Below the pieces are notes generated by a model, which saw only the letters and a list, made by a program, of their open reading frames with translations, had not been told where the DNA came from and made no database searches. From positions 80,665 through 144,664 of the IMG/VR virus record IMGVR_UViG_3300022689_000130: a stretch of DNA of 64,000 bases; one strand, 5' to 3'. Positions within the stretch are counted from its first letter, which is position 1, and the number at the start of each line of letters is the position of its first letter. This stretch comes from a virus. Shown in pieces: positions 1 to 64,000 of this stretch. Both the position numbers and the translations under genes were made by a program.

Positions 1-10168: not shown

Positions 10169-10881
10169 CGCAATTACGTTTGGTGGAAGCTGGCCGCCGT
10201 ATCCAATGGGATACATTTCAAGTTCAAGACGAGTATGCAACTCAGTTTCGTATCAATGTGGGTATTGCAATTGTAAGCGAAAGCATGACCGACCTCATGT
10301 TAAGTTACAAGACATGGTCGGGTATTCGGTATCTTAACGAAGATGGAGAATATGAGATAGGATATGGTGTAGGAGATCCAGATAGTCGTCAAGGCTACAC
10401 TGAAGAGCAAGCATATGGAGAATGGATTAGTTTTGTGCGAAATCGACAGCAAAGCCTTCGCAACCAGCTTCCTGTTGTAGCAATCACCCAGGCAGCGTAT
10501 GACGCATTACTCAGCCTTTACATTGATACTGGCACTTGGAGAACAGTAGTGGCTGAAGAAGGCACATATGATCTCGCGGATGCTGTAAAAAATTCTAACT
10601 GGTTACTTGTTGCAGACATAATTTCACGTGGAATCGTCAATCCTGATCTGCGCCGCGCCGAAGCAGGCGTTGTGCAGCTTGGCGCTTATCCTACATTCAA
10701 AACAAGACGTCAGCAGCGCACACAAGGCGTGCAAGAACTGCGTAAGCGTTACATCAACGGACTAACTAACGAATTTGAACGGACTCAGGCTGAGTTCGTT
10801 TATTACCGCCAATTGGGAATTTTCTTGCCAGGCATGAGTCAACTTCGTCAGCGCCGTGTCGTGGCTCAAGCTTTGACTTGA
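10165..10881 (+). CDS. Lysozyme-fold (GH24-like) baseplate protein, catalytic residues apparently lost
   Basis: EIGYG, QAAYDALLS and RRAEA resemble phage lysozyme motifs; the Glu/Asp/Thr triad is not evident. Confidence 0.5.
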   Translation: MTQLRLVEAGRRIQWDTFQVQDEYATQFRINVGIAIVSESMTDLMLSYKTWSGIRYLNEDGEYEIGYGVGDPDSRQGYTEEQAYGEWISFVRNRQQSLRNQLPVVAITQAAYDALLSLYIDTGTWRTVVAEEGTYDLADAVKNSNWLLVADIISRGIVNPDLRRAEAGVVQLGAYPTFKTRRQQRTQGVQELRKRYINGLTNEFERTQAEFVYYRQLGIFLPGMSQLRQRRVVAQALT

Positions 10882-10882
10882 A

Positions 10883-11055
10883 TTATGACACAATCTTTGC
10901 TTTGGGGGCAACTGCGGCGACCTCTGCAAGCAGGCTTTTTTCGTTTTGAAGTTGGAAATCCAGCTACGGAACAGAACGCCGTCCAGCTCAAGGTCAGCAG
11001 TCCAAGGCCGGCTCGAAGTCCAGTTGTCTTTGCGAATGTGAATGCAAACTTTCAT
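10883..11055 (-). pseudogene. Small gene with an apparent one-base frameshift in an A6 run (about 57 aa if restored)
   Basis: Own promoter and AAGGAG RBS; one extra A at 10936-10941 gives ...KKSLLAEVAAVAPKAKIVS ending at TAA 10883-10885, just clear of the converging gene. Confidence 0.55.
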
Positions 11056-11083
11056 ATGTCTTGTCTCCTTTGCTTACAATACC

Positions 11084-11112
11084 AATATAAGCAAAATGCC
11101 TTGGTTTGTCAA
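11084..11112 (-). promoter_or_regulatory. Sigma70-like promoter, antisense within the baseplate operon
   Basis: TTGACA-17 nt-TATATT followed by AAGGAG and ATG 11055. Confidence 0.75.
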
Positions 11113-11147
11113 CAACTATTTTCAAAAATACGTAGTTTTTCTAGGAC

Positions 11148-11154
11148 ATAAATA
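11148..11154 (+). promoter_or_regulatory. T4-type late promoter
   Basis: ATAAATA just upstream of the gp25-like ATG. Confidence 0.65.
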
Positions 11155-11159
11155 TTATT

Positions 11160-11525
11160 ATGGCAACTTTCGTAGGATTTTCCACATTTGGTAAACGCAC
11201 TGGTACTCGTAATTTAGAGGATAAGGAGTTGGCCAAGCGTGATCTGCTTAATAATTTTTATACCCGTCGGGGAGAACGTCTGGGTGAACCAGAGTTTGGT
11301 AGTATACTCCCAGAGCTAGTATTTGAGCAATTTGACCAACTTGTGATTGATGCAGCAGATGAAGATGTTCGTCGGATTATTGATCTAGACCCTCGGTGGA
11401 GGCTCATTGATTATCAAATTGATACTGGTGAAAATGAACTCACCATTGAAGTTCAACTTCAATATGTTCCAGACCTAAGTAACGATACGTTGCTTCTTGA
11501 ATACACAGGCACAGAAGAGATTTAA
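11160..11525 (+). CDS. Baseplate wedge protein, gp25-like
   Basis: TRRGERLGEPEFGS and DPRW motifs. Confidence 0.9.
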   Translation: MATFVGFSTFGKRTGTRNLEDKELAKRDLLNNFYTRRGERLGEPEFGSILPELVFEQFDQLVIDAADEDVRRIIDLDPRWRLIDYQIDTGENELTIEVQLQYVPDLSNDTLLLEYTGTEEI

Positions 11526-11526
11526 C

Positions 11527-14500
11527 ATGGCCCAAAGCGTAAGACAAAGAAATCTATTTTCAGCTGAAGATTTCCGATTGATTTATGACAGCTTCAAACA
11601 GGCAAACTTCCAAGCTTATGACTACGATTCAATACGTGGTGCATTGGTTGATTACGTCAAGCAACAATATCCAGAAAATTTCAACGACTGGATTCAATCA
11701 AGTGAGTTTGTTGCATTAATCGAGACCTTAGCATTCCTCGCACACAGTTTAGCATTTCGTATTGATCAGGCTGGACGAGAGAACTTTCTAAGTACCGCTG
11801 AGCGCCGCGCGAGTATTTTGCGCATTGCAGACTTTCTAGGCTACACACCAACACGTCATCAGCCAGCGCGCGGCGAGCTAAAAGTTGTCAGTATTCGCAC
11901 GACTCAAGACGTCTTTGATATAAACGGCAACTCACTTAAGAATAAGAGCGTGGATTTTGAAGATGATTTCCAGAACTTCTTGCTAGTTATGAACTCAGTA
12001 CTCAGTGAAAATAACAAGTTTGGTCGCCCAACTAGCAGTATTCGGATTGGAAATATCAAGAATGATATCTATGCGACAAATATCGCACCAGGCCGTGATG
12101 TAGTGTTTTCATTTAATGGCGAAGTTAATGGTGCTCGTAGACCATTTGAAGTGCATGGTTTAGAGATCAATCAAGCCACTAAATCATTGCAAGAAAGTGA
12201 ACCTAACCCAGAAGACAGTTTTGATCTTGTCTATAAAAATGACGGGCAAGGTTTAGGAAGTAACAATACCGGGTTTTTTGTGGGCTTCAAACAAGGCTCT
12301 TTACAGTTCAACGATGTAAATGCTGATAGCGCGATTAGTAACCTAATAATCGATATTGGCACAACCAATGTCAATAACAATGATGTTTGGGTTCAAGAAA
12401 TCAATAATGATGGACAAGTGCAAGAAACCTGGACCAAGGTTGACAGTAGTTTTGGTGCCAACACCGTGTTTAACAATATTCGCCAAGACAATCGTAAGCT
12501 TTACACAGTTAAAACTGTTGAAGATGATAATATCAACGTGGTATTTGGTGATGGCGTATTTAGCGACATACCGAACGGCCTAATAAGAATCTGGTATCGC
12601 AATGGATTGAATCAGACATACACACTCGATCCAGAAGACATTGGCACTGCAACGTTTGGATTCAAATACAATGCTGCCGATAATAACACGTATACAGTAA
12701 CATTTACCTTAGAATTGCAAGAGCCTGTCACAAATGCAGCGGCGCAGGAATCAGTCACTAGTATCAAAAATAATGCCGGCAGAGTTTTTGCAGCGCAGGA
12801 CCGTCTGATTACTGCCGAAGATTACTCTGCATACCCTCTAAGTGTTAGTGAAAATGTTAAAAAAATCAAAGCTATCAATCGCACTTATGCAGGCCATAGT
12901 CGCTTTATCAAACCACAGGATCCAACCGGCCAATACCAAAGTGTTGATATGTTGGCTGATGACGGTTATATCTACAGTGAGCCTGTCAATTATCGAACAA
13001 CCCTGCGTCTACCAAGCACACTTAACGCAGAACAAATTTACGAACGTTATGTTGCTGATGTTATCAAGAATCCGGAAGTTATCAATTTATTTTACGACAA
13101 ATTTGTAGAAACAGACATAGACTTTGAATTAGAATCTACTAGCTTTGAATGGCAGCAAATCACCAGTGGCTATCGCGGTTCAACTGGTTATTTTACACAG
13201 GACGGCGTGATCAAAAAAATTGGCAGCAACGCAACAACAGATATGAATATTGCCCGGCCCGGTAGCATTGTTGAGTTTATTGAAACTCCGTATAACAACG
13301 GCACAATCGGCACAATCGGGCAAACTCTGCAGATTATAAATGCAGGTAGCGGATACACTGCAACACCATTGGTCGAAATTTTAGGGACAGGCAATGGTGC
13401 AACAGCAGAAGCAACCATTGCCGGCGGTCAACTCTCGGCAGTTACAATCACAAATGGAGGCACTGGATATCAGAATCCAGTTGCAGTGAGAATTGTTGGC
13501 GGGGGCGGGACAGGTGCTGAAGTGGCAGCAACGGCTAGCAGTGCAACTCGAACTTGGGCTCGAGTGGTAGATGTTGTTCTCGACGGACAAGGAATCATTG
13601 ATAGCAACGGTAATCCAACTGGACTTACAACCAGAGGCCAAGGAGCAGTTGTTCTGAATAAAGCAATTCCGAATACTGCAAGAGTTACTCGAGTTTTCCC
13701 AGCATATGCGACCCAATTTTCATTAGACGAGCGTGACGCTATTATCACAGAAATTGAAGGACGTAATACATTTGGTTTACGTTTTGATGCTTTTGCAAGT
13801 GAATGGAAGATTGTCCGCGCGGGCGATCTTGCACCGACAAACGAAAATAGTCCAAACTTCTTTAGCTTTGATAATGCAGGCAATACATCAAGCAGTAACC
13901 TTGATAATAGCTGGATAGTTCGCGTTGAATACACTGCAGACGCTTGGACAATTGTCACACGTCGCACACGTTATGTATTTGGTAGCGACGAACGCATTCG
14001 TTTCTACAATCAGAATGGCAACATGAGATTCAATATTGAAACCAACAAACCAGAGCGTGATCGTATAATTGTTAAAGGAGTCAATACACGACCGAATGGC
14101 AACGGATTTTCAATTGGTAATGATCAGACATTTTTTGTTTACAAATATTACACTGAGCCTGACGGATACACAGATGGTCGTAAAGTAATCATTACAGTAG
14201 CCGATGTTGACAACGACAATTATCCAGACGATCCGTTAGCATTTAAGGATATAACTGGTGCAGATACAATCAATTTGAATACAATTTTCGAAGACGGATT
14301 CGCATATACTGTCCGTTCAGATACAGGAACGGCTGTGCCGGGCAGAGAATTTTTGGATTTCAAATGGAAACGAGTAAGCGCAAGCAATTATCGTATCGAC
14401 CCGAGCCTCAGCAATATTATTGATGTATTCGTGCTCAATCAAAATTATGATAACAACTTTCGCAAGTGGATCGCTGATAGCCGCCAGGCAGCAACTCGTC

Positions 14501-14955
14501 CAGAACCGCCAGATGCAGTTGATCTTGAACGTCAGTTTGCCAGCTTGAATACTAAAAAAGCAATAAGTGATAGCATTGTATATCGGGCTGCGGAATATAA
14601 AGTTTTGTTTGGTGAACTCGCAGATGTTGAACTGCAAGGAAAATTTAGGGTGGTTAAGGTAGCAGGCACAACACTTACTGACAACGAAATCAAATCACGT
14701 ATTCTAGCAATTATCAAAGATTTCTTCAATATCGAAAATTGGGATTTTGGTGAAATATTCTATTTTACTGAGTTGAGTGCATATATTCATCAGCAGATGC
14801 CAGGGGTAATAAGTAGCGTAGTAATCACCCCAATACAATCTAATAGCAAATTCGGTGATTTATTCCAGGTCATTCCAGAAAGTAACGAGTTGTTCATCCC
14901 GGACGTAACACTACAAGACATTGAAATTGTCAACTCATTAAATACATTAAGGTAA
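11527..14955 (+). CDS. Baseplate wedge protein, gp6-like
   Basis: ENFLSTAERRAS...LGY, FGDG.F..IP, QDRLITAEDY; probable start ATG 11527. Confidence 0.88.
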   Translation: MAQSVRQRNLFSAEDFRLIYDSFKQANFQAYDYDSIRGALVDYVKQQYPENFNDWIQSSEFVALIETLAFLAHSLAFRIDQAGRENFLSTAERRASILRIADFLGYTPTRHQPARGELKVVSIRTTQDVFDINGNSLKNKSVDFEDDFQNFLLVMNSVLSENNKFGRPTSSIRIGNIKNDIYATNIAPGRDVVFSFNGEVNGARRPFEVHGLEINQATKSLQESEPNPEDSFDLVYKNDGQGLGSNNTGFFVGFKQGSLQFNDVNADSAISNLIIDIGTTNVNNNDVWVQEINNDGQVQETWTKVDSSFGANTVFNNIRQDNRKLYTVKTVEDDNINVVFGDGVFSDIPNGLIRIWYRNGLNQTYTLDPEDIGTATFGFKYNAADNNTYTVTFTLELQEPVTNAAAQESVTSIKNNAGRVFAAQDRLITAEDYSAYPLSVSENVKKIKAINRTYAGHSRFIKPQDPTGQYQSVDMLADDGYIYSEPVNYRTTLRLPSTLNAEQIYERYVADVIKNPEVINLFYDKFVETDIDFELESTSFEWQQITSGYRGSTGYFTQDGVIKKIGSNATTDMNIARPGSIVEFIETPYNNGTIGTIGQTLQIINAGSGYTATPLVEILGTGNGATAEATIAGGQLSAVTITNGGTGYQNPVAVRIVGGGGTGAEVAATASSATRTWARVVDVVLDGQGIIDSNGNPTGLTTRGQGAVVLNKAIPNTARVTRVFPAYATQFSLDERDAIITEIEGRNTFGLRFDAFASEWKIVRAGDLAPTNENSPNFFSFDNAGNTSSSNLDNSWIVRVEYTADAWTIVTRRTRYVFGSDERIRFYNQNGNMRFNIETNKPERDRIIVKGVNTRPNGNGFSIGNDQTFFVYKYYTEPDGYTDGRKVIITVADVDNDNYPDDPLAFKDITGADTINLNTIFEDGFAYTVRSDTGTAVPGREFLDFKWKRVSASNYRIDPSLSNIIDVFVLNQNYDNNFRKWIADSRQAATRPEPPDAVDLERQFASLNTKKAISDSIVYRAAEYKVLFGELADVELQGKFRVVKVAGTTLTDNEIKSRILAIIKDFFNIENWDFGEIFYFTELSAYIHQQMPGVISSVVITPIQSNSKFGDLFQVIPESNELFIPDVTLQDIEIVNSLNTLR

Positions 14956-14963
14956 ATTAATAA

Positions 14964-17900
14964 ATGGCAAACAAATATCGAGCCAATCCAAAAGACGTAA
15001 AAAACTTTACTCAGAGCTCTGAAATAAAGCTGTCACAAGACTTTCAAGACTACAGTGAGTTTCTGCCGAATGTCAATCGCAGTGAATCATTGCAGAGATT
15101 CTTTGGTGCAACTGTCAATCAATTACTCAGCAGTGGATCGACACAAAGCATTGATACCTATTGGGGGCGTCTCGCCGGCCGCAATTATAATCCAAACAGT
15201 GAGCTATTCAATCCAGAAACAGATGCTATACGCCTCAATTATCAATTTCAGCCTGGCACAGTGAGTAAGTCGGAAGGCGAAACACAACAAACTGTGAGCT
15301 ATATCAATTGGCTTAAAAGACTTGAAAGCTTGGGGTCTGACCTAAACAATCATGATCGTCTATTTGCAGAGCCGGGATATGTTCTAGATCTTCCTATTAA
15401 TGCAGATATGTTCATTAATTACCGTAATTACTATTGGATTGAAGGTTTAATTCCGGTTATCGAAATTGAACCAACTAGTGCTGATCCGATCGTCTTAGAC
15501 GACATTGTATCGCAGAGCCAATATACTACACCTGAATTGAGTAATCACAAAGAAGTTACTTTTGTAAATGGTTTGTTGGTCAAGTTCACTGGACCGTATG
15601 TATCAAGCACCAGTGGAAATTGGTTCACAGATTGGACTTATTATATTGAAAATGTAGGCGGGGCAGATGGAATTCAACTCGTGCCTAAATTCGATGCGGC
15701 AGGAAATGATTTATTCCCAAGTTTAACACCATACGAAGTTCCGATTCGAGAAGGATGGGATACGGTTGAATGGGATACTACAGCATGGGATGGTACCGCG
15801 CCCTTTGCGTCTTATGATGTGAACACAACCTTTGAGCGCCAAGATCTCAATCTTAATAAGAGCTATATTGTTATGGAACGCTGGGCGGCGGACAAGAACG
15901 CTTGGGCCCGCAGCAATAAGTGGTTCAGTATTCATGCCCTGCGCCAGGCAACAGAATTCAATGATCTAGACCTTAATGCATATTTGAATGTGCGCACACG
16001 AGCTGATCGACCAATTCTTGAATATCGTGCAAACATGGAATTGTTCAAACACTGCAAAAACTATGTTGAAACTGTAGACTATGCTATTAGTCTCGACCAA
16101 GCTACTGAAATGCTAAGCGGTATTGATCAGTTTGCAATTGACGACGAAAATGTTATACAGAACGGCGATATAGTTCTTGTTGCAAAGATAAACGATGATG
16201 GCCCTGGCCCATTTAGTGGGGCATTTAGCAGCGCATTTAACGTCGGTGTGCAGAGCGTATATTTCGGAGATGCATTTGTAGTAGATGGTGTTGGTAGCAA
16301 TATAACATTGACGCCATATGCAAGTTACAGTGTCGACGATTACGTTATTGTTGGCAAAGGCACTGAGCGGGGTGCGGTCTATTGCCTTGAGCAAGAAGGC
16401 GAGGGCTGGAAGCTATCTCAAAACAAACTCAAGGCCGGCACCGCCCCGCTTTTCAATCTTTATGATCAGGATAACCATCCTCTGAGCGATCGCACAGAAA
16501 ACGACTTTGCTGGCGATCCTGTTTTCCGTTACAAGCCAAATCCAAATGGTGCTATTGATAAGGAATTGGGTTTCGCACCGACGTTTACCGAGCAAGGATC
16601 GTTCAATAATTATGATTTTGAATGGACGTTGAGTAATACCCGTTACAATGAAAACATCACAGTAGAGACTAGCGAAGAGATTCGTGGATACTACTTCTGG
16701 CGTGATCACGTTCGTAATGAATACTTTAATGGCTGGAGTAATATTCGTGGCGGTCAGCGTGTTCCTATTATACAAACCATTTTGGCTAATGGAGTGGATA
16801 ACCCAGAATTTGAGCTAGGCACCGATAAAGTCTCATACACAACTGAATACACAATTGAACTTAATGATGATGCATATCGTTTCAGCGAGCATAGCTATAT
16901 TGATGTACATCCAGTCGGTTATGCTAATCCAGAAATGATTTGGAAGACCGACACAGTATACACGGTTAACACACTAATTTCAGACCCTACACGCATGCCA
17001 GTATTTCTTGATGCCCAAGGAAATCCGAATGCAGAAATCGTTGTGACAGTTGTCAGCGATGTGTTGGCCGAGATCACGATTAATGACGCATATCCATTTG
17101 ATAAGTTGCGTTACCAAGATCCAAGTGATAGCACAAACTTTGGTGAGATCTTCCTCAGTAACACAAATCAAAATCGTTACACAGTTCAACTAAATGGACA
17201 ATATCTTAAAGAAGATGTAGACTATACCTTTTCTGGCACCAAAATTACAGTTACAGCCGAGACACAAGAAAATGACGTTCTAGAATTGATGTATGTTGCA
17301 GATGCTGACATTCAAAATGTTGTTTACGATGTTGCTCCAGTGCATTTCTTCAATAGTGAAAACCGTCCATTTGTTGGCGCCGGTTATGACGATTTGATTA
17401 AGCATTTTACCCGTCAGCTAACTGCATTGCCAGGCTTCGAAGGTGATTTAGGTGGCATCAACAACTACCACAATATTCTTCGACTTCATTCATATGATGG
17501 GTTAATTCGCCAGCAAATCTTCCAAACCAAAAAGGCGCAATACCTAATCGATCAAGAATCAATTAACCCGATTCGTGCACTCAAAAGTGTATCACGTGAC
17601 TATGATGACTTCAAAACAACTTTCAAGAACAAAGTTCGTCAATTATGGGAAAATGAAAGCTGGGAAAACGTGCGCGCAATTGTCGACCGTGCAGTAAGTG
17701 ATATCAATATCGGTAAGAATAAAGAATTCAAATACGCTTACAGTGACATGTTATATGCGCGCCGATTCCAAAGTTTTGCATACCTGATTGATAAAGATTC
17801 ACCAGCACTAATTTACGAGGTGCCAGAAACAATTAACTGTTATGGTGATAAAAAAAATCATCTGCAAATCTGGATCAAAGAATTTGATTTTGCATTAGAT

Positions 17901-20900
17901 CAATTTATCGAACGGCCGCTGGTAAAGGGCAAAGACTATATAATTGAAGGTAATCGTATCATATTGCAATTTGTTCCTGACGTTGGTGTAAGAAATGTTG
18001 TCAATGCTAGCGATAATGTTGTCAATGCAGCATATAATGTCATTGTTGGTAGAGAAATACCAGGCGAAGAGCCAACACTTGTTATTCGTTGGTATGATTA
18101 TCGTCAGACTAGTCATGTTCCATTCAGTGCAGTTAAACTCGGCTTCTTCCGTCCGACTTGCCCGGAAATTATTGACGGTGTTTTGATTGGACACGACAAT
18201 AGCCGTTACGCATTGACCGGCACAACAATTTTCGATCTTGACAGTCCAAACTTTGACATTGTCGCAGCTTGCCTATACGACTTTGAATTGCGTATTTTCA
18301 ATAACCTGGTGGATAAACATTTTGTCACACCAAACTTTGGTTTCGATATGCGTGAGTTCTATCCTAACCCGGTTGGAGAATTTCCATACGCTATAGCCGA
18401 TCTCAATAGTAGGCTGGATGATTGGTATAATCGTTATGCAATTCGTAATGGAATCGACGAAATCGACACAGATGATCGTTACGATGCAGCTGATCAATTT
18501 ACTTGGAATTACTCAACAGTGGGTCCTGGTCTAGGCAGTTGGCGCTCACTTTATGTTTACAACTTTGGGACCGACCGACCACACACTCACCCTTGGGAGA
18601 TGCTAGGCCACTATGTCAAACCAGACTGGTGGGATGACAATTACTCTTGGGATGCAGGACCGCGGCGCGATGCATTGATTAACGCGCTCAAGTATGGTGT
18701 AACTGGCAATAATCTAGGACCAGATTATGTCAACACCAAATATGCTCGTAGTCAATACGATTGGACTAATGATGTATTGGTAACTGATGATGGCAGCGCA
18801 ACTCTCAATCCACCTGTTGATGCAAATGTAGTTTCTGCGCCGACCAGCCAGGATGCATCAAGGCCATTTGTGTTTGGTGATTGGAGTGATATTGAAGACG
18901 AATGGCGTAAGAGTAGCGATTATTTGTTTGCACTTGCAGAGGTGTTTTTACAAGTTCGCCCATATCGAACACATGAACTATTTTGGATGCTTGATCGTTG
19001 GAATGTTAACCGAGCACCAACACAGGAACAATGGAGAAACGAAGACACGTGTCAGCGTATCGGCAGCACAGAAATTCACAACCAGCTATTAACCGAAGGA
19101 TTAGTTGTTGGTGTTCGTGTCCGTGAACCAGGCACTGGGTATTCAAGTCTTGGGTTGAAATTCCGTCCTAACCATATTTGTTATCGAAACGCCGAGGCCA
19201 CAGCCTATGTTGAAGCAGGGCAAGTAAGCAGTGTGTCAATAACTGATCCTGGTCGAGGATTTGTCAGTCAGCCAGAAGTAGAACTCACTGAACCATTTGG
19301 AAGTGAGGGTGTTGAACTTGAATATATAATTGATCGCAATTATCATCTTACCCAACTTGGCTTTAATAGTTTGCCAGGCGAAGAATTCCGTGTTAATGTG
19401 ACTGACACAAACGAACTCGCCACCACACTCAAGCAACTTGACATCAATTATATGCTGCATGTTGGTGGCTATACAGACAAGAGAATTCTTGCAATCGAAG
19501 CCGATGTTAATACCGGTGCAGATAGTATTCGTATTCCGGAAAGTAGCTACGATATTTTCATTGATCGCAATGCTCCAAATACAATTGCTTTCTATTCGGG
19601 TGTGCGTATTGAAAAGTTAGACGTTGGTTACCGCGTTACCGGATACAATTTAGACAGTCAGTTCTTCTACTACCTGAAGCCAAGCACTGCCGGCAAGCAA
19701 GTCGGTGTCGACATTGGCAATGTAACAGTCACCAAATATCTCAATTGGCGTAATGAAGTTGCGCGGGTGCCATATCGTACAATATTCCGTAAGCGCCAGG
19801 AATTGTATGATTTTCTTTTGGGTCTTGGTCAATACTATGAAACAATTGGTTTCAGTGTCAAAGATCAATGGGATACTGAAGCTAGAGCAGCGATTCGTTG
19901 GTCACTCGACAGCACCCAAGTTGACCCTTTTTATGCAAATGGTATTGCTGATACACTTGTTTATCGTCAAGGCGATCAAGGAGTGGTGCAAACAATCGAT
20001 GTAAATTATGACGGAATTCCCAACGTATTAGACAGTGACTTTAAGACGATCCGTCGTAATGAAATGCTGGTTTTGCGCAACGAAGATACGACTGAAATGT
20101 CTCTTAAAAGTGGTGATGATCGTCTATTTGGGGTAGGCGTACGAGTTGTCGAATTTGAGCACGTGATAACCTTTGATAATACTAGTGACTTCAATGACAT
20201 TCTTTATCAGCCAGAGATTGGTGTAGGGCAAAATCGTATTCGACTGATTGGCGAACGAACACGCAATTGGAATGGACGTATTGAAGCACCTGGTTATATT
20301 GTTCGAGATCGTGGATTGCTACTTAATATTGAAAGCAGTGTGCGCGAAATTGAAAATGACTGGATTACATCAGAAAGCAAAGCACTTGAAAGATTAACAA
20401 GACAGACGATAGGATTTAACGTTGGCTATGCAAAACCTACATATATGAAGGATACCTTTGTAGGCGATCGTTCTGCTTATAATTTTGAAAAGGGTGCGCG
20501 AAAATACAAAGGTACTGAAAGTGCATTGGAAGCGTTTACGCGCAATAAGAATATTTTTGGTTCTGAGTTTGAGCATGAGTTATACGAAGACTGGATGGTG
20601 CGATTGGGAGATTATGGTGATACAAGTGAGAGAAACCCATTACAATTCCAAGTTGTGCATGACAAAATTAAGGGTGATCCGCAACAATTCCGCTTTAGCG
20701 ATACGTTTGTAAGTGATAAGAGTGATGACCTTGTTATTGACCTATTCAAAGGCGGCAATGAAGCCATCAGCGGCAACTATTCTGCACCGTTTAGCCAATA
20801 TCCTGTTTTGCGATTGGACAATCAAAGTATCAATGACCTAGAGCTGTTACAAGAGTTTACTCGTGATGCCGGCCTGCCTCTCGTGACTGAAATTGATAAT

Positions 20901-23900
20901 TTTTTGGGCTCAATCGATGACATCGAAGACATTTATGATCCGACAGCACCATACGCATTGATTCCGAATTGGTCAGAATCAACTGCATATGTGCAAGGTG
21001 ATCTCGTACGTTATTTTGGTCGTGTATATCGCTTAGCAGTTGAATCTACGGGGCTGACTAATCTCAATGATGATATTGTCCTGCGAGGAACCCAGATATT
21101 CCCGCAGGTTGCAAACGGACTAACATTCATCGCAAATGGTGAAACAGTCACATTCGAAAAACAAGAAACACAAGTTACATTTGACCAAATTGTGACCAAT
21201 GGCACTGTTACTAATCCAGTTGTTCCGAGTGGTGACCGCTTGGTGATTGATGGTGTTAACGTTGATTTGATCAATTCAGTGACTACAACGACGTATGCTG
21301 ATATCACCATTTTAGGTAATGTTAGCAACCCAACTATCGAGAACGAACCTGGACGACAAATTATTATCGGCTATGCTGACGATATAAGTTCTCCACTTAC
21401 AACTGTTACGGTTGATTTTGATGAAGTAGATCCAACTTTGACAATGCAGACCATTTTGGCTAATGCACTCACAACCGCTGGTGCATCGAATGTTATCGCA
21501 CAGACAAACACTCGTATTGCTGCACTCGAAGCACTACGTTCAGCATATGTTAGTGCTAACGGTGTGCTGGGTTGGCAAAGCTTTATCAATGATTACTATG
21601 ATAGCGCACCGTCACCAGATCGTTTTGTCAATCCAGAGTATTTGGGCGCGCAAGTCGCCGCTAACCTAGGCGCAGCATGGGAAGCCGCTGCCAGAAATCT
21701 TATTGACCTCGATCTTAACCTGTTATCAGATTTGGGAGGAACAAATACACTCGACCAAGCAGATATGGTTGCTGGACGCGGGATTGGAAACTTTACCGGC
21801 CCGCAAGAAATTCAGTTTGATGCTGATATAATTGCCGCCAATGACCTTCTTGATAATGTGGTTACGCCAAATAACCAGAATGAAAACCTAGCCGATTTTG
21901 TTGGCTTTGTAGAAAACAATGGTAATACTAGTATTGCAGCAGGTCAACGAATTACAGTAACTAACCCAACCGAATATGTAACTGATAACATAACAGATAT
22001 TACAAACAAAATTAATGCTGCTCTCGCTTTGGCCGGCGCTCCCGCCGATATCTCGGCGAGCCCAAGCGGGCAGATTGTAACGTTGGTGCGCGAGAATAAT
22101 CTTGCTGGATATCGTTTGGGTGTGGTAAATGATGTTGATATCGGTTGGAGTGGAGCCAATGATGTTGAAACACAAGGCTCAACTGTTACTGAAGGCCAGC
22201 CTCTTGATCTCGATCTGGTTGTGCAGCGTATCAACCAGTTCTCAATTACCGGTGTAACGGCACAGAATATCAATAATCGCCTCCGCCTCACAAGCACTAA
22301 TCAAACATTGGTATTAGGCAATGGAACCGCAAATAGTGATCTGGGACTATCGTCTGGATCATTCCAGGCAGTCCCAAATACTACAGTGGTTCCTGTCGAT
22401 CTACTGATTGGTGACGTTGTAACACAAATTAACAATGCGGAAATTGAAAATCTAGTTGCTAGTCAGATTGGTGGGGCATTGTTGCTCACATTCAACGGCG
22501 ATTCATTGGAAATCGGTGAAGGTACGGCTAACAGTGTATTGGGCCTACAAGCTGGAACATTTGAAAGTTTTACAGATGCTGTAAAAAACCAATTCAATGA
22601 GGATGACTGGACGGTAGTGGCTGATCCTCTCAACTTTAATATTTGGACAATCGACAACATTGGCAGCAACCCAATTGAGCCGCAAACAAGTATCAATCGT
22701 TATGACGTCTTGCAAACATTAGATTTCCAAATTGGTGTTCTTGAAATTTGTGCAGGTGAAGAAAATGGAGATGATGCGCTCGTGTTTTGTGACACCGATC
22801 ACACACTTAGCGTCGGTGACTTTGTGGTAATAGTCAATTCAACTTGTATTCCAAGTGTTGATGGTATTCACCGAGTCACAGCAATACAAAATGATCAAGC
22901 GTTCTTCATCGATCGATATATAGAACAAAAAGGATTCACCGGCAAGGTATTTCCATTGCGATCAGTTCGTTTCCCTAATTCAAACCTTGCATTTGGGGCG
23001 ATGTTTGATACACAGTATGTTCAGGGTAACCTAGGATTGCCAGTGGGCGCTTATGTTTACGTTGACGATTTATATAATAGGGCAGGAGACAGTCGTGGTT
23101 TCGGTGCAGTGTTTGAGGTAACCCGTTCAAGCGGTCAAGCAGGCTTGGTTGAAGTTCGGCAGGAAACAGGTAAAACTGATAATAGTGAAATTCGTAACGG
23201 CGTCCTCTACAGTAAAGAAAGCGGCGAGACAGTTATCCGTCACGAAGTATATGATCCACTCAAAGGCATTATTCCTGGCATCGCCGCAGCCGAAATCGAT
23301 ATTCGCAGCGATAATGATTTTGCCTATTATAACAACTCAACTGACCCAGAGCAAGAACTTCGAAACGATATCAGCTGGGGTCAATTACAGGTTGGTACAG
23401 TCTGGTGGGATTTGAGCACAGCAATTTATATCAACTACGACCAAAGCACACCAGAGTATCGCCAAGAGTATTGGGGAGAACTATTTCCGACCGCGAGCAT
23501 CGATATTTACGAATGGACAAAAAGTCCGGTAACACCAGAACAGTATGAAAGTGCAGTGCAGAGTGGCACCATTGTGGATGGTGTAGAATTGACCGGACAA
23601 CCTTATGTAATCGTAAACCAATTTGGTGAAGAGCAGTTCAACTGGAGTGAAGAAATTGAAATCAACCCCAATACCAATCAGGTTGAGACTTATTTTTACT
23701 TCTGGGTTAAAAACAAAACAACCACACCTACTTTGGAGCGTGAACTTAGCACAATACAAATTGCAGAAGTTATACAAGATCCAACCAGTCAGCAAATTGA
23801 TTGGCTAGCAGCAACTAGTTCGAATACACTCTTGGTCAGTAGCCTAGGCAACGCAAGCGGATATAATGATCTAGTAATGCAAGTTAATTTCGACACCGAT

Positions 23901-25712
23901 CCAGGTAGCTATCACCAGGAATATATGCTGATTTCAGAAAACGATCCTAATCTACAAATTCCTGAGTGGCTGCATGTAAGCTTGCGAGATAGTCTTGCGG
24001 GATTTGTACAAGACACCGTGCAGGAAACTTTTGAATCATGGAACCCGGCAAAGACTTATTTTCCTCCTCAAATTGTCAAAAGCGGTAATGATCTATTCTA
24101 TCGTTGTCACACTGAATCATTTAACAACGATCCTGACGCAGACACAGACAATGATTTTTGGACCTTGCAAACAGTCGTGAACGAAAATCCAGACGGTGAT
24201 TTTACAGGACAGAACACTGTTGAACTGTCAATGCCACAACAGATTCCTGATTTGGATCTGCATCCATTCGTTCGTTATGGATTAGAGACACGTCCACATC
24301 AAACATGGTTTGAAAATATAGATCATGCTCGACGTGAATTAGTCAGTAAGATTAACGATCAAATTCTCTCAATCAACTTGGTCGATAGCGACATACCTTG
24401 GAGAGAAGAATTTGATCGCACATTCGATATGGGCAACGGATTAATTTTTGACATAACCGATTATTGGAATTACACTGACTGGAATGCAGAAGGATTTAGT
24501 TACGATATTGGTACTGGTGATTACTTTGTCGAAAATACATCAGATCTAGCAGAACTTGTTCCAAACGAAGGAGAAATAGCACAAGTTGAAGTCAGTATGG
24601 ATCAAGACGATCGAAACCGCCGCCAAGCTTATCAATATCAAGCTGGTGAATGGGTAATTGTGTTTAAGGAAAAAGCCACCATACAGTTCAATGAACTCTT
24701 ATGGAATAATGAACTAGCCAATACAGGTTGGGATATTGCGAAGTGGGATACTAATGGATGGGACTTGAATTCAAGTGGTGTTATTGTTGAAATTCTAGAA
24801 AGCTTCTATCGTGTAATTTGGACAGGTGAACGGGCCGGCCATTATGGAGACCTATGGATGCATATGGCTAAGCACGTTATTCGAGAGCAGGGAGAACCGG
24901 ATTGGATCTTCAAAACCAGTTACTTTAACTTTATAGCACAGGATTCATTGGAAAAGCGTTTCAACAAATACTTTGAACAGAACATTGATCAGCTATTCGA
25001 ATATATTAACACAGTGAAGCCTTTCCGAAGTAAATTACGAGATGCTATCATTCGTAAAACAGCCGACGATTTCACCACCGTACAAACACTTGATACCCTA
25101 GAACTTCGAGTGCAGACAAATCCTGTTAACGAAACAGTAGACGATACCGAAACTCGTAGCTTCCGTATCAGTGTTAGTAGCGACAATCTCAATTATTCGA
25201 GCCAGATCGTTGACGAGCACAAAGTTCTACTCGCTATGGATATCGGTGCAGAAGATGTAGTTATTCCGTATTTGCTAGATACCGGAACGATTCCAGAAAC
25301 GTCGGGTGCAGTTTGGATTAATGGTGAGCGGATTGAATATACCAATGTCGAAGCGCCGCCAGCGGCTGGAATCGGTGATGGCTTTAATTCAGGGTTCTCA
25401 AGCGGGTTTGGTGGCATTTCATTGTTGACTGGTATTACTCGAGGAACACAGGGCACACTTGCGCGATCCCATCGTTATGCAGATATCATTGAAGACGAAA
25501 CCAATCTTGAATTGATTGAAAATACTACATTGAGCGATTGGGAGGATGCTCTCCGACCATCATGGGGTGAGTTAGGTGTTAGTATGCTAGACAACTCAGC
25601 CAATAGTGAACCAAACGCGATTACAATACGTGGTGAAGGTTTTGGAACCATTGAACCTGACGGTGAAATTTTAGCAGCACAGTTAAGTGCAAGAGCACAG
25701 AATGACAATTAA
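14964..25712 (+). CDS. Giant virion structural protein (3582 aa), probable baseplate/fibre scaffold
   Basis: Follows gp6; contains GxGY/F repeats, W-x5-Y carbohydrate-binding-like motifs, WD-x3 triplets and a C-terminal RGTQGT. Confidence 0.75.
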   Translation: MANKYRANPKDVKNFTQSSEIKLSQDFQDYSEFLPNVNRSESLQRFFGATVNQLLSSGSTQSIDTYWGRLAGRNYNPNSELFNPETDAIRLNYQFQPGTVSKSEGETQQTVSYINWLKRLESLGSDLNNHDRLFAEPGYVLDLPINADMFINYRNYYWIEGLIPVIEIEPTSADPIVLDDIVSQSQYTTPELSNHKEVTFVNGLLVKFTGPYVSSTSGNWFTDWTYYIENVGGADGIQLVPKFDAAGNDLFPSLTPYEVPIREGWDTVEWDTTAWDGTAPFASYDVNTTFERQDLNLNKSYIVMERWAADKNAWARSNKWFSIHALRQATEFNDLDLNAYLNVRTRADRPILEYRANMELFKHCKNYVETVDYAISLDQATEMLSGIDQFAIDDENVIQNGDIVLVAKINDDGPGPFSGAFSSAFNVGVQSVYFGDAFVVDGVGSNITLTPYASYSVDDYVIVGKGTERGAVYCLEQEGEGWKLSQNKLKAGTAPLFNLYDQDNHPLSDRTENDFAGDPVFRYKPNPNGAIDKELGFAPTFTEQGSFNNYDFEWTLSNTRYNENITVETSEEIRGYYFWRDHVRNEYFNGWSNIRGGQRVPIIQTILANGVDNPEFELGTDKVSYTTEYTIELNDDAYRFSEHSYIDVHPVGYANPEMIWKTDTVYTVNTLISDPTRMPVFLDAQGNPNAEIVVTVVSDVLAEITINDAYPFDKLRYQDPSDSTNFGEIFLSNTNQNRYTVQLNGQYLKEDVDYTFSGTKITVTAETQENDVLELMYVADADIQNVVYDVAPVHFFNSENRPFVGAGYDDLIKHFTRQLTALPGFEGDLGGINNYHNILRLHSYDGLIRQQIFQTKKAQYLIDQESINPIRALKSVSRDYDDFKTTFKNKVRQLWENESWENVRAIVDRAVSDINIGKNKEFKYAYSDMLYARRFQSFAYLIDKDSPALIYEVPETINCYGDKKNHLQIWIKEFDFALDQFIERPLVKGKDYIIEGNRIILQFVPDVGVRNVVNASDNVVNAAYNVIVGREIPGEEPTLVIRWYDYRQTSHVPFSAVKLGFFRPTCPEIIDGVLIGHDNSRYALTGTTIFDLDSPNFDIVAACLYDFELRIFNNLVDKHFVTPNFGFDMREFYPNPVGEFPYAIADLNSRLDDWYNRYAIRNGIDEIDTDDRYDAADQFTWNYSTVGPGLGSWRSLYVYNFGTDRPHTHPWEMLGHYVKPDWWDDNYSWDAGPRRDALINALKYGVTGNNLGPDYVNTKYARSQYDWTNDVLVTDDGSATLNPPVDANVVSAPTSQDASRPFVFGDWSDIEDEWRKSSDYLFALAEVFLQVRPYRTHELFWMLDRWNVNRAPTQEQWRNEDTCQRIGSTEIHNQLLTEGLVVGVRVREPGTGYSSLGLKFRPNHICYRNAEATAYVEAGQVSSVSITDPGRGFVSQPEVELTEPFGSEGVELEYIIDRNYHLTQLGFNSLPGEEFRVNVTDTNELATTLKQLDINYMLHVGGYTDKRILAIEADVNTGADSIRIPESSYDIFIDRNAPNTIAFYSGVRIEKLDVGYRVTGYNLDSQFFYYLKPSTAGKQVGVDIGNVTVTKYLNWRNEVARVPYRTIFRKRQELYDFLLGLGQYYETIGFSVKDQWDTEARAAIRWSLDSTQVDPFYANGIADTLVYRQGDQGVVQTIDVNYDGIPNVLDSDFKTIRRNEMLVLRNEDTTEMSLKSGDDRLFGVGVRVVEFEHVITFDNTSDFNDILYQPEIGVGQNRIRLIGERTRNWNGRIEAPGYIVRDRGLLLNIESSVREIENDWITSESKALERLTRQTIGFNVGYAKPTYMKDTFVGDRSAYNFEKGARKYKGTESALEAFTRNKNIFGSEFEHELYEDWMVRLGDYGDTSERNPLQFQVVHDKIKGDPQQFRFSDTFVSDKSDDLVIDLFKGGNEAISGNYSAPFSQYPVLRLDNQSINDLELLQEFTRDAGLPLVTEIDNFLGSIDDIEDIYDPTAPYALIPNWSESTAYVQGDLVRYFGRVYRLAVESTGLTNLNDDIVLRGTQIFPQVANGLTFIANGETVTFEKQETQVTFDQIVTNGTVTNPVVPSGDRLVIDGVNVDLINSVTTTTYADITILGNVSNPTIENEPGRQIIIGYADDISSPLTTVTVDFDEVDPTLTMQTILANALTTAGASNVIAQTNTRIAALEALRSAYVSANGVLGWQSFINDYYDSAPSPDRFVNPEYLGAQVAANLGAAWEAAARNLIDLDLNLLSDLGGTNTLDQADMVAGRGIGNFTGPQEIQFDADIIAANDLLDNVVTPNNQNENLADFVGFVENNGNTSIAAGQRITVTNPTEYVTDNITDITNKINAALALAGAPADISASPSGQIVTLVRENNLAGYRLGVVNDVDIGWSGANDVETQGSTVTEGQPLDLDLVVQRINQFSITGVTAQNINNRLRLTSTNQTLVLGNGTANSDLGLSSGSFQAVPNTTVVPVDLLIGDVVTQINNAEIENLVASQIGGALLLTFNGDSLEIGEGTANSVLGLQAGTFESFTDAVKNQFNEDDWTVVADPLNFNIWTIDNIGSNPIEPQTSINRYDVLQTLDFQIGVLEICAGEENGDDALVFCDTDHTLSVGDFVVIVNSTCIPSVDGIHRVTAIQNDQAFFIDRYIEQKGFTGKVFPLRSVRFPNSNLAFGAMFDTQYVQGNLGLPVGAYVYVDDLYNRAGDSRGFGAVFEVTRSSGQAGLVEVRQETGKTDNSEIRNGVLYSKESGETVIRHEVYDPLKGIIPGIAAAEIDIRSDNDFAYYNNSTDPEQELRNDISWGQLQVGTVWWDLSTAIYINYDQSTPEYRQEYWGELFPTASIDIYEWTKSPVTPEQYESAVQSGTIVDGVELTGQPYVIVNQFGEEQFNWSEEIEINPNTNQVETYFYFWVKNKTTTPTLERELSTIQIAEVIQDPTSQQIDWLAATSSNTLLVSSLGNASGYNDLVMQVNFDTDPGSYHQEYMLISENDPNLQIPEWLHVSLRDSLAGFVQDTVQETFESWNPAKTYFPPQIVKSGNDLFYRCHTESFNNDPDADTDNDFWTLQTVVNENPDGDFTGQNTVELSMPQQIPDLDLHPFVRYGLETRPHQTWFENIDHARRELVSKINDQILSINLVDSDIPWREEFDRTFDMGNGLIFDITDYWNYTDWNAEGFSYDIGTGDYFVENTSDLAELVPNEGEIAQVEVSMDQDDRNRRQAYQYQAGEWVIVFKEKATIQFNELLWNNELANTGWDIAKWDTNGWDLNSSGVIVEILESFYRVIWTGERAGHYGDLWMHMAKHVIREQGEPDWIFKTSYFNFIAQDSLEKRFNKYFEQNIDQLFEYINTVKPFRSKLRDAIIRKTADDFTTVQTLDTLELRVQTNPVNETVDDTETRSFRISVSSDNLNYSSQIVDEHKVLLAMDIGAEDVVIPYLLDTGTIPETSGAVWINGERIEYTNVEAPPAAGIGDGFNSGFSSGFGGISLLTGITRGTQGTLARSHRYADIIEDETNLELIENTTLSDWEDALRPSWGELGVSMLDNSANSEPNAITIRGEGFGTIEPDGEILAAQLSARAQNDN

Positions 25713-25720
25713 TTTTTACA

Positions 25721-25727
25721 ATAAATA
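25721..25727 (+). promoter_or_regulatory. T4-type late promoter
   Basis: Intergenic ATAAATA. Confidence 0.6.
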
Positions 25728-25750
25728 GTGTATATTCAAGAAAGATAAGA

Positions 25751-26380
25751 ATGGCCCAGATTAGTAGAACATATTTTAAAGCAAATACCATTGCATTGTA
25801 TCCTGATAATTTAAGCGGTGAGATTTCACCAGCTGATCTTCGTGAACAGATGGATAATCTTGCTGATAGCACTGGATTTTTGACAATCAAAATTGCGCCT
25901 CCAACTGTCACTGATGACAGCGCCGGCACTGCTGGTAATGGTAGTTTTGGTGTAGGTGATATTTGGGTTGATGAAACTGGAAATGCGGCTTATATTTGTG
26001 TTGATGCTACTGCCGGCGCCTCAGTCTGGAATAAAATTACATCTCCTAGATCACCAGTTGATATAAATGTTCAATCTGCTAGTTATACATTAGCACTCAT
26101 TCATGCCGGGTCGATTCAAGAAATCGACGCCCTCGCAGGACCGATAACAGTAACTATTCCGACAGATGCATCAGTTTCATTTCCGATCGGAACAGTAATC
26201 GATATTACCAATATTGATAATGCCAATGCTATCAGTATTGCAGGCGATGTTGGAGTGACATTAAATGGTGTTTCTGCTGGTAGTGGTAATCTAAATGGAA
26301 CACTTTATGAAAAAGTGTCGCTTTACAAACGTGCAACCAATGAATGGGTTGCACAAGGTGCAATTGGAGTAGTGGCTTAA
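25751..26380 (+). CDS. Short fibre/appendage protein, paralog A
   Basis: GDIWVD motif; C-terminal YTL...TIP......FPIGT domain; shares both ends with the next gene. Confidence 0.6.
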   Translation: MAQISRTYFKANTIALYPDNLSGEISPADLREQMDNLADSTGFLTIKIAPPTVTDDSAGTAGNGSFGVGDIWVDETGNAAYICVDATAGASVWNKITSPRSPVDINVQSASYTLALIHAGSIQEIDALAGPITVTIPTDASVSFPIGTVIDITNIDNANAISIAGDVGVTLNGVSAGSGNLNGTLYEKVSLYKRATNEWVAQGAIGVVA

Positions 26381-26417
26381 TGCAAGATAAAGGATTCTGG
26401 CTTTATTGACAAGGCAC

Positions 26418-26425
26418 TATAAATA
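26418..26425 (+). promoter_or_regulatory. T4-type late promoter
   Basis: Exact TATAAATA. Confidence 0.7.
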
Positions 26426-26442
26426 TCGAGATAGGATAACAC

Positions 26443-27753
26443 ATGACACAAGTTGATCGCACCACATTCAAAGATAGCACTGCAACTATGTATGCTGATA
26501 ACTCCACTGGAAATATTGGAGCATCTGACTTGCGATTTCAGATGAACAATATTGCAGATAGTGTAACGTTCAAGAGAACAGGAAAAATCACAGATCCAAA
26601 TAACAACGACGATGATGTGAATACGAATGGTAACGGCACATTCGGGATCGGAGATATTTGGATAAACGAATCTACAAATAATGCATTTGTATGTACTGAC
26701 AACACTACCGGCAATGCAGTTTGGATCAAAATGACTTTTACCGACTTGAGTCCTATATCTAGCGCATTTGGCCCTCTTGACGGACAGCTTGCCGTTTGGG
26801 ACGGAAATGGGGCTGATACATTGCGTGGGTTTGCCAATATTTTTTGGGACAACGATAATGGACTCTTGACAATTGACGGAAATTTAGAAATTACCGGAAC
26901 AGTTGGAGGACGCGATATTGCTGTTGACGGAGCAAAATTAGATGGGCTTCCGGCTGATGCAATCAATTCGGTTGCATTTGAAGCAGATGTGGTAGATGGT
27001 AGCGGCGCAGCAGGTTTTACTGCTACCAAACTCACTGTTGACGTTACTTCTCAAGACAGCGGCCTTACAATTGTCAATGACAGCGGAGACGCCAGATTGT
27101 CATTCAAAGCGAATGTAGTGGTTAGTGACACTGCAGATCGTGCTCTAGATACCAACGATAATTTTACACATGTAAACAATGCCGGAGCGGCTGGTGCGGT
27201 TCGTTGGACACTGCCGACAATTACAAATGATGAAGATCTAATTGTTACCTTTTTTAAGGTCGAAGACCAACCAATGGAATTGATTGGATCCAATACCGTT
27301 ACAATAAACGGCAATACTGAAAATGGCGGCGGGGAATCTTTGCTTACTATCTGCCCTACTCCACATAATAGTTTTGCAACAATTTTACGCACTGGTGTTA
27401 ATACTTACCGTGTTTTTACCAGCCAGGATCCTGAAATACAGTTCAGCACACAAACTGGTGCAGCTTACACTTTGACATTGACAGACCGCTATAAAATTAT
27501 TACAATGAACGACCCTGGCGCAAACGTCCTAACTATTCCAGACAATACAACTGTGCCTCTTCCAGTAGGTACTGAGATTCGTGTTATACAGATTGGCGCT
27601 GGAGTAACTAGTATAACAGCCAGTGCAGGTGTTGATTTGAATAGCGTGACAGCAGGTAGCGGCGATATTCAAAAGCAATGGGGCGAAGTTCGCCTATACA
27701 AAACAGCAACAGATGAATGGTATGTGGCCGGCGATGTCGGGTTGGTAGCGTAA
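26443..27753 (+). CDS. Fibre/appendage protein, paralog B
   Basis: Same N- and C-terminal domains as 25751-26380 with about 230 aa of extra central sequence (GRDIAVDGAKLDG). Confidence 0.6.
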   Translation: MTQVDRTTFKDSTATMYADNSTGNIGASDLRFQMNNIADSVTFKRTGKITDPNNNDDDVNTNGNGTFGIGDIWINESTNNAFVCTDNTTGNAVWIKMTFTDLSPISSAFGPLDGQLAVWDGNGADTLRGFANIFWDNDNGLLTIDGNLEITGTVGGRDIAVDGAKLDGLPADAINSVAFEADVVDGSGAAGFTATKLTVDVTSQDSGLTIVNDSGDARLSFKANVVVSDTADRALDTNDNFTHVNNAGAAGAVRWTLPTITNDEDLIVTFFKVEDQPMELIGSNTVTINGNTENGGGESLLTICPTPHNSFATILRTGVNTYRVFTSQDPEIQFSTQTGAAYTLTLTDRYKIITMNDPGANVLTIPDNTTVPLPVGTEIRVIQIGAGVTSITASAGVDLNSVTAGSGDIQKQWGEVRLYKTATDEWYVAGDVGLVA

Positions 27754-27763
27754 TTTTAGAATC

Positions 27764-27770
27764 ATAAATA
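27764..27770 (+). promoter_or_regulatory. T4-type late promoter
   Basis: Intergenic ATAAATA. Confidence 0.6.
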
Positions 27771-27791
27771 TTAGAATGGGTAGAAAACCTT

Positions 27792-28367
27792 GTGGATCAT
27801 TTAAAAGTAAGAATTGAAGGACATGTGTGCATACGTGATTTAGATTCTGGCGAAGTCATTTTGAATCGCCGCAATGCGATCCACCGTGAAAATATGAGTT
27901 TCGCGCTCGCTAGTGCTTTGGGTGATGTTACAAATACTCGAAATACAAAAGGTTTTATCGATAGATTGGCTTTTGGAAACGGCGGGGTAGTTGTCGATGG
28001 TAGCGGAAATATCACATACAACACTGTCAATGTAGATAATGTAACCGACGAGTTATACAATCAGACTTATAGTAAGCAGGTAAACTTCAGCGATGTTGAA
28101 GATGCCGGCAATAATATGGGAGTGGTGCACGAAGCAGGAACCACTTTCAGTGACATCGTTGTCACATGCACATTGGACTATGGTGAGCCTGTCGGGCAAG
28201 ATCCATTGGATGACACTGCCAACCAAGAGGGTGAGTTTGTGTTTGATGAGATCGGTCTAGTGTCACAACAAGGTAGATTGCTAACACATTTAATCTTTCA
28301 TCCTGTGCAAAAAAGCGCAAATAGAAAGATACAAGTGGTCTACACAGTAAGATTTTTGGTAGGATAA
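27792..28367 (+). CDS. Tail fibre attachment/collar-like protein
   Basis: FDEIGL...LLTHLIFHPVQKS motif; directly upstream of a fibre gene. Confidence 0.55.
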   Translation: MDHLKVRIEGHVCIRDLDSGEVILNRRNAIHRENMSFALASALGDVTNTRNTKGFIDRLAFGNGGVVVDGSGNITYNTVNVDNVTDELYNQTYSKQVNFSDVEDAGNNMGVVHEAGTTFSDIVVTCTLDYGEPVGQDPLDDTANQEGEFVFDEIGLVSQQGRLLTHLIFHPVQKSANRKIQVVYTVRFLVG

Positions 28368-28370
28368 TAT

Positions 28371-29441
28371 ATGGCATATACAGTAGATTTTACAGACGGA
28401 ACCAAAACCGCCATTTCCGTATCAAATGGTGGAGTTGAGACTTCAACTAGCCTAGGTCTTGTCGGACGAGGTTTCAATGGTTACGGTGAAACCGTAGCTG
28501 AAAACTTCCTTCATTTGCTAGAAAACTTTGCGTCAGGTTCCGCGCCAAGCAAGCCGATTGAAGGACAGCTTTGGTACGACTCAGCTAACAACTCACTCAA
28601 GTATTTTGATGATACAGTAGAGAACAGCGGCAACTGGAAGCCAGTTGCTAGCATGACTGTGCAAGGCACTGCACCAACAACCGTTGGAGAAACTGATGGT
28701 CATTTTTGGCTCGATAGCGATACTGGTCTGCTATATCTTTATTATAACGGTAGTTGGTTGAACATTGCAGATGCTTCAAGCGACACTCGTCTTGTGGCTC
28801 GGACACGATGGGATAACCTAGGTAGCAGCCATCGCACTTTGGAAATGCTCGTAGCAGGAGAAATTGTAAGTATTGTGAGCAGTGATGATTCTTGGCAACC
28901 AGCTGATGTCACGGTTGGCGTTAATGGTCCTGAATATTTGGAAGATGGTTCCACACTACTTTCAACACAATATCCAACCATCGGTAAGGGTATTACAATG
29001 ACAAATCAATCAAACTATTTCTTTGCTGGCACCGCTTCCCGCGCGCAATATGCTGACCTTGCAGAACGTTATCATGCTGATCAGGTATATGAAGCAGGGA
29101 CAGTTGTTAAAATTGGCGGCGTGAACGAAGTTACCCAGACTGACCAAGAGTTCTGCACAGATGTCTTTGGTGTTGTATCTGCAGAGCCTGCATTTGGTAT
29201 GAACGCTGCCGCCGGAACGGATGAAACCCATCCGTTTGTCGCGCTCAGCGGACGACTACCAGTGAAGGTTATAGGAAAGGTAAGTAAAGGTGATCGTCTA
29301 GTGTCAAGTAATCTGCCAGGTCATGCAATGAGTACTGGTAATACAACTGGGTTTGACTGGCAATTTGTAATTGGACGAGCACTTGAAGATAAAGATACGG
29401 ATGGACCAGGAACCATTGAAGTAGTAGTAGGAACAAAGTAA
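28371..29441 (+). CDS. Tail fibre protein with a C-terminal intramolecular-chaperone (peptidase G2-like) domain
   Basis: ENFLHLLENFA and GQLWYD; C-terminal ADLAERY..GTVV..GVVS..VALSGRLPVKV..KGD.LVSS..IGRALE. Confidence 0.7.
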   Translation: MAYTVDFTDGTKTAISVSNGGVETSTSLGLVGRGFNGYGETVAENFLHLLENFASGSAPSKPIEGQLWYDSANNSLKYFDDTVENSGNWKPVASMTVQGTAPTTVGETDGHFWLDSDTGLLYLYYNGSWLNIADASSDTRLVARTRWDNLGSSHRTLEMLVAGEIVSIVSSDDSWQPADVTVGVNGPEYLEDGSTLLSTQYPTIGKGITMTNQSNYFFAGTASRAQYADLAERYHADQVYEAGTVVKIGGVNEVTQTDQEFCTDVFGVVSAEPAFGMNAAAGTDETHPFVALSGRLPVKVIGKVSKGDRLVSSNLPGHAMSTGNTTGFDWQFVIGRALEDKDTDGPGTIEVVVGTK

Positions 29442-30689
29442 GTGAATCTAGTCCAAGGCGGTTTAATTGAAACAGCAGACTACAACGATATCGCGTTGGA
29501 GATCAATCGCCTATTCAGTGATAACACGGTTGGACTGGTGTATTCGACATCAGATCTATTGTTAAACACTACATTAGCATCGCCACTTGGTACGAATGTG
29601 CCGGTTGATCTTTCTAGTAATCCTCTTGAAACAGATTTTTTAGTGGTAATTGTAGATACTGGCAGTGGCTTTGAAACCCTACAATCAAGCAACGGCGATT
29701 ATACTATAAATTATATCGCAGATCCAGTAACTATTCAATTTCCTATCCTGTATGCAGCAGGCACGTCAATAAGAGTATATAATCGAACTGATCACCGTTA
29801 TGGATGGGGACAGCAAGCAAGTGTCACACCAGTTGTAGTTGGTAATTTGGTTTATGCGGATGAGCCTGATTTGCAAGCATATATTGAAGCAAATACAAAC
29901 AATTTGATCGACAAGATCAATATTGCTGAAGAACGAATCGGAGGTCCAAGTGAGTTTAGTCGTATTTCTCCAAGCTCATTGATCCGTGCAACTGATATCA
30001 CCAGTTTACGTGATGCAATTAATACCGAGATTCTTACTCTCGATAACTATTGGAAGAACGTGATAGCAACAACAATCAATCCTGTCGAGAGTTTCACACG
30101 TGACCTCGATTGGGACAATATTTTGATTGGAGAAATGCGTCATACATGGTCCAGTTATAACAGCATGAGATATTTCTTTAATAGTGGTGGCGAACTACGT
30201 GCCAACATTGCGCTTACAGGCGACCCAGACAATCAAGGATTTTACAACTGGAACTTAGTTGCCAATCAGATGGGCGAATTGATAGTTAATTTTGATACAA
30301 CTTTTCAAAGTGGCACCGGCGGCATATCAGAGCAGATCGGCGCATATGAGTTGACTGATACCTATCAATTACTATTCACATCAACTAGCCCATCTGCTCC
30401 TGTTGCACCCGGCGGAGAGTATGATGAATACAGCGATTTTACCGATCTTGTAATTCGCTGGGAAGGACGAATCTTCGAAAACACACCGAGTGCAGGTGAG
30501 GTAAGTATCGATATTCGAGTTACGCTAGATGACGTAAACTTGAATACTACAACAGAAGGCACAACCACATATAACGGTGGTTACAAGATTGCTGATTCGA
30601 TTACTGAAAACTCAGCTGTATTTGACATGACGTCAAATGCACCAACCCTTAGCATATTGAATGATTTCGAAAGTGGTGATGACAGCTAA
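29442..30689 (+). CDS. Virion structural protein
   Basis: Acidic, T/S/G-rich, last gene of the tail module; RYFFNSGG motif. Confidence 0.55.
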   Translation: MNLVQGGLIETADYNDIALEINRLFSDNTVGLVYSTSDLLLNTTLASPLGTNVPVDLSSNPLETDFLVVIVDTGSGFETLQSSNGDYTINYIADPVTIQFPILYAAGTSIRVYNRTDHRYGWGQQASVTPVVVGNLVYADEPDLQAYIEANTNNLIDKINIAEERIGGPSEFSRISPSSLIRATDITSLRDAINTEILTLDNYWKNVIATTINPVESFTRDLDWDNILIGEMRHTWSSYNSMRYFFNSGGELRANIALTGDPDNQGFYNWNLVANQMGELIVNFDTTFQSGTGGISEQIGAYELTDTYQLLFTSTSPSAPVAPGGEYDEYSDFTDLVIRWEGRIFENTPSAGEVSIDIRVTLDDVNLNTTTEGTTTYNGGYKIADSITENSAVFDMTSNAPTLSILNDFESGDDS

Positions 30690-30703
30690 CCCACAGATAT
30701 CAT

Positions 30704-30732
30704 TTGACTTTGGCAACTAAATCAATTATCAT
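30704..30732 (+). promoter_or_regulatory. Sigma70-like promoter at the head of the enzyme cluster
   Basis: TTGACT-17 nt-TATCAT, then AAGGAG RBS before ATG 30761. Confidence 0.65.
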
Positions 30733-30760
30733 CTAACTCACTATATCCTAAGGAGTCACT

Positions 30761-31108
30761 ATGGACGAAAGACTTGAACGCGCGCTAGCGTTTGGAAACT
30801 ATCGTATTACGATAGAAAACCGACGTAAAGCTATTGTACGCCGGTTTGAAAATATGTTGACTGTGTATCATCATAATGGCATGTTCGTTGCTAATCAAGA
30901 AACTATTGCATTTGTTGACACATTGATTAGACAAAATCATAAAGACGCTATTTTGCTTGATAGTAAAAACAACCCTATCGAAATCGATGATCTTGTTGCG
31001 TTTCGAGATGTGCTGTTTGATGCATATTTTGCAGCCACCAACGAATACTTGACTGAAGTCAGGAAATTGAAAAAAGCGCGCGATGTGAAAAAAGCAATGG
31101 ATTGGTGA
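30761..31108 (+). CDS. Hypothetical protein (possibly fibre-chaperone-like)
   Basis: Strong RBS, 115 aa; function guessed from position only. Confidence 0.6.
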   Translation: MDERLERALAFGNYRITIENRRKAIVRRFENMLTVYHHNGMFVANQETIAFVDTLIRQNHKDAILLDSKNNPIEIDDLVAFRDVLFDAYFAATNEYLTEVRKLKKARDVKKAMDW

Positions 31109-31986
31109 TCATGACCCGCGGTGTTGCATTCTTTGCTTACAATACAAGTCAAATAGATTACGTCAAGCTCGCCATTTTAGCGGCTAGATATTCTAAGAGA
31201 CACATGCCCAGTCTTCCAACTTGCTTGATCACCGATTCAGGATCATGGGACTGGTGTCAGCGCAGTTATAAAAAAGAAGTTGAGTTGGCATTTGATGAGA
31301 TTACTCTGGCTGAGCCAGCTCAACAGAACAACAAACGAGTGCATCATGACTCGCCCTACCATAAATTTGTTAGCGATTTCAAAAACGGAAACAAACATCG
31401 TGTATTCGAATACACCCCGTTTGATCAAACTTTATTGTTGGATATCGATTACATCATACAAAACAAGGATTTTGAATATGTGTTTGAAACCGATAATGCT
31501 GTTACATTGTTTCATAAGGCCGAATATCTTACTCGGAATTCTCCAGCACAGGCACAACGTTATTTAAACGATCAAGGTATCCCTATGCTCTGGAGCACAG
31601 TTGTCTATTTTGATCGTCGCAACCCAACAGCAAAAATGTTTTTTGATCTCTGGGCTCACATTGGTGAAAACTACGATTTTTATAAATTTATCTACGGACT
31701 TCCTGGTAAATTATATCGCACAGATTTTTGTGTAAGTATTGCAACACACATTATGAATGGTATGGGGCCAGGAAGTGTGATTGACGAATTCCCCGGGCGC
31801 ATGATTAACATGAGTCAGCATGATGATATCGTTAAAATCAACGACGTCGACGATTGGATTTATATGGTGAACAATCGAGAAGAGCAGTGGAAAGATACAC
31901 TCACCCGCATTGCGGGTGAAAACGTTCATGTCATGAATAAGCGGTCGCTTGATCGGCATTGGGATGATTTAATGGAGAAATTATGA
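31102..31986 (+). CDS. GT-A fold glycosyltransferase-like protein
   Basis: TPFDQTLLLDID (DxD) motif; start may be ATG 31111. Confidence 0.7.
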   Translation: MVIMTRGVAFFAYNTSQIDYVKLAILAARYSKRHMPSLPTCLITDSGSWDWCQRSYKKEVELAFDEITLAEPAQQNNKRVHHDSPYHKFVSDFKNGNKHRVFEYTPFDQTLLLDIDYIIQNKDFEYVFETDNAVTLFHKAEYLTRNSPAQAQRYLNDQGIPMLWSTVVYFDRRNPTAKMFFDLWAHIGENYDFYKFIYGLPGKLYRTDFCVSIATHIMNGMGPGSVIDEFPGRMINMSQHDDIVKINDVDDWIYMVNNREEQWKDTLTRIAGENVHVMNKRSLDRHWDDLMEKL

Positions 31987-32843
31987 CGCAAGGGTATGTT
32001 TTTTTCGGAGTCGACGATGATGGTAGCACACAAAATCTAGACTGTGCCCATGCGTTGAATTCTACTCTCAAGCTGGCTGATCCAGATCGAAAAACATGTG
32101 TAATCATCAATGCATTTGATCAAATGCCTGAACATATTGAAGATGATTTTGACTATATAGCTGAGCTGCCATTTGGCCGCAATGCAAGCGATTCTACTGA
32201 CCCAATGGTTGACTTTTGGCAAATGATCCATTGTACACCGTTCGATGAAAGTATGTTTCTTAATACTTTCAGCCTGGCTATAAACAATATGAACAGTCTA
32301 TGGGAGGTAGCCAGCCAGAGAGAAATGACATTTGCGAAAGCAAGAGATTTCCGTGGAGAATGCACTATCGACGTTAGACGTATTTCATCTCTCGAGGCGG
32401 TAAATATCAAACCATTTGATACAGACTGTATCTACGTTCCCAAGACAGAACGCACATATGAATTTTTCAAGATGGCGGATCCAGTTTTGAAGGGCTGGAG
32501 AGATGTTTATCGTGAAGTGCTGACCGAAACTAGACCAGCTAACTTCGTCCACTCAGTGATGTCTAATATTACTATGCATTTACTCGGTGAGCAACCTAAT
32601 CTTAGTGATACCTTTGACTATCAAGACATCAGCCTCGATTTTCTATATGATTCTGAGAATGACGAAAATCCAGACTGGCTAGACACACTTAATGTATGGC
32701 TGACAGATGACCTGCGTCTGAAAATTAATAATTACAATCAGAATGGATTGGTTGTTTACCGAGACAGAAAATTTCTAACAGATTCAATGAAAACAAAAAT
32801 TAATGAGCATTATAAAAAGAGCAAGATCAAAATCAAAGCCTAA
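31983..32843 (+). CDS. Glycosyltransferase-like paralog lacking DxD
   Basis: Similar layout to the previous gene (TPFDESMFLNTF), DxD replaced. Confidence 0.55.
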   Translation: MTQGYVFFGVDDDGSTQNLDCAHALNSTLKLADPDRKTCVIINAFDQMPEHIEDDFDYIAELPFGRNASDSTDPMVDFWQMIHCTPFDESMFLNTFSLAINNMNSLWEVASQREMTFAKARDFRGECTIDVRRISSLEAVNIKPFDTDCIYVPKTERTYEFFKMADPVLKGWRDVYREVLTETRPANFVHSVMSNITMHLLGEQPNLSDTFDYQDISLDFLYDSENDENPDWLDTLNVWLTDDLRLKINNYNQNGLVVYRDRKFLTDSMKTKINEHYKKSKIKIKA

Positions 32844-33765
32844 GTTCTACGTCTATTTTAACGACTGGACTGGTGAAATTATTTCTGTTGGGCGCAGCAA
32901 AAGAAACAGCCCGGCAACTTGTATTGTCACTGATGATGCTATTGCCGAACAAATCGTCGATGGTGATGCCAACGTAAGTGACTACCTTGTGAGCTCTGAT
33001 CGTAATCGTAATGAGCGCATTGTAGCTAAAAGCGATGTGTTGCAGCTACGCAAGCAAGAAGACAGTTTGTTCTTACTTCCTGAAGGTCGTATAAAAGACT
33101 GGGAGATCCGTGCTCGGCTATTTCGCCATAATATGATGTTTGTTGTAGAAACCAACAGGAAGATGTTGAGTAGGTTAATTGGACACAATAGGCGTCAAGA
33201 AATTCATCTAGAAAAATCAGCAACATTTGATTTCTATATCATACGCCGAGATCATCCAGATTATTTAATCAAAACGGTGAGCATCGATGCTGAAACACTT
33301 GTTAATCAGCCACGTGTAGCTGTTGATGTGCAAGATATCGTTAAATATGTGACATTAGATCAAATTAGTGTTATGACACGTCGATATTTTGAAAAATACT
33401 ATTTTGATTCGCTATACGATCGCTATGTTGATCCCGACAATGTCAAACATAGTCCCCAATTTCTTAAATGGCAGTGGGCTGATCAGTGGCCAGAATATCA
33501 TCTCGAAGCTGTTCAACATGGTAATTTAGTCACCTTTACCAGCGCAGTAAGTGCTGAACAGTTGACAGACATAGGGTTTACAAAACGCTACAAGTCATTT
33601 TATGTGGTCGGAGAAACACCAGACCAATTAATAGGAAAATTTATGCTAGATGTCGAACGTCTGCGAACAGGACAACCACAGAAGTTCAAAGTAGACTTCA
33701 ATATAATGCATGTGAATATAATGTTTGGCGGTAGCCAAATCAAATTGAATAAGAGAGCAGTATAA
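32803..33765 (+). CDS. Hypothetical protein
   Basis: 320-aa ORF coupled to both neighbours. Confidence 0.7.
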   Translation: MSIIKRARSKSKPKFYVYFNDWTGEIISVGRSKRNSPATCIVTDDAIAEQIVDGDANVSDYLVSSDRNRNERIVAKSDVLQLRKQEDSLFLLPEGRIKDWEIRARLFRHNMMFVVETNRKMLSRLIGHNRRQEIHLEKSATFDFYIIRRDHPDYLIKTVSIDAETLVNQPRVAVDVQDIVKYVTLDQISVMTRRYFEKYYFDSLYDRYVDPDNVKHSPQFLKWQWADQWPEYHLEAVQHGNLVTFTSAVSAEQLTDIGFTKRYKSFYVVGETPDQLIGKFMLDVERLRTGQPQKFKVDFNIMHVNIMFGGSQIKLNKRAV

Positions 33766-34754
33766 TGACTATCACACCAATCAATGATTTTGATATTGTT
33801 TTTATCAGTTATGATGAACCTAATGCTGACGAGCACTGGTATGACCTACAAGAAAAATGTCCATGGGCAACGCGCAGCCATGGTGTGCATGGTAGTGACG
33901 CGGCACACAAAGCCGCCGCCAAATTATGTGAAACCGAGCGCATTATCACTGTAGATGCAGACAACATTGTCGACCCAGAATTCTTTAATTTGGAGTTAGA
34001 CTTAGATAAAATCGGACGTAATGATGTTATTAGCTGGGCTGCAAAGAACGAGATCAACGGACTGGTATACGGCAACGGCGGTATCAAGTGTTGGCCAAGG
34101 CATGTGATTGAAAACATGCGCACACACGAAGCAGCGCCAGCCAACGACAAACGTGCGCAGGTTGACTTCTGTTGGAACATCAACTATGTGCAAATGAACA
34201 ACGTCTATAGCCACGTCTACAACAATGGATCACCATTACAAGCTTGGCGCGCTGGCTTCCGTGAAGGCGTTAAGATGACTCTTGAAGGCGGTGATACAGT
34301 AGAGCGCAGTCGTGTCAAGAAAGTTCACCGCAAGAACTATCAGCGTTTGTTGGTTTGGCAAACTGTTGGTGCAGACGCAACTAACGGTTTGTGGGCTATA
34401 TACGGTGCTCGCCTTGGCTGTGTGATGGCAAATTTGCGGCGCGACGAGTGGGATTGGCGCAATGTGCGTGACTTTGAATGGCTCAACGCATTTTGGCAAG
34501 ATAACATTCAGCCAGAGTTTGTCACTGACTCAGGCGAACATATATGTGAACGAACAGGCTACGCTTGGAATCGAGGGCGGTTGCTCGAAGTAATCGGTAG
34601 TTTAGGTGAAGAACTTCGCAGAGAATTGGATTTAGAGATTGCAGAAATGCCAGCTCAAACGAGTCGGTTTTTTAAAGAGGTTTACGTTAACCCGGCCCGT
34701 GTCCATCCAATGGCTCGCGAAGAGATCGTGATAAACGAAATTGAAAATGCATGA
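33765..34754 (+). CDS. GT-A fold glycosyltransferase-like protein
   Basis: DIVFISYDE, ITVDADN (DxD), NGLVYGNGG; paralog of 48054-48767. Confidence 0.7.
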   Translation: MTITPINDFDIVFISYDEPNADEHWYDLQEKCPWATRSHGVHGSDAAHKAAAKLCETERIITVDADNIVDPEFFNLELDLDKIGRNDVISWAAKNEINGLVYGNGGIKCWPRHVIENMRTHEAAPANDKRAQVDFCWNINYVQMNNVYSHVYNNGSPLQAWRAGFREGVKMTLEGGDTVERSRVKKVHRKNYQRLLVWQTVGADATNGLWAIYGARLGCVMANLRRDEWDWRNVRDFEWLNAFWQDNIQPEFVTDSGEHICERTGYAWNRGRLLEVIGSLGEELRRELDLEIAEMPAQTSRFFKEVYVNPARVHPMAREEIVINEIENA

Positions 34755-34784
34755 ACGTGAAACTATTCTGAAACGAGGTATTGT

Positions 34785-36353
34785 ATGTCAGCAAAACTAG
34801 ATGACAAAGATTGGCTAAAAGAGCCAAGCGGTTTTATCGCAAACAACGAACACAATATCCAGAACATGAAAGAGCTACTAGATAAAACTGGATGTGGCAT
34901 GTGTTTGGCAAAGTTTCGTCAGGTAACACTGCACCTGGGAACTGGCATGACACATAGTTGTCACCATCCAACACCACACAAGATCGATCCAAAGGAAGTG
35001 CAGAAGAATCCTAACTTGCTCTTCAACACACCTCGCCTCAAAGAGGCTCGCAGACAGATGCTCAACAACGAGCGTCCAGACGAATGCGACTATTGCTGGC
35101 GCATTGAAGACGACGGTAACACAAGCGACCGCGCCTTCAAAAGCTTGGAGCACTGGGCTCTACCAGACCACGACGAGATCACCGCGCTGGACGGCAGTGA
35201 AGACATCTTCCCCAGCTACCTTGAGGTCAGCTTTTCAAACGTATGTAACATGAAGTGTACATATTGTGGCCCAGAGTTTTCAAGCAAATGGGTAGAAGAA
35301 CTCAAGCAGTATGGCCCGCTTGAGGTGATGTCTGACACACCACACAAGCAATGGATCCAGGGTTATCAGGACTTGGATACATTAAACTACAAGCACAGAG
35401 AGTTCAATCCCTACATTGATGCGTTCTGGAAGTGGTTCCCCCGTGCCCTGCCCCACCTCAAGCACTATCGGATTACAGGCGGTGAACCGCTCATGAGCAA
35501 GGAAACGTTCAAGAGCATGGACTGGTTGATTGAAAATCCCAACGAAGATCTAGAGTTCAGCATCAACTCCAACTTTAGTGTGCCTGACAAGCTATGGGAT
35601 CAGTTCATCGAACGCCTTGAAGTGTTACGCTTTGACCGTGTCAAAAAAGTTACTATCTACACTAGCATTGAGGGCTGGGGCAAACGCGCGGAGTACGCCC
35701 GCACAGGACTGGATTTTGAACTGCTTCGTAAGCGTTACGAGCAGATCCTTGCAATGGGCAATGTGCGGTGTGTAATCATGGCCGCTTACAACATCTTCTC
35801 AATCACTAGTATGAAGGATATGCTCGAATGGGTGTATGAGATGAAGACCAAATACAATCCCAACAACTCAAGTGTTCACCTGGAAGAGAACACAGGATTT
35901 GAATTGGTGACAGGCAGCTATGGCGCCCGCCGTGATGCTAACCCTGAGCATCACGTTACAGCAGGCATTGACATTCCTTATTTGCGTAGTCCAGAACATC
36001 TGGACGCACAGTATTGTGACGCCGACATGGTTGAGCGTTATATGATACCTACAATGGACTTTATGGCCAGCCATGCAGCCAGCAGCGTGTGGGGAGACCA
36101 CCAAGGCTTTGAAAACTACGAGATTGAAAAGCTCAAGCGTATCATTGTCCACCGTATGTATTTCAATCGCAAGACACGAGACGACCAGGACAGCAGACAT
36201 GATATCATGAAAAACCGTGCCAAGTTTTACGACTTTGTAAATAGCATGGATAAACGACGAGGCACAAACTTCCTTGAGACTTTCCCTGAAATGACAGACT
36301 TTTACGAGCTATGCTGTGAGAGCAAACAAGCCTTGGTCAAAATCAACAGCTAA
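34785..36353 (+). CDS. Radical SAM protein 1 (N-terminal twitch/SPASM-like Cys domain)
   Basis: CNMKCTYC, TGGEP; N-terminal C..CHH..CDYC. Confidence 0.92.
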   Translation: MSAKLDDKDWLKEPSGFIANNEHNIQNMKELLDKTGCGMCLAKFRQVTLHLGTGMTHSCHHPTPHKIDPKEVQKNPNLLFNTPRLKEARRQMLNNERPDECDYCWRIEDDGNTSDRAFKSLEHWALPDHDEITALDGSEDIFPSYLEVSFSNVCNMKCTYCGPEFSSKWVEELKQYGPLEVMSDTPHKQWIQGYQDLDTLNYKHREFNPYIDAFWKWFPRALPHLKHYRITGGEPLMSKETFKSMDWLIENPNEDLEFSINSNFSVPDKLWDQFIERLEVLRFDRVKKVTIYTSIEGWGKRAEYARTGLDFELLRKRYEQILAMGNVRCVIMAAYNIFSITSMKDMLEWVYEMKTKYNPNNSSVHLEENTGFELVTGSYGARRDANPEHHVTAGIDIPYLRSPEHLDAQYCDADMVERYMIPTMDFMASHAASSVWGDHQGFENYEIEKLKRIIVHRMYFNRKTRDDQDSRHDIMKNRAKFYDFVNSMDKRRGTNFLETFPEMTDFYELCCESKQALVKINS

Positions 36354-37486
36354 TGCTACCATATGAACACATAAGACGCTTACACATTGAGGTAAGCAGC
36401 ATTTGCAATGCCGCTTGCCCTAACTGTCCACGAAATGTCCATGGCGGATATGTCCTGCCTGATCTCATAGAGCGGTCAGTGACGTTTGATGAGTTTAAAC
36501 AGATGTTTGCTGTTGATACAATTGTTCAACTTGAGCAGATTCGTTTTTGTGGCAACTATGGTGATCCGGTAAGTGCAAGAGACCTTCCACAAATTATAGA
36601 GTGGATTTACAGCTATAATCCAGACATACATATTGAGATTAACACAAATGGCGGTGCCCGTAGCACTTCATGGTGGGAAAGATTAGGTCGCCTCATGAAG
36701 GGTCACACTGGATTTGTTGTGTTCAGTGTTGACGGTTTAGAAGATACCAATCACATCTATCGTCGTGGTGTTGTGTGGAAGAAGCTCTATGCGAACATGG
36801 AAGCTTATGTGAAGGGTGGCGGTCGAGCAGTGTGGGAGTTTTTGGTGTTCCAGCACAATGAGCACCAAATTAATGAGGCACGAGAACTGAGTCGCCAGTT
36901 AGACTTTGACAAATTTCGCGTCAAGAAGCCTTTTGGTTTTAACGATAGCTATAAGAGCACACCATACATGCTGGTTTTGGATCGTGAAGGCAATTTTGAG
37001 AGAACATTGTGGCCGCGTGGTGTTGAGCCTGTTGAATTAGAATCACGTGACATGGACTTAGAGGCGTATCTCCGCGATCTCGCACTCGCACACAAGGCAG
37101 CATTTGAAGACCCTGAAGAACGTGAGATGTATTTTGAATACATGGACACTGCCCGCCCAACTGGAATTGACTGCATGAGTATCAGGGACAAAGAGATTTA
37201 TGTAGACAGTCAGGGTTACATGTATCCGTGTTGTTTCTTAGGTCACGGCGGTCAAATGCAGCGCGGCCGGGAAACATTATTTTTCCGCCGCTGGGTAACA
37301 AAGAATGTGGGATGGGATAACATCAGCCTGTTCAAACGCAGCGTGAAAGAAATTGCTGAAAGCGAATACTTTAGCTTGATTGAGCAAACGTGGGACAAGA
37401 CCCATCGCGAAGGCAAGATGGCAATGTGTTCGCTCATGTGCTCAAGCGACTGCGCCCGTAACACCATGAGGAATCTATATGACTAA
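36353..37486 (+). CDS. Radical SAM protein 2 (C-terminal twitch/SPASM-like domain)
   Basis: CNAACPNC, GNYGDP; C-terminal C..YPCC..C...C. Confidence 0.92.
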   Translation: MLPYEHIRRLHIEVSSICNAACPNCPRNVHGGYVLPDLIERSVTFDEFKQMFAVDTIVQLEQIRFCGNYGDPVSARDLPQIIEWIYSYNPDIHIEINTNGGARSTSWWERLGRLMKGHTGFVVFSVDGLEDTNHIYRRGVVWKKLYANMEAYVKGGGRAVWEFLVFQHNEHQINEARELSRQLDFDKFRVKKPFGFNDSYKSTPYMLVLDREGNFERTLWPRGVEPVELESRDMDLEAYLRDLALAHKAAFEDPEEREMYFEYMDTARPTGIDCMSIRDKEIYVDSQGYMYPCCFLGHGGQMQRGRETLFFRRWVTKNVGWDNISLFKRSVKEIAESEYFSLIEQTWDKTHREGKMAMCSLMCSSDCARNTMRNLYD

Positions 37487-38960
37487 ACGTAGTGCAACTA
37501 TAAATTGGATGGATACAGTTGTTAACAGTAAAAGTCGCACTTTCTGCGGCGCCAAGTGGTATAATGCAACTATCTGGCTAGGGAATGGTGCAACTGCTAG
37601 CTGTCACCATCCTCCACCTCACCAAATTGACGCAGAAGAAGTTCAGCGTAACCCTCGTGCACTGCACAACACTGAATACAAGAAGCTAGTGCGCAAACAC
37701 ATGCAAGAAGGGGTGCAAACTAAAGAATGTGACTATTGCTGGCGCATCGAGAACATGGACAGCAATGTGGTAAGTGATCGTTATTACAAGAGCAGCATCT
37801 ATTCTGAGGAAGAGCTGCAAGAGGCGTTTGACACGCCTTGGGATGCAGATATCAGCCTCAAACAGCTAGAAATTGCATTTGATAACAATTGTAACTTCGC
37901 TTGTTCTTATTGCAACGCAGGGTTCAGCACAACCTGGGCACATGATATCAACAAGAATGGTGCGTATCAGGACCTCACCAGCGATGGATGGGGTGCCTAT
38001 GCACACAATGGCAATTGGGCCCATCCATATGGAGTGACCAACAAGGACAACCCATATGTAGAGGCGTTTTGGAAGTGGTGGGAAAGCGAACTACAGCACA
38101 CATTGCGTGAGTTGCGTGTTACAGGTGGCGAAGCAACTGTAAGTCCGGACTTCTGGAAACTAGTTGCATGGTATGAGGCCAATCCTCAATGCCAGGTTGA
38201 GCTCAGTGTTAACACCAACCTGGGTATCAAGAAGAGACCTCTTGACAGGCTATGCAGACTTAGCCAAGAGATACCTACGTTTAACTTGTTTACAAGCAAC
38301 GAGAGCATGGGCAGCAATGCTGAATACATTCGTGACGGACTTGAGTGGGTAGCATGGCAAGAAAACCTGCGCTATGCAATGACACATGGACGCTTCCGCT
38401 ACATTCATGTCATGATGACAATCAACGCACTCTGCTTGGCTAGCTTTACTGACTTTCATGACTTCTTGCTAGACTTGCGTGAAGGTTCAGATACACGAAT
38501 TGAGTTCAGTCACAATATTCTTCGCTTTCCTAGCTTCCAAAGCATTACAACACTGCCCAGGCATCTAAGAGAGCAGCAGACAGAGGCGATCACAGCTTGG
38601 CTAGCGGATAACGAGCATCGTATGCAGCCACATGAGATCGATAGCTTCCACCGCACCATACGCTATGTGCAGGAGATTGATGAAGGACACAACATTGGCA
38701 ACTTGCACAGCAATTTAGAGAAGCGTCAACGAGACTTCCGTAACTTTTACGCACAGTATGACCGCCGTCGTGAAAAGAGCTTTGCACAAAGCTTTGCTAA
38801 CTGGCCCGAATTGGTTGAATGGTATGAAGGTGTAGACGGCCGCGCCAACGTAAATAAGATTGACGAACTGATTGTGGGTGATGCAACTGAATGGGGCCGC
38901 CCAATATTCGACGAAGTGCTCGCTGAAGCCCGAGACAAGAAAATAATTGATGATGAGTAA
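37479..38960 (+). CDS. Radical SAM protein 3 (N-terminal Cys domain)
   Basis: CNFACSYC, TGGEA; N-terminal C..CHH..CDYC; paralog of protein 1. Confidence 0.92.
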   Translation: MTKRSATINWMDTVVNSKSRTFCGAKWYNATIWLGNGATASCHHPPPHQIDAEEVQRNPRALHNTEYKKLVRKHMQEGVQTKECDYCWRIENMDSNVVSDRYYKSSIYSEEELQEAFDTPWDADISLKQLEIAFDNNCNFACSYCNAGFSTTWAHDINKNGAYQDLTSDGWGAYAHNGNWAHPYGVTNKDNPYVEAFWKWWESELQHTLRELRVTGGEATVSPDFWKLVAWYEANPQCQVELSVNTNLGIKKRPLDRLCRLSQEIPTFNLFTSNESMGSNAEYIRDGLEWVAWQENLRYAMTHGRFRYIHVMMTINALCLASFTDFHDFLLDLREGSDTRIEFSHNILRFPSFQSITTLPRHLREQQTEAITAWLADNEHRMQPHEIDSFHRTIRYVQEIDEGHNIGNLHSNLEKRQRDFRNFYAQYDRRREKSFAQSFANWPELVEWYEGVDGRANVNKIDELIVGDATEWGRPIFDEVLAEARDKKIIDDE

Positions 38961-40104
38961 GACTAGATGCCCAATGCCGTTTGCAGGTTTTGATATTGAA
39001 ACAAACGGCACAGTGAAGCCGTGCTGCATTTATGAAGGCAGTATTGGCAACGTCAATGACGAGAACATTGACGATATTTGGCATGGCGATAGGCTCAAAA
39101 AGATACGCGAGGATTTAGAAGCAGGACATCGCATCCCTGGATGCCGTCAGTGCTGGGTAGAAGAAGAAAGCACCGGGTATAGCAAACGCATACGCGAGCA
39201 AGACTGGTTCCCTGACACAGTATACGATAACCCGCAAGTCAAACGATTGGATATTAAACTGGGCAATACCTGCAACCTCAAATGTCGCATATGCAACTAT
39301 GAGAGTAGCAGCATCTTCAACAGTGAGAACAGACAGATTGCCAGCCGCTTTCCAGATGCAAAAATCAACTTCATTGCAAATGACCGTGTGGACCGTTACA
39401 AGTGGTATCGTGATGAAGATTTTTGGCACGTTATTCTCAAGTATGGTCCTGAGATCGAACAGATTGATTTCATGGGTGGCGAGCCATTGTTGGATCGCAC
39501 ACACAAGCGCATCTTAGAGAAACTTGTTGAACAAGGACTGGCGCCAAACATCATCATCAACTATACCACAAACGGAACCATTGTTCCTGACTTTGAACTG
39601 CTACGCAACTTCAACAAGGTGCTGTTTACTGTGAGTGGCGACGCGATCGAGCGCCGCTTTGAATATAATCGCTATCCAGTGCGTTGGGCAGACTTCAAGA
39701 ACAACATATTTGACATACGTGCAAGTGCAGACAGCTTTCTTATCAGCTACAGCGTCAGCAGCTATAGTCTATTTGGAATTCCTGATGCACTTGACTATTA
39801 CATGGAGAACGGATATATAGTATGGTTCAACTATGTGCATTTGACTGAAGCCAGCAATGCACGTAACTTGCCGCCCGAGCTTAAGCAACAGTTTAGAGAA
39901 TTGGTCGCTGATCGCCACCGCGATGAGTGGCTATGGACACGAGCAAACATACAAGAGGTCTTGGACTTTATCGACGTTGATGACAACCCCAAACACTTCC
40001 AAGACTTTATTTACGATTGCAAATTGAGGGATCAATTCCGCTATCAAGATTTTAGAGATTACCTGCCAGAATATGCCCCCTACGCCGATCTTGCACAAGT
40101 GTAA
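38947..40104 (+). CDS. Radical SAM protein 4 (N-terminal SPASM-like domain)
   Basis: CNLKCRIC, GGEP; N-terminal C..G.VKPCC..IGN..CRQC. Confidence 0.92.
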   Translation: MMMSKTRCPMPFAGFDIETNGTVKPCCIYEGSIGNVNDENIDDIWHGDRLKKIREDLEAGHRIPGCRQCWVEEESTGYSKRIREQDWFPDTVYDNPQVKRLDIKLGNTCNLKCRICNYESSSIFNSENRQIASRFPDAKINFIANDRVDRYKWYRDEDFWHVILKYGPEIEQIDFMGGEPLLDRTHKRILEKLVEQGLAPNIIINYTTNGTIVPDFELLRNFNKVLFTVSGDAIERRFEYNRYPVRWADFKNNIFDIRASADSFLISYSVSSYSLFGIPDALDYYMENGYIVWFNYVHLTEASNARNLPPELKQQFRELVADRHRDEWLWTRANIQEVLDFIDVDDNPKHFQDFIYDCKLRDQFRYQDFRDYLPEYAPYADLAQV

Positions 40105-40924
40105 CAACCAGAGCCGCACATTGATGATGACGTGTCTTTACAAAGGACACCTCTATGATCTCTATCGCGAATACAGTGCTGACATTGTGCGTAGCCATGA
40201 GGAATTTGCACAATTCAACAACTGGGACTATTTTGTTATGGGCGACGAGATCAACAACATTTACAGGCTTGAGTCCTGGCGTGATACAAACATTGATGCA
40301 CGTTGTGATTGCTTGGGAATGAACAAGTGGTATGCGATGAACTGGGTATTTGAGAATACTGACTATGATGAAATTCTGCTTATAGACTTTGACAGCAAGT
40401 TTATTTACAACACTGCATTAGACTTGGGAGACTGCGACATAAAAGCCACATATCTTACACTCAGCCCATACTATGATACTGTATGGTTCCTCTACTATTG
40501 CATGTATCGTGGTGTTACATTTGAGCAACTTAATCAGGCAGTGCCAAACAAGTTCAATACAGGGTTTATCAAGGTTCGTCGTGGATTTTTCACACAAGAA
40601 GACTTGGATAACTTTGTGGACTTTGCCTGCCAGACATTGAGTGATGTTAAATATAGCGAACGCAAAAGCTGGATACACATGAGCAACGCTGACATGGGAC
40701 GTATCCACGAAATACACAACACAACACTCACGCCATTTGATGAAGTGTTTCTAGTTTACCAGATTATGAAGCAACATCCTGTAATAGAACCATTTGACAA
40801 GAGATTTAATGTCAACAGAACTGAGCTTGTGGAGAGCAATACAGCGCATGTGCACTTCTGCGTGAACAAAGAGCGTGACATTCAAACCCTATGCGAGCCT
40901 GGCGTTGCGAAGTTTCTAAAATGA
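40073..40924 (+). CDS. GT8-like glycosyltransferase
   Basis: ILLIDFD (DxD), FNTG, DE.FL, HVHF; probable start ATG 40124. Confidence 0.65.
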   Translation: MPPTPILHKCNNQSRTLMMTCLYKGHLYDLYREYSADIVRSHEEFAQFNNWDYFVMGDEINNIYRLESWRDTNIDARCDCLGMNKWYAMNWVFENTDYDEILLIDFDSKFIYNTALDLGDCDIKATYLTLSPYYDTVWFLYYCMYRGVTFEQLNQAVPNKFNTGFIKVRRGFFTQEDLDNFVDFACQTLSDVKYSERKSWIHMSNADMGRIHEIHNTTLTPFDEVFLVYQIMKQHPVIEPFDKRFNVNRTELVESNTAHVHFCVNKERDIQTLCEPGVAKFLK

Positions 40925-41946
40925 GTGCCCCACAAAATCTCGAACAGTATCTTAAGGATCACATCTGTTTCAAGCCTTGGGATAGTATAAGTATTGAGCC
41001 TAATGGTGATGTAATCAATTGTTGTATGCCTTGGCTACCTAAACCCATTGGTAACTTGTTTGAGAACACTATGGACGAAATCCTCAGCAGCGAGGCAAGC
41101 CAAGAAGTTCAAGCTAGTATCCTGGATGGAAGTTATCGTTACTGCAACAAGGACATGTGCAGTGAGATTTATGGTGGTCGTTTGCCTAAACGACCACAAG
41201 AGATGAAACTACCGCAACGGCCCTACAAGATTCGATTTAACAACGATAGAAGTTGCAATCTATGGTGCCCTAGCTGTCGCTTGCGACGTGTGCAGCACAA
41301 CGAGGGTCCGGCATATGAGAAGGCTAAGTGGCTAAACGACAGAATTTATGAATTCATGTTGGAACAAGCCTCCCGTGGCCCAGTTGAGATTTGGGTAACA
41401 GGAAGCGGCGACGCAATTGGCAGCCGCATCTACCGTGACATGCTCAAACGCATTGACGGTTCGGAGTTTCCAGACCTTAAAATCAATCTCATGACCAATG
41501 GCGTATTGTTTACTCCCAAGACTTGGGAAAGCCTGCATCGTATCTGGAACAATATCACACTGGTTGATATCAGTGTGGACGCAGGCACAAAAAGCGTCTA
41601 CCAAAAGATGCGACCACCTGGCAAGTGGGATCAACTACTCAGCAACGTCAAATATTTAGGTGAGTGTGCGCAAGAATATGACAACATCAATATCAACTAC
41701 GGCTTTGTGGTGCAACATGGAAACTATACAGATATGGTCAACTTTGTGCATACGTTTAGCCAATTTGAGCGTTACCACTTGCTCAACTTCACGTTAGTTA
41801 ACGACTGGAATACATGGGAAGATTTCGGAAGCCATGCAGTATGGAAGCGCAGCCATCCAGAACATGAAGCGTTCTTAGAAATGGTTCGCCGTCCAGAATT
41901 AGTTGATGAACGAGTGTTTATGGGCTCGCTTAAACGTTTTCTCTAA
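40921..41946 (+). CDS. Radical SAM protein 5 (N-terminal SPASM-like domain)
   Basis: CNLWCPSC, GSGDA; N-terminal C..GDV.NCC..IGNL; probable start ATG 40921. Confidence 0.9.
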   Translation: MSAPQNLEQYLKDHICFKPWDSISIEPNGDVINCCMPWLPKPIGNLFENTMDEILSSEASQEVQASILDGSYRYCNKDMCSEIYGGRLPKRPQEMKLPQRPYKIRFNNDRSCNLWCPSCRLRRVQHNEGPAYEKAKWLNDRIYEFMLEQASRGPVEIWVTGSGDAIGSRIYRDMLKRIDGSEFPDLKINLMTNGVLFTPKTWESLHRIWNNITLVDISVDAGTKSVYQKMRPPGKWDQLLSNVKYLGECAQEYDNININYGFVVQHGNYTDMVNFVHTFSQFERYHLLNFTLVNDWNTWEDFGSHAVWKRSHPEHEAFLEMVRRPELVDERVFMGSLKRFL

Positions 41947-41963
41947 TCACTTGTAAATGAACG

Positions 41964-41994
41964 CAACCTTTTTGACGAATCGTCAAAAAGGTTG
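41964..41994. terminator. Perfect 14-bp hairpin between convergent genes (probable bidirectional terminator)
   Basis: CAACCTTTTTGACG-AAT-CGTCAAAAAGGTTG. Confidence 0.6.
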
Positions 41995-41995
41995 A

Positions 41996-43264
41996 TCACT
42001 CCACGTCTCCAAAATCTATGTTGCATAGCAAATCAGCAAGTTCAGGCAAACTACGTTTCCAGTCAAGGTCGGCAGTTTCGTCAAACATATCTAGTCGTAT
42101 CTTAGCGTGTTTCATTTCATGTAGCCAGTTTTTATTGTTGCCGTCGCTTTCATACATGAAGTTAATGCAGTTCTGCATTGCATCAGCAGCACTCTTCACG
42201 TCAGCTTTGAGGAAACCATCGCGACGTTCTGTCAACATTTCCTTGAGTGTGTCTTTGTAATCAGGCGGAAGATGCTTAAGGCTGAACAGTGTGGGGTAGG
42301 TAACAAAGTTGGTATAGAGGGTGTAGCAATCTTCAATCCAACGATTATCAACGCACCACTGCACAAAGTCTGGAAACTGGTGGATATTGAGAATGCTCAC
42401 CGTAACACTGGGATAAATGAACAGGTTGAGGTCTGGACATTCGAACTTGAGGAAGTTGAAGTTGTCGCGTGTCTTATCCCACTTGGCGCCAGTGCGGATA
42501 TACTCAAATACATCATCCATGCCGTCAATGCTAGCCGCAACAGTGATATGGTGGAAGTGCTTCCACCACTCCACGATGTTCTTTCGCTTGTAAGTGATTG
42601 AGCTCATGTTGGTGTTATAGCTGAGGTGAACCTCTGGTGCATTGCCAATCTCAATGAGGTGCTCGAGTGTGTAATAATGTTGCTTTTCCATTAAGGGTTC
42701 GCCACCAGCCCAATACATGCGGTCTACAGTGCTGAGAAATGGCTTAATTTTGTCAAATTCGTCAGCACGTATGAATTTTTGAATGTTGCTTGTATCAGTG
42801 CCAGGGCTCTGACGCTTGATAATTTCCTTCTGCTCATCATACCAAGTGCTACTGAGTTCATGTCCACAAGTTCGGCACTTGAGATTGCAGTGGTTGCTGA
42901 AGCGCAGATCTACATAGCTGAGGCGTATATTGTCAATGCTACCGTCCTTATTTGTATCTGAGATTTCCTTTTCGTAACGATGCAAGTAAGCTTTGTTCAT
43001 TTGCGATCGCATACTGTCCAAACCAGCACGTTCTCTGTCAAAGCAGATGCGGCAAGCATCATGTTCACCATCAGCAAGCATTGTCCGGCGCATTTCTTTC
43101 ATGCCCTCGCTGTTCATGGCATCAAGAAGATTGACGCCATCACGCTTGAGATTGCTAAACTTTTTACGGTCAAGGCGATACATGTCTGTCATACAGCATG
43201 GCAAGACTTGGCCTGTTGGATACAAGTGTAAATGCATCCATGGATAAACACATAATTTGCTCAT
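41996..43264 (-). CDS. Radical SAM protein 6 (N-terminal Cys domain; only intact minus-strand gene of the cluster)
   Basis: CNLKCRTC, AGGEP; N-terminal C.YPW..LPCC..CRIC. Confidence 0.92.
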   Translation of the reverse strand: MSKLCVYPWMHLHLYPTGQVLPCCMTDMYRLDRKKFSNLKRDGVNLLDAMNSEGMKEMRRTMLADGEHDACRICFDRERAGLDSMRSQMNKAYLHRYEKEISDTNKDGSIDNIRLSYVDLRFSNHCNLKCRTCGHELSSTWYDEQKEIIKRQSPGTDTSNIQKFIRADEFDKIKPFLSTVDRMYWAGGEPLMEKQHYYTLEHLIEIGNAPEVHLSYNTNMSSITYKRKNIVEWWKHFHHITVAASIDGMDDVFEYIRTGAKWDKTRDNFNFLKFECPDLNLFIYPSVTVSILNIHQFPDFVQWCVDNRWIEDCYTLYTNFVTYPTLFSLKHLPPDYKDTLKEMLTERRDGFLKADVKSAADAMQNCINFMYESDGNNKNWLHEMKHAKIRLDMFDETADLDWKRSLPELADLLCNIDFGDVE

Positions 43265-43288
43265 GGGGTTCCTAACATTTGTTGCGTC

Positions 43289-43316
43289 TATTTAGTGCTG
43301 ACTTAATTACTAAATA
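43289..43316. promoter_or_regulatory. Divergent pair of late-promoter motifs
   Basis: TAAATA on minus (43289-43294) and on plus (43311-43316) between divergent genes. Confidence 0.55.
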
Positions 43317-44083
43317 TGAATATGACTAAAAATTGGATCGTGGCCTTCGGAGACAGCTTTACTTATGGTGACGAGCTGCCAGATGATGATCTGGCAATAG
43401 AAAACCATCATTTACGCAAGACACTCACATTAGCTCGCTCATATACCCGCTACGCAAACATTCCTCATCAGTTATTTGATCAACGCAATGAGCATATTCG
43501 TCTCATGTGGCGCAACGACGGGCTTGATTATCAAGGCTTGTGTAATAGCTATTCTTACATAAACCGCGCATGTGTGCAAGAAAGAATCGGCTGCCGAAAC
43601 CTAGCAGCACCTGGTCGCAGTTTTGAACACATACTGATTGATTTGATCAAGTATTTTGAGTTCAATGAACCTAGTGGAGAATTGTTCGTGATTGGCACAG
43701 GACTTACACGCCGCCACACTGTTTTCAACGAGGGAACAGACGAGTATCAAAGCATCAATTATCGTTTCATGTTTGACTTATACAATAACGCAGCCAACAT
43801 CGACAAAATTGATGACGAGTTCATTAACTATATGGTTGAATATACCAACAATACCAAATACCATGAATATATGCATGATGCAGTGACAGGTGAAATCAAA
43901 AACTTGCTGGAGCGCAAAGGTCGTCCATACTATCTTTTTGATGTCAAGAAACGTCTAGATCAGATTACCGATGAACACAAATTGGATCGTTGTGCATTTG
44001 GTCATAATGATAAGCAGGCGCATGTTATCTTAGCTGAAGAAATGATACCAATCATTCAAGAGTTGAGGGCACAAGACAAATGA
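43316..44083 (+). CDS. SGNH/GDSL-like hydrolase or acyltransferase
   Basis: AFGDSFTYG, NLAAPG.S, C-terminal GH....AH. Confidence 0.65.
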   Translation: MNMTKNWIVAFGDSFTYGDELPDDDLAIENHHLRKTLTLARSYTRYANIPHQLFDQRNEHIRLMWRNDGLDYQGLCNSYSYINRACVQERIGCRNLAAPGRSFEHILIDLIKYFEFNEPSGELFVIGTGLTRRHTVFNEGTDEYQSINYRFMFDLYNNAANIDKIDDEFINYMVEYTNNTKYHEYMHDAVTGEIKNLLERKGRPYYLFDVKKRLDQITDEHKLDRCAFGHNDKQAHVILAEEMIPIIQELRAQDK

Positions 44084-44598
44084 TTATACCTGAATACGTC
44101 TATCTTTATGGTAATCACAATCCATTTTCAGCAGAGCAGTTGGAACGATATCCTATTATTGATAGGACTCGCAGCGATCGCATTTCATTATTTCAAATAA
44201 TTGATGATGTAGAACGTTATAACTACACGGAATATGATCTGTTGGTAGTGCTTGACCCAGGATGGCAGTCTGTTGGATTGCATCCTCCAAGGTCTATTCA
44301 ATATCAAAGAGAACAGTTTGCCAAATTGGGGAGCAACCATGTAACCAATGATGACACTGTTTTAGTACTACAGCATTTGTGTGCATTGCGCCGCCTTCGC
44401 CGAAACTTTTCACGTGATCAATTACACATACATACAGACGAAAGTTATCGTGATGTATTAGAAGCCGCTGACTATCCCAAAGACAAGCAGATAGTATCAA
44501 CCTATTGCGCATATGAATTGTGTAATGTTACTGACAGTCGAACGCTTGAGCAATTGGATAATGATTTGAATCATAAATTGGGAATGTTGACACGATGA
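44080..44598 (+). CDS. Hypothetical protein
   Basis: 172-aa ORF with ATGA overlaps at both ends. Confidence 0.65.
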   Translation: MIIPEYVYLYGNHNPFSAEQLERYPIIDRTRSDRISLFQIIDDVERYNYTEYDLLVVLDPGWQSVGLHPPRSIQYQREQFAKLGSNHVTNDDTVLVLQHLCALRRLRRNFSRDQLHIHTDESYRDVLEAADYPKDKQIVSTYCAYELCNVTDSRTLEQLDNDLNHKLGMLTR

Positions 44599-45329
44599 AG
44601 ATACAATTGATTGCTCATGCCCGTAGTGGTTCAACCTATGTATATGAGATATTGCACAATACCCTTGAAGTAAGAAAACCCGGCATGTTTATGGTAAATG
44701 AACCATTTAATATGCCGCATTTGTCGCAAATCAAAATAAGTCCAAATGAAAAGGACTTTTTGTTACAACAACAGTTGGAAAAATGTGTTAAGTTGCCTTA
44801 TGTATTTCAAAAATCACACATACAACATTATAGGTTTTTGAGTGCGGCGCAAATGGAATTATTCAAAAGCGTGGAATGGTATAATATATTTCTCTACCGC
44901 AGAGATCTATTCGAAAGCACAATGAGTCAAGTAATTAGCGACAAGACTAACATGTGGATTCGTTATAATGAGTTGCCTAACAAACCAATTATCACGTCCA
45001 GGGAATTTGCTCGTATTCTCAAAGTGCAAATTGAAGCTAGAGAAGAATTGTTTGCAATGAAAAACGTACGGCCAGATGAAATCTTGATATACGAAGATCT
45101 TACCTTTAATCAAAAAAAGGACTACAGCAAGATTGAACTGAGCAAAGAGATAGGGCGCTATGCTAAAGGAGATCCCATCGTTCAAAAAGCACCACCCAAA
45201 GATGAATTGGTAGAAAACTATGACCAATTATTGGACCAGTATTACAAAATCATCAAAGGCAAGACGTTTGAAAATTTTGACTTGGACGGCAAAATGATTA
45301 CAGCAACCCGCTTAGAGGAGACCAAATGA
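44595..45329 (+). CDS. Sulfotransferase-like protein (PAPS-dependent)
   Basis: 5'-PSB ARSGST, NEPF, 3'-PB R-x7-S (RRDLFESTMS), YEDL. Confidence 0.75.
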   Translation: MKIQLIAHARSGSTYVYEILHNTLEVRKPGMFMVNEPFNMPHLSQIKISPNEKDFLLQQQLEKCVKLPYVFQKSHIQHYRFLSAAQMELFKSVEWYNIFLYRRDLFESTMSQVISDKTNMWIRYNELPNKPIITSREFARILKVQIEAREELFAMKNVRPDEILIYEDLTFNQKKDYSKIELSKEIGRYAKGDPIVQKAPPKDELVENYDQLLDQYYKIIKGKTFENFDLDGKMITATRLEETK

Positions 45330-45577
45330 ACATTTGGGGTGTGAGTGCGATGAGCCACGACGCAGCTCTTGCAGTATACCAAAACAACAAGATTGTCTAC
45401 GCAAGCCATGGCGAGCGTTACAGTAGGATCAAGAATGACCGCAACCTGCATCCAGATCAGCTCGCCGAGGCGATGCAGTATGGTCGGCCTGAGCGCATAT
45501 TCTTCTACGAAAACACAACAAAAAAGAAGATACGGCAAGCAATTTGCATTCCAGGCATTGTGGATTTTCTCAAATGA
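45326..45577 (+). pseudogene. Truncated N-terminal fragment of a carbamoyltransferase
   Basis: 50/68 identical residues to the N-terminus of 46428-47912, then an unrelated 12-aa tail. Confidence 0.85.
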
Positions 45578-46164
45578 GAGCTAATTTAAAAGAACACTTT
45601 GACACTATCTACAAAAACAAATCGTGGGTCCTAGAGGAAGGTGATCCGCTAAGTGGCCCAGGCAGTCGCCCAGACTACTGCAAACCGTTTGTTGATTGGT
45701 TTTGCTCATACGTCGCTGATAACAACGTGACACGCATGGTGGATTACGGATGTGGTGACGGAGCGATGTGGTATCGCTTTCCAGAGATTGACTACGTTGG
45801 AATAGATGTGTCGCAAGTGGCTCTTGATGCAGCATCAGCCAGGCATCCAGGAAAGAAATATCAACTGTTGTCTGAGCCAATTCTGTCTGCTGAATTAGTT
45901 CTGATTAAGGACGTGATGATCCATTTGTCTGATGATGAAATACGAGGCTGGATTGATACAGTGTCAACCAAATTTGACACTGTTGTCATTGTTGAGCGTG
46001 ACATGAACAATGCCGCTGACAGATCGTTTAGGCAATATGACCGCCATGAATATTTGTCATATTGGGGATATTGTCCGATAGATATCACCCGCTTTTATCA
46101 GGATTATGAAAGAGTTGACTTACCAGAATTGGTAGCAGACGTGTTCATTATCAATCGTAAATGA
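45574..46164 (+). CDS. Class I SAM-dependent methyltransferase
   Basis: SGPGS, VDYGCGD, YVGIDVS, KDV..HL; probable start ATG 45574. Confidence 0.85.
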   Translation: MRANLKEHFDTIYKNKSWVLEEGDPLSGPGSRPDYCKPFVDWFCSYVADNNVTRMVDYGCGDGAMWYRFPEIDYVGIDVSQVALDAASARHPGKKYQLLSEPILSAELVLIKDVMIHLSDDEIRGWIDTVSTKFDTVVIVERDMNNAADRSFRQYDRHEYLSYWGYCPIDITRFYQDYERVDLPELVADVFIINRK

Positions 46165-46238
46165 ACGGGTCCTTTTTCTTGATCTTACGGAATCGCCTCC
46201 AATTGCGTAGCTGTTTGATCTTTTCTCTCAGTATACAT
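46151..46238 (-). pseudogene. Second copy of the basic DPFIYD micro-gene, ATG one base out of frame
   Basis: Frame reads ILREKIKQLRNWRRFRKIKKKDPFIYD-stop; not in the ORF track. Confidence 0.6.
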
Positions 46239-46361
46239 TATGTTGATATTTGCGAACGTGTCTCGGTTCACCTTTGCATCATCCATCATACAGCATGGAA
46301 GAACTCTTCCTGTTGGGTGTAGGTGGATATGCATCCATGGATAAGCGCAGAGCTTTGACAT
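46185..46361 (-). pseudogene. Truncated N-terminal fragment of a radical SAM gene (58 aa)
   Basis: MSKLCAYPWMHIHLHPTGRVLPCCM..., 25/39 identical to the start of 41996-43264; not in the ORF track. Confidence 0.85.
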
Positions 46362-46401
46362 TATTGGTTCCTTTTGCTATATTTGTGAGTTAAGTTAGTA
46401 G

Positions 46402-46408
46402 ATAAATA
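46402..46408 (+). promoter_or_regulatory. T4-type late promoter
   Basis: ATAAATA, then GGAG RBS before the carbamoyltransferase. Confidence 0.6.
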
Positions 46409-46427
46409 TTGAGACACAACGGAGAAC

Positions 46428-47912
46428 ATGATGATACAATGGGGCGTCTCAGCCATGAGCCACGATGCTGCACTAGCAGTGGTTCAAGATGCCAAGCTAG
46501 TTTATGCAAGCCACAGTGAACGTTACAGCCGGATCAAAAACGACAAAAATCTCCACACAGATCAAATCAAAGAGGCGCTTGCTTATGGTGAGCCAGATGA
46601 GGTTCTGTTCTACGAAAACACCACGCTTAAAAAGCTACGGCAACTAACAGCACAGCAGTTCAAACTATTGCTCAAGCAGGGGCCACGCTCTTACATGCGA
46701 GGCCTAGGCATCTGTGCACCGGTTAGGCTGACCGGCCATCATGAAAGCCATGCAGCTTATGGTGCTCACACAAGCGGTCTTGACGAAGCAGACGTGATTG
46801 TGATTGACAGCATAGGTGAGTTTGAGACGCTCACAATATGGGCATACCGCAGCGATTACGGGCTGACAAAGATTGCTCGACAGACCTACCCCCATAGCGT
46901 AGGATTGTGGTATAGCGCGATGACCCAACGTCTCGGCCTTAAACCGCAAGAGCACGAATACATTCTTATGGGTATGGCGGCGCTAGGCGACCCCAATCGT
47001 TTCTACAACGAAATCAAGCAGGATTTCTTCACAGCGTTTCCAGGTATCAACAGCCCTGTGGTGACCTTCAAAGAGAACCTCCACCGTGGCTGTCTCTGGT
47101 GGCGCCCAGACATCGTCAGCATCAACGACTACGTTGACGTAGCAGCCGCCGTCCAACGCATCTACGAGGAGATTCTCGTAGGGGTCTTGCGCTGGGCTAG
47201 CCACCGCTCTTACTCAAACAACGTCGTGCTGGTCGGCGGTTGTGCGCTCAACTGCGTCGCCAACACGCTTGCCTACCGTTACTACCGCCGTGTCTGGGTC
47301 CCACCCAACCCTGGTGATGCCGGTAGCAGCGTGGGCGCTGTGTTAGCCCACCACCCTCGCCACGTTGACCTAGACCACGCCTACCTTGGCACTGACATCT
47401 CTGGCGACTATCCTGTAGACGATATCATCGCAGACCTGAAGGCAACAGGCGTCAGCGCCGTAGTGGCCGGGCGGGCGGAGTTCGGTCCCCGCGCTCTTGG
47501 TCATCGCAGCATCTTAGCTGACCCGCGCTTGCCTGACATCAAGGACCGAGTTAACGCCATCAAGCACCGTGAAGAGTTTCGACCATTCGCGCCAATGATC
47601 CTTGCAGAGCACGCCACCAACTACTTTGACGTCCCTAACGTTACGTGGAACGCACCGTTTATGCAGTTTGCCATCCCATGCAAGGAGCCAGCAACCTACC
47701 CAGGCATTGTCCACGTAGACGGCACAAGCCGTGTGCAGACCGTAACTCACGGAGGGCCGAGAAGGCTGCTCGAGCGTTGGTATGCTGAGACTGGGTGCCC
47801 TATGTTGCTCAATACCAGCCTCAATGTCAAAGGCGAGCCATTGGTAAATACACGTAGTGATGCTGAACGTTGGTCAGTAATACACAATCTACCAGTTAGG
47901 ATGCCAAAATGA
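46428..47912 (+). CDS. O-carbamoyltransferase, NodU/CmcH/TobZ family
   Basis: Kae1-like domain (HD, HHESHA, GGCALN, PGDAG) plus YrdC-like domain (EFGPRALGHRS, REEFRPFAP, HVDGTSRVQ, LLNTS). Confidence 0.95.
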   Translation: MMIQWGVSAMSHDAALAVVQDAKLVYASHSERYSRIKNDKNLHTDQIKEALAYGEPDEVLFYENTTLKKLRQLTAQQFKLLLKQGPRSYMRGLGICAPVRLTGHHESHAAYGAHTSGLDEADVIVIDSIGEFETLTIWAYRSDYGLTKIARQTYPHSVGLWYSAMTQRLGLKPQEHEYILMGMAALGDPNRFYNEIKQDFFTAFPGINSPVVTFKENLHRGCLWWRPDIVSINDYVDVAAAVQRIYEEILVGVLRWASHRSYSNNVVLVGGCALNCVANTLAYRYYRRVWVPPNPGDAGSSVGAVLAHHPRHVDLDHAYLGTDISGDYPVDDIIADLKATGVSAVVAGRAEFGPRALGHRSILADPRLPDIKDRVNAIKHREEFRPFAPMILAEHATNYFDVPNVTWNAPFMQFAIPCKEPATYPGIVHVDGTSRVQTVTHGGPRRLLERWYAETGCPMLLNTSLNVKGEPLVNTRSDAERWSVIHNLPVRMPK

Positions 47913-48013
47913 TTAAATGGATCAAAAACAAATGGAGCGACTATCGTCGTCGTAAAGCTTTCAAAAAGCGTCTTAAAGAACTAAAAAAGCAAGACCCATT
48001 CATTTACGATTGA
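47909..48013 (+). CDS. 34-aa basic micro-protein ending DPFIYD
   Basis: ATGA overlap with the carbamoyltransferase stop; MIKWIKNKWSDYRRRKAFKKRLKELKKQDPFIYD; not in the ORF track. Confidence 0.75.
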   Translation: MIKWIKNKWSDYRRRKAFKKRLKELKKQDPFIYD

Positions 48014-48037
48014 CAAAAGTTAATGATCACATATACT
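48010..48037 (+). promoter_or_regulatory. Sigma70-like promoter
   Basis: TTGACA-16 nt-TATACT, then AAGGA RBS before ATG 48054. Confidence 0.65.
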
Positions 48038-48053
48038 TCAATAAAGGACAAAT

Positions 48054-48767
48054 ATGCTTGATGTATTCTTTTTGAGCTACGATGAATCGTTTGCTGATGA
48101 AAACTTCGAAATCCTAAAAATGTTCGCACCTAATGCACGTCGTGTGAATGGAATCAAAGGTATTTTCGAAGCACATCAAGAATGTGCCCGCCAAAGCAAG
48201 ACCTCAAACTTCTACGTGATTGACGCTGATGCGGTGATCGAGGAAGAGTTCACATTTAAGTTCACACCCCGTGCTGACCGTTTCGTTTACGAGACTGTTC
48301 CTGAGACAGAGTGTGTTTTCGTATGGCGCAGCCGTAACCCAGTAAACGATTTGCTTTACGGATATGGCGGCGCGAAGCTATTCCCCAAGAAAAAATTGCT
48401 CGAAGCCGAACATTGGAACATAGATATGACCACCACAATCGGCGCGCCATTCGTTCCTAAGTTTCAAATTTCAAATGTTACAGCATTTAATACAGATCCC
48501 TATAACACTTGGAAAAGTGCATTTCGAGAATGTGCCAAGCTTGCAAGCTCGATTATACCCAATGGAAATAACATTGACAATGAATATCGCCTTCAGGTTT
48601 GGACTGAAAGAGGACGTGACCGCCCTTTTGGAAAATATGCTATTTTAGGTGCACAACAAGGACGTGATTTTGGTGAACGTTATAGTTCAAAACCACATAT
48701 CTTGGAGAAAATTAATGATTTCGAATGGCTAAAGGAAATATTTGACACACATGTTACTCAAGAATGA
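48054..48767 (+). CDS. GT-A fold glycosyltransferase-like protein
   Basis: DVFFLSYDE, VIDADA (DxD), NDLLYGYGG; paralog of 33765-34754. Confidence 0.7.
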   Translation: MLDVFFLSYDESFADENFEILKMFAPNARRVNGIKGIFEAHQECARQSKTSNFYVIDADAVIEEEFTFKFTPRADRFVYETVPETECVFVWRSRNPVNDLLYGYGGAKLFPKKKLLEAEHWNIDMTTTIGAPFVPKFQISNVTAFNTDPYNTWKSAFRECAKLASSIIPNGNNIDNEYRLQVWTERGRDRPFGKYAILGAQQGRDFGERYSSKPHILEKINDFEWLKEIFDTHVTQE

Positions 48768-49713
48768 ACTGCTAGACAGAATGGAGATATTGTTTCCATA
48801 CGAACCAAAATTCGCAGATTTGCGGCGCGCATACATTGATCGAGACCTGTCAAGTCTTTTCAGATTGTTTGTCAATGACTATGGAGACGAGGCAAACGAG
48901 TTTCGCAAGGCGGTTATGGAACAAAATTTACATAGTATTTTTCGTATATTTGAAGATGGTTTTGATTTACAACACAGAGAAACTAGTGCAGAGTTAGAAC
49001 TTACTGATCTGCGCAAATTTATTCTTGAAGACAATACGTGGAGTCTTTACAGGCTGTTACTTGATGCTACCAATACGCAGATTGTTTATGCGATAAAAAG
49101 TATGCATGCCAATGGAATCCGATGGGATAAAGACGCGATGAGTCAAGGGCAATTAAAAAGCAAAATGTGGCTGATTGACGAGCTCAAAATCCTGGATGTT
49201 AAACTAGGTAATGTGTTTTTGTGTGCTGGTTGGTATGGCATTCTTGCTACTTTACTTTTTGAGCATGATTTTGATATTGATTCGATTCGCAGTTTTGATA
49301 TCGATCCGACCGTTCAGGAAATCGCTGAAAAATTTAATTTGCCTTGGTTTAGCGACAATTGGCGTTTCAAAGCAATTACAGAAGATATTCACAATCTTGA
49401 TTTCGACGCCCATGAGTGGACTTCGTGGAGCAATAAAAACAGACGCATGAGTAAGCCAATTACTGACAAACCAGATACTATCATTAACACCAGCTGCGAG
49501 CATGTTGCTGACTTTGGCAAATGGTATAACAAAATACCCAGCGGAAAATTGCTGGTGCTGCAAAGCAACGACTTCGAAGACATAGACGAACACGTAAATA
49601 CAAGCAAGACACTCGAAGTATTTGAACACAAGACTCCCATGAAAGAAGTGCTATACAGCGGCGAGCTCGATCTCGTTGCATACAAGCGTTTCATGCGTAT
49701 TGGATATAAATGA
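48751..49713 (+). CDS. Class I SAM-dependent methyltransferase-like protein
   Basis: SKMWL, AGWYG, SFDID, INTSCEH, LQSN; probable start ATG 48751. Confidence 0.65.
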   Translation: MLLKNELLDRMEILFPYEPKFADLRRAYIDRDLSSLFRLFVNDYGDEANEFRKAVMEQNLHSIFRIFEDGFDLQHRETSAELELTDLRKFILEDNTWSLYRLLLDATNTQIVYAIKSMHANGIRWDKDAMSQGQLKSKMWLIDELKILDVKLGNVFLCAGWYGILATLLFEHDFDIDSIRSFDIDPTVQEIAEKFNLPWFSDNWRFKAITEDIHNLDFDAHEWTSWSNKNRRMSKPITDKPDTIINTSCEHVADFGKWYNKIPSGKLLVLQSNDFEDIDEHVNTSKTLEVFEHKTPMKEVLYSGELDLVAYKRFMRIGYK

Positions 49714-50408
49714 ACCGCGTCAATCTTATCAGCAATTCGAGAAATGGTTCAAGCTATTTGTATTCGGTTATTACCGCCTATCATTCCTATGACTTGAAAA
49801 TATCTGAACCATTTGGAGATAATAGATTTGAGGATTCAGGCATAAAAGATCAAAAATGTTTCCTACACAACCAAGTCGAAAAGATAAAAAATTCACAGCT
49901 AACCATATTAAAAAATCATACATATCATCTTGATTTAATTTTTGATCATGGTTTCTGGGATTATTTCGGCGTCAATTCTTTTTACAACATCGTTTTGTAT
50001 CGTAAGAATATCTTTGAATCCTCATTGAGTTTAGCATTAGCTCTTGAGACAGGCATGTGGTCATCTTATAAGAATTACCCACAATCAATAACTGTAAATG
50101 AGGACATATTTAAGACTTGCATAGCGCAGCAATACAACGGCTTGCTTTGGTTCTTGCATAACAGTAAACAGATTCGATTCGATTGCGTCATGTCATATGA
50201 AGAACTTTGTTATTCGCCATTGGATGATTACAATCGATTAAAAATAGGCCAAGCAACCGTAGAATCAGATTCGAAACAACAAAAAGCACCAAGTAAATCA
50301 AGTGTTGTGAATAATTATGAAACTCTACGATCTATATGCTATGATGAGTGTGATAAACGTAATAATCTCACGTTTGAAAATTTTTTGTTACAGGACGTTA
50401 TATCATGA
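49710..50408 (+). CDS. Sulfotransferase-like protein 2
   Basis: SRNGSSYL, SEPF, RKNIFESSLS, YEEL; paralog of 44595-45329. Confidence 0.72.
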   Translation: MNRVNLISNSRNGSSYLYSVITAYHSYDLKISEPFGDNRFEDSGIKDQKCFLHNQVEKIKNSQLTILKNHTYHLDLIFDHGFWDYFGVNSFYNIVLYRKNIFESSLSLALALETGMWSSYKNYPQSITVNEDIFKTCIAQQYNGLLWFLHNSKQIRFDCVMSYEELCYSPLDDYNRLKIGQATVESDSKQQKAPSKSSVVNNYETLRSICYDECDKRNNLTFENFLLQDVIS

Positions 50409-50632
50409 GGACATTAGAAAATTTAAACCTAAGAGAATTGCAGATTTTGAGTGCTAGAGTATTAGCGGTAATTGAAGCAACCAATAACACGTTATGGAAA
50501 TTCAATAAGCAAGCATTTCATGACAGTCAAAATTGGTATAGAACTGTGATACAATGGTATATTGATGAATATGGCGGCTGGCCAGACGAAGTCGGCCCAG
50601 GAAAAAACGTCGAGTTGTTATACGATGAATAA
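50405..50632 (+). CDS. Hypothetical protein (75 aa)
   Basis: ATGA-coupled to the upstream gene. Confidence 0.65.
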   Translation: MRTLENLNLRELQILSARVLAVIEATNNTLWKFNKQAFHDSQNWYRTVIQWYIDEYGGWPDEVGPGKNVELLYDE

Positions 50633-51308
50633 AATTGTTTGCGTAGGGTGCAGTTGGACAGACCAGCTTGATAAGAACAGGCACAAGTCAACGTATCCAT
50701 ACATAATAAAGCAGCGTCACCCAGACTGGACAGTTTATAATCTAGGTGTAAAAGGTGCAAACAATTTCTTCATCAATATGATGTTAGAGACGGCTATTAG
50801 AGAACTCTTGCCAGATTTTGTTATCAGGCAAGTTACCGGTTGGAATCGGTGGATGTGGTTTGATGATAATTATAAGTGCGAATTAAACTTTACCGAAGTA
50901 GAAGAAGGATATTTTCAAAGTGACCATGACAAATATGTCGAAGATTTGGTATTATGGACTGCTAGTGGTTTATCTCATCCGTTTGATAATCAACTTACTC
51001 GCCAAGAACTTTTACGCCGCGACAGACTCCGCCTTGAGCATTATTCAACTATGCCGCCTAATTTTGCGCTCGAATTAGAAGATTCGGCGTTATATAAAAC
51101 AAGGGCATTGCTTGAAGACATACCACATCTAATTCTTTTTTGGAGAGATAATACACACAAATTGTCTGGATATGATCTTTGGAAAACATATCCATGTATA
51201 GAACGTGATATTGGATTTGACTTAGTTATTGACGCCGGTGACCATTTTGATTCACGAGGAAATACCTTATTGGTAGAACAAATTATTGATTATGGGAGAA
51301 ATTTATGA
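50625..51308 (+). CDS. SGNH-like protein 2
   Basis: VGCSWT, NLGVKGANN, D..DH....GN; probable start ATG 50625. Confidence 0.65.
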   Translation: MNKIVCVGCSWTDQLDKNRHKSTYPYIIKQRHPDWTVYNLGVKGANNFFINMMLETAIRELLPDFVIRQVTGWNRWMWFDDNYKCELNFTEVEEGYFQSDHDKYVEDLVLWTASGLSHPFDNQLTRQELLRRDRLRLEHYSTMPPNFALELEDSALYKTRALLEDIPHLILFWRDNTHKLSGYDLWKTYPCIERDIGFDLVIDAGDHFDSRGNTLLVEQIIDYGRNL

Positions 51309-52102
51309 GTTTTGAAAAAAGAAAAATTATCTGTGATAATTTTTATCATAACCTTAAAAAAATACCATATGATTATAAAAAAGGGCAAGATAATAAAGTG
51401 TCTTATTGGGGTCATGATGAATTTCATTTGTATCAAAAAGCTAAAGCTAATAATGTGATTGGTAATGAATATGATGATTATGAGACCCGGCCAATAGTTT
51501 ATAATCAAAATAAATTTGGATTTCGTAGTGAAATTTGTGATCCAACGGACTTGCATGAATATGGGATAGCTGTTGGGTCAAGCAATACGTGGGGGTCTGG
51601 GATTCATTTAGAAGATAGATTCGATACATTAATTCAAAAAGAAATAGCAATTAATATTATTAATATTGGATGGCCTGGGGGGTCTATTGATTATGTAAGT
51701 GATCAAATTACACATATTATTTTAAACAATAAAAATAAACCAAAATTCTTTATAATTGAATGGCCTCCTTTGACGCGACGAACCATGTGGGGGTTAAATG
51801 CGTTTATGTCTATAACACCACATAGTATTAAAATTCAAAAAGAAATTTTTGAAAATATTCTTGACGAAGGCATTGAATATTTTTATGGTGAGGCAATTAA
51901 ATCAAGATTTATAACGCAAAAATTATTAGACCATTTTAATATTCCTTATTATGAATGGTCTATAACACCTGACTCGTCTTCAGTATTTGATATAGAAATG
52001 CAAGAATATATCGATTATGCGCGAGATGGTATACACCCAGGACCTAAAACTAATTTAGAAATTAAAAATAAATTTATTGATTTTTATAATAAAAATGTAT
52101 AG
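51305..52102 (+). CDS. SGNH-like protein 3 (very AT-rich)
   Basis: NKFGFRS, VGSSNTWG, NIGWPGGS, RDGIHPG (DxxH). Confidence 0.72.
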   Translation: MSFEKRKIICDNFYHNLKKIPYDYKKGQDNKVSYWGHDEFHLYQKAKANNVIGNEYDDYETRPIVYNQNKFGFRSEICDPTDLHEYGIAVGSSNTWGSGIHLEDRFDTLIQKEIAINIINIGWPGGSIDYVSDQITHIILNNKNKPKFFIIEWPPLTRRTMWGLNAFMSITPHSIKIQKEIFENILDEGIEYFYGEAIKSRFITQKLLDHFNIPYYEWSITPDSSSVFDIEMQEYIDYARDGIHPGPKTNLEIKNKFIDFYNKNV

Positions 52103-53177
52103 CTACGATAAAATAAAAACAGTTCACCTTGAGATCACGCAACGCTGTCAGGCAGCTTGCCCAATGTGTGACCGTAACGAAAATGGTGGACGTGATAACC
52201 GTCATATTACCAATGCTGAATTGTCTATCGCTGACTGTCAAAAAATATTTGAGCCAGAATTCATTCGACAGCTTAACACCATGTATATGTGCGGCAATTT
52301 GGGCGATCCAATCGTGGCTCGTGATACACTAGAGGTATTCCGTTACTTTCGCAAGCATAACGATCGCATGTGGTTGAGTATGAATACAAATGCGGGGGCA
52401 AAGGATGTCAAGTGGTGGCAGGAATTAGCTCAGGTTTACGGAAATATGGGTGCAGTCATTTTTAGCGTTGATGGGCTGGCCGATACTAACCACCTTTATC
52501 GTCAAAATGTCGTTTGGGAGAATGTCGAGCGAAACATGAGAGCATTTATTGCAGCAGGCGGACGAGCACGTTGGGACTTTATTGTGTTTGGACACAACGA
52601 GCACCAAGTAGACGAGGCGCGTGAGCTAGCAGAGTCGTGGGGTGTAGAGCGTTTTCAACTAAAGAAGAGCGCCCGCTTCTTTTCAGCCAATAGTAAGCTC
52701 AAAGACCAGCACCAAGCACAGAACCGCAAAGGACAAGAGACGCAATTGATTGAAAAGCCCAAGCGCAAAGAAAATCAAAACCTTGCACTGCTAAAGACTC
52801 GAGAGATTGAAAAGACCTACGGCAGCATGAAGGACTATTACGACCGCTGTGGTATTCAGTGCAAGGTGGCCAAGGAGCGGAACATCTTCATCACAGCAGA
52901 AGGACTCTTGATGCCATGCTGTTGGACCGCAGGCCGCATGTATAAGTGGTGGCACAAGGATTATCGCGTTGAGCAGATATGGGATTTTATCGATCGTGCT
53001 GGTGGAAAACAAGGCATAAGCGTGATCGAAAACAGTTTGCGTGATGTTATGGATGGCCCGCTGCTCAAAGACATTGAAGCTAGCTGGACCCTTTCAAGTC
53101 TTGAGGCTGGCAAGCTTGGCGTCTGTGCTATGAAATGCGGGGATGAATTTGATCCATTTGCGGAGCAATTTAAATGA
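52095..53177 (+). CDS. Radical SAM protein 7 (C-terminal twitch/SPASM-like domain)
   Basis: CQAACPMC, GNLGDP, MPCC; paralog of protein 2; probable start ATG 52095. Confidence 0.92.
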   Translation: MYSYDKIKTVHLEITQRCQAACPMCDRNENGGRDNRHITNAELSIADCQKIFEPEFIRQLNTMYMCGNLGDPIVARDTLEVFRYFRKHNDRMWLSMNTNAGAKDVKWWQELAQVYGNMGAVIFSVDGLADTNHLYRQNVVWENVERNMRAFIAAGGRARWDFIVFGHNEHQVDEARELAESWGVERFQLKKSARFFSANSKLKDQHQAQNRKGQETQLIEKPKRKENQNLALLKTREIEKTYGSMKDYYDRCGIQCKVAKERNIFITAEGLLMPCCWTAGRMYKWWHKDYRVEQIWDFIDRAGGKQGISVIENSLRDVMDGPLLKDIEASWTLSSLEAGKLGVCAMKCGDEFDPFAEQFK

Positions 53178-53725
53178 TACTTAACCTTGAGAAAATATCT
53201 CATCACAAAAAACCATTTGAGTTTATCACTTTATATGACGTTGTTACACCAGACATGTTTGAACGTTTGTGTAGCGAAGCACAGCGACATCCATATTTTC
53301 GAGTAGAACAAACCAGAACAAGCAACCCCAATCGTGTGTGGCTTAACCAAACACCAGGCTGGCTCAGCGCACTAGCATATGAGTTTGACCGTCGTGACGT
53401 CAAGAGTGCGCTAGGATTTAACTTGGGTGGTAGCTTTGTTGATCTCAGAACACGAGTTGAATTGTGTATGGACAGTGTAGGCAGTTGGCTTAACCCTCAC
53501 AAAGATGATGCTGCAAAAGAAATGACATTGCAGCTTTATCTGGATGGACAAGGACGCGGCACGTCAATGGGCAATATTGACACCCAAATTATGCCAAACA
53601 CAGCATGGGCGTTTAACAACACAAATCAACCCGTGCATAGTTTACATCCACTTAAATATAACCGTGCAAGTATTATCGTCAACTATGTTAATGATCAATG
53701 GAGAGACTCATCAGTTCTAGTGTAA
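53174..53725 (+). CDS. 2OG-Fe(II) oxygenase
   Basis: HxD (PHKD), distal H (VHS), RxS (RAS). Confidence 0.75.
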   Translation: MILNLEKISHHKKPFEFITLYDVVTPDMFERLCSEAQRHPYFRVEQTRTSNPNRVWLNQTPGWLSALAYEFDRRDVKSALGFNLGGSFVDLRTRVELCMDSVGSWLNPHKDDAAKEMTLQLYLDGQGRGTSMGNIDTQIMPNTAWAFNNTNQPVHSLHPLKYNRASIIVNYVNDQWRDSSVLV

Positions 53726-54687
53726 AATCGTTGTATTTCAAACAACGAAACATGTATATTGATTGGCAACTTAGCGATGTCTGTAATTTTCATTGCAGCT
53801 ATTGCAATTTTGCGAGTATGGGCGGCGTTGAAGGTTGGCCTACGTATGAGCAAGCAACAAAATTAATAGACCAAATCCTCAGTCATTCCAAGCACGAGTA
53901 TCGTACCTATAATTTATTGGGCGGCGAACCAACATTATGGAAACATTTTAGTGATCTTTGCACCTACATAAAACATAACGACAAAAATAGTGTTATACAA
54001 GTGCTAACTAATGGTAGCAGAACCATACGTTGGTGGGATCAGTATGCAGCTTATATGGACAAGGTAGTTATAAGTCATCATTCGCATACAGCGAAACCAG
54101 ATCATACTGTAGCAGTAATTGCAGCTTGTCAACCATACAATTCAGTCAGTGTTCAGCTATTGATGGATTATTACAATTTTGATAATTGTTTAGATCATTT
54201 TTATTATATACTTGACCGCGCGCCTGGCATCAGCGTGACCGTTAAAAAAGCCGAGACAGAATTAGGAAGTGGACAATGGCAGCCATATACTGATCAACAG
54301 CTAGCAGCTCTTGAAAAAGCTCATCAAGATTCCAAGCTAAACAATGCCAAATCATCTAAAATCGATAGGCTACCACAATACAAAAAGAAATTCGATAGGG
54401 TATTGTATGGAAGTGATGGAAATGAAGAGTGGATTACAAGCAACAAAGATTTGATAATTTCCAAACAAAATTACTTCAAAGGATGGCGTTGTAACATAGG
54501 CATTGACATGTTGTGTGTCAAATCCAATGGCGATTTAAAACCAGCTAGTGCCTGTTTTAAAGATGAATTGCTAGGAAATTATCGAACCGAAACAGAGATA
54601 AGATGGCCGTCTGAATCTTATGTTTGCGACTATGATGCTTGTTTTTGTGGCGCCGATATTGAGGTTGAAAAACATGCACCGAAGTGA
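53698..54687 (+). CDS. Radical SAM protein 8 (C-terminal Cys domain)
   Basis: CNFHCSYC, LGGEPT, FKGWRCNIG..C..C.C..D. Confidence 0.92.
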   Translation: MERLISSSVKSLYFKQRNMYIDWQLSDVCNFHCSYCNFASMGGVEGWPTYEQATKLIDQILSHSKHEYRTYNLLGGEPTLWKHFSDLCTYIKHNDKNSVIQVLTNGSRTIRWWDQYAAYMDKVVISHHSHTAKPDHTVAVIAACQPYNSVSVQLLMDYYNFDNCLDHFYYILDRAPGISVTVKKAETELGSGQWQPYTDQQLAALEKAHQDSKLNNAKSSKIDRLPQYKKKFDRVLYGSDGNEEWITSNKDLIISKQNYFKGWRCNIGIDMLCVKSNGDLKPASACFKDELLGNYRTETEIRWPSESYVCDYDACFCGADIEVEKHAPK

Positions 54688-55867
54688 TACATTTTGCATA
54701 TTGCCCTGGATGCATGTTGCAACCTCGCCCGGGGGGTCTTATCGTGTATGCTGCAATTCTGATTCCAAAAACAATCAGCTTAAAATAAACGGCGAACAGC
54801 TAAAATTACATAAGCATTCACCTAGCCTGTTACATCATAGTGAAACCCTAAGGGAAATTCGTGAGCAAATGCTGGCTGGCGAACGTCCTGCAACATGCAA
54901 TCGTTGCTTTGCACAGGAAGATGCTGGAGTGCGTAGTAGCAGGCAGATCTATAACGATGTGTGGGATGATGGTGCGGAGCATGACTTGGATGATCCTGTA
55001 ACACCACGCTATCTCGATTTGCGGCTTGGTAACTTGTGCAACCTCAAATGCCGTATGTGCAATCCGTATTCAAGCAACCAGTGGGTTGAAGAATGGGAAC
55101 AGATACACGGCGAGTTTCCTGAAAACGAGCGCAAATGGTTGCAAGATATGGAATGGCCAAATTTTGCGGGCACTGACCGTCACCTGCGTGAAATGATGGA
55201 CACAGTGGAAGAGATTTACTTTACAGGTGGAGAACCCACAATTATCAAACGCCACGAACAGTTGCTTGACTACTGTATTGAAAATAAATTAGCTGGCAAT
55301 ATTCGATTGAAATACAATACCAATTTGACAAATACTCCAGTTAAATTAATTGATAAGTGGGCACACTTTAAATTCCTCAGACTGAATTGTTCAATTGATG
55401 GCGTGGGTGATTTGAATGATTATATTCGTTATCCTAGCAAATGGCGTGGCGTATGGAAAAATTATAATCAGGTTTTGAAACGAACATCTAACCGGGTGCT
55501 GGATATCCATACGACTGTTCAAGTCACTAATATTCTGCATCTGCACAAATTACTTGAGATGTTTGTCCGACCACGTGAAGAAGCAGGTGGTGTTGATGTG
55601 CCCTTTATTTTCTTTAATTTGCTCCAAAATCCAAATTACCTCAACATCAAGATTTTGCCTGAGCCCCTTAAACAACTGGCGCAAGAGAGACTTGAACCTT
55701 GGTTAGGCCATCCTGATTTGGAAACATTGCCTGGTGTGCTAGATTATATGTGGCACGAGGATTGGAGTGATTGCTGGTCAGAGTTTGTCGAGCACACACA
55801 TCAACTTGATGATATGCGCAGCCAAAACTTAATCTCTGTCGTGCCCGAGTTCGAAGGTTGGTTATGA
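54674..55867 (+). CDS. Radical SAM protein 9 (N-terminal Cys domain)
   Basis: CILPW..RVCC..CNRC, CNLKCRMC, TGGEP; probable start ATG 54674. Confidence 0.92.
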   Translation: MHRSDTFCILPWMHVATSPGGSYRVCCNSDSKNNQLKINGEQLKLHKHSPSLLHHSETLREIREQMLAGERPATCNRCFAQEDAGVRSSRQIYNDVWDDGAEHDLDDPVTPRYLDLRLGNLCNLKCRMCNPYSSNQWVEEWEQIHGEFPENERKWLQDMEWPNFAGTDRHLREMMDTVEEIYFTGGEPTIIKRHEQLLDYCIENKLAGNIRLKYNTNLTNTPVKLIDKWAHFKFLRLNCSIDGVGDLNDYIRYPSKWRGVWKNYNQVLKRTSNRVLDIHTTVQVTNILHLHKLLEMFVRPREEAGGVDVPFIFFNLLQNPNYLNIKILPEPLKQLAQERLEPWLGHPDLETLPGVLDYMWHEDWSDCWSEFVEHTHQLDDMRSQNLISVVPEFEGWL

Positions 55868-56790
55868 CGAATTTTTTAGACGATAGCAATTTGGATCGAA
55901 TTGATCCTGCTTTAGAGCAGATATTTGATCAATATTCCCTAACCTATTTTCCAAATTGGAAATTATCTGAGGTTCCTGTTCAGCGTTGTTCTGATGACAA
56001 ATATATATCAGATAACCAAGTCTTGGATTATTATCGAAACTTGCATTATGAGCTAATACGTTTTCGTGATTATCCAAATCGTGTAATCGAGGGCATGGTA
56101 GATTTTAGCTTTTGGCTTGTTACGAGCATGAGTCAAAAAGGCATACAATCGCCACTCAACATGTATCATTGGACAAATATTCATCCGGGGAAAAAGAGAT
56201 ACATCATATCAAACTATATTCAATTTGACGATATTCCTATTTTGGTTCAGCATAGGCCGAATGATGTTCAAAAAGATGGCGGAATCCCCGTCACGTCTGT
56301 TGATCAATTGATAGCACTTTATGGACACAATGTAAGCATTAAGCTGAGAAAGAAGTCTGATGAACTTCTTGTCGAATGTTCATGGCATGGAGAAACACAA
56401 AAACGTGATCGTAATGGTTATGACAATTGGTATAGGGCGGCAGCTGAAAGCGTATCTGAAGAAAACATTTTGTTGCCATACCTGCTTGAACATGGATTGA
56501 GAGTCAAAACTGATGTTAAAAGTTACAGCATAAATACCGGTGTGTTTAAAACACATGCATCTCGTGATTTAGAAGAGTCAGGGTTTTTCCTTTCAGTCCC
56601 AGCTTTGGATTATTTAAATTATGATTTATGGAAGCTTTATTTCCATTTTGATCCGCGTGTTGGAATTAAACGCTGCAAGACTACTGGTATTGAAATACAC
56701 AATGAATTTGGCGATCCAAATTGGGTTGTGGATAATTTAGACTTTAAACGAACATTAAATAGACCATGGTTGCATGATCCGGAGAAATAA
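55858..56790 (+). CDS. Hypothetical protein
   Basis: 310-aa ORF coupled to both neighbours; no confident motif. Confidence 0.65.
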   Translation: MVMTNFLDDSNLDRIDPALEQIFDQYSLTYFPNWKLSEVPVQRCSDDKYISDNQVLDYYRNLHYELIRFRDYPNRVIEGMVDFSFWLVTSMSQKGIQSPLNMYHWTNIHPGKKRYIISNYIQFDDIPILVQHRPNDVQKDGGIPVTSVDQLIALYGHNVSIKLRKKSDELLVECSWHGETQKRDRNGYDNWYRAAAESVSEENILLPYLLEHGLRVKTDVKSYSINTGVFKTHASRDLEESGFFLSVPALDYLNYDLWKLYFHFDPRVGIKRCKTTGIEIHNEFGDPNWVVDNLDFKRTLNRPWLHDPEK

Positions 56791-58211
56791 TGACTAAAAA
56801 AGCACCAAGCGAAACCTTTTGTATTCTTCCTTGGATTCATTTATCAACGAGGCCGTCTGGAGAAATGCGGGTGTGCTGCACTGCGAACGCTAGCAGCGTT
56901 GGACCCACAAACGATAAAGAGCACGGCGGGCAAGTTGGCGTCCTCAAAGATGAAATGGGGCGTCCAAACAATCTTAACGTGAGTGATTTCCAAACAGCGT
57001 GGAATTCAACTTACATGCGAAATGTTCGTAAGCAAATGCTCGCAGGTGAAAAACCGCCTAGCTGTCTCAAGTGCTATAAAGAAGAAGACGCCGGACATAA
57101 TTCAAAGCGTATGTGGGAAACACGATATTGGAGCGAACGCTTTGATATTGATCAACTGGTTGAAGAAACAAATGAGGATGGATCAATTCCGCCAAAACTT
57201 CGTTACATTGATTTGCGCTTTGGAACAAAGTGTCAACTGGCATGTGTGATGTGCTCACCGCACGATTCATCAGGATGGATCAAAGAGCACACTAAAATGT
57301 TTCCGCAAGTGCAAAATGAGTCTTTGAAGGAAACAATGCAATGGCGAGATAAGGGATCTATTAACGGTAGTTCATATAACTGGCACAAAAACAATCCAGT
57401 GTTTTGGAAGCAGTTTAACGAACAAATTCCAAACATGGCACAGCTTTATTTCGCAGGCGGCGAATCATTGATCATTGAGGAACACTATGAAATACTTGAA
57501 GAAGCAATTCGTTCAGGTCATGCAAAAGACTTGGAACTTCGTTACAACTCAAATGGAGTTGAATGGCGAGAGGATTTATTTGATCTATGGCGAGAATTTA
57601 GGTTGGTGCGTTTCCATTACTCTGTAGACGATATTGGTGCACGAAATGAATACGTGCGTTACCCAAGCAAGTGGGAACGTACCGAAGAAGTATTTCACAT
57701 CTTAGACAACGAAACAAGTGACAACGTAGAAATAACAATTGCTTGCGCAGTGCAAGCACTCAACATCTATTATATTCCTGACTTCATTAAGTGGAAGCTA
57801 ACACAAGGCTTTCGTAAAATCAACATGTGGCCGTTTGGCGCGGGCGGCATCAACTATCACTTTGTATATCACCCACCACACCTCAACGTTAAAAGCTTGC
57901 CTGCATGGTTCAAAGACGAAGTAGATCGCAAATATGAGGACTTTATTCCGTGGTGGGAAGAGAACTGGGAGCTCGGTATTCCTGAATGGCATCGTGGTAA
58001 AGTAACACAAGAACAGTGGCGTGAAGCGGGCTATGGGATCAAGCGTCTACGGGGTATGGTAAATTTCATGAAGAGTGAAGATTGGTCAGTGCGTATGCCA
58101 GAGTTTCAAGAATACATCAGGCTGATTGATCGAACACGCGGCTTGGATTTTGCCACTGTGTATCCAGAGATGAAAGATATTTTGAATGAACAGAACTTAA
58201 AGAATGTTTGA
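56790..58211 (+). CDS. Radical SAM protein 10 (N-terminal Cys domain)
   Basis: CILPW..RVCC..CLKC, CQLACVMC, AGGES. Confidence 0.92.
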   Translation: MTKKAPSETFCILPWIHLSTRPSGEMRVCCTANASSVGPTNDKEHGGQVGVLKDEMGRPNNLNVSDFQTAWNSTYMRNVRKQMLAGEKPPSCLKCYKEEDAGHNSKRMWETRYWSERFDIDQLVEETNEDGSIPPKLRYIDLRFGTKCQLACVMCSPHDSSGWIKEHTKMFPQVQNESLKETMQWRDKGSINGSSYNWHKNNPVFWKQFNEQIPNMAQLYFAGGESLIIEEHYEILEEAIRSGHAKDLELRYNSNGVEWREDLFDLWREFRLVRFHYSVDDIGARNEYVRYPSKWERTEEVFHILDNETSDNVEITIACAVQALNIYYIPDFIKWKLTQGFRKINMWPFGAGGINYHFVYHPPHLNVKSLPAWFKDEVDRKYEDFIPWWEENWELGIPEWHRGKVTQEQWREAGYGIKRLRGMVNFMKSEDWSVRMPEFQEYIRLIDRTRGLDFATVYPEMKDILNEQNLKNV

Positions 58212-59523
58212 ACAATTACACTGTCCAATGAGCTATGCAGTTTATAAATTCCAGCCGGAGATCGGCGACTTTTCTGCATGTTGTGATGCAACAAGCTATA
58301 AATTTGATGCCAAGTTGTTTGATGAATTAGGCGGCGATTATTTTGAGAAACACCCAAAACTAGTTGAACGAAAGCAAGCATTGTATGATAATATCAAACA
58401 TAGCGACTGCTCACAATGCTGGATAAAGGAAGAGCAAGGGCTCAATTCAATGAGAATGGAATTAGGACCCCACCAGCCTGAATTATTCAATAACAGAACA
58501 CTTGACATTAACTCTGCATACCCTAGTAGATTTGAATTGTGGATGAACTCTACTTGTAACTTAGGTTGCTTTATGTGCCACATAGGAAATTCAAATACGC
58601 TTCGAAAGATTTGGTATACAGACTTTGATTCATACGGTAACGACGGCAAAGGTTACGATGTGTATATCAATGAAAAGCAATATACAAGAGAGAATTATCA
58701 GCCTAAATATACAGAAGCAATGTTGAATTTTATTGTTAAACATATAAAGAATTTAGAGTCATATGCATTAAACATTGCGTATTTAGGAGGAGAACCAACG
58801 CTGCATCATGAAATGTATGAACATGCTGACCTATTCATTGAGGCAGGCCGAGAAGCAATTAAAGCAGGTAAAGAATTAAAAATTGAAATCACAACAAATG
58901 GCACCAGTAAAGATAAACTGAATGAGCGATTCTATCGCATGTATGAAAGGTATAAGCAAGCTGGGTGGTCCACACGTATTATGGTTAGCCAAGACGGTGC
59001 TAATGAATATGCACAAGTCAGACACGGAGCAGACTTTCAGCAAATTGCACAAAACTATGGTAATTGGTTAAAACCAGACTCGGTAGTCGATGAAGTTACT
59101 AGCTTTACAGTTGTGAGTGCAATCAATCTACCATATATTGATCAAATGGCAGACTATATCAATGACGCAGTTAGAAATAACTATAGAGGTAACAAAAAGA
59201 TAGCAATTCGTTTTAACACGCTTATTGACCCGAAATGGATGAGAGTTGAAAATTTACCCAGGCATTATGCCGAGTCTAGCATATCTCATGCAAGACGTGT
59301 ATTCACTGAATTACAAGAAGATTACCCTAATCTAAAATACAATTATTCATTGTTTGAAAATATCGCAGAAACTCTCAAAGAAACTATTCAACCAGACAAA
59401 GTAGAGAATTTTTTTGAACGCATAGATTACACTAACAGTATCTATCAAAAAACATACCCAGAATGGGACTTTTACAAGCAATTCCCATTTCTGACAGAAT
59501 ACAGAAAAGAATATGGTATTTAA
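58204..59523 (+). CDS. Radical SAM protein 11 (N-terminal Cys domain)
   Basis: C..ACC..CSQC, CNLGCFMC, LGGEPT. Confidence 0.9.
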   Translation: MFEQLHCPMSYAVYKFQPEIGDFSACCDATSYKFDAKLFDELGGDYFEKHPKLVERKQALYDNIKHSDCSQCWIKEEQGLNSMRMELGPHQPELFNNRTLDINSAYPSRFELWMNSTCNLGCFMCHIGNSNTLRKIWYTDFDSYGNDGKGYDVYINEKQYTRENYQPKYTEAMLNFIVKHIKNLESYALNIAYLGGEPTLHHEMYEHADLFIEAGREAIKAGKELKIEITTNGTSKDKLNERFYRMYERYKQAGWSTRIMVSQDGANEYAQVRHGADFQQIAQNYGNWLKPDSVVDEVTSFTVVSAINLPYIDQMADYINDAVRNNYRGNKKIAIRFNTLIDPKWMRVENLPRHYAESSISHARRVFTELQEDYPNLKYNYSLFENIAETLKETIQPDKVENFFERIDYTNSIYQKTYPEWDFYKQFPFLTEYRKEYGI

Positions 59524-59526
59524 CAA

Positions 59527-60795
59527 ATGGGCCTTTGCGCAGTAGACGACAAAAACGAAAAACAATTGATGGTGATATGGGACCTTGGGCGCCGCTGCAC
59601 GTTCGCTTGCTCATACTGCCCACCACATAGAAAGAACAACTGGAGTGATACAGCTAGTTATGATGAACTGGTAAAGACTGCTGACGCACTAGAACGTTAC
59701 AGTGAAATTTACAACCGTCACCGTAACGAACCTTTCCGTGTTGCTGCTAGCTTTACCGGCGGCGAGCCTACAGTCAATCCGGCATTTTTTCGCTTCTTGG
59801 AATACTTACAAGAGAAATACCCACATTGGAAGCGAACTTTAACAACTAACGGTTTCTATTCAGATCGTAAGCTACAAACTGTGATGAAGAACACCAACTT
59901 TACCACAGTAAGTTATCATTGCGAAAGCACTGACACAAACAAAGCGCAAGTGCGCCGTAATCTTCAAACCATGCTTGATGCTGGATATGGATTCAAGATT
60001 AACATTATGTTCCACGAGCGTCCTGAATATTATCAAGAATGTATTGACCTTGCGCAATGGTGTGATGACAACGGTGTGATGTATACCCCGCGTGTTATTG
60101 GAGACCAGGGCGACATCAAGCAAGGTCTTAAAGACAAAACAGTGCACACCTATACTGAAGAGCAGGTAGCATGGATGAAGCGTTACTGGGATGCAAAGCG
60201 ATCAGGAGACACACGACCAGCTCACACCGCTAGTCAGAAGCCACGTGGAGCACAGGCCCCTGAGAGTGCAATGGCTATGGCAACCCAGCAGCCCAAGAAG
60301 GTGGTTGGTCAGAACATTGGCCGTCCGTGCTGCGGTGGCCGCCAGCTTGATCTCAAAGTTGACGATGAGTGGAGCGTGGGAAGCTTTGTGGAGAACAATA
60401 ACTTCCAGGGCTGGAGTTGTATGATCAACTGGTATTTTCTCTACATCCATCAAGAGATTGACAAGATTTGGCACCACCAGACTTGTCAGGTAAATATGGA
60501 CGGCAACGTAGGTCCTATCTGCAAAGTTAGCGAGTTTGACGAATATTGTGACCGGATAGATGCACAATTTGCCACTGGTGGCATACCTTTCATCCGTTGT
60601 CCCAAGACACATTGCGGTTGTGGTTTATGTGTGCCAAAAGCCAAGAACGACAACTTAGCGGAGTCTATCTTCCGCTATCATGCGCCAGGCGTCGAGCCAG
60701 AGTTTATGGAGCAACAGCAAAACGTAAACATGGGCGGCAGCCTCAAGGCCTTGGTATACAAATTTGATGAGGAAAACGGAAATGAAACTGTCTGA
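59527..60795 (+). CDS. Radical SAM protein 12 (C-terminal Cys domain)
   Basis: CTFACSYC, TGGEPT, FQGWSC..C...CGCGLC. Confidence 0.92.
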   Translation: MGLCAVDDKNEKQLMVIWDLGRRCTFACSYCPPHRKNNWSDTASYDELVKTADALERYSEIYNRHRNEPFRVAASFTGGEPTVNPAFFRFLEYLQEKYPHWKRTLTTNGFYSDRKLQTVMKNTNFTTVSYHCESTDTNKAQVRRNLQTMLDAGYGFKINIMFHERPEYYQECIDLAQWCDDNGVMYTPRVIGDQGDIKQGLKDKTVHTYTEEQVAWMKRYWDAKRSGDTRPAHTASQKPRGAQAPESAMAMATQQPKKVVGQNIGRPCCGGRQLDLKVDDEWSVGSFVENNNFQGWSCMINWYFLYIHQEIDKIWHHQTCQVNMDGNVGPICKVSEFDEYCDRIDAQFATGGIPFIRCPKTHCGCGLCVPKAKNDNLAESIFRYHAPGVEPEFMEQQQNVNMGGSLKALVYKFDEENGNETV

Positions 60796-61480
60796 TACTT
60801 ACGGACAAACAATTGATTTTGAAATCCCCGAGCAGCACACACGAATCGGTGTCAACTGTTCAGGTGGCGCAGATAGCGCCATTTTGCTTTATATAATAGC
60901 AGATTATCTCAAGCAGAACAATAGAACAGATGTCGAACTCAACGTGCTCAGTTGTGCAAACGATAAAAAGCATCGGTGGAACGTGCGCAAAGCAGCCGAT
61001 GTCATCAACTATACGATTGACAAACTAGATTGGAATCAATTTGGATGCCATTATGCATACTATCGTGATGTGCAAGCTGAAGAATATTTCCACGAGTTTG
61101 AAATGAAAATGTTTAAAGATGACAGAATATCATTCTTGATCAGCGGCGTGACTGCCACACCAAAAATTGATGCCGTTGTTGAAAACAGCAAGGGTGTAAT
61201 GGTTGATCTTCGTGAGCATGAAGATTGTCTTGGTAACCGCGATCCTAACAAACAGCGTCCTCTTTTGAATGTGTCTGGACATTTCTACACACCATTAACC
61301 AACGTTGATAAACGATTTGTTGCTGACATGTATGATCATTATGATGTGCGTGACATGTTCTATTTGACTCGTAGCTGTGAAGCTATTCCAGATGGCCGTT
61401 ATGATCCAGACTTTGAGCAACACCCTTGTGGTGAATGTTGGTGGTGTCTTGAACGCAAGTGGGCGTTTGGAGAGTTTTAA
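60782..61480 (+). CDS. PP-loop ATP pyrophosphatase, QueC-like
   Basis: SGGADS PP-loop, TRSCE, CGECWWC.ER; probable start ATG 60782. Confidence 0.75.
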   Translation: MKLSDTYGQTIDFEIPEQHTRIGVNCSGGADSAILLYIIADYLKQNNRTDVELNVLSCANDKKHRWNVRKAADVINYTIDKLDWNQFGCHYAYYRDVQAEEYFHEFEMKMFKDDRISFLISGVTATPKIDAVVENSKGVMVDLREHEDCLGNRDPNKQRPLLNVSGHFYTPLTNVDKRFVADMYDHYDVRDMFYLTRSCEAIPDGRYDPDFEQHPCGECWWCLERKWAFGEF

Positions 61481-62698
61481 GTGACTCGCTATGTGTGCAG
61501 TAAGATGTTTACAGATGTAAACATCAAGTTCCCCTATGAAACAGTCAAAAACTGTTGTAAGAGTAATGATTATCAGCTAACTCTTGAAGAAATGCAAGAG
61601 CTAGAACAACGTGGCGAAAACATCTTCACACACAATCGCGAATATGTACGACGCAAGCGCAGCATGTTATTTGACAATCGCTTGCCAGAAAACGGCTGCG
61701 ACACCTGCATACATGCCGAACCAAACAGTTTGTTTCGTAGTTGGAACAGGTGGGGCGACTGCAAAATTGATGCTGAAGAAATTTTAAAGAAAGACAACTT
61801 TAACGTCTATGAATTTGTATTGTCCAGCGCCTGTGATCTCAAATGTGTTTATTGTGCACCTAAGGATTCAACTAGCTGGGCTAAAGAACTCGGCGTACCT
61901 ATCAACCGCGGCCGTGACGAATGGAAAGAAACCGTAATACGTCATTTTATGCAACATTTACGTGAAAAAGAATACGATCCTAAACAAACGTATTGGTTCT
62001 TTTTCAGCGGTGGTGAACCCACATATAATCCTGAAACACTACCAATGATTGAAGAGATTATCAGTATCGTCCCACATGCTACGATCGTAATCAGTACAAA
62101 TGGTAATACCAAATCCAACGTATTGGAACGTTATTTGCAGGCCGTGCGCAGCAACCAAAAAACACAATGGGTCTTTGATTGTAGTGTTGACAGCATTGGA
62201 GACCGTGCTGAAGCCATTCGCTATGGCCTAGATTGGAAACGGTTCAATTACAATCTCAAAACCATTATGCGTGAATCCAATACTCGCGTTCGAATCAGCC
62301 CAACAGTAAATTTATATGCATTACCTACAATGTTGGAATTCGTTCAGCACTTTCATGATCTATTTCTAGAAATGAATCAATCAACTCAAGGGTTGTTCAA
62401 TTTTAACATGGTTCAAGAGTCACCTCTTAGCCCGTGGAGTGCCCCGCCACATTATGCTGAACTGTTAGAACCAGCAGTTGAGTATTGTGAGCAACATAAT
62501 ATTAAATTTGGCATACATTTGCGCAGTGTGCAACGATTGATTGGTAGCAAAATAAATGCTAAAACGTGGCAACAAGTAGAATCACAATGGCAATATTTTC
62601 AACGTATGCGTCCGGAAATAGACTGGGCCAGACTATTCCCGCACGTACCAGATATAATTGAGGAATTGAAAAATGAAGATCCTGATCTCAGGCAATAG
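61481..62698 (+). CDS. Radical SAM protein 13 (N-terminal Cys domain)
   Basis: C..NCC..CDTC, CDLKCVYC, SGGEPT. Confidence 0.9.
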   Translation: MTRYVCSKMFTDVNIKFPYETVKNCCKSNDYQLTLEEMQELEQRGENIFTHNREYVRRKRSMLFDNRLPENGCDTCIHAEPNSLFRSWNRWGDCKIDAEEILKKDNFNVYEFVLSSACDLKCVYCAPKDSTSWAKELGVPINRGRDEWKETVIRHFMQHLREKEYDPKQTYWFFFSGGEPTYNPETLPMIEEIISIVPHATIVISTNGNTKSNVLERYLQAVRSNQKTQWVFDCSVDSIGDRAEAIRYGLDWKRFNYNLKTIMRESNTRVRISPTVNLYALPTMLEFVQHFHDLFLEMNQSTQGLFNFNMVQESPLSPWSAPPHYAELLEPAVEYCEQHNIKFGIHLRSVQRLIGSKINAKTWQQVESQWQYFQRMRPEIDWARLFPHVPDIIEELKNEDPDLRQ

Positions 62699-63239
62699 TG
62701 AATACGGATTGAGCGCAGCCGTCGGCCGCAAGTTTCCAGGACAGGTTGAATTCGCCAGTCGTAGAACGGGATACGACCTAACGTCACATGATGGCAGACA
62801 AGCGTTCTCCGAGCTCTCTACGCAGGCTGATGTAGTCATTGTATGTGCAGCACTGTGGCAGTTTCAACAGACAGTGCTGCTAGACAGCGTGAGTAAGGCG
62901 TGCCGTGCAACAGGTGCGGCACCACACATTATTGTGGTAGGCAGCACAACAGACCGTGTCAAGGGCGGCAAAGCATGGCTTTACAACGCTGAGAAAAAAG
63001 CCCTACGTGACTACAGCAACACACTAGCTATAGGCGGGGTATGGGATAACAACTTGCCCAAAGTCAGTTATATAAGCTTTGGCACGTTGAGCAATAATCA
63101 AGAAAAGCATCCTGATCGACGATGTTTAGATATCGATGAGGCAGCAAAATATATTAAGTGGTTGATAGAGCAGCCAAAATGTGTTACGATAAATGAAATA
63201 AGCATCGATCCGATGCAAGGTGATATTTGGTATGAATGA
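62673..63239 (+). CDS. Short-chain dehydrogenase/reductase-like protein
   Basis: ILISG....GL Rossmann start, GS, YxxxK (YNAEK). Confidence 0.7.
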   Translation: MKILISGNSEYGLSAAVGRKFPGQVEFASRRTGYDLTSHDGRQAFSELSTQADVVIVCAALWQFQQTVLLDSVSKACRATGAAPHIIVVGSTTDRVKGGKAWLYNAEKKALRDYSNTLAIGGVWDNNLPKVSYISFGTLSNNQEKHPDRRCLDIDEAAKYIKWLIEQPKCVTINEISIDPMQGDIWYE

Positions 63240-64000
63240 TGATTTAAAATGGAGTGAATACGATTTCACAAAAATTCCATATGATGATTTAGTAAGTGTT
63301 GGGCAACGCACAATGCTCTATCGCGACATCTTTACCGTGAGCTGGTTACTAGGTCGCTTTTGTAATTATCGTTGCAGCTATTGCTGGCCCTATGCCCGCA
63401 GCAACACCAAGGACCATCGTCCAACCAAATTGTGTTTGAAAACTATTGACGAGATTAAGAGGCAAGCACGTGAAAACGGATTTAACTCATTCCATTTCAG
63501 TCTTTCTGGAGGAGAGCCGACATTCCATCCTGGCTACCTTGATATTCTCAGTCATCTTGCAGATGATGTCGCCAATACCAACTACACCAGCATACACAAA
63601 ACCAGCAACTGCTCTAGACCAATCCGCTGGTATGAGGACTTCGTTGAGCGCGCCAAGCCATTCCACCGCGCCAGCATTACTGCGAGCTTGCACACAGAGC
63701 ATGTTGACACACTAAAGAAGATGCAAGACTTTGCTGATAAGCTCGTCCTATGCCAAGAGCACGATGTTCAAGTGACTATCAACATGGTTATGGTTCCGGA
63801 ATGGTTTGAGCGCGACTGGGAGAACGCCTTGTTCTTCCACGAGCAAGGCATCAACGTAACACTCAAGCCGCAGAGCGATCCTACCGCTAGCCGTGTTGTT
63901 GATGGCTATACTGATGAGATGCTACAGCGTTTGTGGAATGGTATGCCGCAACGCGCTTATACAGAAATGAAACGCAAGTGGGAAGGCAGGCCTAAACCAG
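63232..64000 (+). CDS. Radical SAM protein 14 (partial, runs off the window)
   Basis: Open from ATG 63232 to the end; WLLGRFCNYRCSYC and SGGEPT; not in the ORF track. Confidence 0.9.
   Translation, partial: MNDDLKWSEYDFTKIPYDDLVSVGQRTMLYRDIFTVSWLLGRFCNYRCSYCWPYARSNTKDHRPTKLCLKTIDEIKRQARENGFNSFHFSLSGGEPTFHPGYLDILSHLADDVANTNYTSIHKTSNCSRPIRWYEDFVERAKPFHRASITASLHTEHVDTLKKMQDFADKLVLCQEHDVQVTINMVMVPEWFERDWENALFFHEQGINVTLKPQSDPTASRVVDGYTDEMLQRLWNGMPQRAYTEMKRKWEGRPKP

Follow-up and report, generated by a model that had tools for sequence, protein, structure and literature searches.

A radical SAM and glycosyltransferase gene island behind the tail-fibre genes of an uncultured marine jumbo phage: a putative pathway for glycan assembly and radical editing

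Organization of the Island

A 33-kb island encoding soluble enzymes lies right behind the tail-fibre genes of an uncultured marine giant (jumbo) phage, in the 64,000-nucleotide stretch analyzed (the window); its features are collected in Table 1, and genes are named by their first coordinate. The window reaches to the end of its linear IMG/VR contig, and the record is ~39% complete by CheckV. The island holds 35 ORFs of at least 80 amino acids and one ORF of 34 amino acids, with 34 of the 35 genes on the + strand and overlaps of 1-68 nt at most junctions. This agrees with the nearly all co-oriented, coupled array described in an earlier note on this DNA, and the start that the note placed about 70 nt past the last tail gene is measured here as a 71-nt gap. 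Fourteen intact radical SAM (rSAM) genes, the last of them cut by the contig end, fall within 29 kb of the block, which is built around four glycosyltransferase (GT)-like genes. All 35 proteins lack membrane segments, and the island is therefore without a flippase, polymerase, or priming transferase.

Upstream of the island, genes 25751, 26443, and 28371 match PHROG minor tail or tail fibre families, the first two with a common C-terminal part (phmmer 2e-40), and homologues of the fibre-region genes occupy the same position in the relatives G001, G002, and G005 and in the cultured Ralstonia phage RsoM2USA. The protein that is always first in the block, 30761, is homologous to 15 viral ORFs and to ORF354 of RsoM2USA; among named Atlas clusters DUF4376 comes closest to it (0.90, a lead only), and on this lead it may belong to the fibre module rather than to the island. 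Four + strand σ70-like matches of at least 10/12 occur in the 30-50-kb region, three of them within the few intergenic gaps, and the three best boxes stand at the heads of island sub-operons. This placement suggests that the island would be transcribed by the host RNA polymerase, early or middle in infection, rather than with the late structural genes.

Table 1. Features of the island and of the adjoining fibre module
Position	Strand	Feature	Basis or remark
14964-25712		3582-aa giant protein	Upstream of fibre-region genes
25751-30689	+	Five fibre-region genes (25751, 26443, 27792, 28371, 29442)	Downstream of giant protein
30704-30732	+	σ70-like box TTGACT-17-TATCAT, island head	In 71-nt gap
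30761-31108	+	Small conserved protein	115 aa, no Cys
31102-31986	+	GT8-like glycosyltransferase	DxD intact (LDIDY); profile comparison
31983-32843	+	GT8-like paralogue, DxD lost	Family profile
32803-33765	+	320-aa protein, no named family	No Pfam, PHROG, or NCBIfam match
33765-34754	+	GT-A fold GT-like, paralogue of 48054	DxD intact (VDADN)
34785-36353	+	N_Twi_rSAM, scaffold member	NF033640 322.9 bits
36353-37486	+	rSAM group B, C-terminal SPASM-like domain	Pfam Radical_SAM + SPASM
37479-38960	+	N_Twi_rSAM	NF033640 287.9 bits
38947-40104	+	N_Twi_rSAM	NF033640 293 bits
40073-40924	+	283-aa protein, no named family	9 Cys
40891-41946	+	rSAM with N-terminal SPASM, distant N_Twi relative	NF033640 56.6 bits, below cut-off
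41964-41994	.	Terminator-like hairpin, 14-bp stem	Between convergent genes
41996-43264	-	N_Twi_rSAM, sole minus-strand gene of island	NF033640 358.3 bits
43316-45329	+	Three small genes (43316, 44080, 44595)	43316 and 44080 no named family; 44595 weakly sulfotransferase-like
45326-45577	+	83-aa remnant, N terminus of second carbamoyltransferase	
45544-46164	+	Class I methyltransferase-like ORF	Weak Pfam Methyltransf_12/25/31, all below cut-off
46151-46237	-	Degenerate DPFIYD peptide copy	Recombination scar
46248-46355	-	Fragment of N_Twi N terminus	Recombination scar
46355-46383		σ70-like box	Upstream of carbamoyltransferase 46428
46428-47912	+	Full-length NodU/CmcH/TobZ-type carbamoyltransferase	Pfam Carbam_trans_N + Carbam_trans_C (1.8e-47)
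47909-48013	+	34-aa basic peptide ending DPFIYD	Translationally coupled to carbamoyltransferase
48010-48037		σ70-like box	Upstream of core GT 48054
48054-48767	+	Core GT-A fold GT-like (IDADA)	Model pLDDT 86
48742-49713	+	Core protein, N-terminal helical repeats + class I SAM-methyltransferase fold	Model pLDDT 85
49710-52102	+	Three accessory genes (49710, 50562, 51305)	49710 sulfotransferase-like paralogue; 50562 and 51305 no named family
52077-53177	+	Core rSAM group B	Pfam Radical_SAM
53174-53725	+	183-aa accessory protein, no named family	
53698-54687	+	rSAM group C	Pfam 47.6 bits
54620-55867	+	N_Twi_rSAM	NF033640 382.9 bits
55858-56790	+	310-aa protein, no named family	Nine homologues
56790-58211	+	Core N_Twi_rSAM, most widespread island gene	NF033640 424.9 bits
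58204-59523	+	N_Twi-like rSAM, just under cut-off	NF033640 152.6 bits
59527-60795	+	rSAM group C, 17 Cys	Pfam 44.5 bits
60764-61480	+	PP-loop ATP-pyrophosphatase-like (QueC/TtcA/TilS-like)	Pfam QueC 24.7 bits, cut-off 22
61481-62698	+	N_Twi-like rSAM, just under cut-off	NF033640 150.4 bits
62673-63239	+	Short SDR-like oxidoreductase (GNxxxGLA; YNAEK), core gene	Profile, alignment A5
63220-63999	+	Core rSAM group C, cut by contig end	Pfam 58.1 bits

Radical SAM Enzymes

All 14 ORFs with a CxxxCxxC motif, picked out earlier within ~29 kb, match Pfam Radical_SAM, and each has at least five further cysteines except the truncated 63220. The extra Cys domain is N-terminal in nine of the 14, Pfam SPASM preceding Radical_SAM (residues 8-70 and 104-251 in 38947; SPASM at 26-86 with Radical_SAM after it in 40891), and C11, C29, and C95 are invariant in alignment A1. 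Six island enzymes score above and two just below the 170-bit cut-off of NCBIfam NF033640 (N_Twi_rSAM), which has an N-terminal twitch domain. Most belong to this permuted family and not to the classical C-terminal type of the twitch/SPASM enzymes cited in the earlier note, and to our knowledge no member of the family has ever been characterised.

The group B enzyme 36353 is a paralogue of 52077 (phmmer 208 bits), which is found in 77 of the 80 listed viral loci at a mean identity of 67% and also in the Bdellovibrionota core. The core enzyme 56790 is found at 317 viral-contig loci, the 80 listed of these at 75-84% identity, and in 3860 protein clusters, with Bdellovibrionota orthologues scoring 650-690 bits. 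The 40%-identity cluster of 59527 occurs in 48 loci, and the most conserved island gene is 63220 (83-91% identity in relatives), the frame of which runs off the contig. No island rSAM, 52077 included, has sequence relatives in the PDB or comes near the cut-off of any NCBIfam equivalog; in keeping with the reading in the earlier note, the enzymes could not be assigned to any unrelated pathway already known. The best NCBIfam match of 53698 is viperin-like at 50 bits, far under the 180-bit cut-off, and many of the other weak matches of island rSAMs are to peptide maturases. None of the enzymes resembles a characterised sugar-acting rSAM, with BlsE and MoaA matches far below cut-off.

Glycosyltransferase-like Proteins and Tailoring Enzymes

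Four of the five GT-like genes proposed earlier are supported (31102, 31983, 33765, and 48054); the fifth, 32803, has three weak homologues and no match to GT family profiles, Pfam, PHROG, or NCBIfam. No island GT matches a Pfam GT model directly, and the assignments are supported by predicted fold and by profile comparison. The 31102 protein and the 31983 family are related (hhalign 99.7%), the 31102 profile matches glycogenin weakly, and the 31983 family profile finds glycogenin-1 in the PDB (E 2e-7). Three of the four GT-fold genes keep the DxD motif; in 31983 it is replaced by LNTFSL, whereas 11 of 11 relatives retain it. The paralogues 33765 and 48054 align at phmmer 1e-22 (alignment A4). 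The top Foldseek matches of the 48054 model are WrtF, SunS, RmlT, and TarP, all of GT2 type (Z 11.5 and rmsd 2.6 Å over 131 residues by structural comparison, VIA), and a homologue is present in 74 of the 80 listed viral loci.

The accessory enzymes (a carbamoyltransferase of NodU/TobZ type, an SDR, a PP-loop protein, and methyltransferases) are of types known from sugar tailoring. Foldseek matches the 48742 model exclusively to SAM-dependent transferases, MtNAS and PsoF ranking first, and Methyltransf_31 is its Atlas lead. The 62673 profile finds PDB SDRs at E 0.0025-0.01, with a homologue also in Bdellovibrionota loci, and 60764 has further weak NCBIfam matches to TtcA and TilS. Gene 44595 matches Pfam Sulfotransfer_3 weakly (E 0.0045, below cut-off) and is paralogous to 49710 (phmmer 1.7e-23). 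In the closest relatives a 55858 homologue precedes the core rSAM gene, 55858 itself having no family match; 40073 has neither a family match nor a homologue in the sampled loci.

The carbamoyltransferase 46428 is 66% identical over its full length to that of a relative (L081), and the remnant 45326 is 72% identical to residues 8-75 of a full-length relative. The peptide gene coupled to 46428 is present at eight of eight distinct viral carbamoyltransferase loci sampled, with a DPHIYD version in a Bdellovibrionia contig. Co-folding of peptide and carbamoyltransferase scores 0.54 compared with 0.02 for the best control, which is weak support for an interaction. In most loci the 48054 homologue directly follows that of 33765.

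Relatives in Phages and Bacteria

Long related contigs with 15-19 rSAMs each repeat the gene order seen here, which runs from the giant protein through fibres, GTs, and variable rSAM segments to the core. The earlier note set the array against the few rSAM genes usual in characterised phages; for this lineage 14 is unexceptional. The order of fibre genes, GTs, and rSAM island is kept in G001, G002, and G005, the fibre proteins of which are 23-48% identical. RsoM2USA carries a one-rSAM version, in which a single N_Twi_rSAM (ORF349, the orthologue of 34785; 304 bits to 34785 and 316 bits to NF033640) lies between two GT-A paralogues (ORF350, 278 bits to 33765), behind two GT8-like genes (ORF353, 275 bits to the 31102 family HMM) and a fibre-like gene. 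The proposed linkage to tail-fibre genes thus persists in a cultured phage as well as in three long, divergent relatives. Mass spectrometry has confirmed the products of ORF356, ORF359, and ORF361, just upstream in RsoM2USA, as virion proteins (PMC8504454).

The 684 rSAM ORFs from ~90 loci form 128 clusters at 40% identity, and three of five relatives carry a SAM synthetase gene. Bdellovibrionota chromosomes carry the island core as well; in a MAG of the Bacteriovoracaceae, two Pfam Glycos_transf_2 genes flank the core trio. Cultured Poseidonocella sedimentorum has two bona fide N_Twi_rSAMs (377 and 349 bits) in a polyketide synthase (PKS)/deoxysugar cluster, with genes for FdtA, an NDP-hexose 2,3-dehydratase, and a GT resembling EryCIII interspersed among them. 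Many bacterial N_Twi_rSAMs are solitary or lie amid housekeeping genes. In the literature, the sole counterpart found is a passage describing rSAM cassettes within the host-recognition clusters of pelagimyophages.

Proposed Pathway and Alternatives

From the genes, folds, families, conservation, synteny, and bacterial contexts observed, we propose, with a probability of about 0.5, that the hypervariable island specifies a lipid-carrier-independent pathway in which an oligosaccharide is assembled in the cytoplasm and then edited by radical chemistry. As first suggested, the phage encodes a dedicated enzyme cluster here, with GT-fold genes and rSAMs at its centre. The scaffold common to the whole phage lineage comprises the two GT8-like and two GT-A proteins, the SAM-transferase-fold protein, the SDR-like reductase, and four rSAMs (34785, 52077, 56790, and 63220). 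Between these genes, exchangeable cassettes supply further rSAM paralogues, mostly of NF033640, together with the carbamoyltransferase, methyltransferases, sulfotransferase-like proteins, and PP-loop enzyme of classical sugar tailoring. The rSAMs may abstract hydrogen atoms from NDP-sugars or the growing glycan, with oxidation, epimerisation, deoxygenation, C-methylation, or C-C coupling as possible outcomes, and the GTs would then pass the sugars to a soluble acceptor. Cassette turnover could give each phage strain a different glycan; the 128-cluster rSAM diversity and the recombination scars fit a product under diversifying selection.

We infer that the substrate is a sugar, and our leading guess for the acceptor is a virion (fibre) protein, which fits less well with the early or middle expression suggested by the σ70-like boxes. 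Further points against this reading are the dissimilarity to characterised sugar-acting rSAMs, the lack by Pfam of nucleotide-sugar synthesis genes (nucleotidyltransferase, 4,6-dehydratase, aminotransferase) in the window, the DxD loss in 31983, the solitary or housekeeping contexts of bacterial N_Twi_rSAMs, the conserved peptide gene, and GT calls made by fold and profile instead of Pfam.

An unlikely alternative, although the best placed of four, is that LPS, capsule, or glycoproteins of the host envelope are remodelled during infection, so as to block superinfection or keep progeny from being trapped. Pelagimyophages have a hypervariable island in the structural region with fibres, GTs, and rSAM cassettes, and O-chain modification is the reading favoured for their GT-rich host recognition cluster (Zaragoza-Solas et al. 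2020, PMC7029224). The early expression suggested by the σ70-like boxes and the position of the core beside GT2 genes in bacterial chromosomes agree with such a role. However, the 33 kb include no membrane protein, lipid-carrier transferase, flippase, or ligase, leaving export wholly dependent on the host, and the fibre-gene linkage is tight and kept across very divergent genomes. Seroconversion is known mainly from temperate phages, whereas this is a lytic-type T4-like jumbo phage.

Somewhat less likely still is a product derived from a peptide, either RiPP-like or a glycosylated cofactor of mycofactocin logic, in which the rSAMs would cross-link or modify a short precursor such as the 34-aa peptide before its glycosylation, methylation, and carbamoylation. 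The peptide has an invariant C-terminal DPFIY, kept in phage loci and the Bdellovibrionia contig, and rSAM/SPASM enzymes classically mature peptides, in line with the weak maturase matches. The mix of GT, methyltransferase, SDR, and rSAM-SPASM genes recalls that of mycofactocin, and Asp/Asn hydroxylase and TauD genes adjoin the island in relatives. Against this, the peptide gene is accessory, present only alongside the carbamoyltransferase, which co-folding weakly indicates as its partner, and missing from most loci; a non-exhaustive search finds no ORF with the motif in the RsoM2USA mini-island, and Pfam finds no PqqD/RRE domain, leader peptidase, or exporter in the window.

It is improbable that infected cells produce a free glycosylated small molecule such as an aminoglycoside-like pseudo-oligosaccharide or other diffusible metabolite. 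Together with the TobZ-type carbamoyltransferase, the SDR, and the methyltransferases, the twitch rSAMs do form an aminoglycoside/deoxysugar-like mix, and the Poseidonocella context is of this kind, but the island is without a 2-deoxy-scyllo-inosose synthase, PKS, NRPS, aminotransferase, exporter, or resistance gene, and this reading offers no rationale for the conserved position behind fibre genes.

The least probable reading is phage DNA hypermodification, with GTs and tailoring enzymes decorating a modified base: predicted early-type promoters, cytoplasmic soluble enzymes, the QueC-like PP-loop gene, and a thymidylate-synthase-family gene directly past the island end in two relatives would suit it, but that gene scores like canonical ThyA (342 bits), TGT/DpdA is absent from the four records examined and FolE, QueD, and QueE equivalogs from the window, the island lies in the structural module apart from nucleotide-metabolism genes, and the core recurs in two settings that make DNA decoration unlikely, Bdellovibrionota chromosomes and a polyketide/deoxysugar cluster.

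Organization of the island and its upstream genes

The IMG/VR source record is linear with a length of 144,664 bp and a completeness of 39% (CheckV), and the window forms its final 64 kb. Neither a terminal repeat nor circular closure of the source contig was found, and the last ORF exits the contig end without being resumed at the contig start. From position 30761 to the contig end there are 35 ORFs of at least 80 amino acids, 34 of them on the plus strand with overlaps at most junctions, and 71 nt separate this block, termed the island, from the preceding fiber-region gene (genes are named by the start coordinate of their ORF). The earlier note had described a co-oriented, coupled array with 14 radical SAM (rSAM) genes beginning about 70 nt behind the last tail gene, and this description is accurate, with CxxxCxxC present in 14 ORFs and a Pfam Radical_SAM match in each. 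No membrane segment is predicted in any island protein.

The genes located 5' of the island encode SbcCD-like nucleases, a baseplate hub and wedge, a giant protein, and fiber-like proteins. The nearest cultured relatives of the baseplate wedge protein are the jumbo myoviruses PA5oct, SCTP-2, and Rak2-like phages at ~40% identity, with Synechococcus phages only further down the 25 matches listed and no Pelagibacter phage among them. Related contigs are as large as 354 kb. When 19 kb of the island were compared by megablast with 50,697 phage records, no match emerged.

The giant protein shows weak matches to CBM_5_12 and CBM_X2, both below the cut-off, and its homologues occupy the equivalent position in relatives. 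The two neighboring fiber-region genes have a homologous part in common (phmmer 2e-40), and each matches a PHROG family of minor tail proteins, over the C-terminal end of that family. For 29442, the last fiber-region gene, a pattern method recovered no relatives among viral contigs.

Radical SAM enzymes

The gathering score of the Pfam model PF04055 is exceeded by 11 of the 14 ORFs as single hits and by 37479 when neighboring hits are summed. It is not exceeded by 34785 and 56790, which are nevertheless strong members of NF033640 (N_Twi_rSAM), the NCBIfam family of rSAM enzymes with an N-terminal twitch domain. On the CxxxCxxC motif and the Pfam match, all 14 are assigned to the radical SAM superfamily. 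An all-against-all phmmer comparison separates three architectures. Group A carries its auxiliary cysteine domain at the N terminus and corresponds to NF033640, for which the curated cut-off is a whole-protein score of 170 bits; groups B and C are listed in the table. In the N_Twi_rSAM alignment Cys-11, Cys-29, and Cys-95 are invariant ahead of Cys-148, Cys-152, and Cys-155, and Pfam SPASM precedes Radical_SAM in 38947, 40891, 41996, and 56790, so that the predicted architecture of group A is the N-terminal twitch arrangement of NF033640. The six island proteins above the cut-off (288-425 bits) and the two near 150 bits have in common with the family a Cys-rich twitch domain at the N terminus, with CxxxCxxC and GGE after it. 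NF033640 itself is a sequence definition in NCBIfam without substrate or reaction, whereas in the island it is expanded to 8-9 copies beside two further rSAM architectures.

The sugar-acting twitch/SPASM enzymes BtrN, DesII, AprD4, and BlsE consist of an rSAM core with an auxiliary 4Fe-4S domain, and their genes lie among glycosyltransferase (GT) and sugar-tailoring genes. The island shares this combination of core and auxiliary domain and these gene surroundings, but its N_Twi_rSAMs carry the auxiliary domain N-terminally rather than C-terminally. Sequence similarity is negligible, with BlsE scores of 22-37 bits where the cut-off is 400. No island rSAM comes near the cut-off of any functionally named NCBIfam equivalog, and PDB sequence searches with the single sequences of 52077, 56790, and a full-length 63220 homologue returned no relative. 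No flavodoxin gene was found in five records.

Coordinates of features in the window and in related records (rSAM scores are to NF033640)
Feature	Position	Strand	Score (bits)	Description
Giant protein	14964-25712			3582 aa, upstream of the fiber genes
Fiber-region gene	25751-26380
Fiber-region gene	26443-27753
rSAM	34785		322.9	above cut-off
rSAM	36353			group B, rSAM core first, SPASM-like C terminus
rSAM	37479		287.9	above cut-off
rSAM	38947		293	above cut-off
rSAM	40891	plus	56.6	below cut-off, distant relative
rSAM	41996	minus	358.3	above cut-off
rSAM	52077			group B, rSAM core first, SPASM-like C terminus
rSAM	53698			group C
rSAM	54620		382.9	above cut-off
rSAM	56790		424.9	above cut-off
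rSAM	58204		152.6	just short of cut-off
rSAM	59527			group C
rSAM	61481		150.4	just short of cut-off
rSAM	63220			group C
Hairpin	41964-41994			perfect 14-bp stem
Carbamoyltransferase remnant	45326			83 aa, left over from the N terminus of a second copy; followed by a methyltransferase-like ORF
Degenerate peptide	46151-46237	minus		second copy of the DPFIYD peptide
Peptide	47909-48013	plus		34 aa, basic, C-terminal DPFIYD
Thymidylate-synthase-family gene	G001:C1:207055-207906		~342	directly beyond 63220-type rSAM
Thymidylate-synthase-family gene	G003:C1:155491-156336		~342	directly beyond 63220-type rSAM
SAM synthetase	G001:C1:221391-221795		~193-197	MetK C-terminal domain
SAM synthetase	G003:C1:147342-147746		~193-197	MetK C-terminal domain
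SAM synthetase	G005:C1:104647-105051		~193-197	MetK C-terminal domain

Glycosyltransferase-like genes and other enzymes

Where the earlier note counted five GT-like genes, four (31102, 31983, 33765, and 48054) hold up by fold, profile, or paralogy, and none of the genes matches a Pfam GT model. The model of 48054 (pLDDT 86) has a GT-A fold, with the closest VIA match to B4GALNT1 (Z 11.5, rmsd 2.6 Å over 131 residues) followed by ThuS, WrtF, and SpsA, and with WrtF, SunS, RmlT, and TarP at the top of the Foldseek list. The GT-A fold is also that of nucleotidyltransferases, and IspD and MobA appear in the structure match list. The assignment of 33765 rests on its paralogy to 48054 (1e-22), and both are predicted to have the nucleotide-diphospho-sugar transferase (GT-A) fold. 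Their DxD motifs, IDADA in 48054 and VDADN in 33765, are invariant within each family.

A match by hhalign (99.7%) links 31102 and 31983 as paralogues. Of the two family profiles, that of 31983 matches glycogenin-1 (GT8) over ~105 residues with an E value of 2e-7, and that of 31102 reaches just 0.35; the Pfam GT8 model is matched by neither gene. The DxD motif is intact in 31102. In the window copy of 31983 it is replaced by N-T-F, although it is kept in 11 of 11 aligned relatives. This copy may have lost its glycosyltransferase activity or taken on another role. The same ORF (31983-32843) is the most divergent member of its family at 19-28% identity. Neither 32803 nor 55858 shows profile similarity to GT families.

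The predicted model of 48742 shows helical repeats with a class I SAM-transferase fold behind them. As for the remaining enzymes, 62673 is SDR-like, 60764 is a PP-loop protein, the paralogues 44595 and 49710 are weakly sulfotransferase-like, and 46428 is a full-length NodU/TobZ-type carbamoyltransferase. PDB profile searches with 48054 and 48742 gave nothing useful, and a PHROGs search with 10 non-rSAM island proteins gave a single weak match, to a family of unknown function.

Relatives in phages

The core rSAM 56790 has relatives at 317 viral-contig loci, the 80 listed of these being 75-84% identical, and is represented by 3860 protein clusters, for which Tara is one of the sources. Across the 80 loci fetched, a scaffold of 30761, 31102, 33765, 48054, 48742, 52077, 56790, 62673, and 63220 recurs, and the genes between its members vary from locus to locus. 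Five long relatives have 8-19 rSAM genes each. In three of them (G001, G002, and G005) the full order is kept, running from the giant protein and fiber genes through 30761, the GT8-like genes, GT-A, and a variable rSAM segment to the carbamoyltransferase, GT-A, the methyltransferase-fold gene, and the core rSAMs. The fiber proteins are just 23-48% identical. This order answers the check raised earlier of whether related phages keep the cluster beside tail genes, since the linkage is conserved in all three. The 684 rSAM ORFs from ~90 loci form 128 clusters at 40% identity, with 56790 and 52077 universal and three window rSAMs having no counterpart.

The thymidylate-synthase-family gene, which may be a true ThyA or a hydroxymethylase, marks the far border of the island in G001 and G003. 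Three of the five related records encode a SAM synthetase at a distance of some 10-15 kb from the island on its far side, as would suit a high demand for SAM; the contig of the window stops short of the region holding it. Oxygenase-type genes occur beyond the 63220-type rSAM in a 354-kb relative (L081, 17008-21407) and a 350-kb MAG contig (L174, 18324-21207), comprising Asp/Arg beta-hydroxylase, TauD-type dioxygenase, and fatty-acid-desaturase-like genes with more rSAMs, so that in some genomes the island extends with oxygen-dependent tailoring enzymes. Four contigs (L083, L084, L114, and L118) in MAGs of Crocinitomicaceae, Gammaproteobacteria MED685, Neisseriaceae, and Arcticimaribacter contain core copies of phage grade, with a 56790 homologue at 650-865 bits and the gene order of the phages, and were probably assigned to these bacterial MAGs in error, being phage contigs.

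Among the 50,697 phage records, a 48054-type GT was found in a single one, that of Ralstonia phage RsoM2USA (MG752970.1). Its ORF355 to ORF347, all annotated as hypothetical, follow the scaffold order with a fiber-like gene, a 30761-like gene, two GT8 genes, a small ORF, GT-A, N_Twi_rSAM (316 bits to NF033640), a second GT-A, and a methyltransferase-fold gene. This mini-island has the same gene order as the window island but a single rSAM compared with 14, and it is without the 52077/56790/63220 trio and the accessory cassettes. Its neighbors ORF356, ORF359, and ORF361 are virion proteins by mass spectrometry, in which the ten most abundant bands were analyzed (PMC8504454). ORF361 (>288 kDa) also lies upstream of the mini-island, in the region that corresponds to the place of the giant protein.

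Relatives in bacteria

Genomes were scanned for the N_Twi family with a 4-sequence alignment, the full N_Twi_rSAM alignment being too diverse. Bdellovibrionota account for 65 of the 77 best genome loci, including contigs of 0.9-3 Mb and often with several copies, and keep a core of 48742, 48054, 56790, 52077, and 63220, often with 62673, 60764, and 59527. In one Bacteriovoracaceae MAG two Pfam GT2 genes flank the core. The cultured Poseidonocella sedimentorum KMM 9023 has two bona fide N_Twi_rSAMs among deoxysugar/PKS genes, their neighbors being FdtA, NDP-hexose 2,3-dehydratase, an EryCIII-like GT, two B12-rSAMs, and PKS genes. Among the gene contexts, this locus hints most clearly at NDP-sugars as substrates of the family. 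Several other bacterial N_Twi_rSAM contexts examined have no clear sugar link; copies also occur alone or in small arrays without sugar genes.

A proposed sugar-centered pathway and its alternatives

A sugar-centered pathway is favored for the island because the scaffold includes four GT-fold genes, the mini-island has its one rSAM between two GTs, GT2 and NDP-deoxysugar genes adjoin bacterial family members, and the accessory enzymes belong to classes that tailor sugars. Since no membrane or lipid-carrier function is encoded, a cytoplasmic acceptor is favored, and the conserved place behind the fiber genes together with extreme diversity makes a virion protein the leading candidate. Virus-encoded virion glycosylation independent of a host lipid-linked pathway is represented by the capsid and tail glycans of mycobacteriophages and the capsid glycans of chlorovirus PBCV-1. 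As in the island, soluble GTs and methyltransferases are encoded near structural genes; no rSAM enzymes are known from the mycobacteriophage or PBCV-1 systems.

The most far-reaching form of this reading, given a chance of roughly one in four, is that the N-terminal-twitch rSAMs would be a new class of carbohydrate-editing radical enzymes, with a phage lineage swapping cassettes of 14-19 combinatorially to build a strain-specific hypermodified glycan on receptor-binding fibers. The toolkit would be common to the predatory Bdellovibrionota, which also recognize prey with fiber-like proteins.

Remodeling of the host envelope seems unlikely, although it has a precedent in the hypervariable host recognition cluster (HRC) of pelagimyophages and cyanomyophages, a large structural-region island by a giant protein and tail fibers with GTs and rSAM cassettes, for which host O-chain modification was proposed and rSAMs were not analyzed (Zaragoza-Solas et al. 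2020, PMC7029224). The HRC and the island share hypervariability, the giant protein and fiber neighbors, GTs, and rSAM cassettes. They differ in that the HRC belongs to T4-like phages of SAR11 and the window phage probably to a jumbo lineage.

A peptide-derived product is quite unlikely. The island does encode the DPFIYD peptide, its start overlapping the carbamoyltransferase stop codon, and the coupled pair occurs in 8 of 8 distinct carbamoyltransferase loci sampled from viruses. A Bdellovibrionia contig has a variant ending in DPHIYD, located 5' of an N_Twi_rSAM gene (L096, 5816-5986, minus strand). The peptide gene is missing at every locus without the carbamoyltransferase and is not present at most related loci, marking it as an accessory module rather than the universal island scaffold for which it had been considered. 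The island has no universal precursor gene linked to the maturases of the RiPP type, the peptide being restricted to carbamoyltransferase loci. No PqqD-like RRE, leader peptidase, or exporter Pfam family was found among the 35 proteins at E values up to 0.01, a search that divergent RREs can escape. The co-fold of peptide and carbamoyltransferase scored 0.54 against 0.02 for the best control, with at least 67% contact agreement between runs and a partner pLDDT of at least 56. According to the calibration of the tool, most passes of this strength are wrong, except for pairs that are likely partners beforehand. The strict gene coupling makes this pair reasonably likely, and the co-fold gives weak support to a peptide-carbamoyltransferase partnership.

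A free metabolite as the end product is improbable. Hypermodification of phage DNA is very improbable, for although a ThyA-family gene adjoins the island end in two relatives, no DpdA/TGT-type transglycosylase was found in the records G000 to G003, the top QueE equivalog score is 29 bits where 206 would be required, QueC is represented by just a weak PP-loop match, and the 7-deazaguanine set of DpdA/TGT with FolE-QueD-QueE-QueC was not recovered, all of the records being incomplete.

A literature search on the N-terminal twitch or NF033640 and on rSAMs in jumbo or marine phages, viral contigs, or Bdellovibrio returned only the descriptive HRC paper (PMC7029224). New here are the Poseidonocella deoxysugar/PKS context, the strict peptide-carbamoyltransferase coupling, the loss of DxD from one of the GT8 copies, the size of the rSAM pan-repertoire, and the phage-encoded SAM synthetase. 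If the sugar-centered reading is true, abundant ocean phages would spend ~10% of a ~350-kb genome on undescribed radical carbohydrate chemistry, in an ecologically large system given the 3860 clusters of the core gene alone in public data. The orphan family NF033640 would gain its first function, dozens to hundreds of new C-H-functionalizing enzymes would be expected, the small sample already holding 128 subfamilies, and phages would have a new route to diversify the surface chemistry of particles or hosts. The one-rSAM mini-island of RsoM2USA and the KMM 9023 cluster are cultured entry points that make the system directly testable.

Predicted expression and signs of cassette exchange

The three best plus-strand sigma-70-like boxes outside coding sequence sit in the three main intergenic gaps, heading 30761, 46428, and 48054 with 10-11 of 12 matches, and a box of this kind also precedes the operon on the nuclease side, on the minus strand at 5352. 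This consensus matching suggests that the island may be transcribed by host RNA polymerase, early or middle in infection. The T4-type late promoter TATAAATA occurs once in the window (26418, before fiber gene 26443) and 4 times in 144 kb, a rarity that makes its absence from the island uninformative.

A fragment of an N_Twi N terminus and the degenerate peptide copy lie on the minus strand at 46151-46355 within a 264-nt gap, and the GC content is 0.50 at 46-48 kb compared with ~0.40 on either side. Together with the carbamoyltransferase remnant, these features at and around 45326-46428 are read as scars of cassette exchange. A carbamoyltransferase split by insertion was ruled out, 46428 being full length and the remnant belonging to a second copy. 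The hairpin located between the convergent genes 40891 and 41996 bounds the sole inverted gene of the island and is likely a bidirectional terminator.
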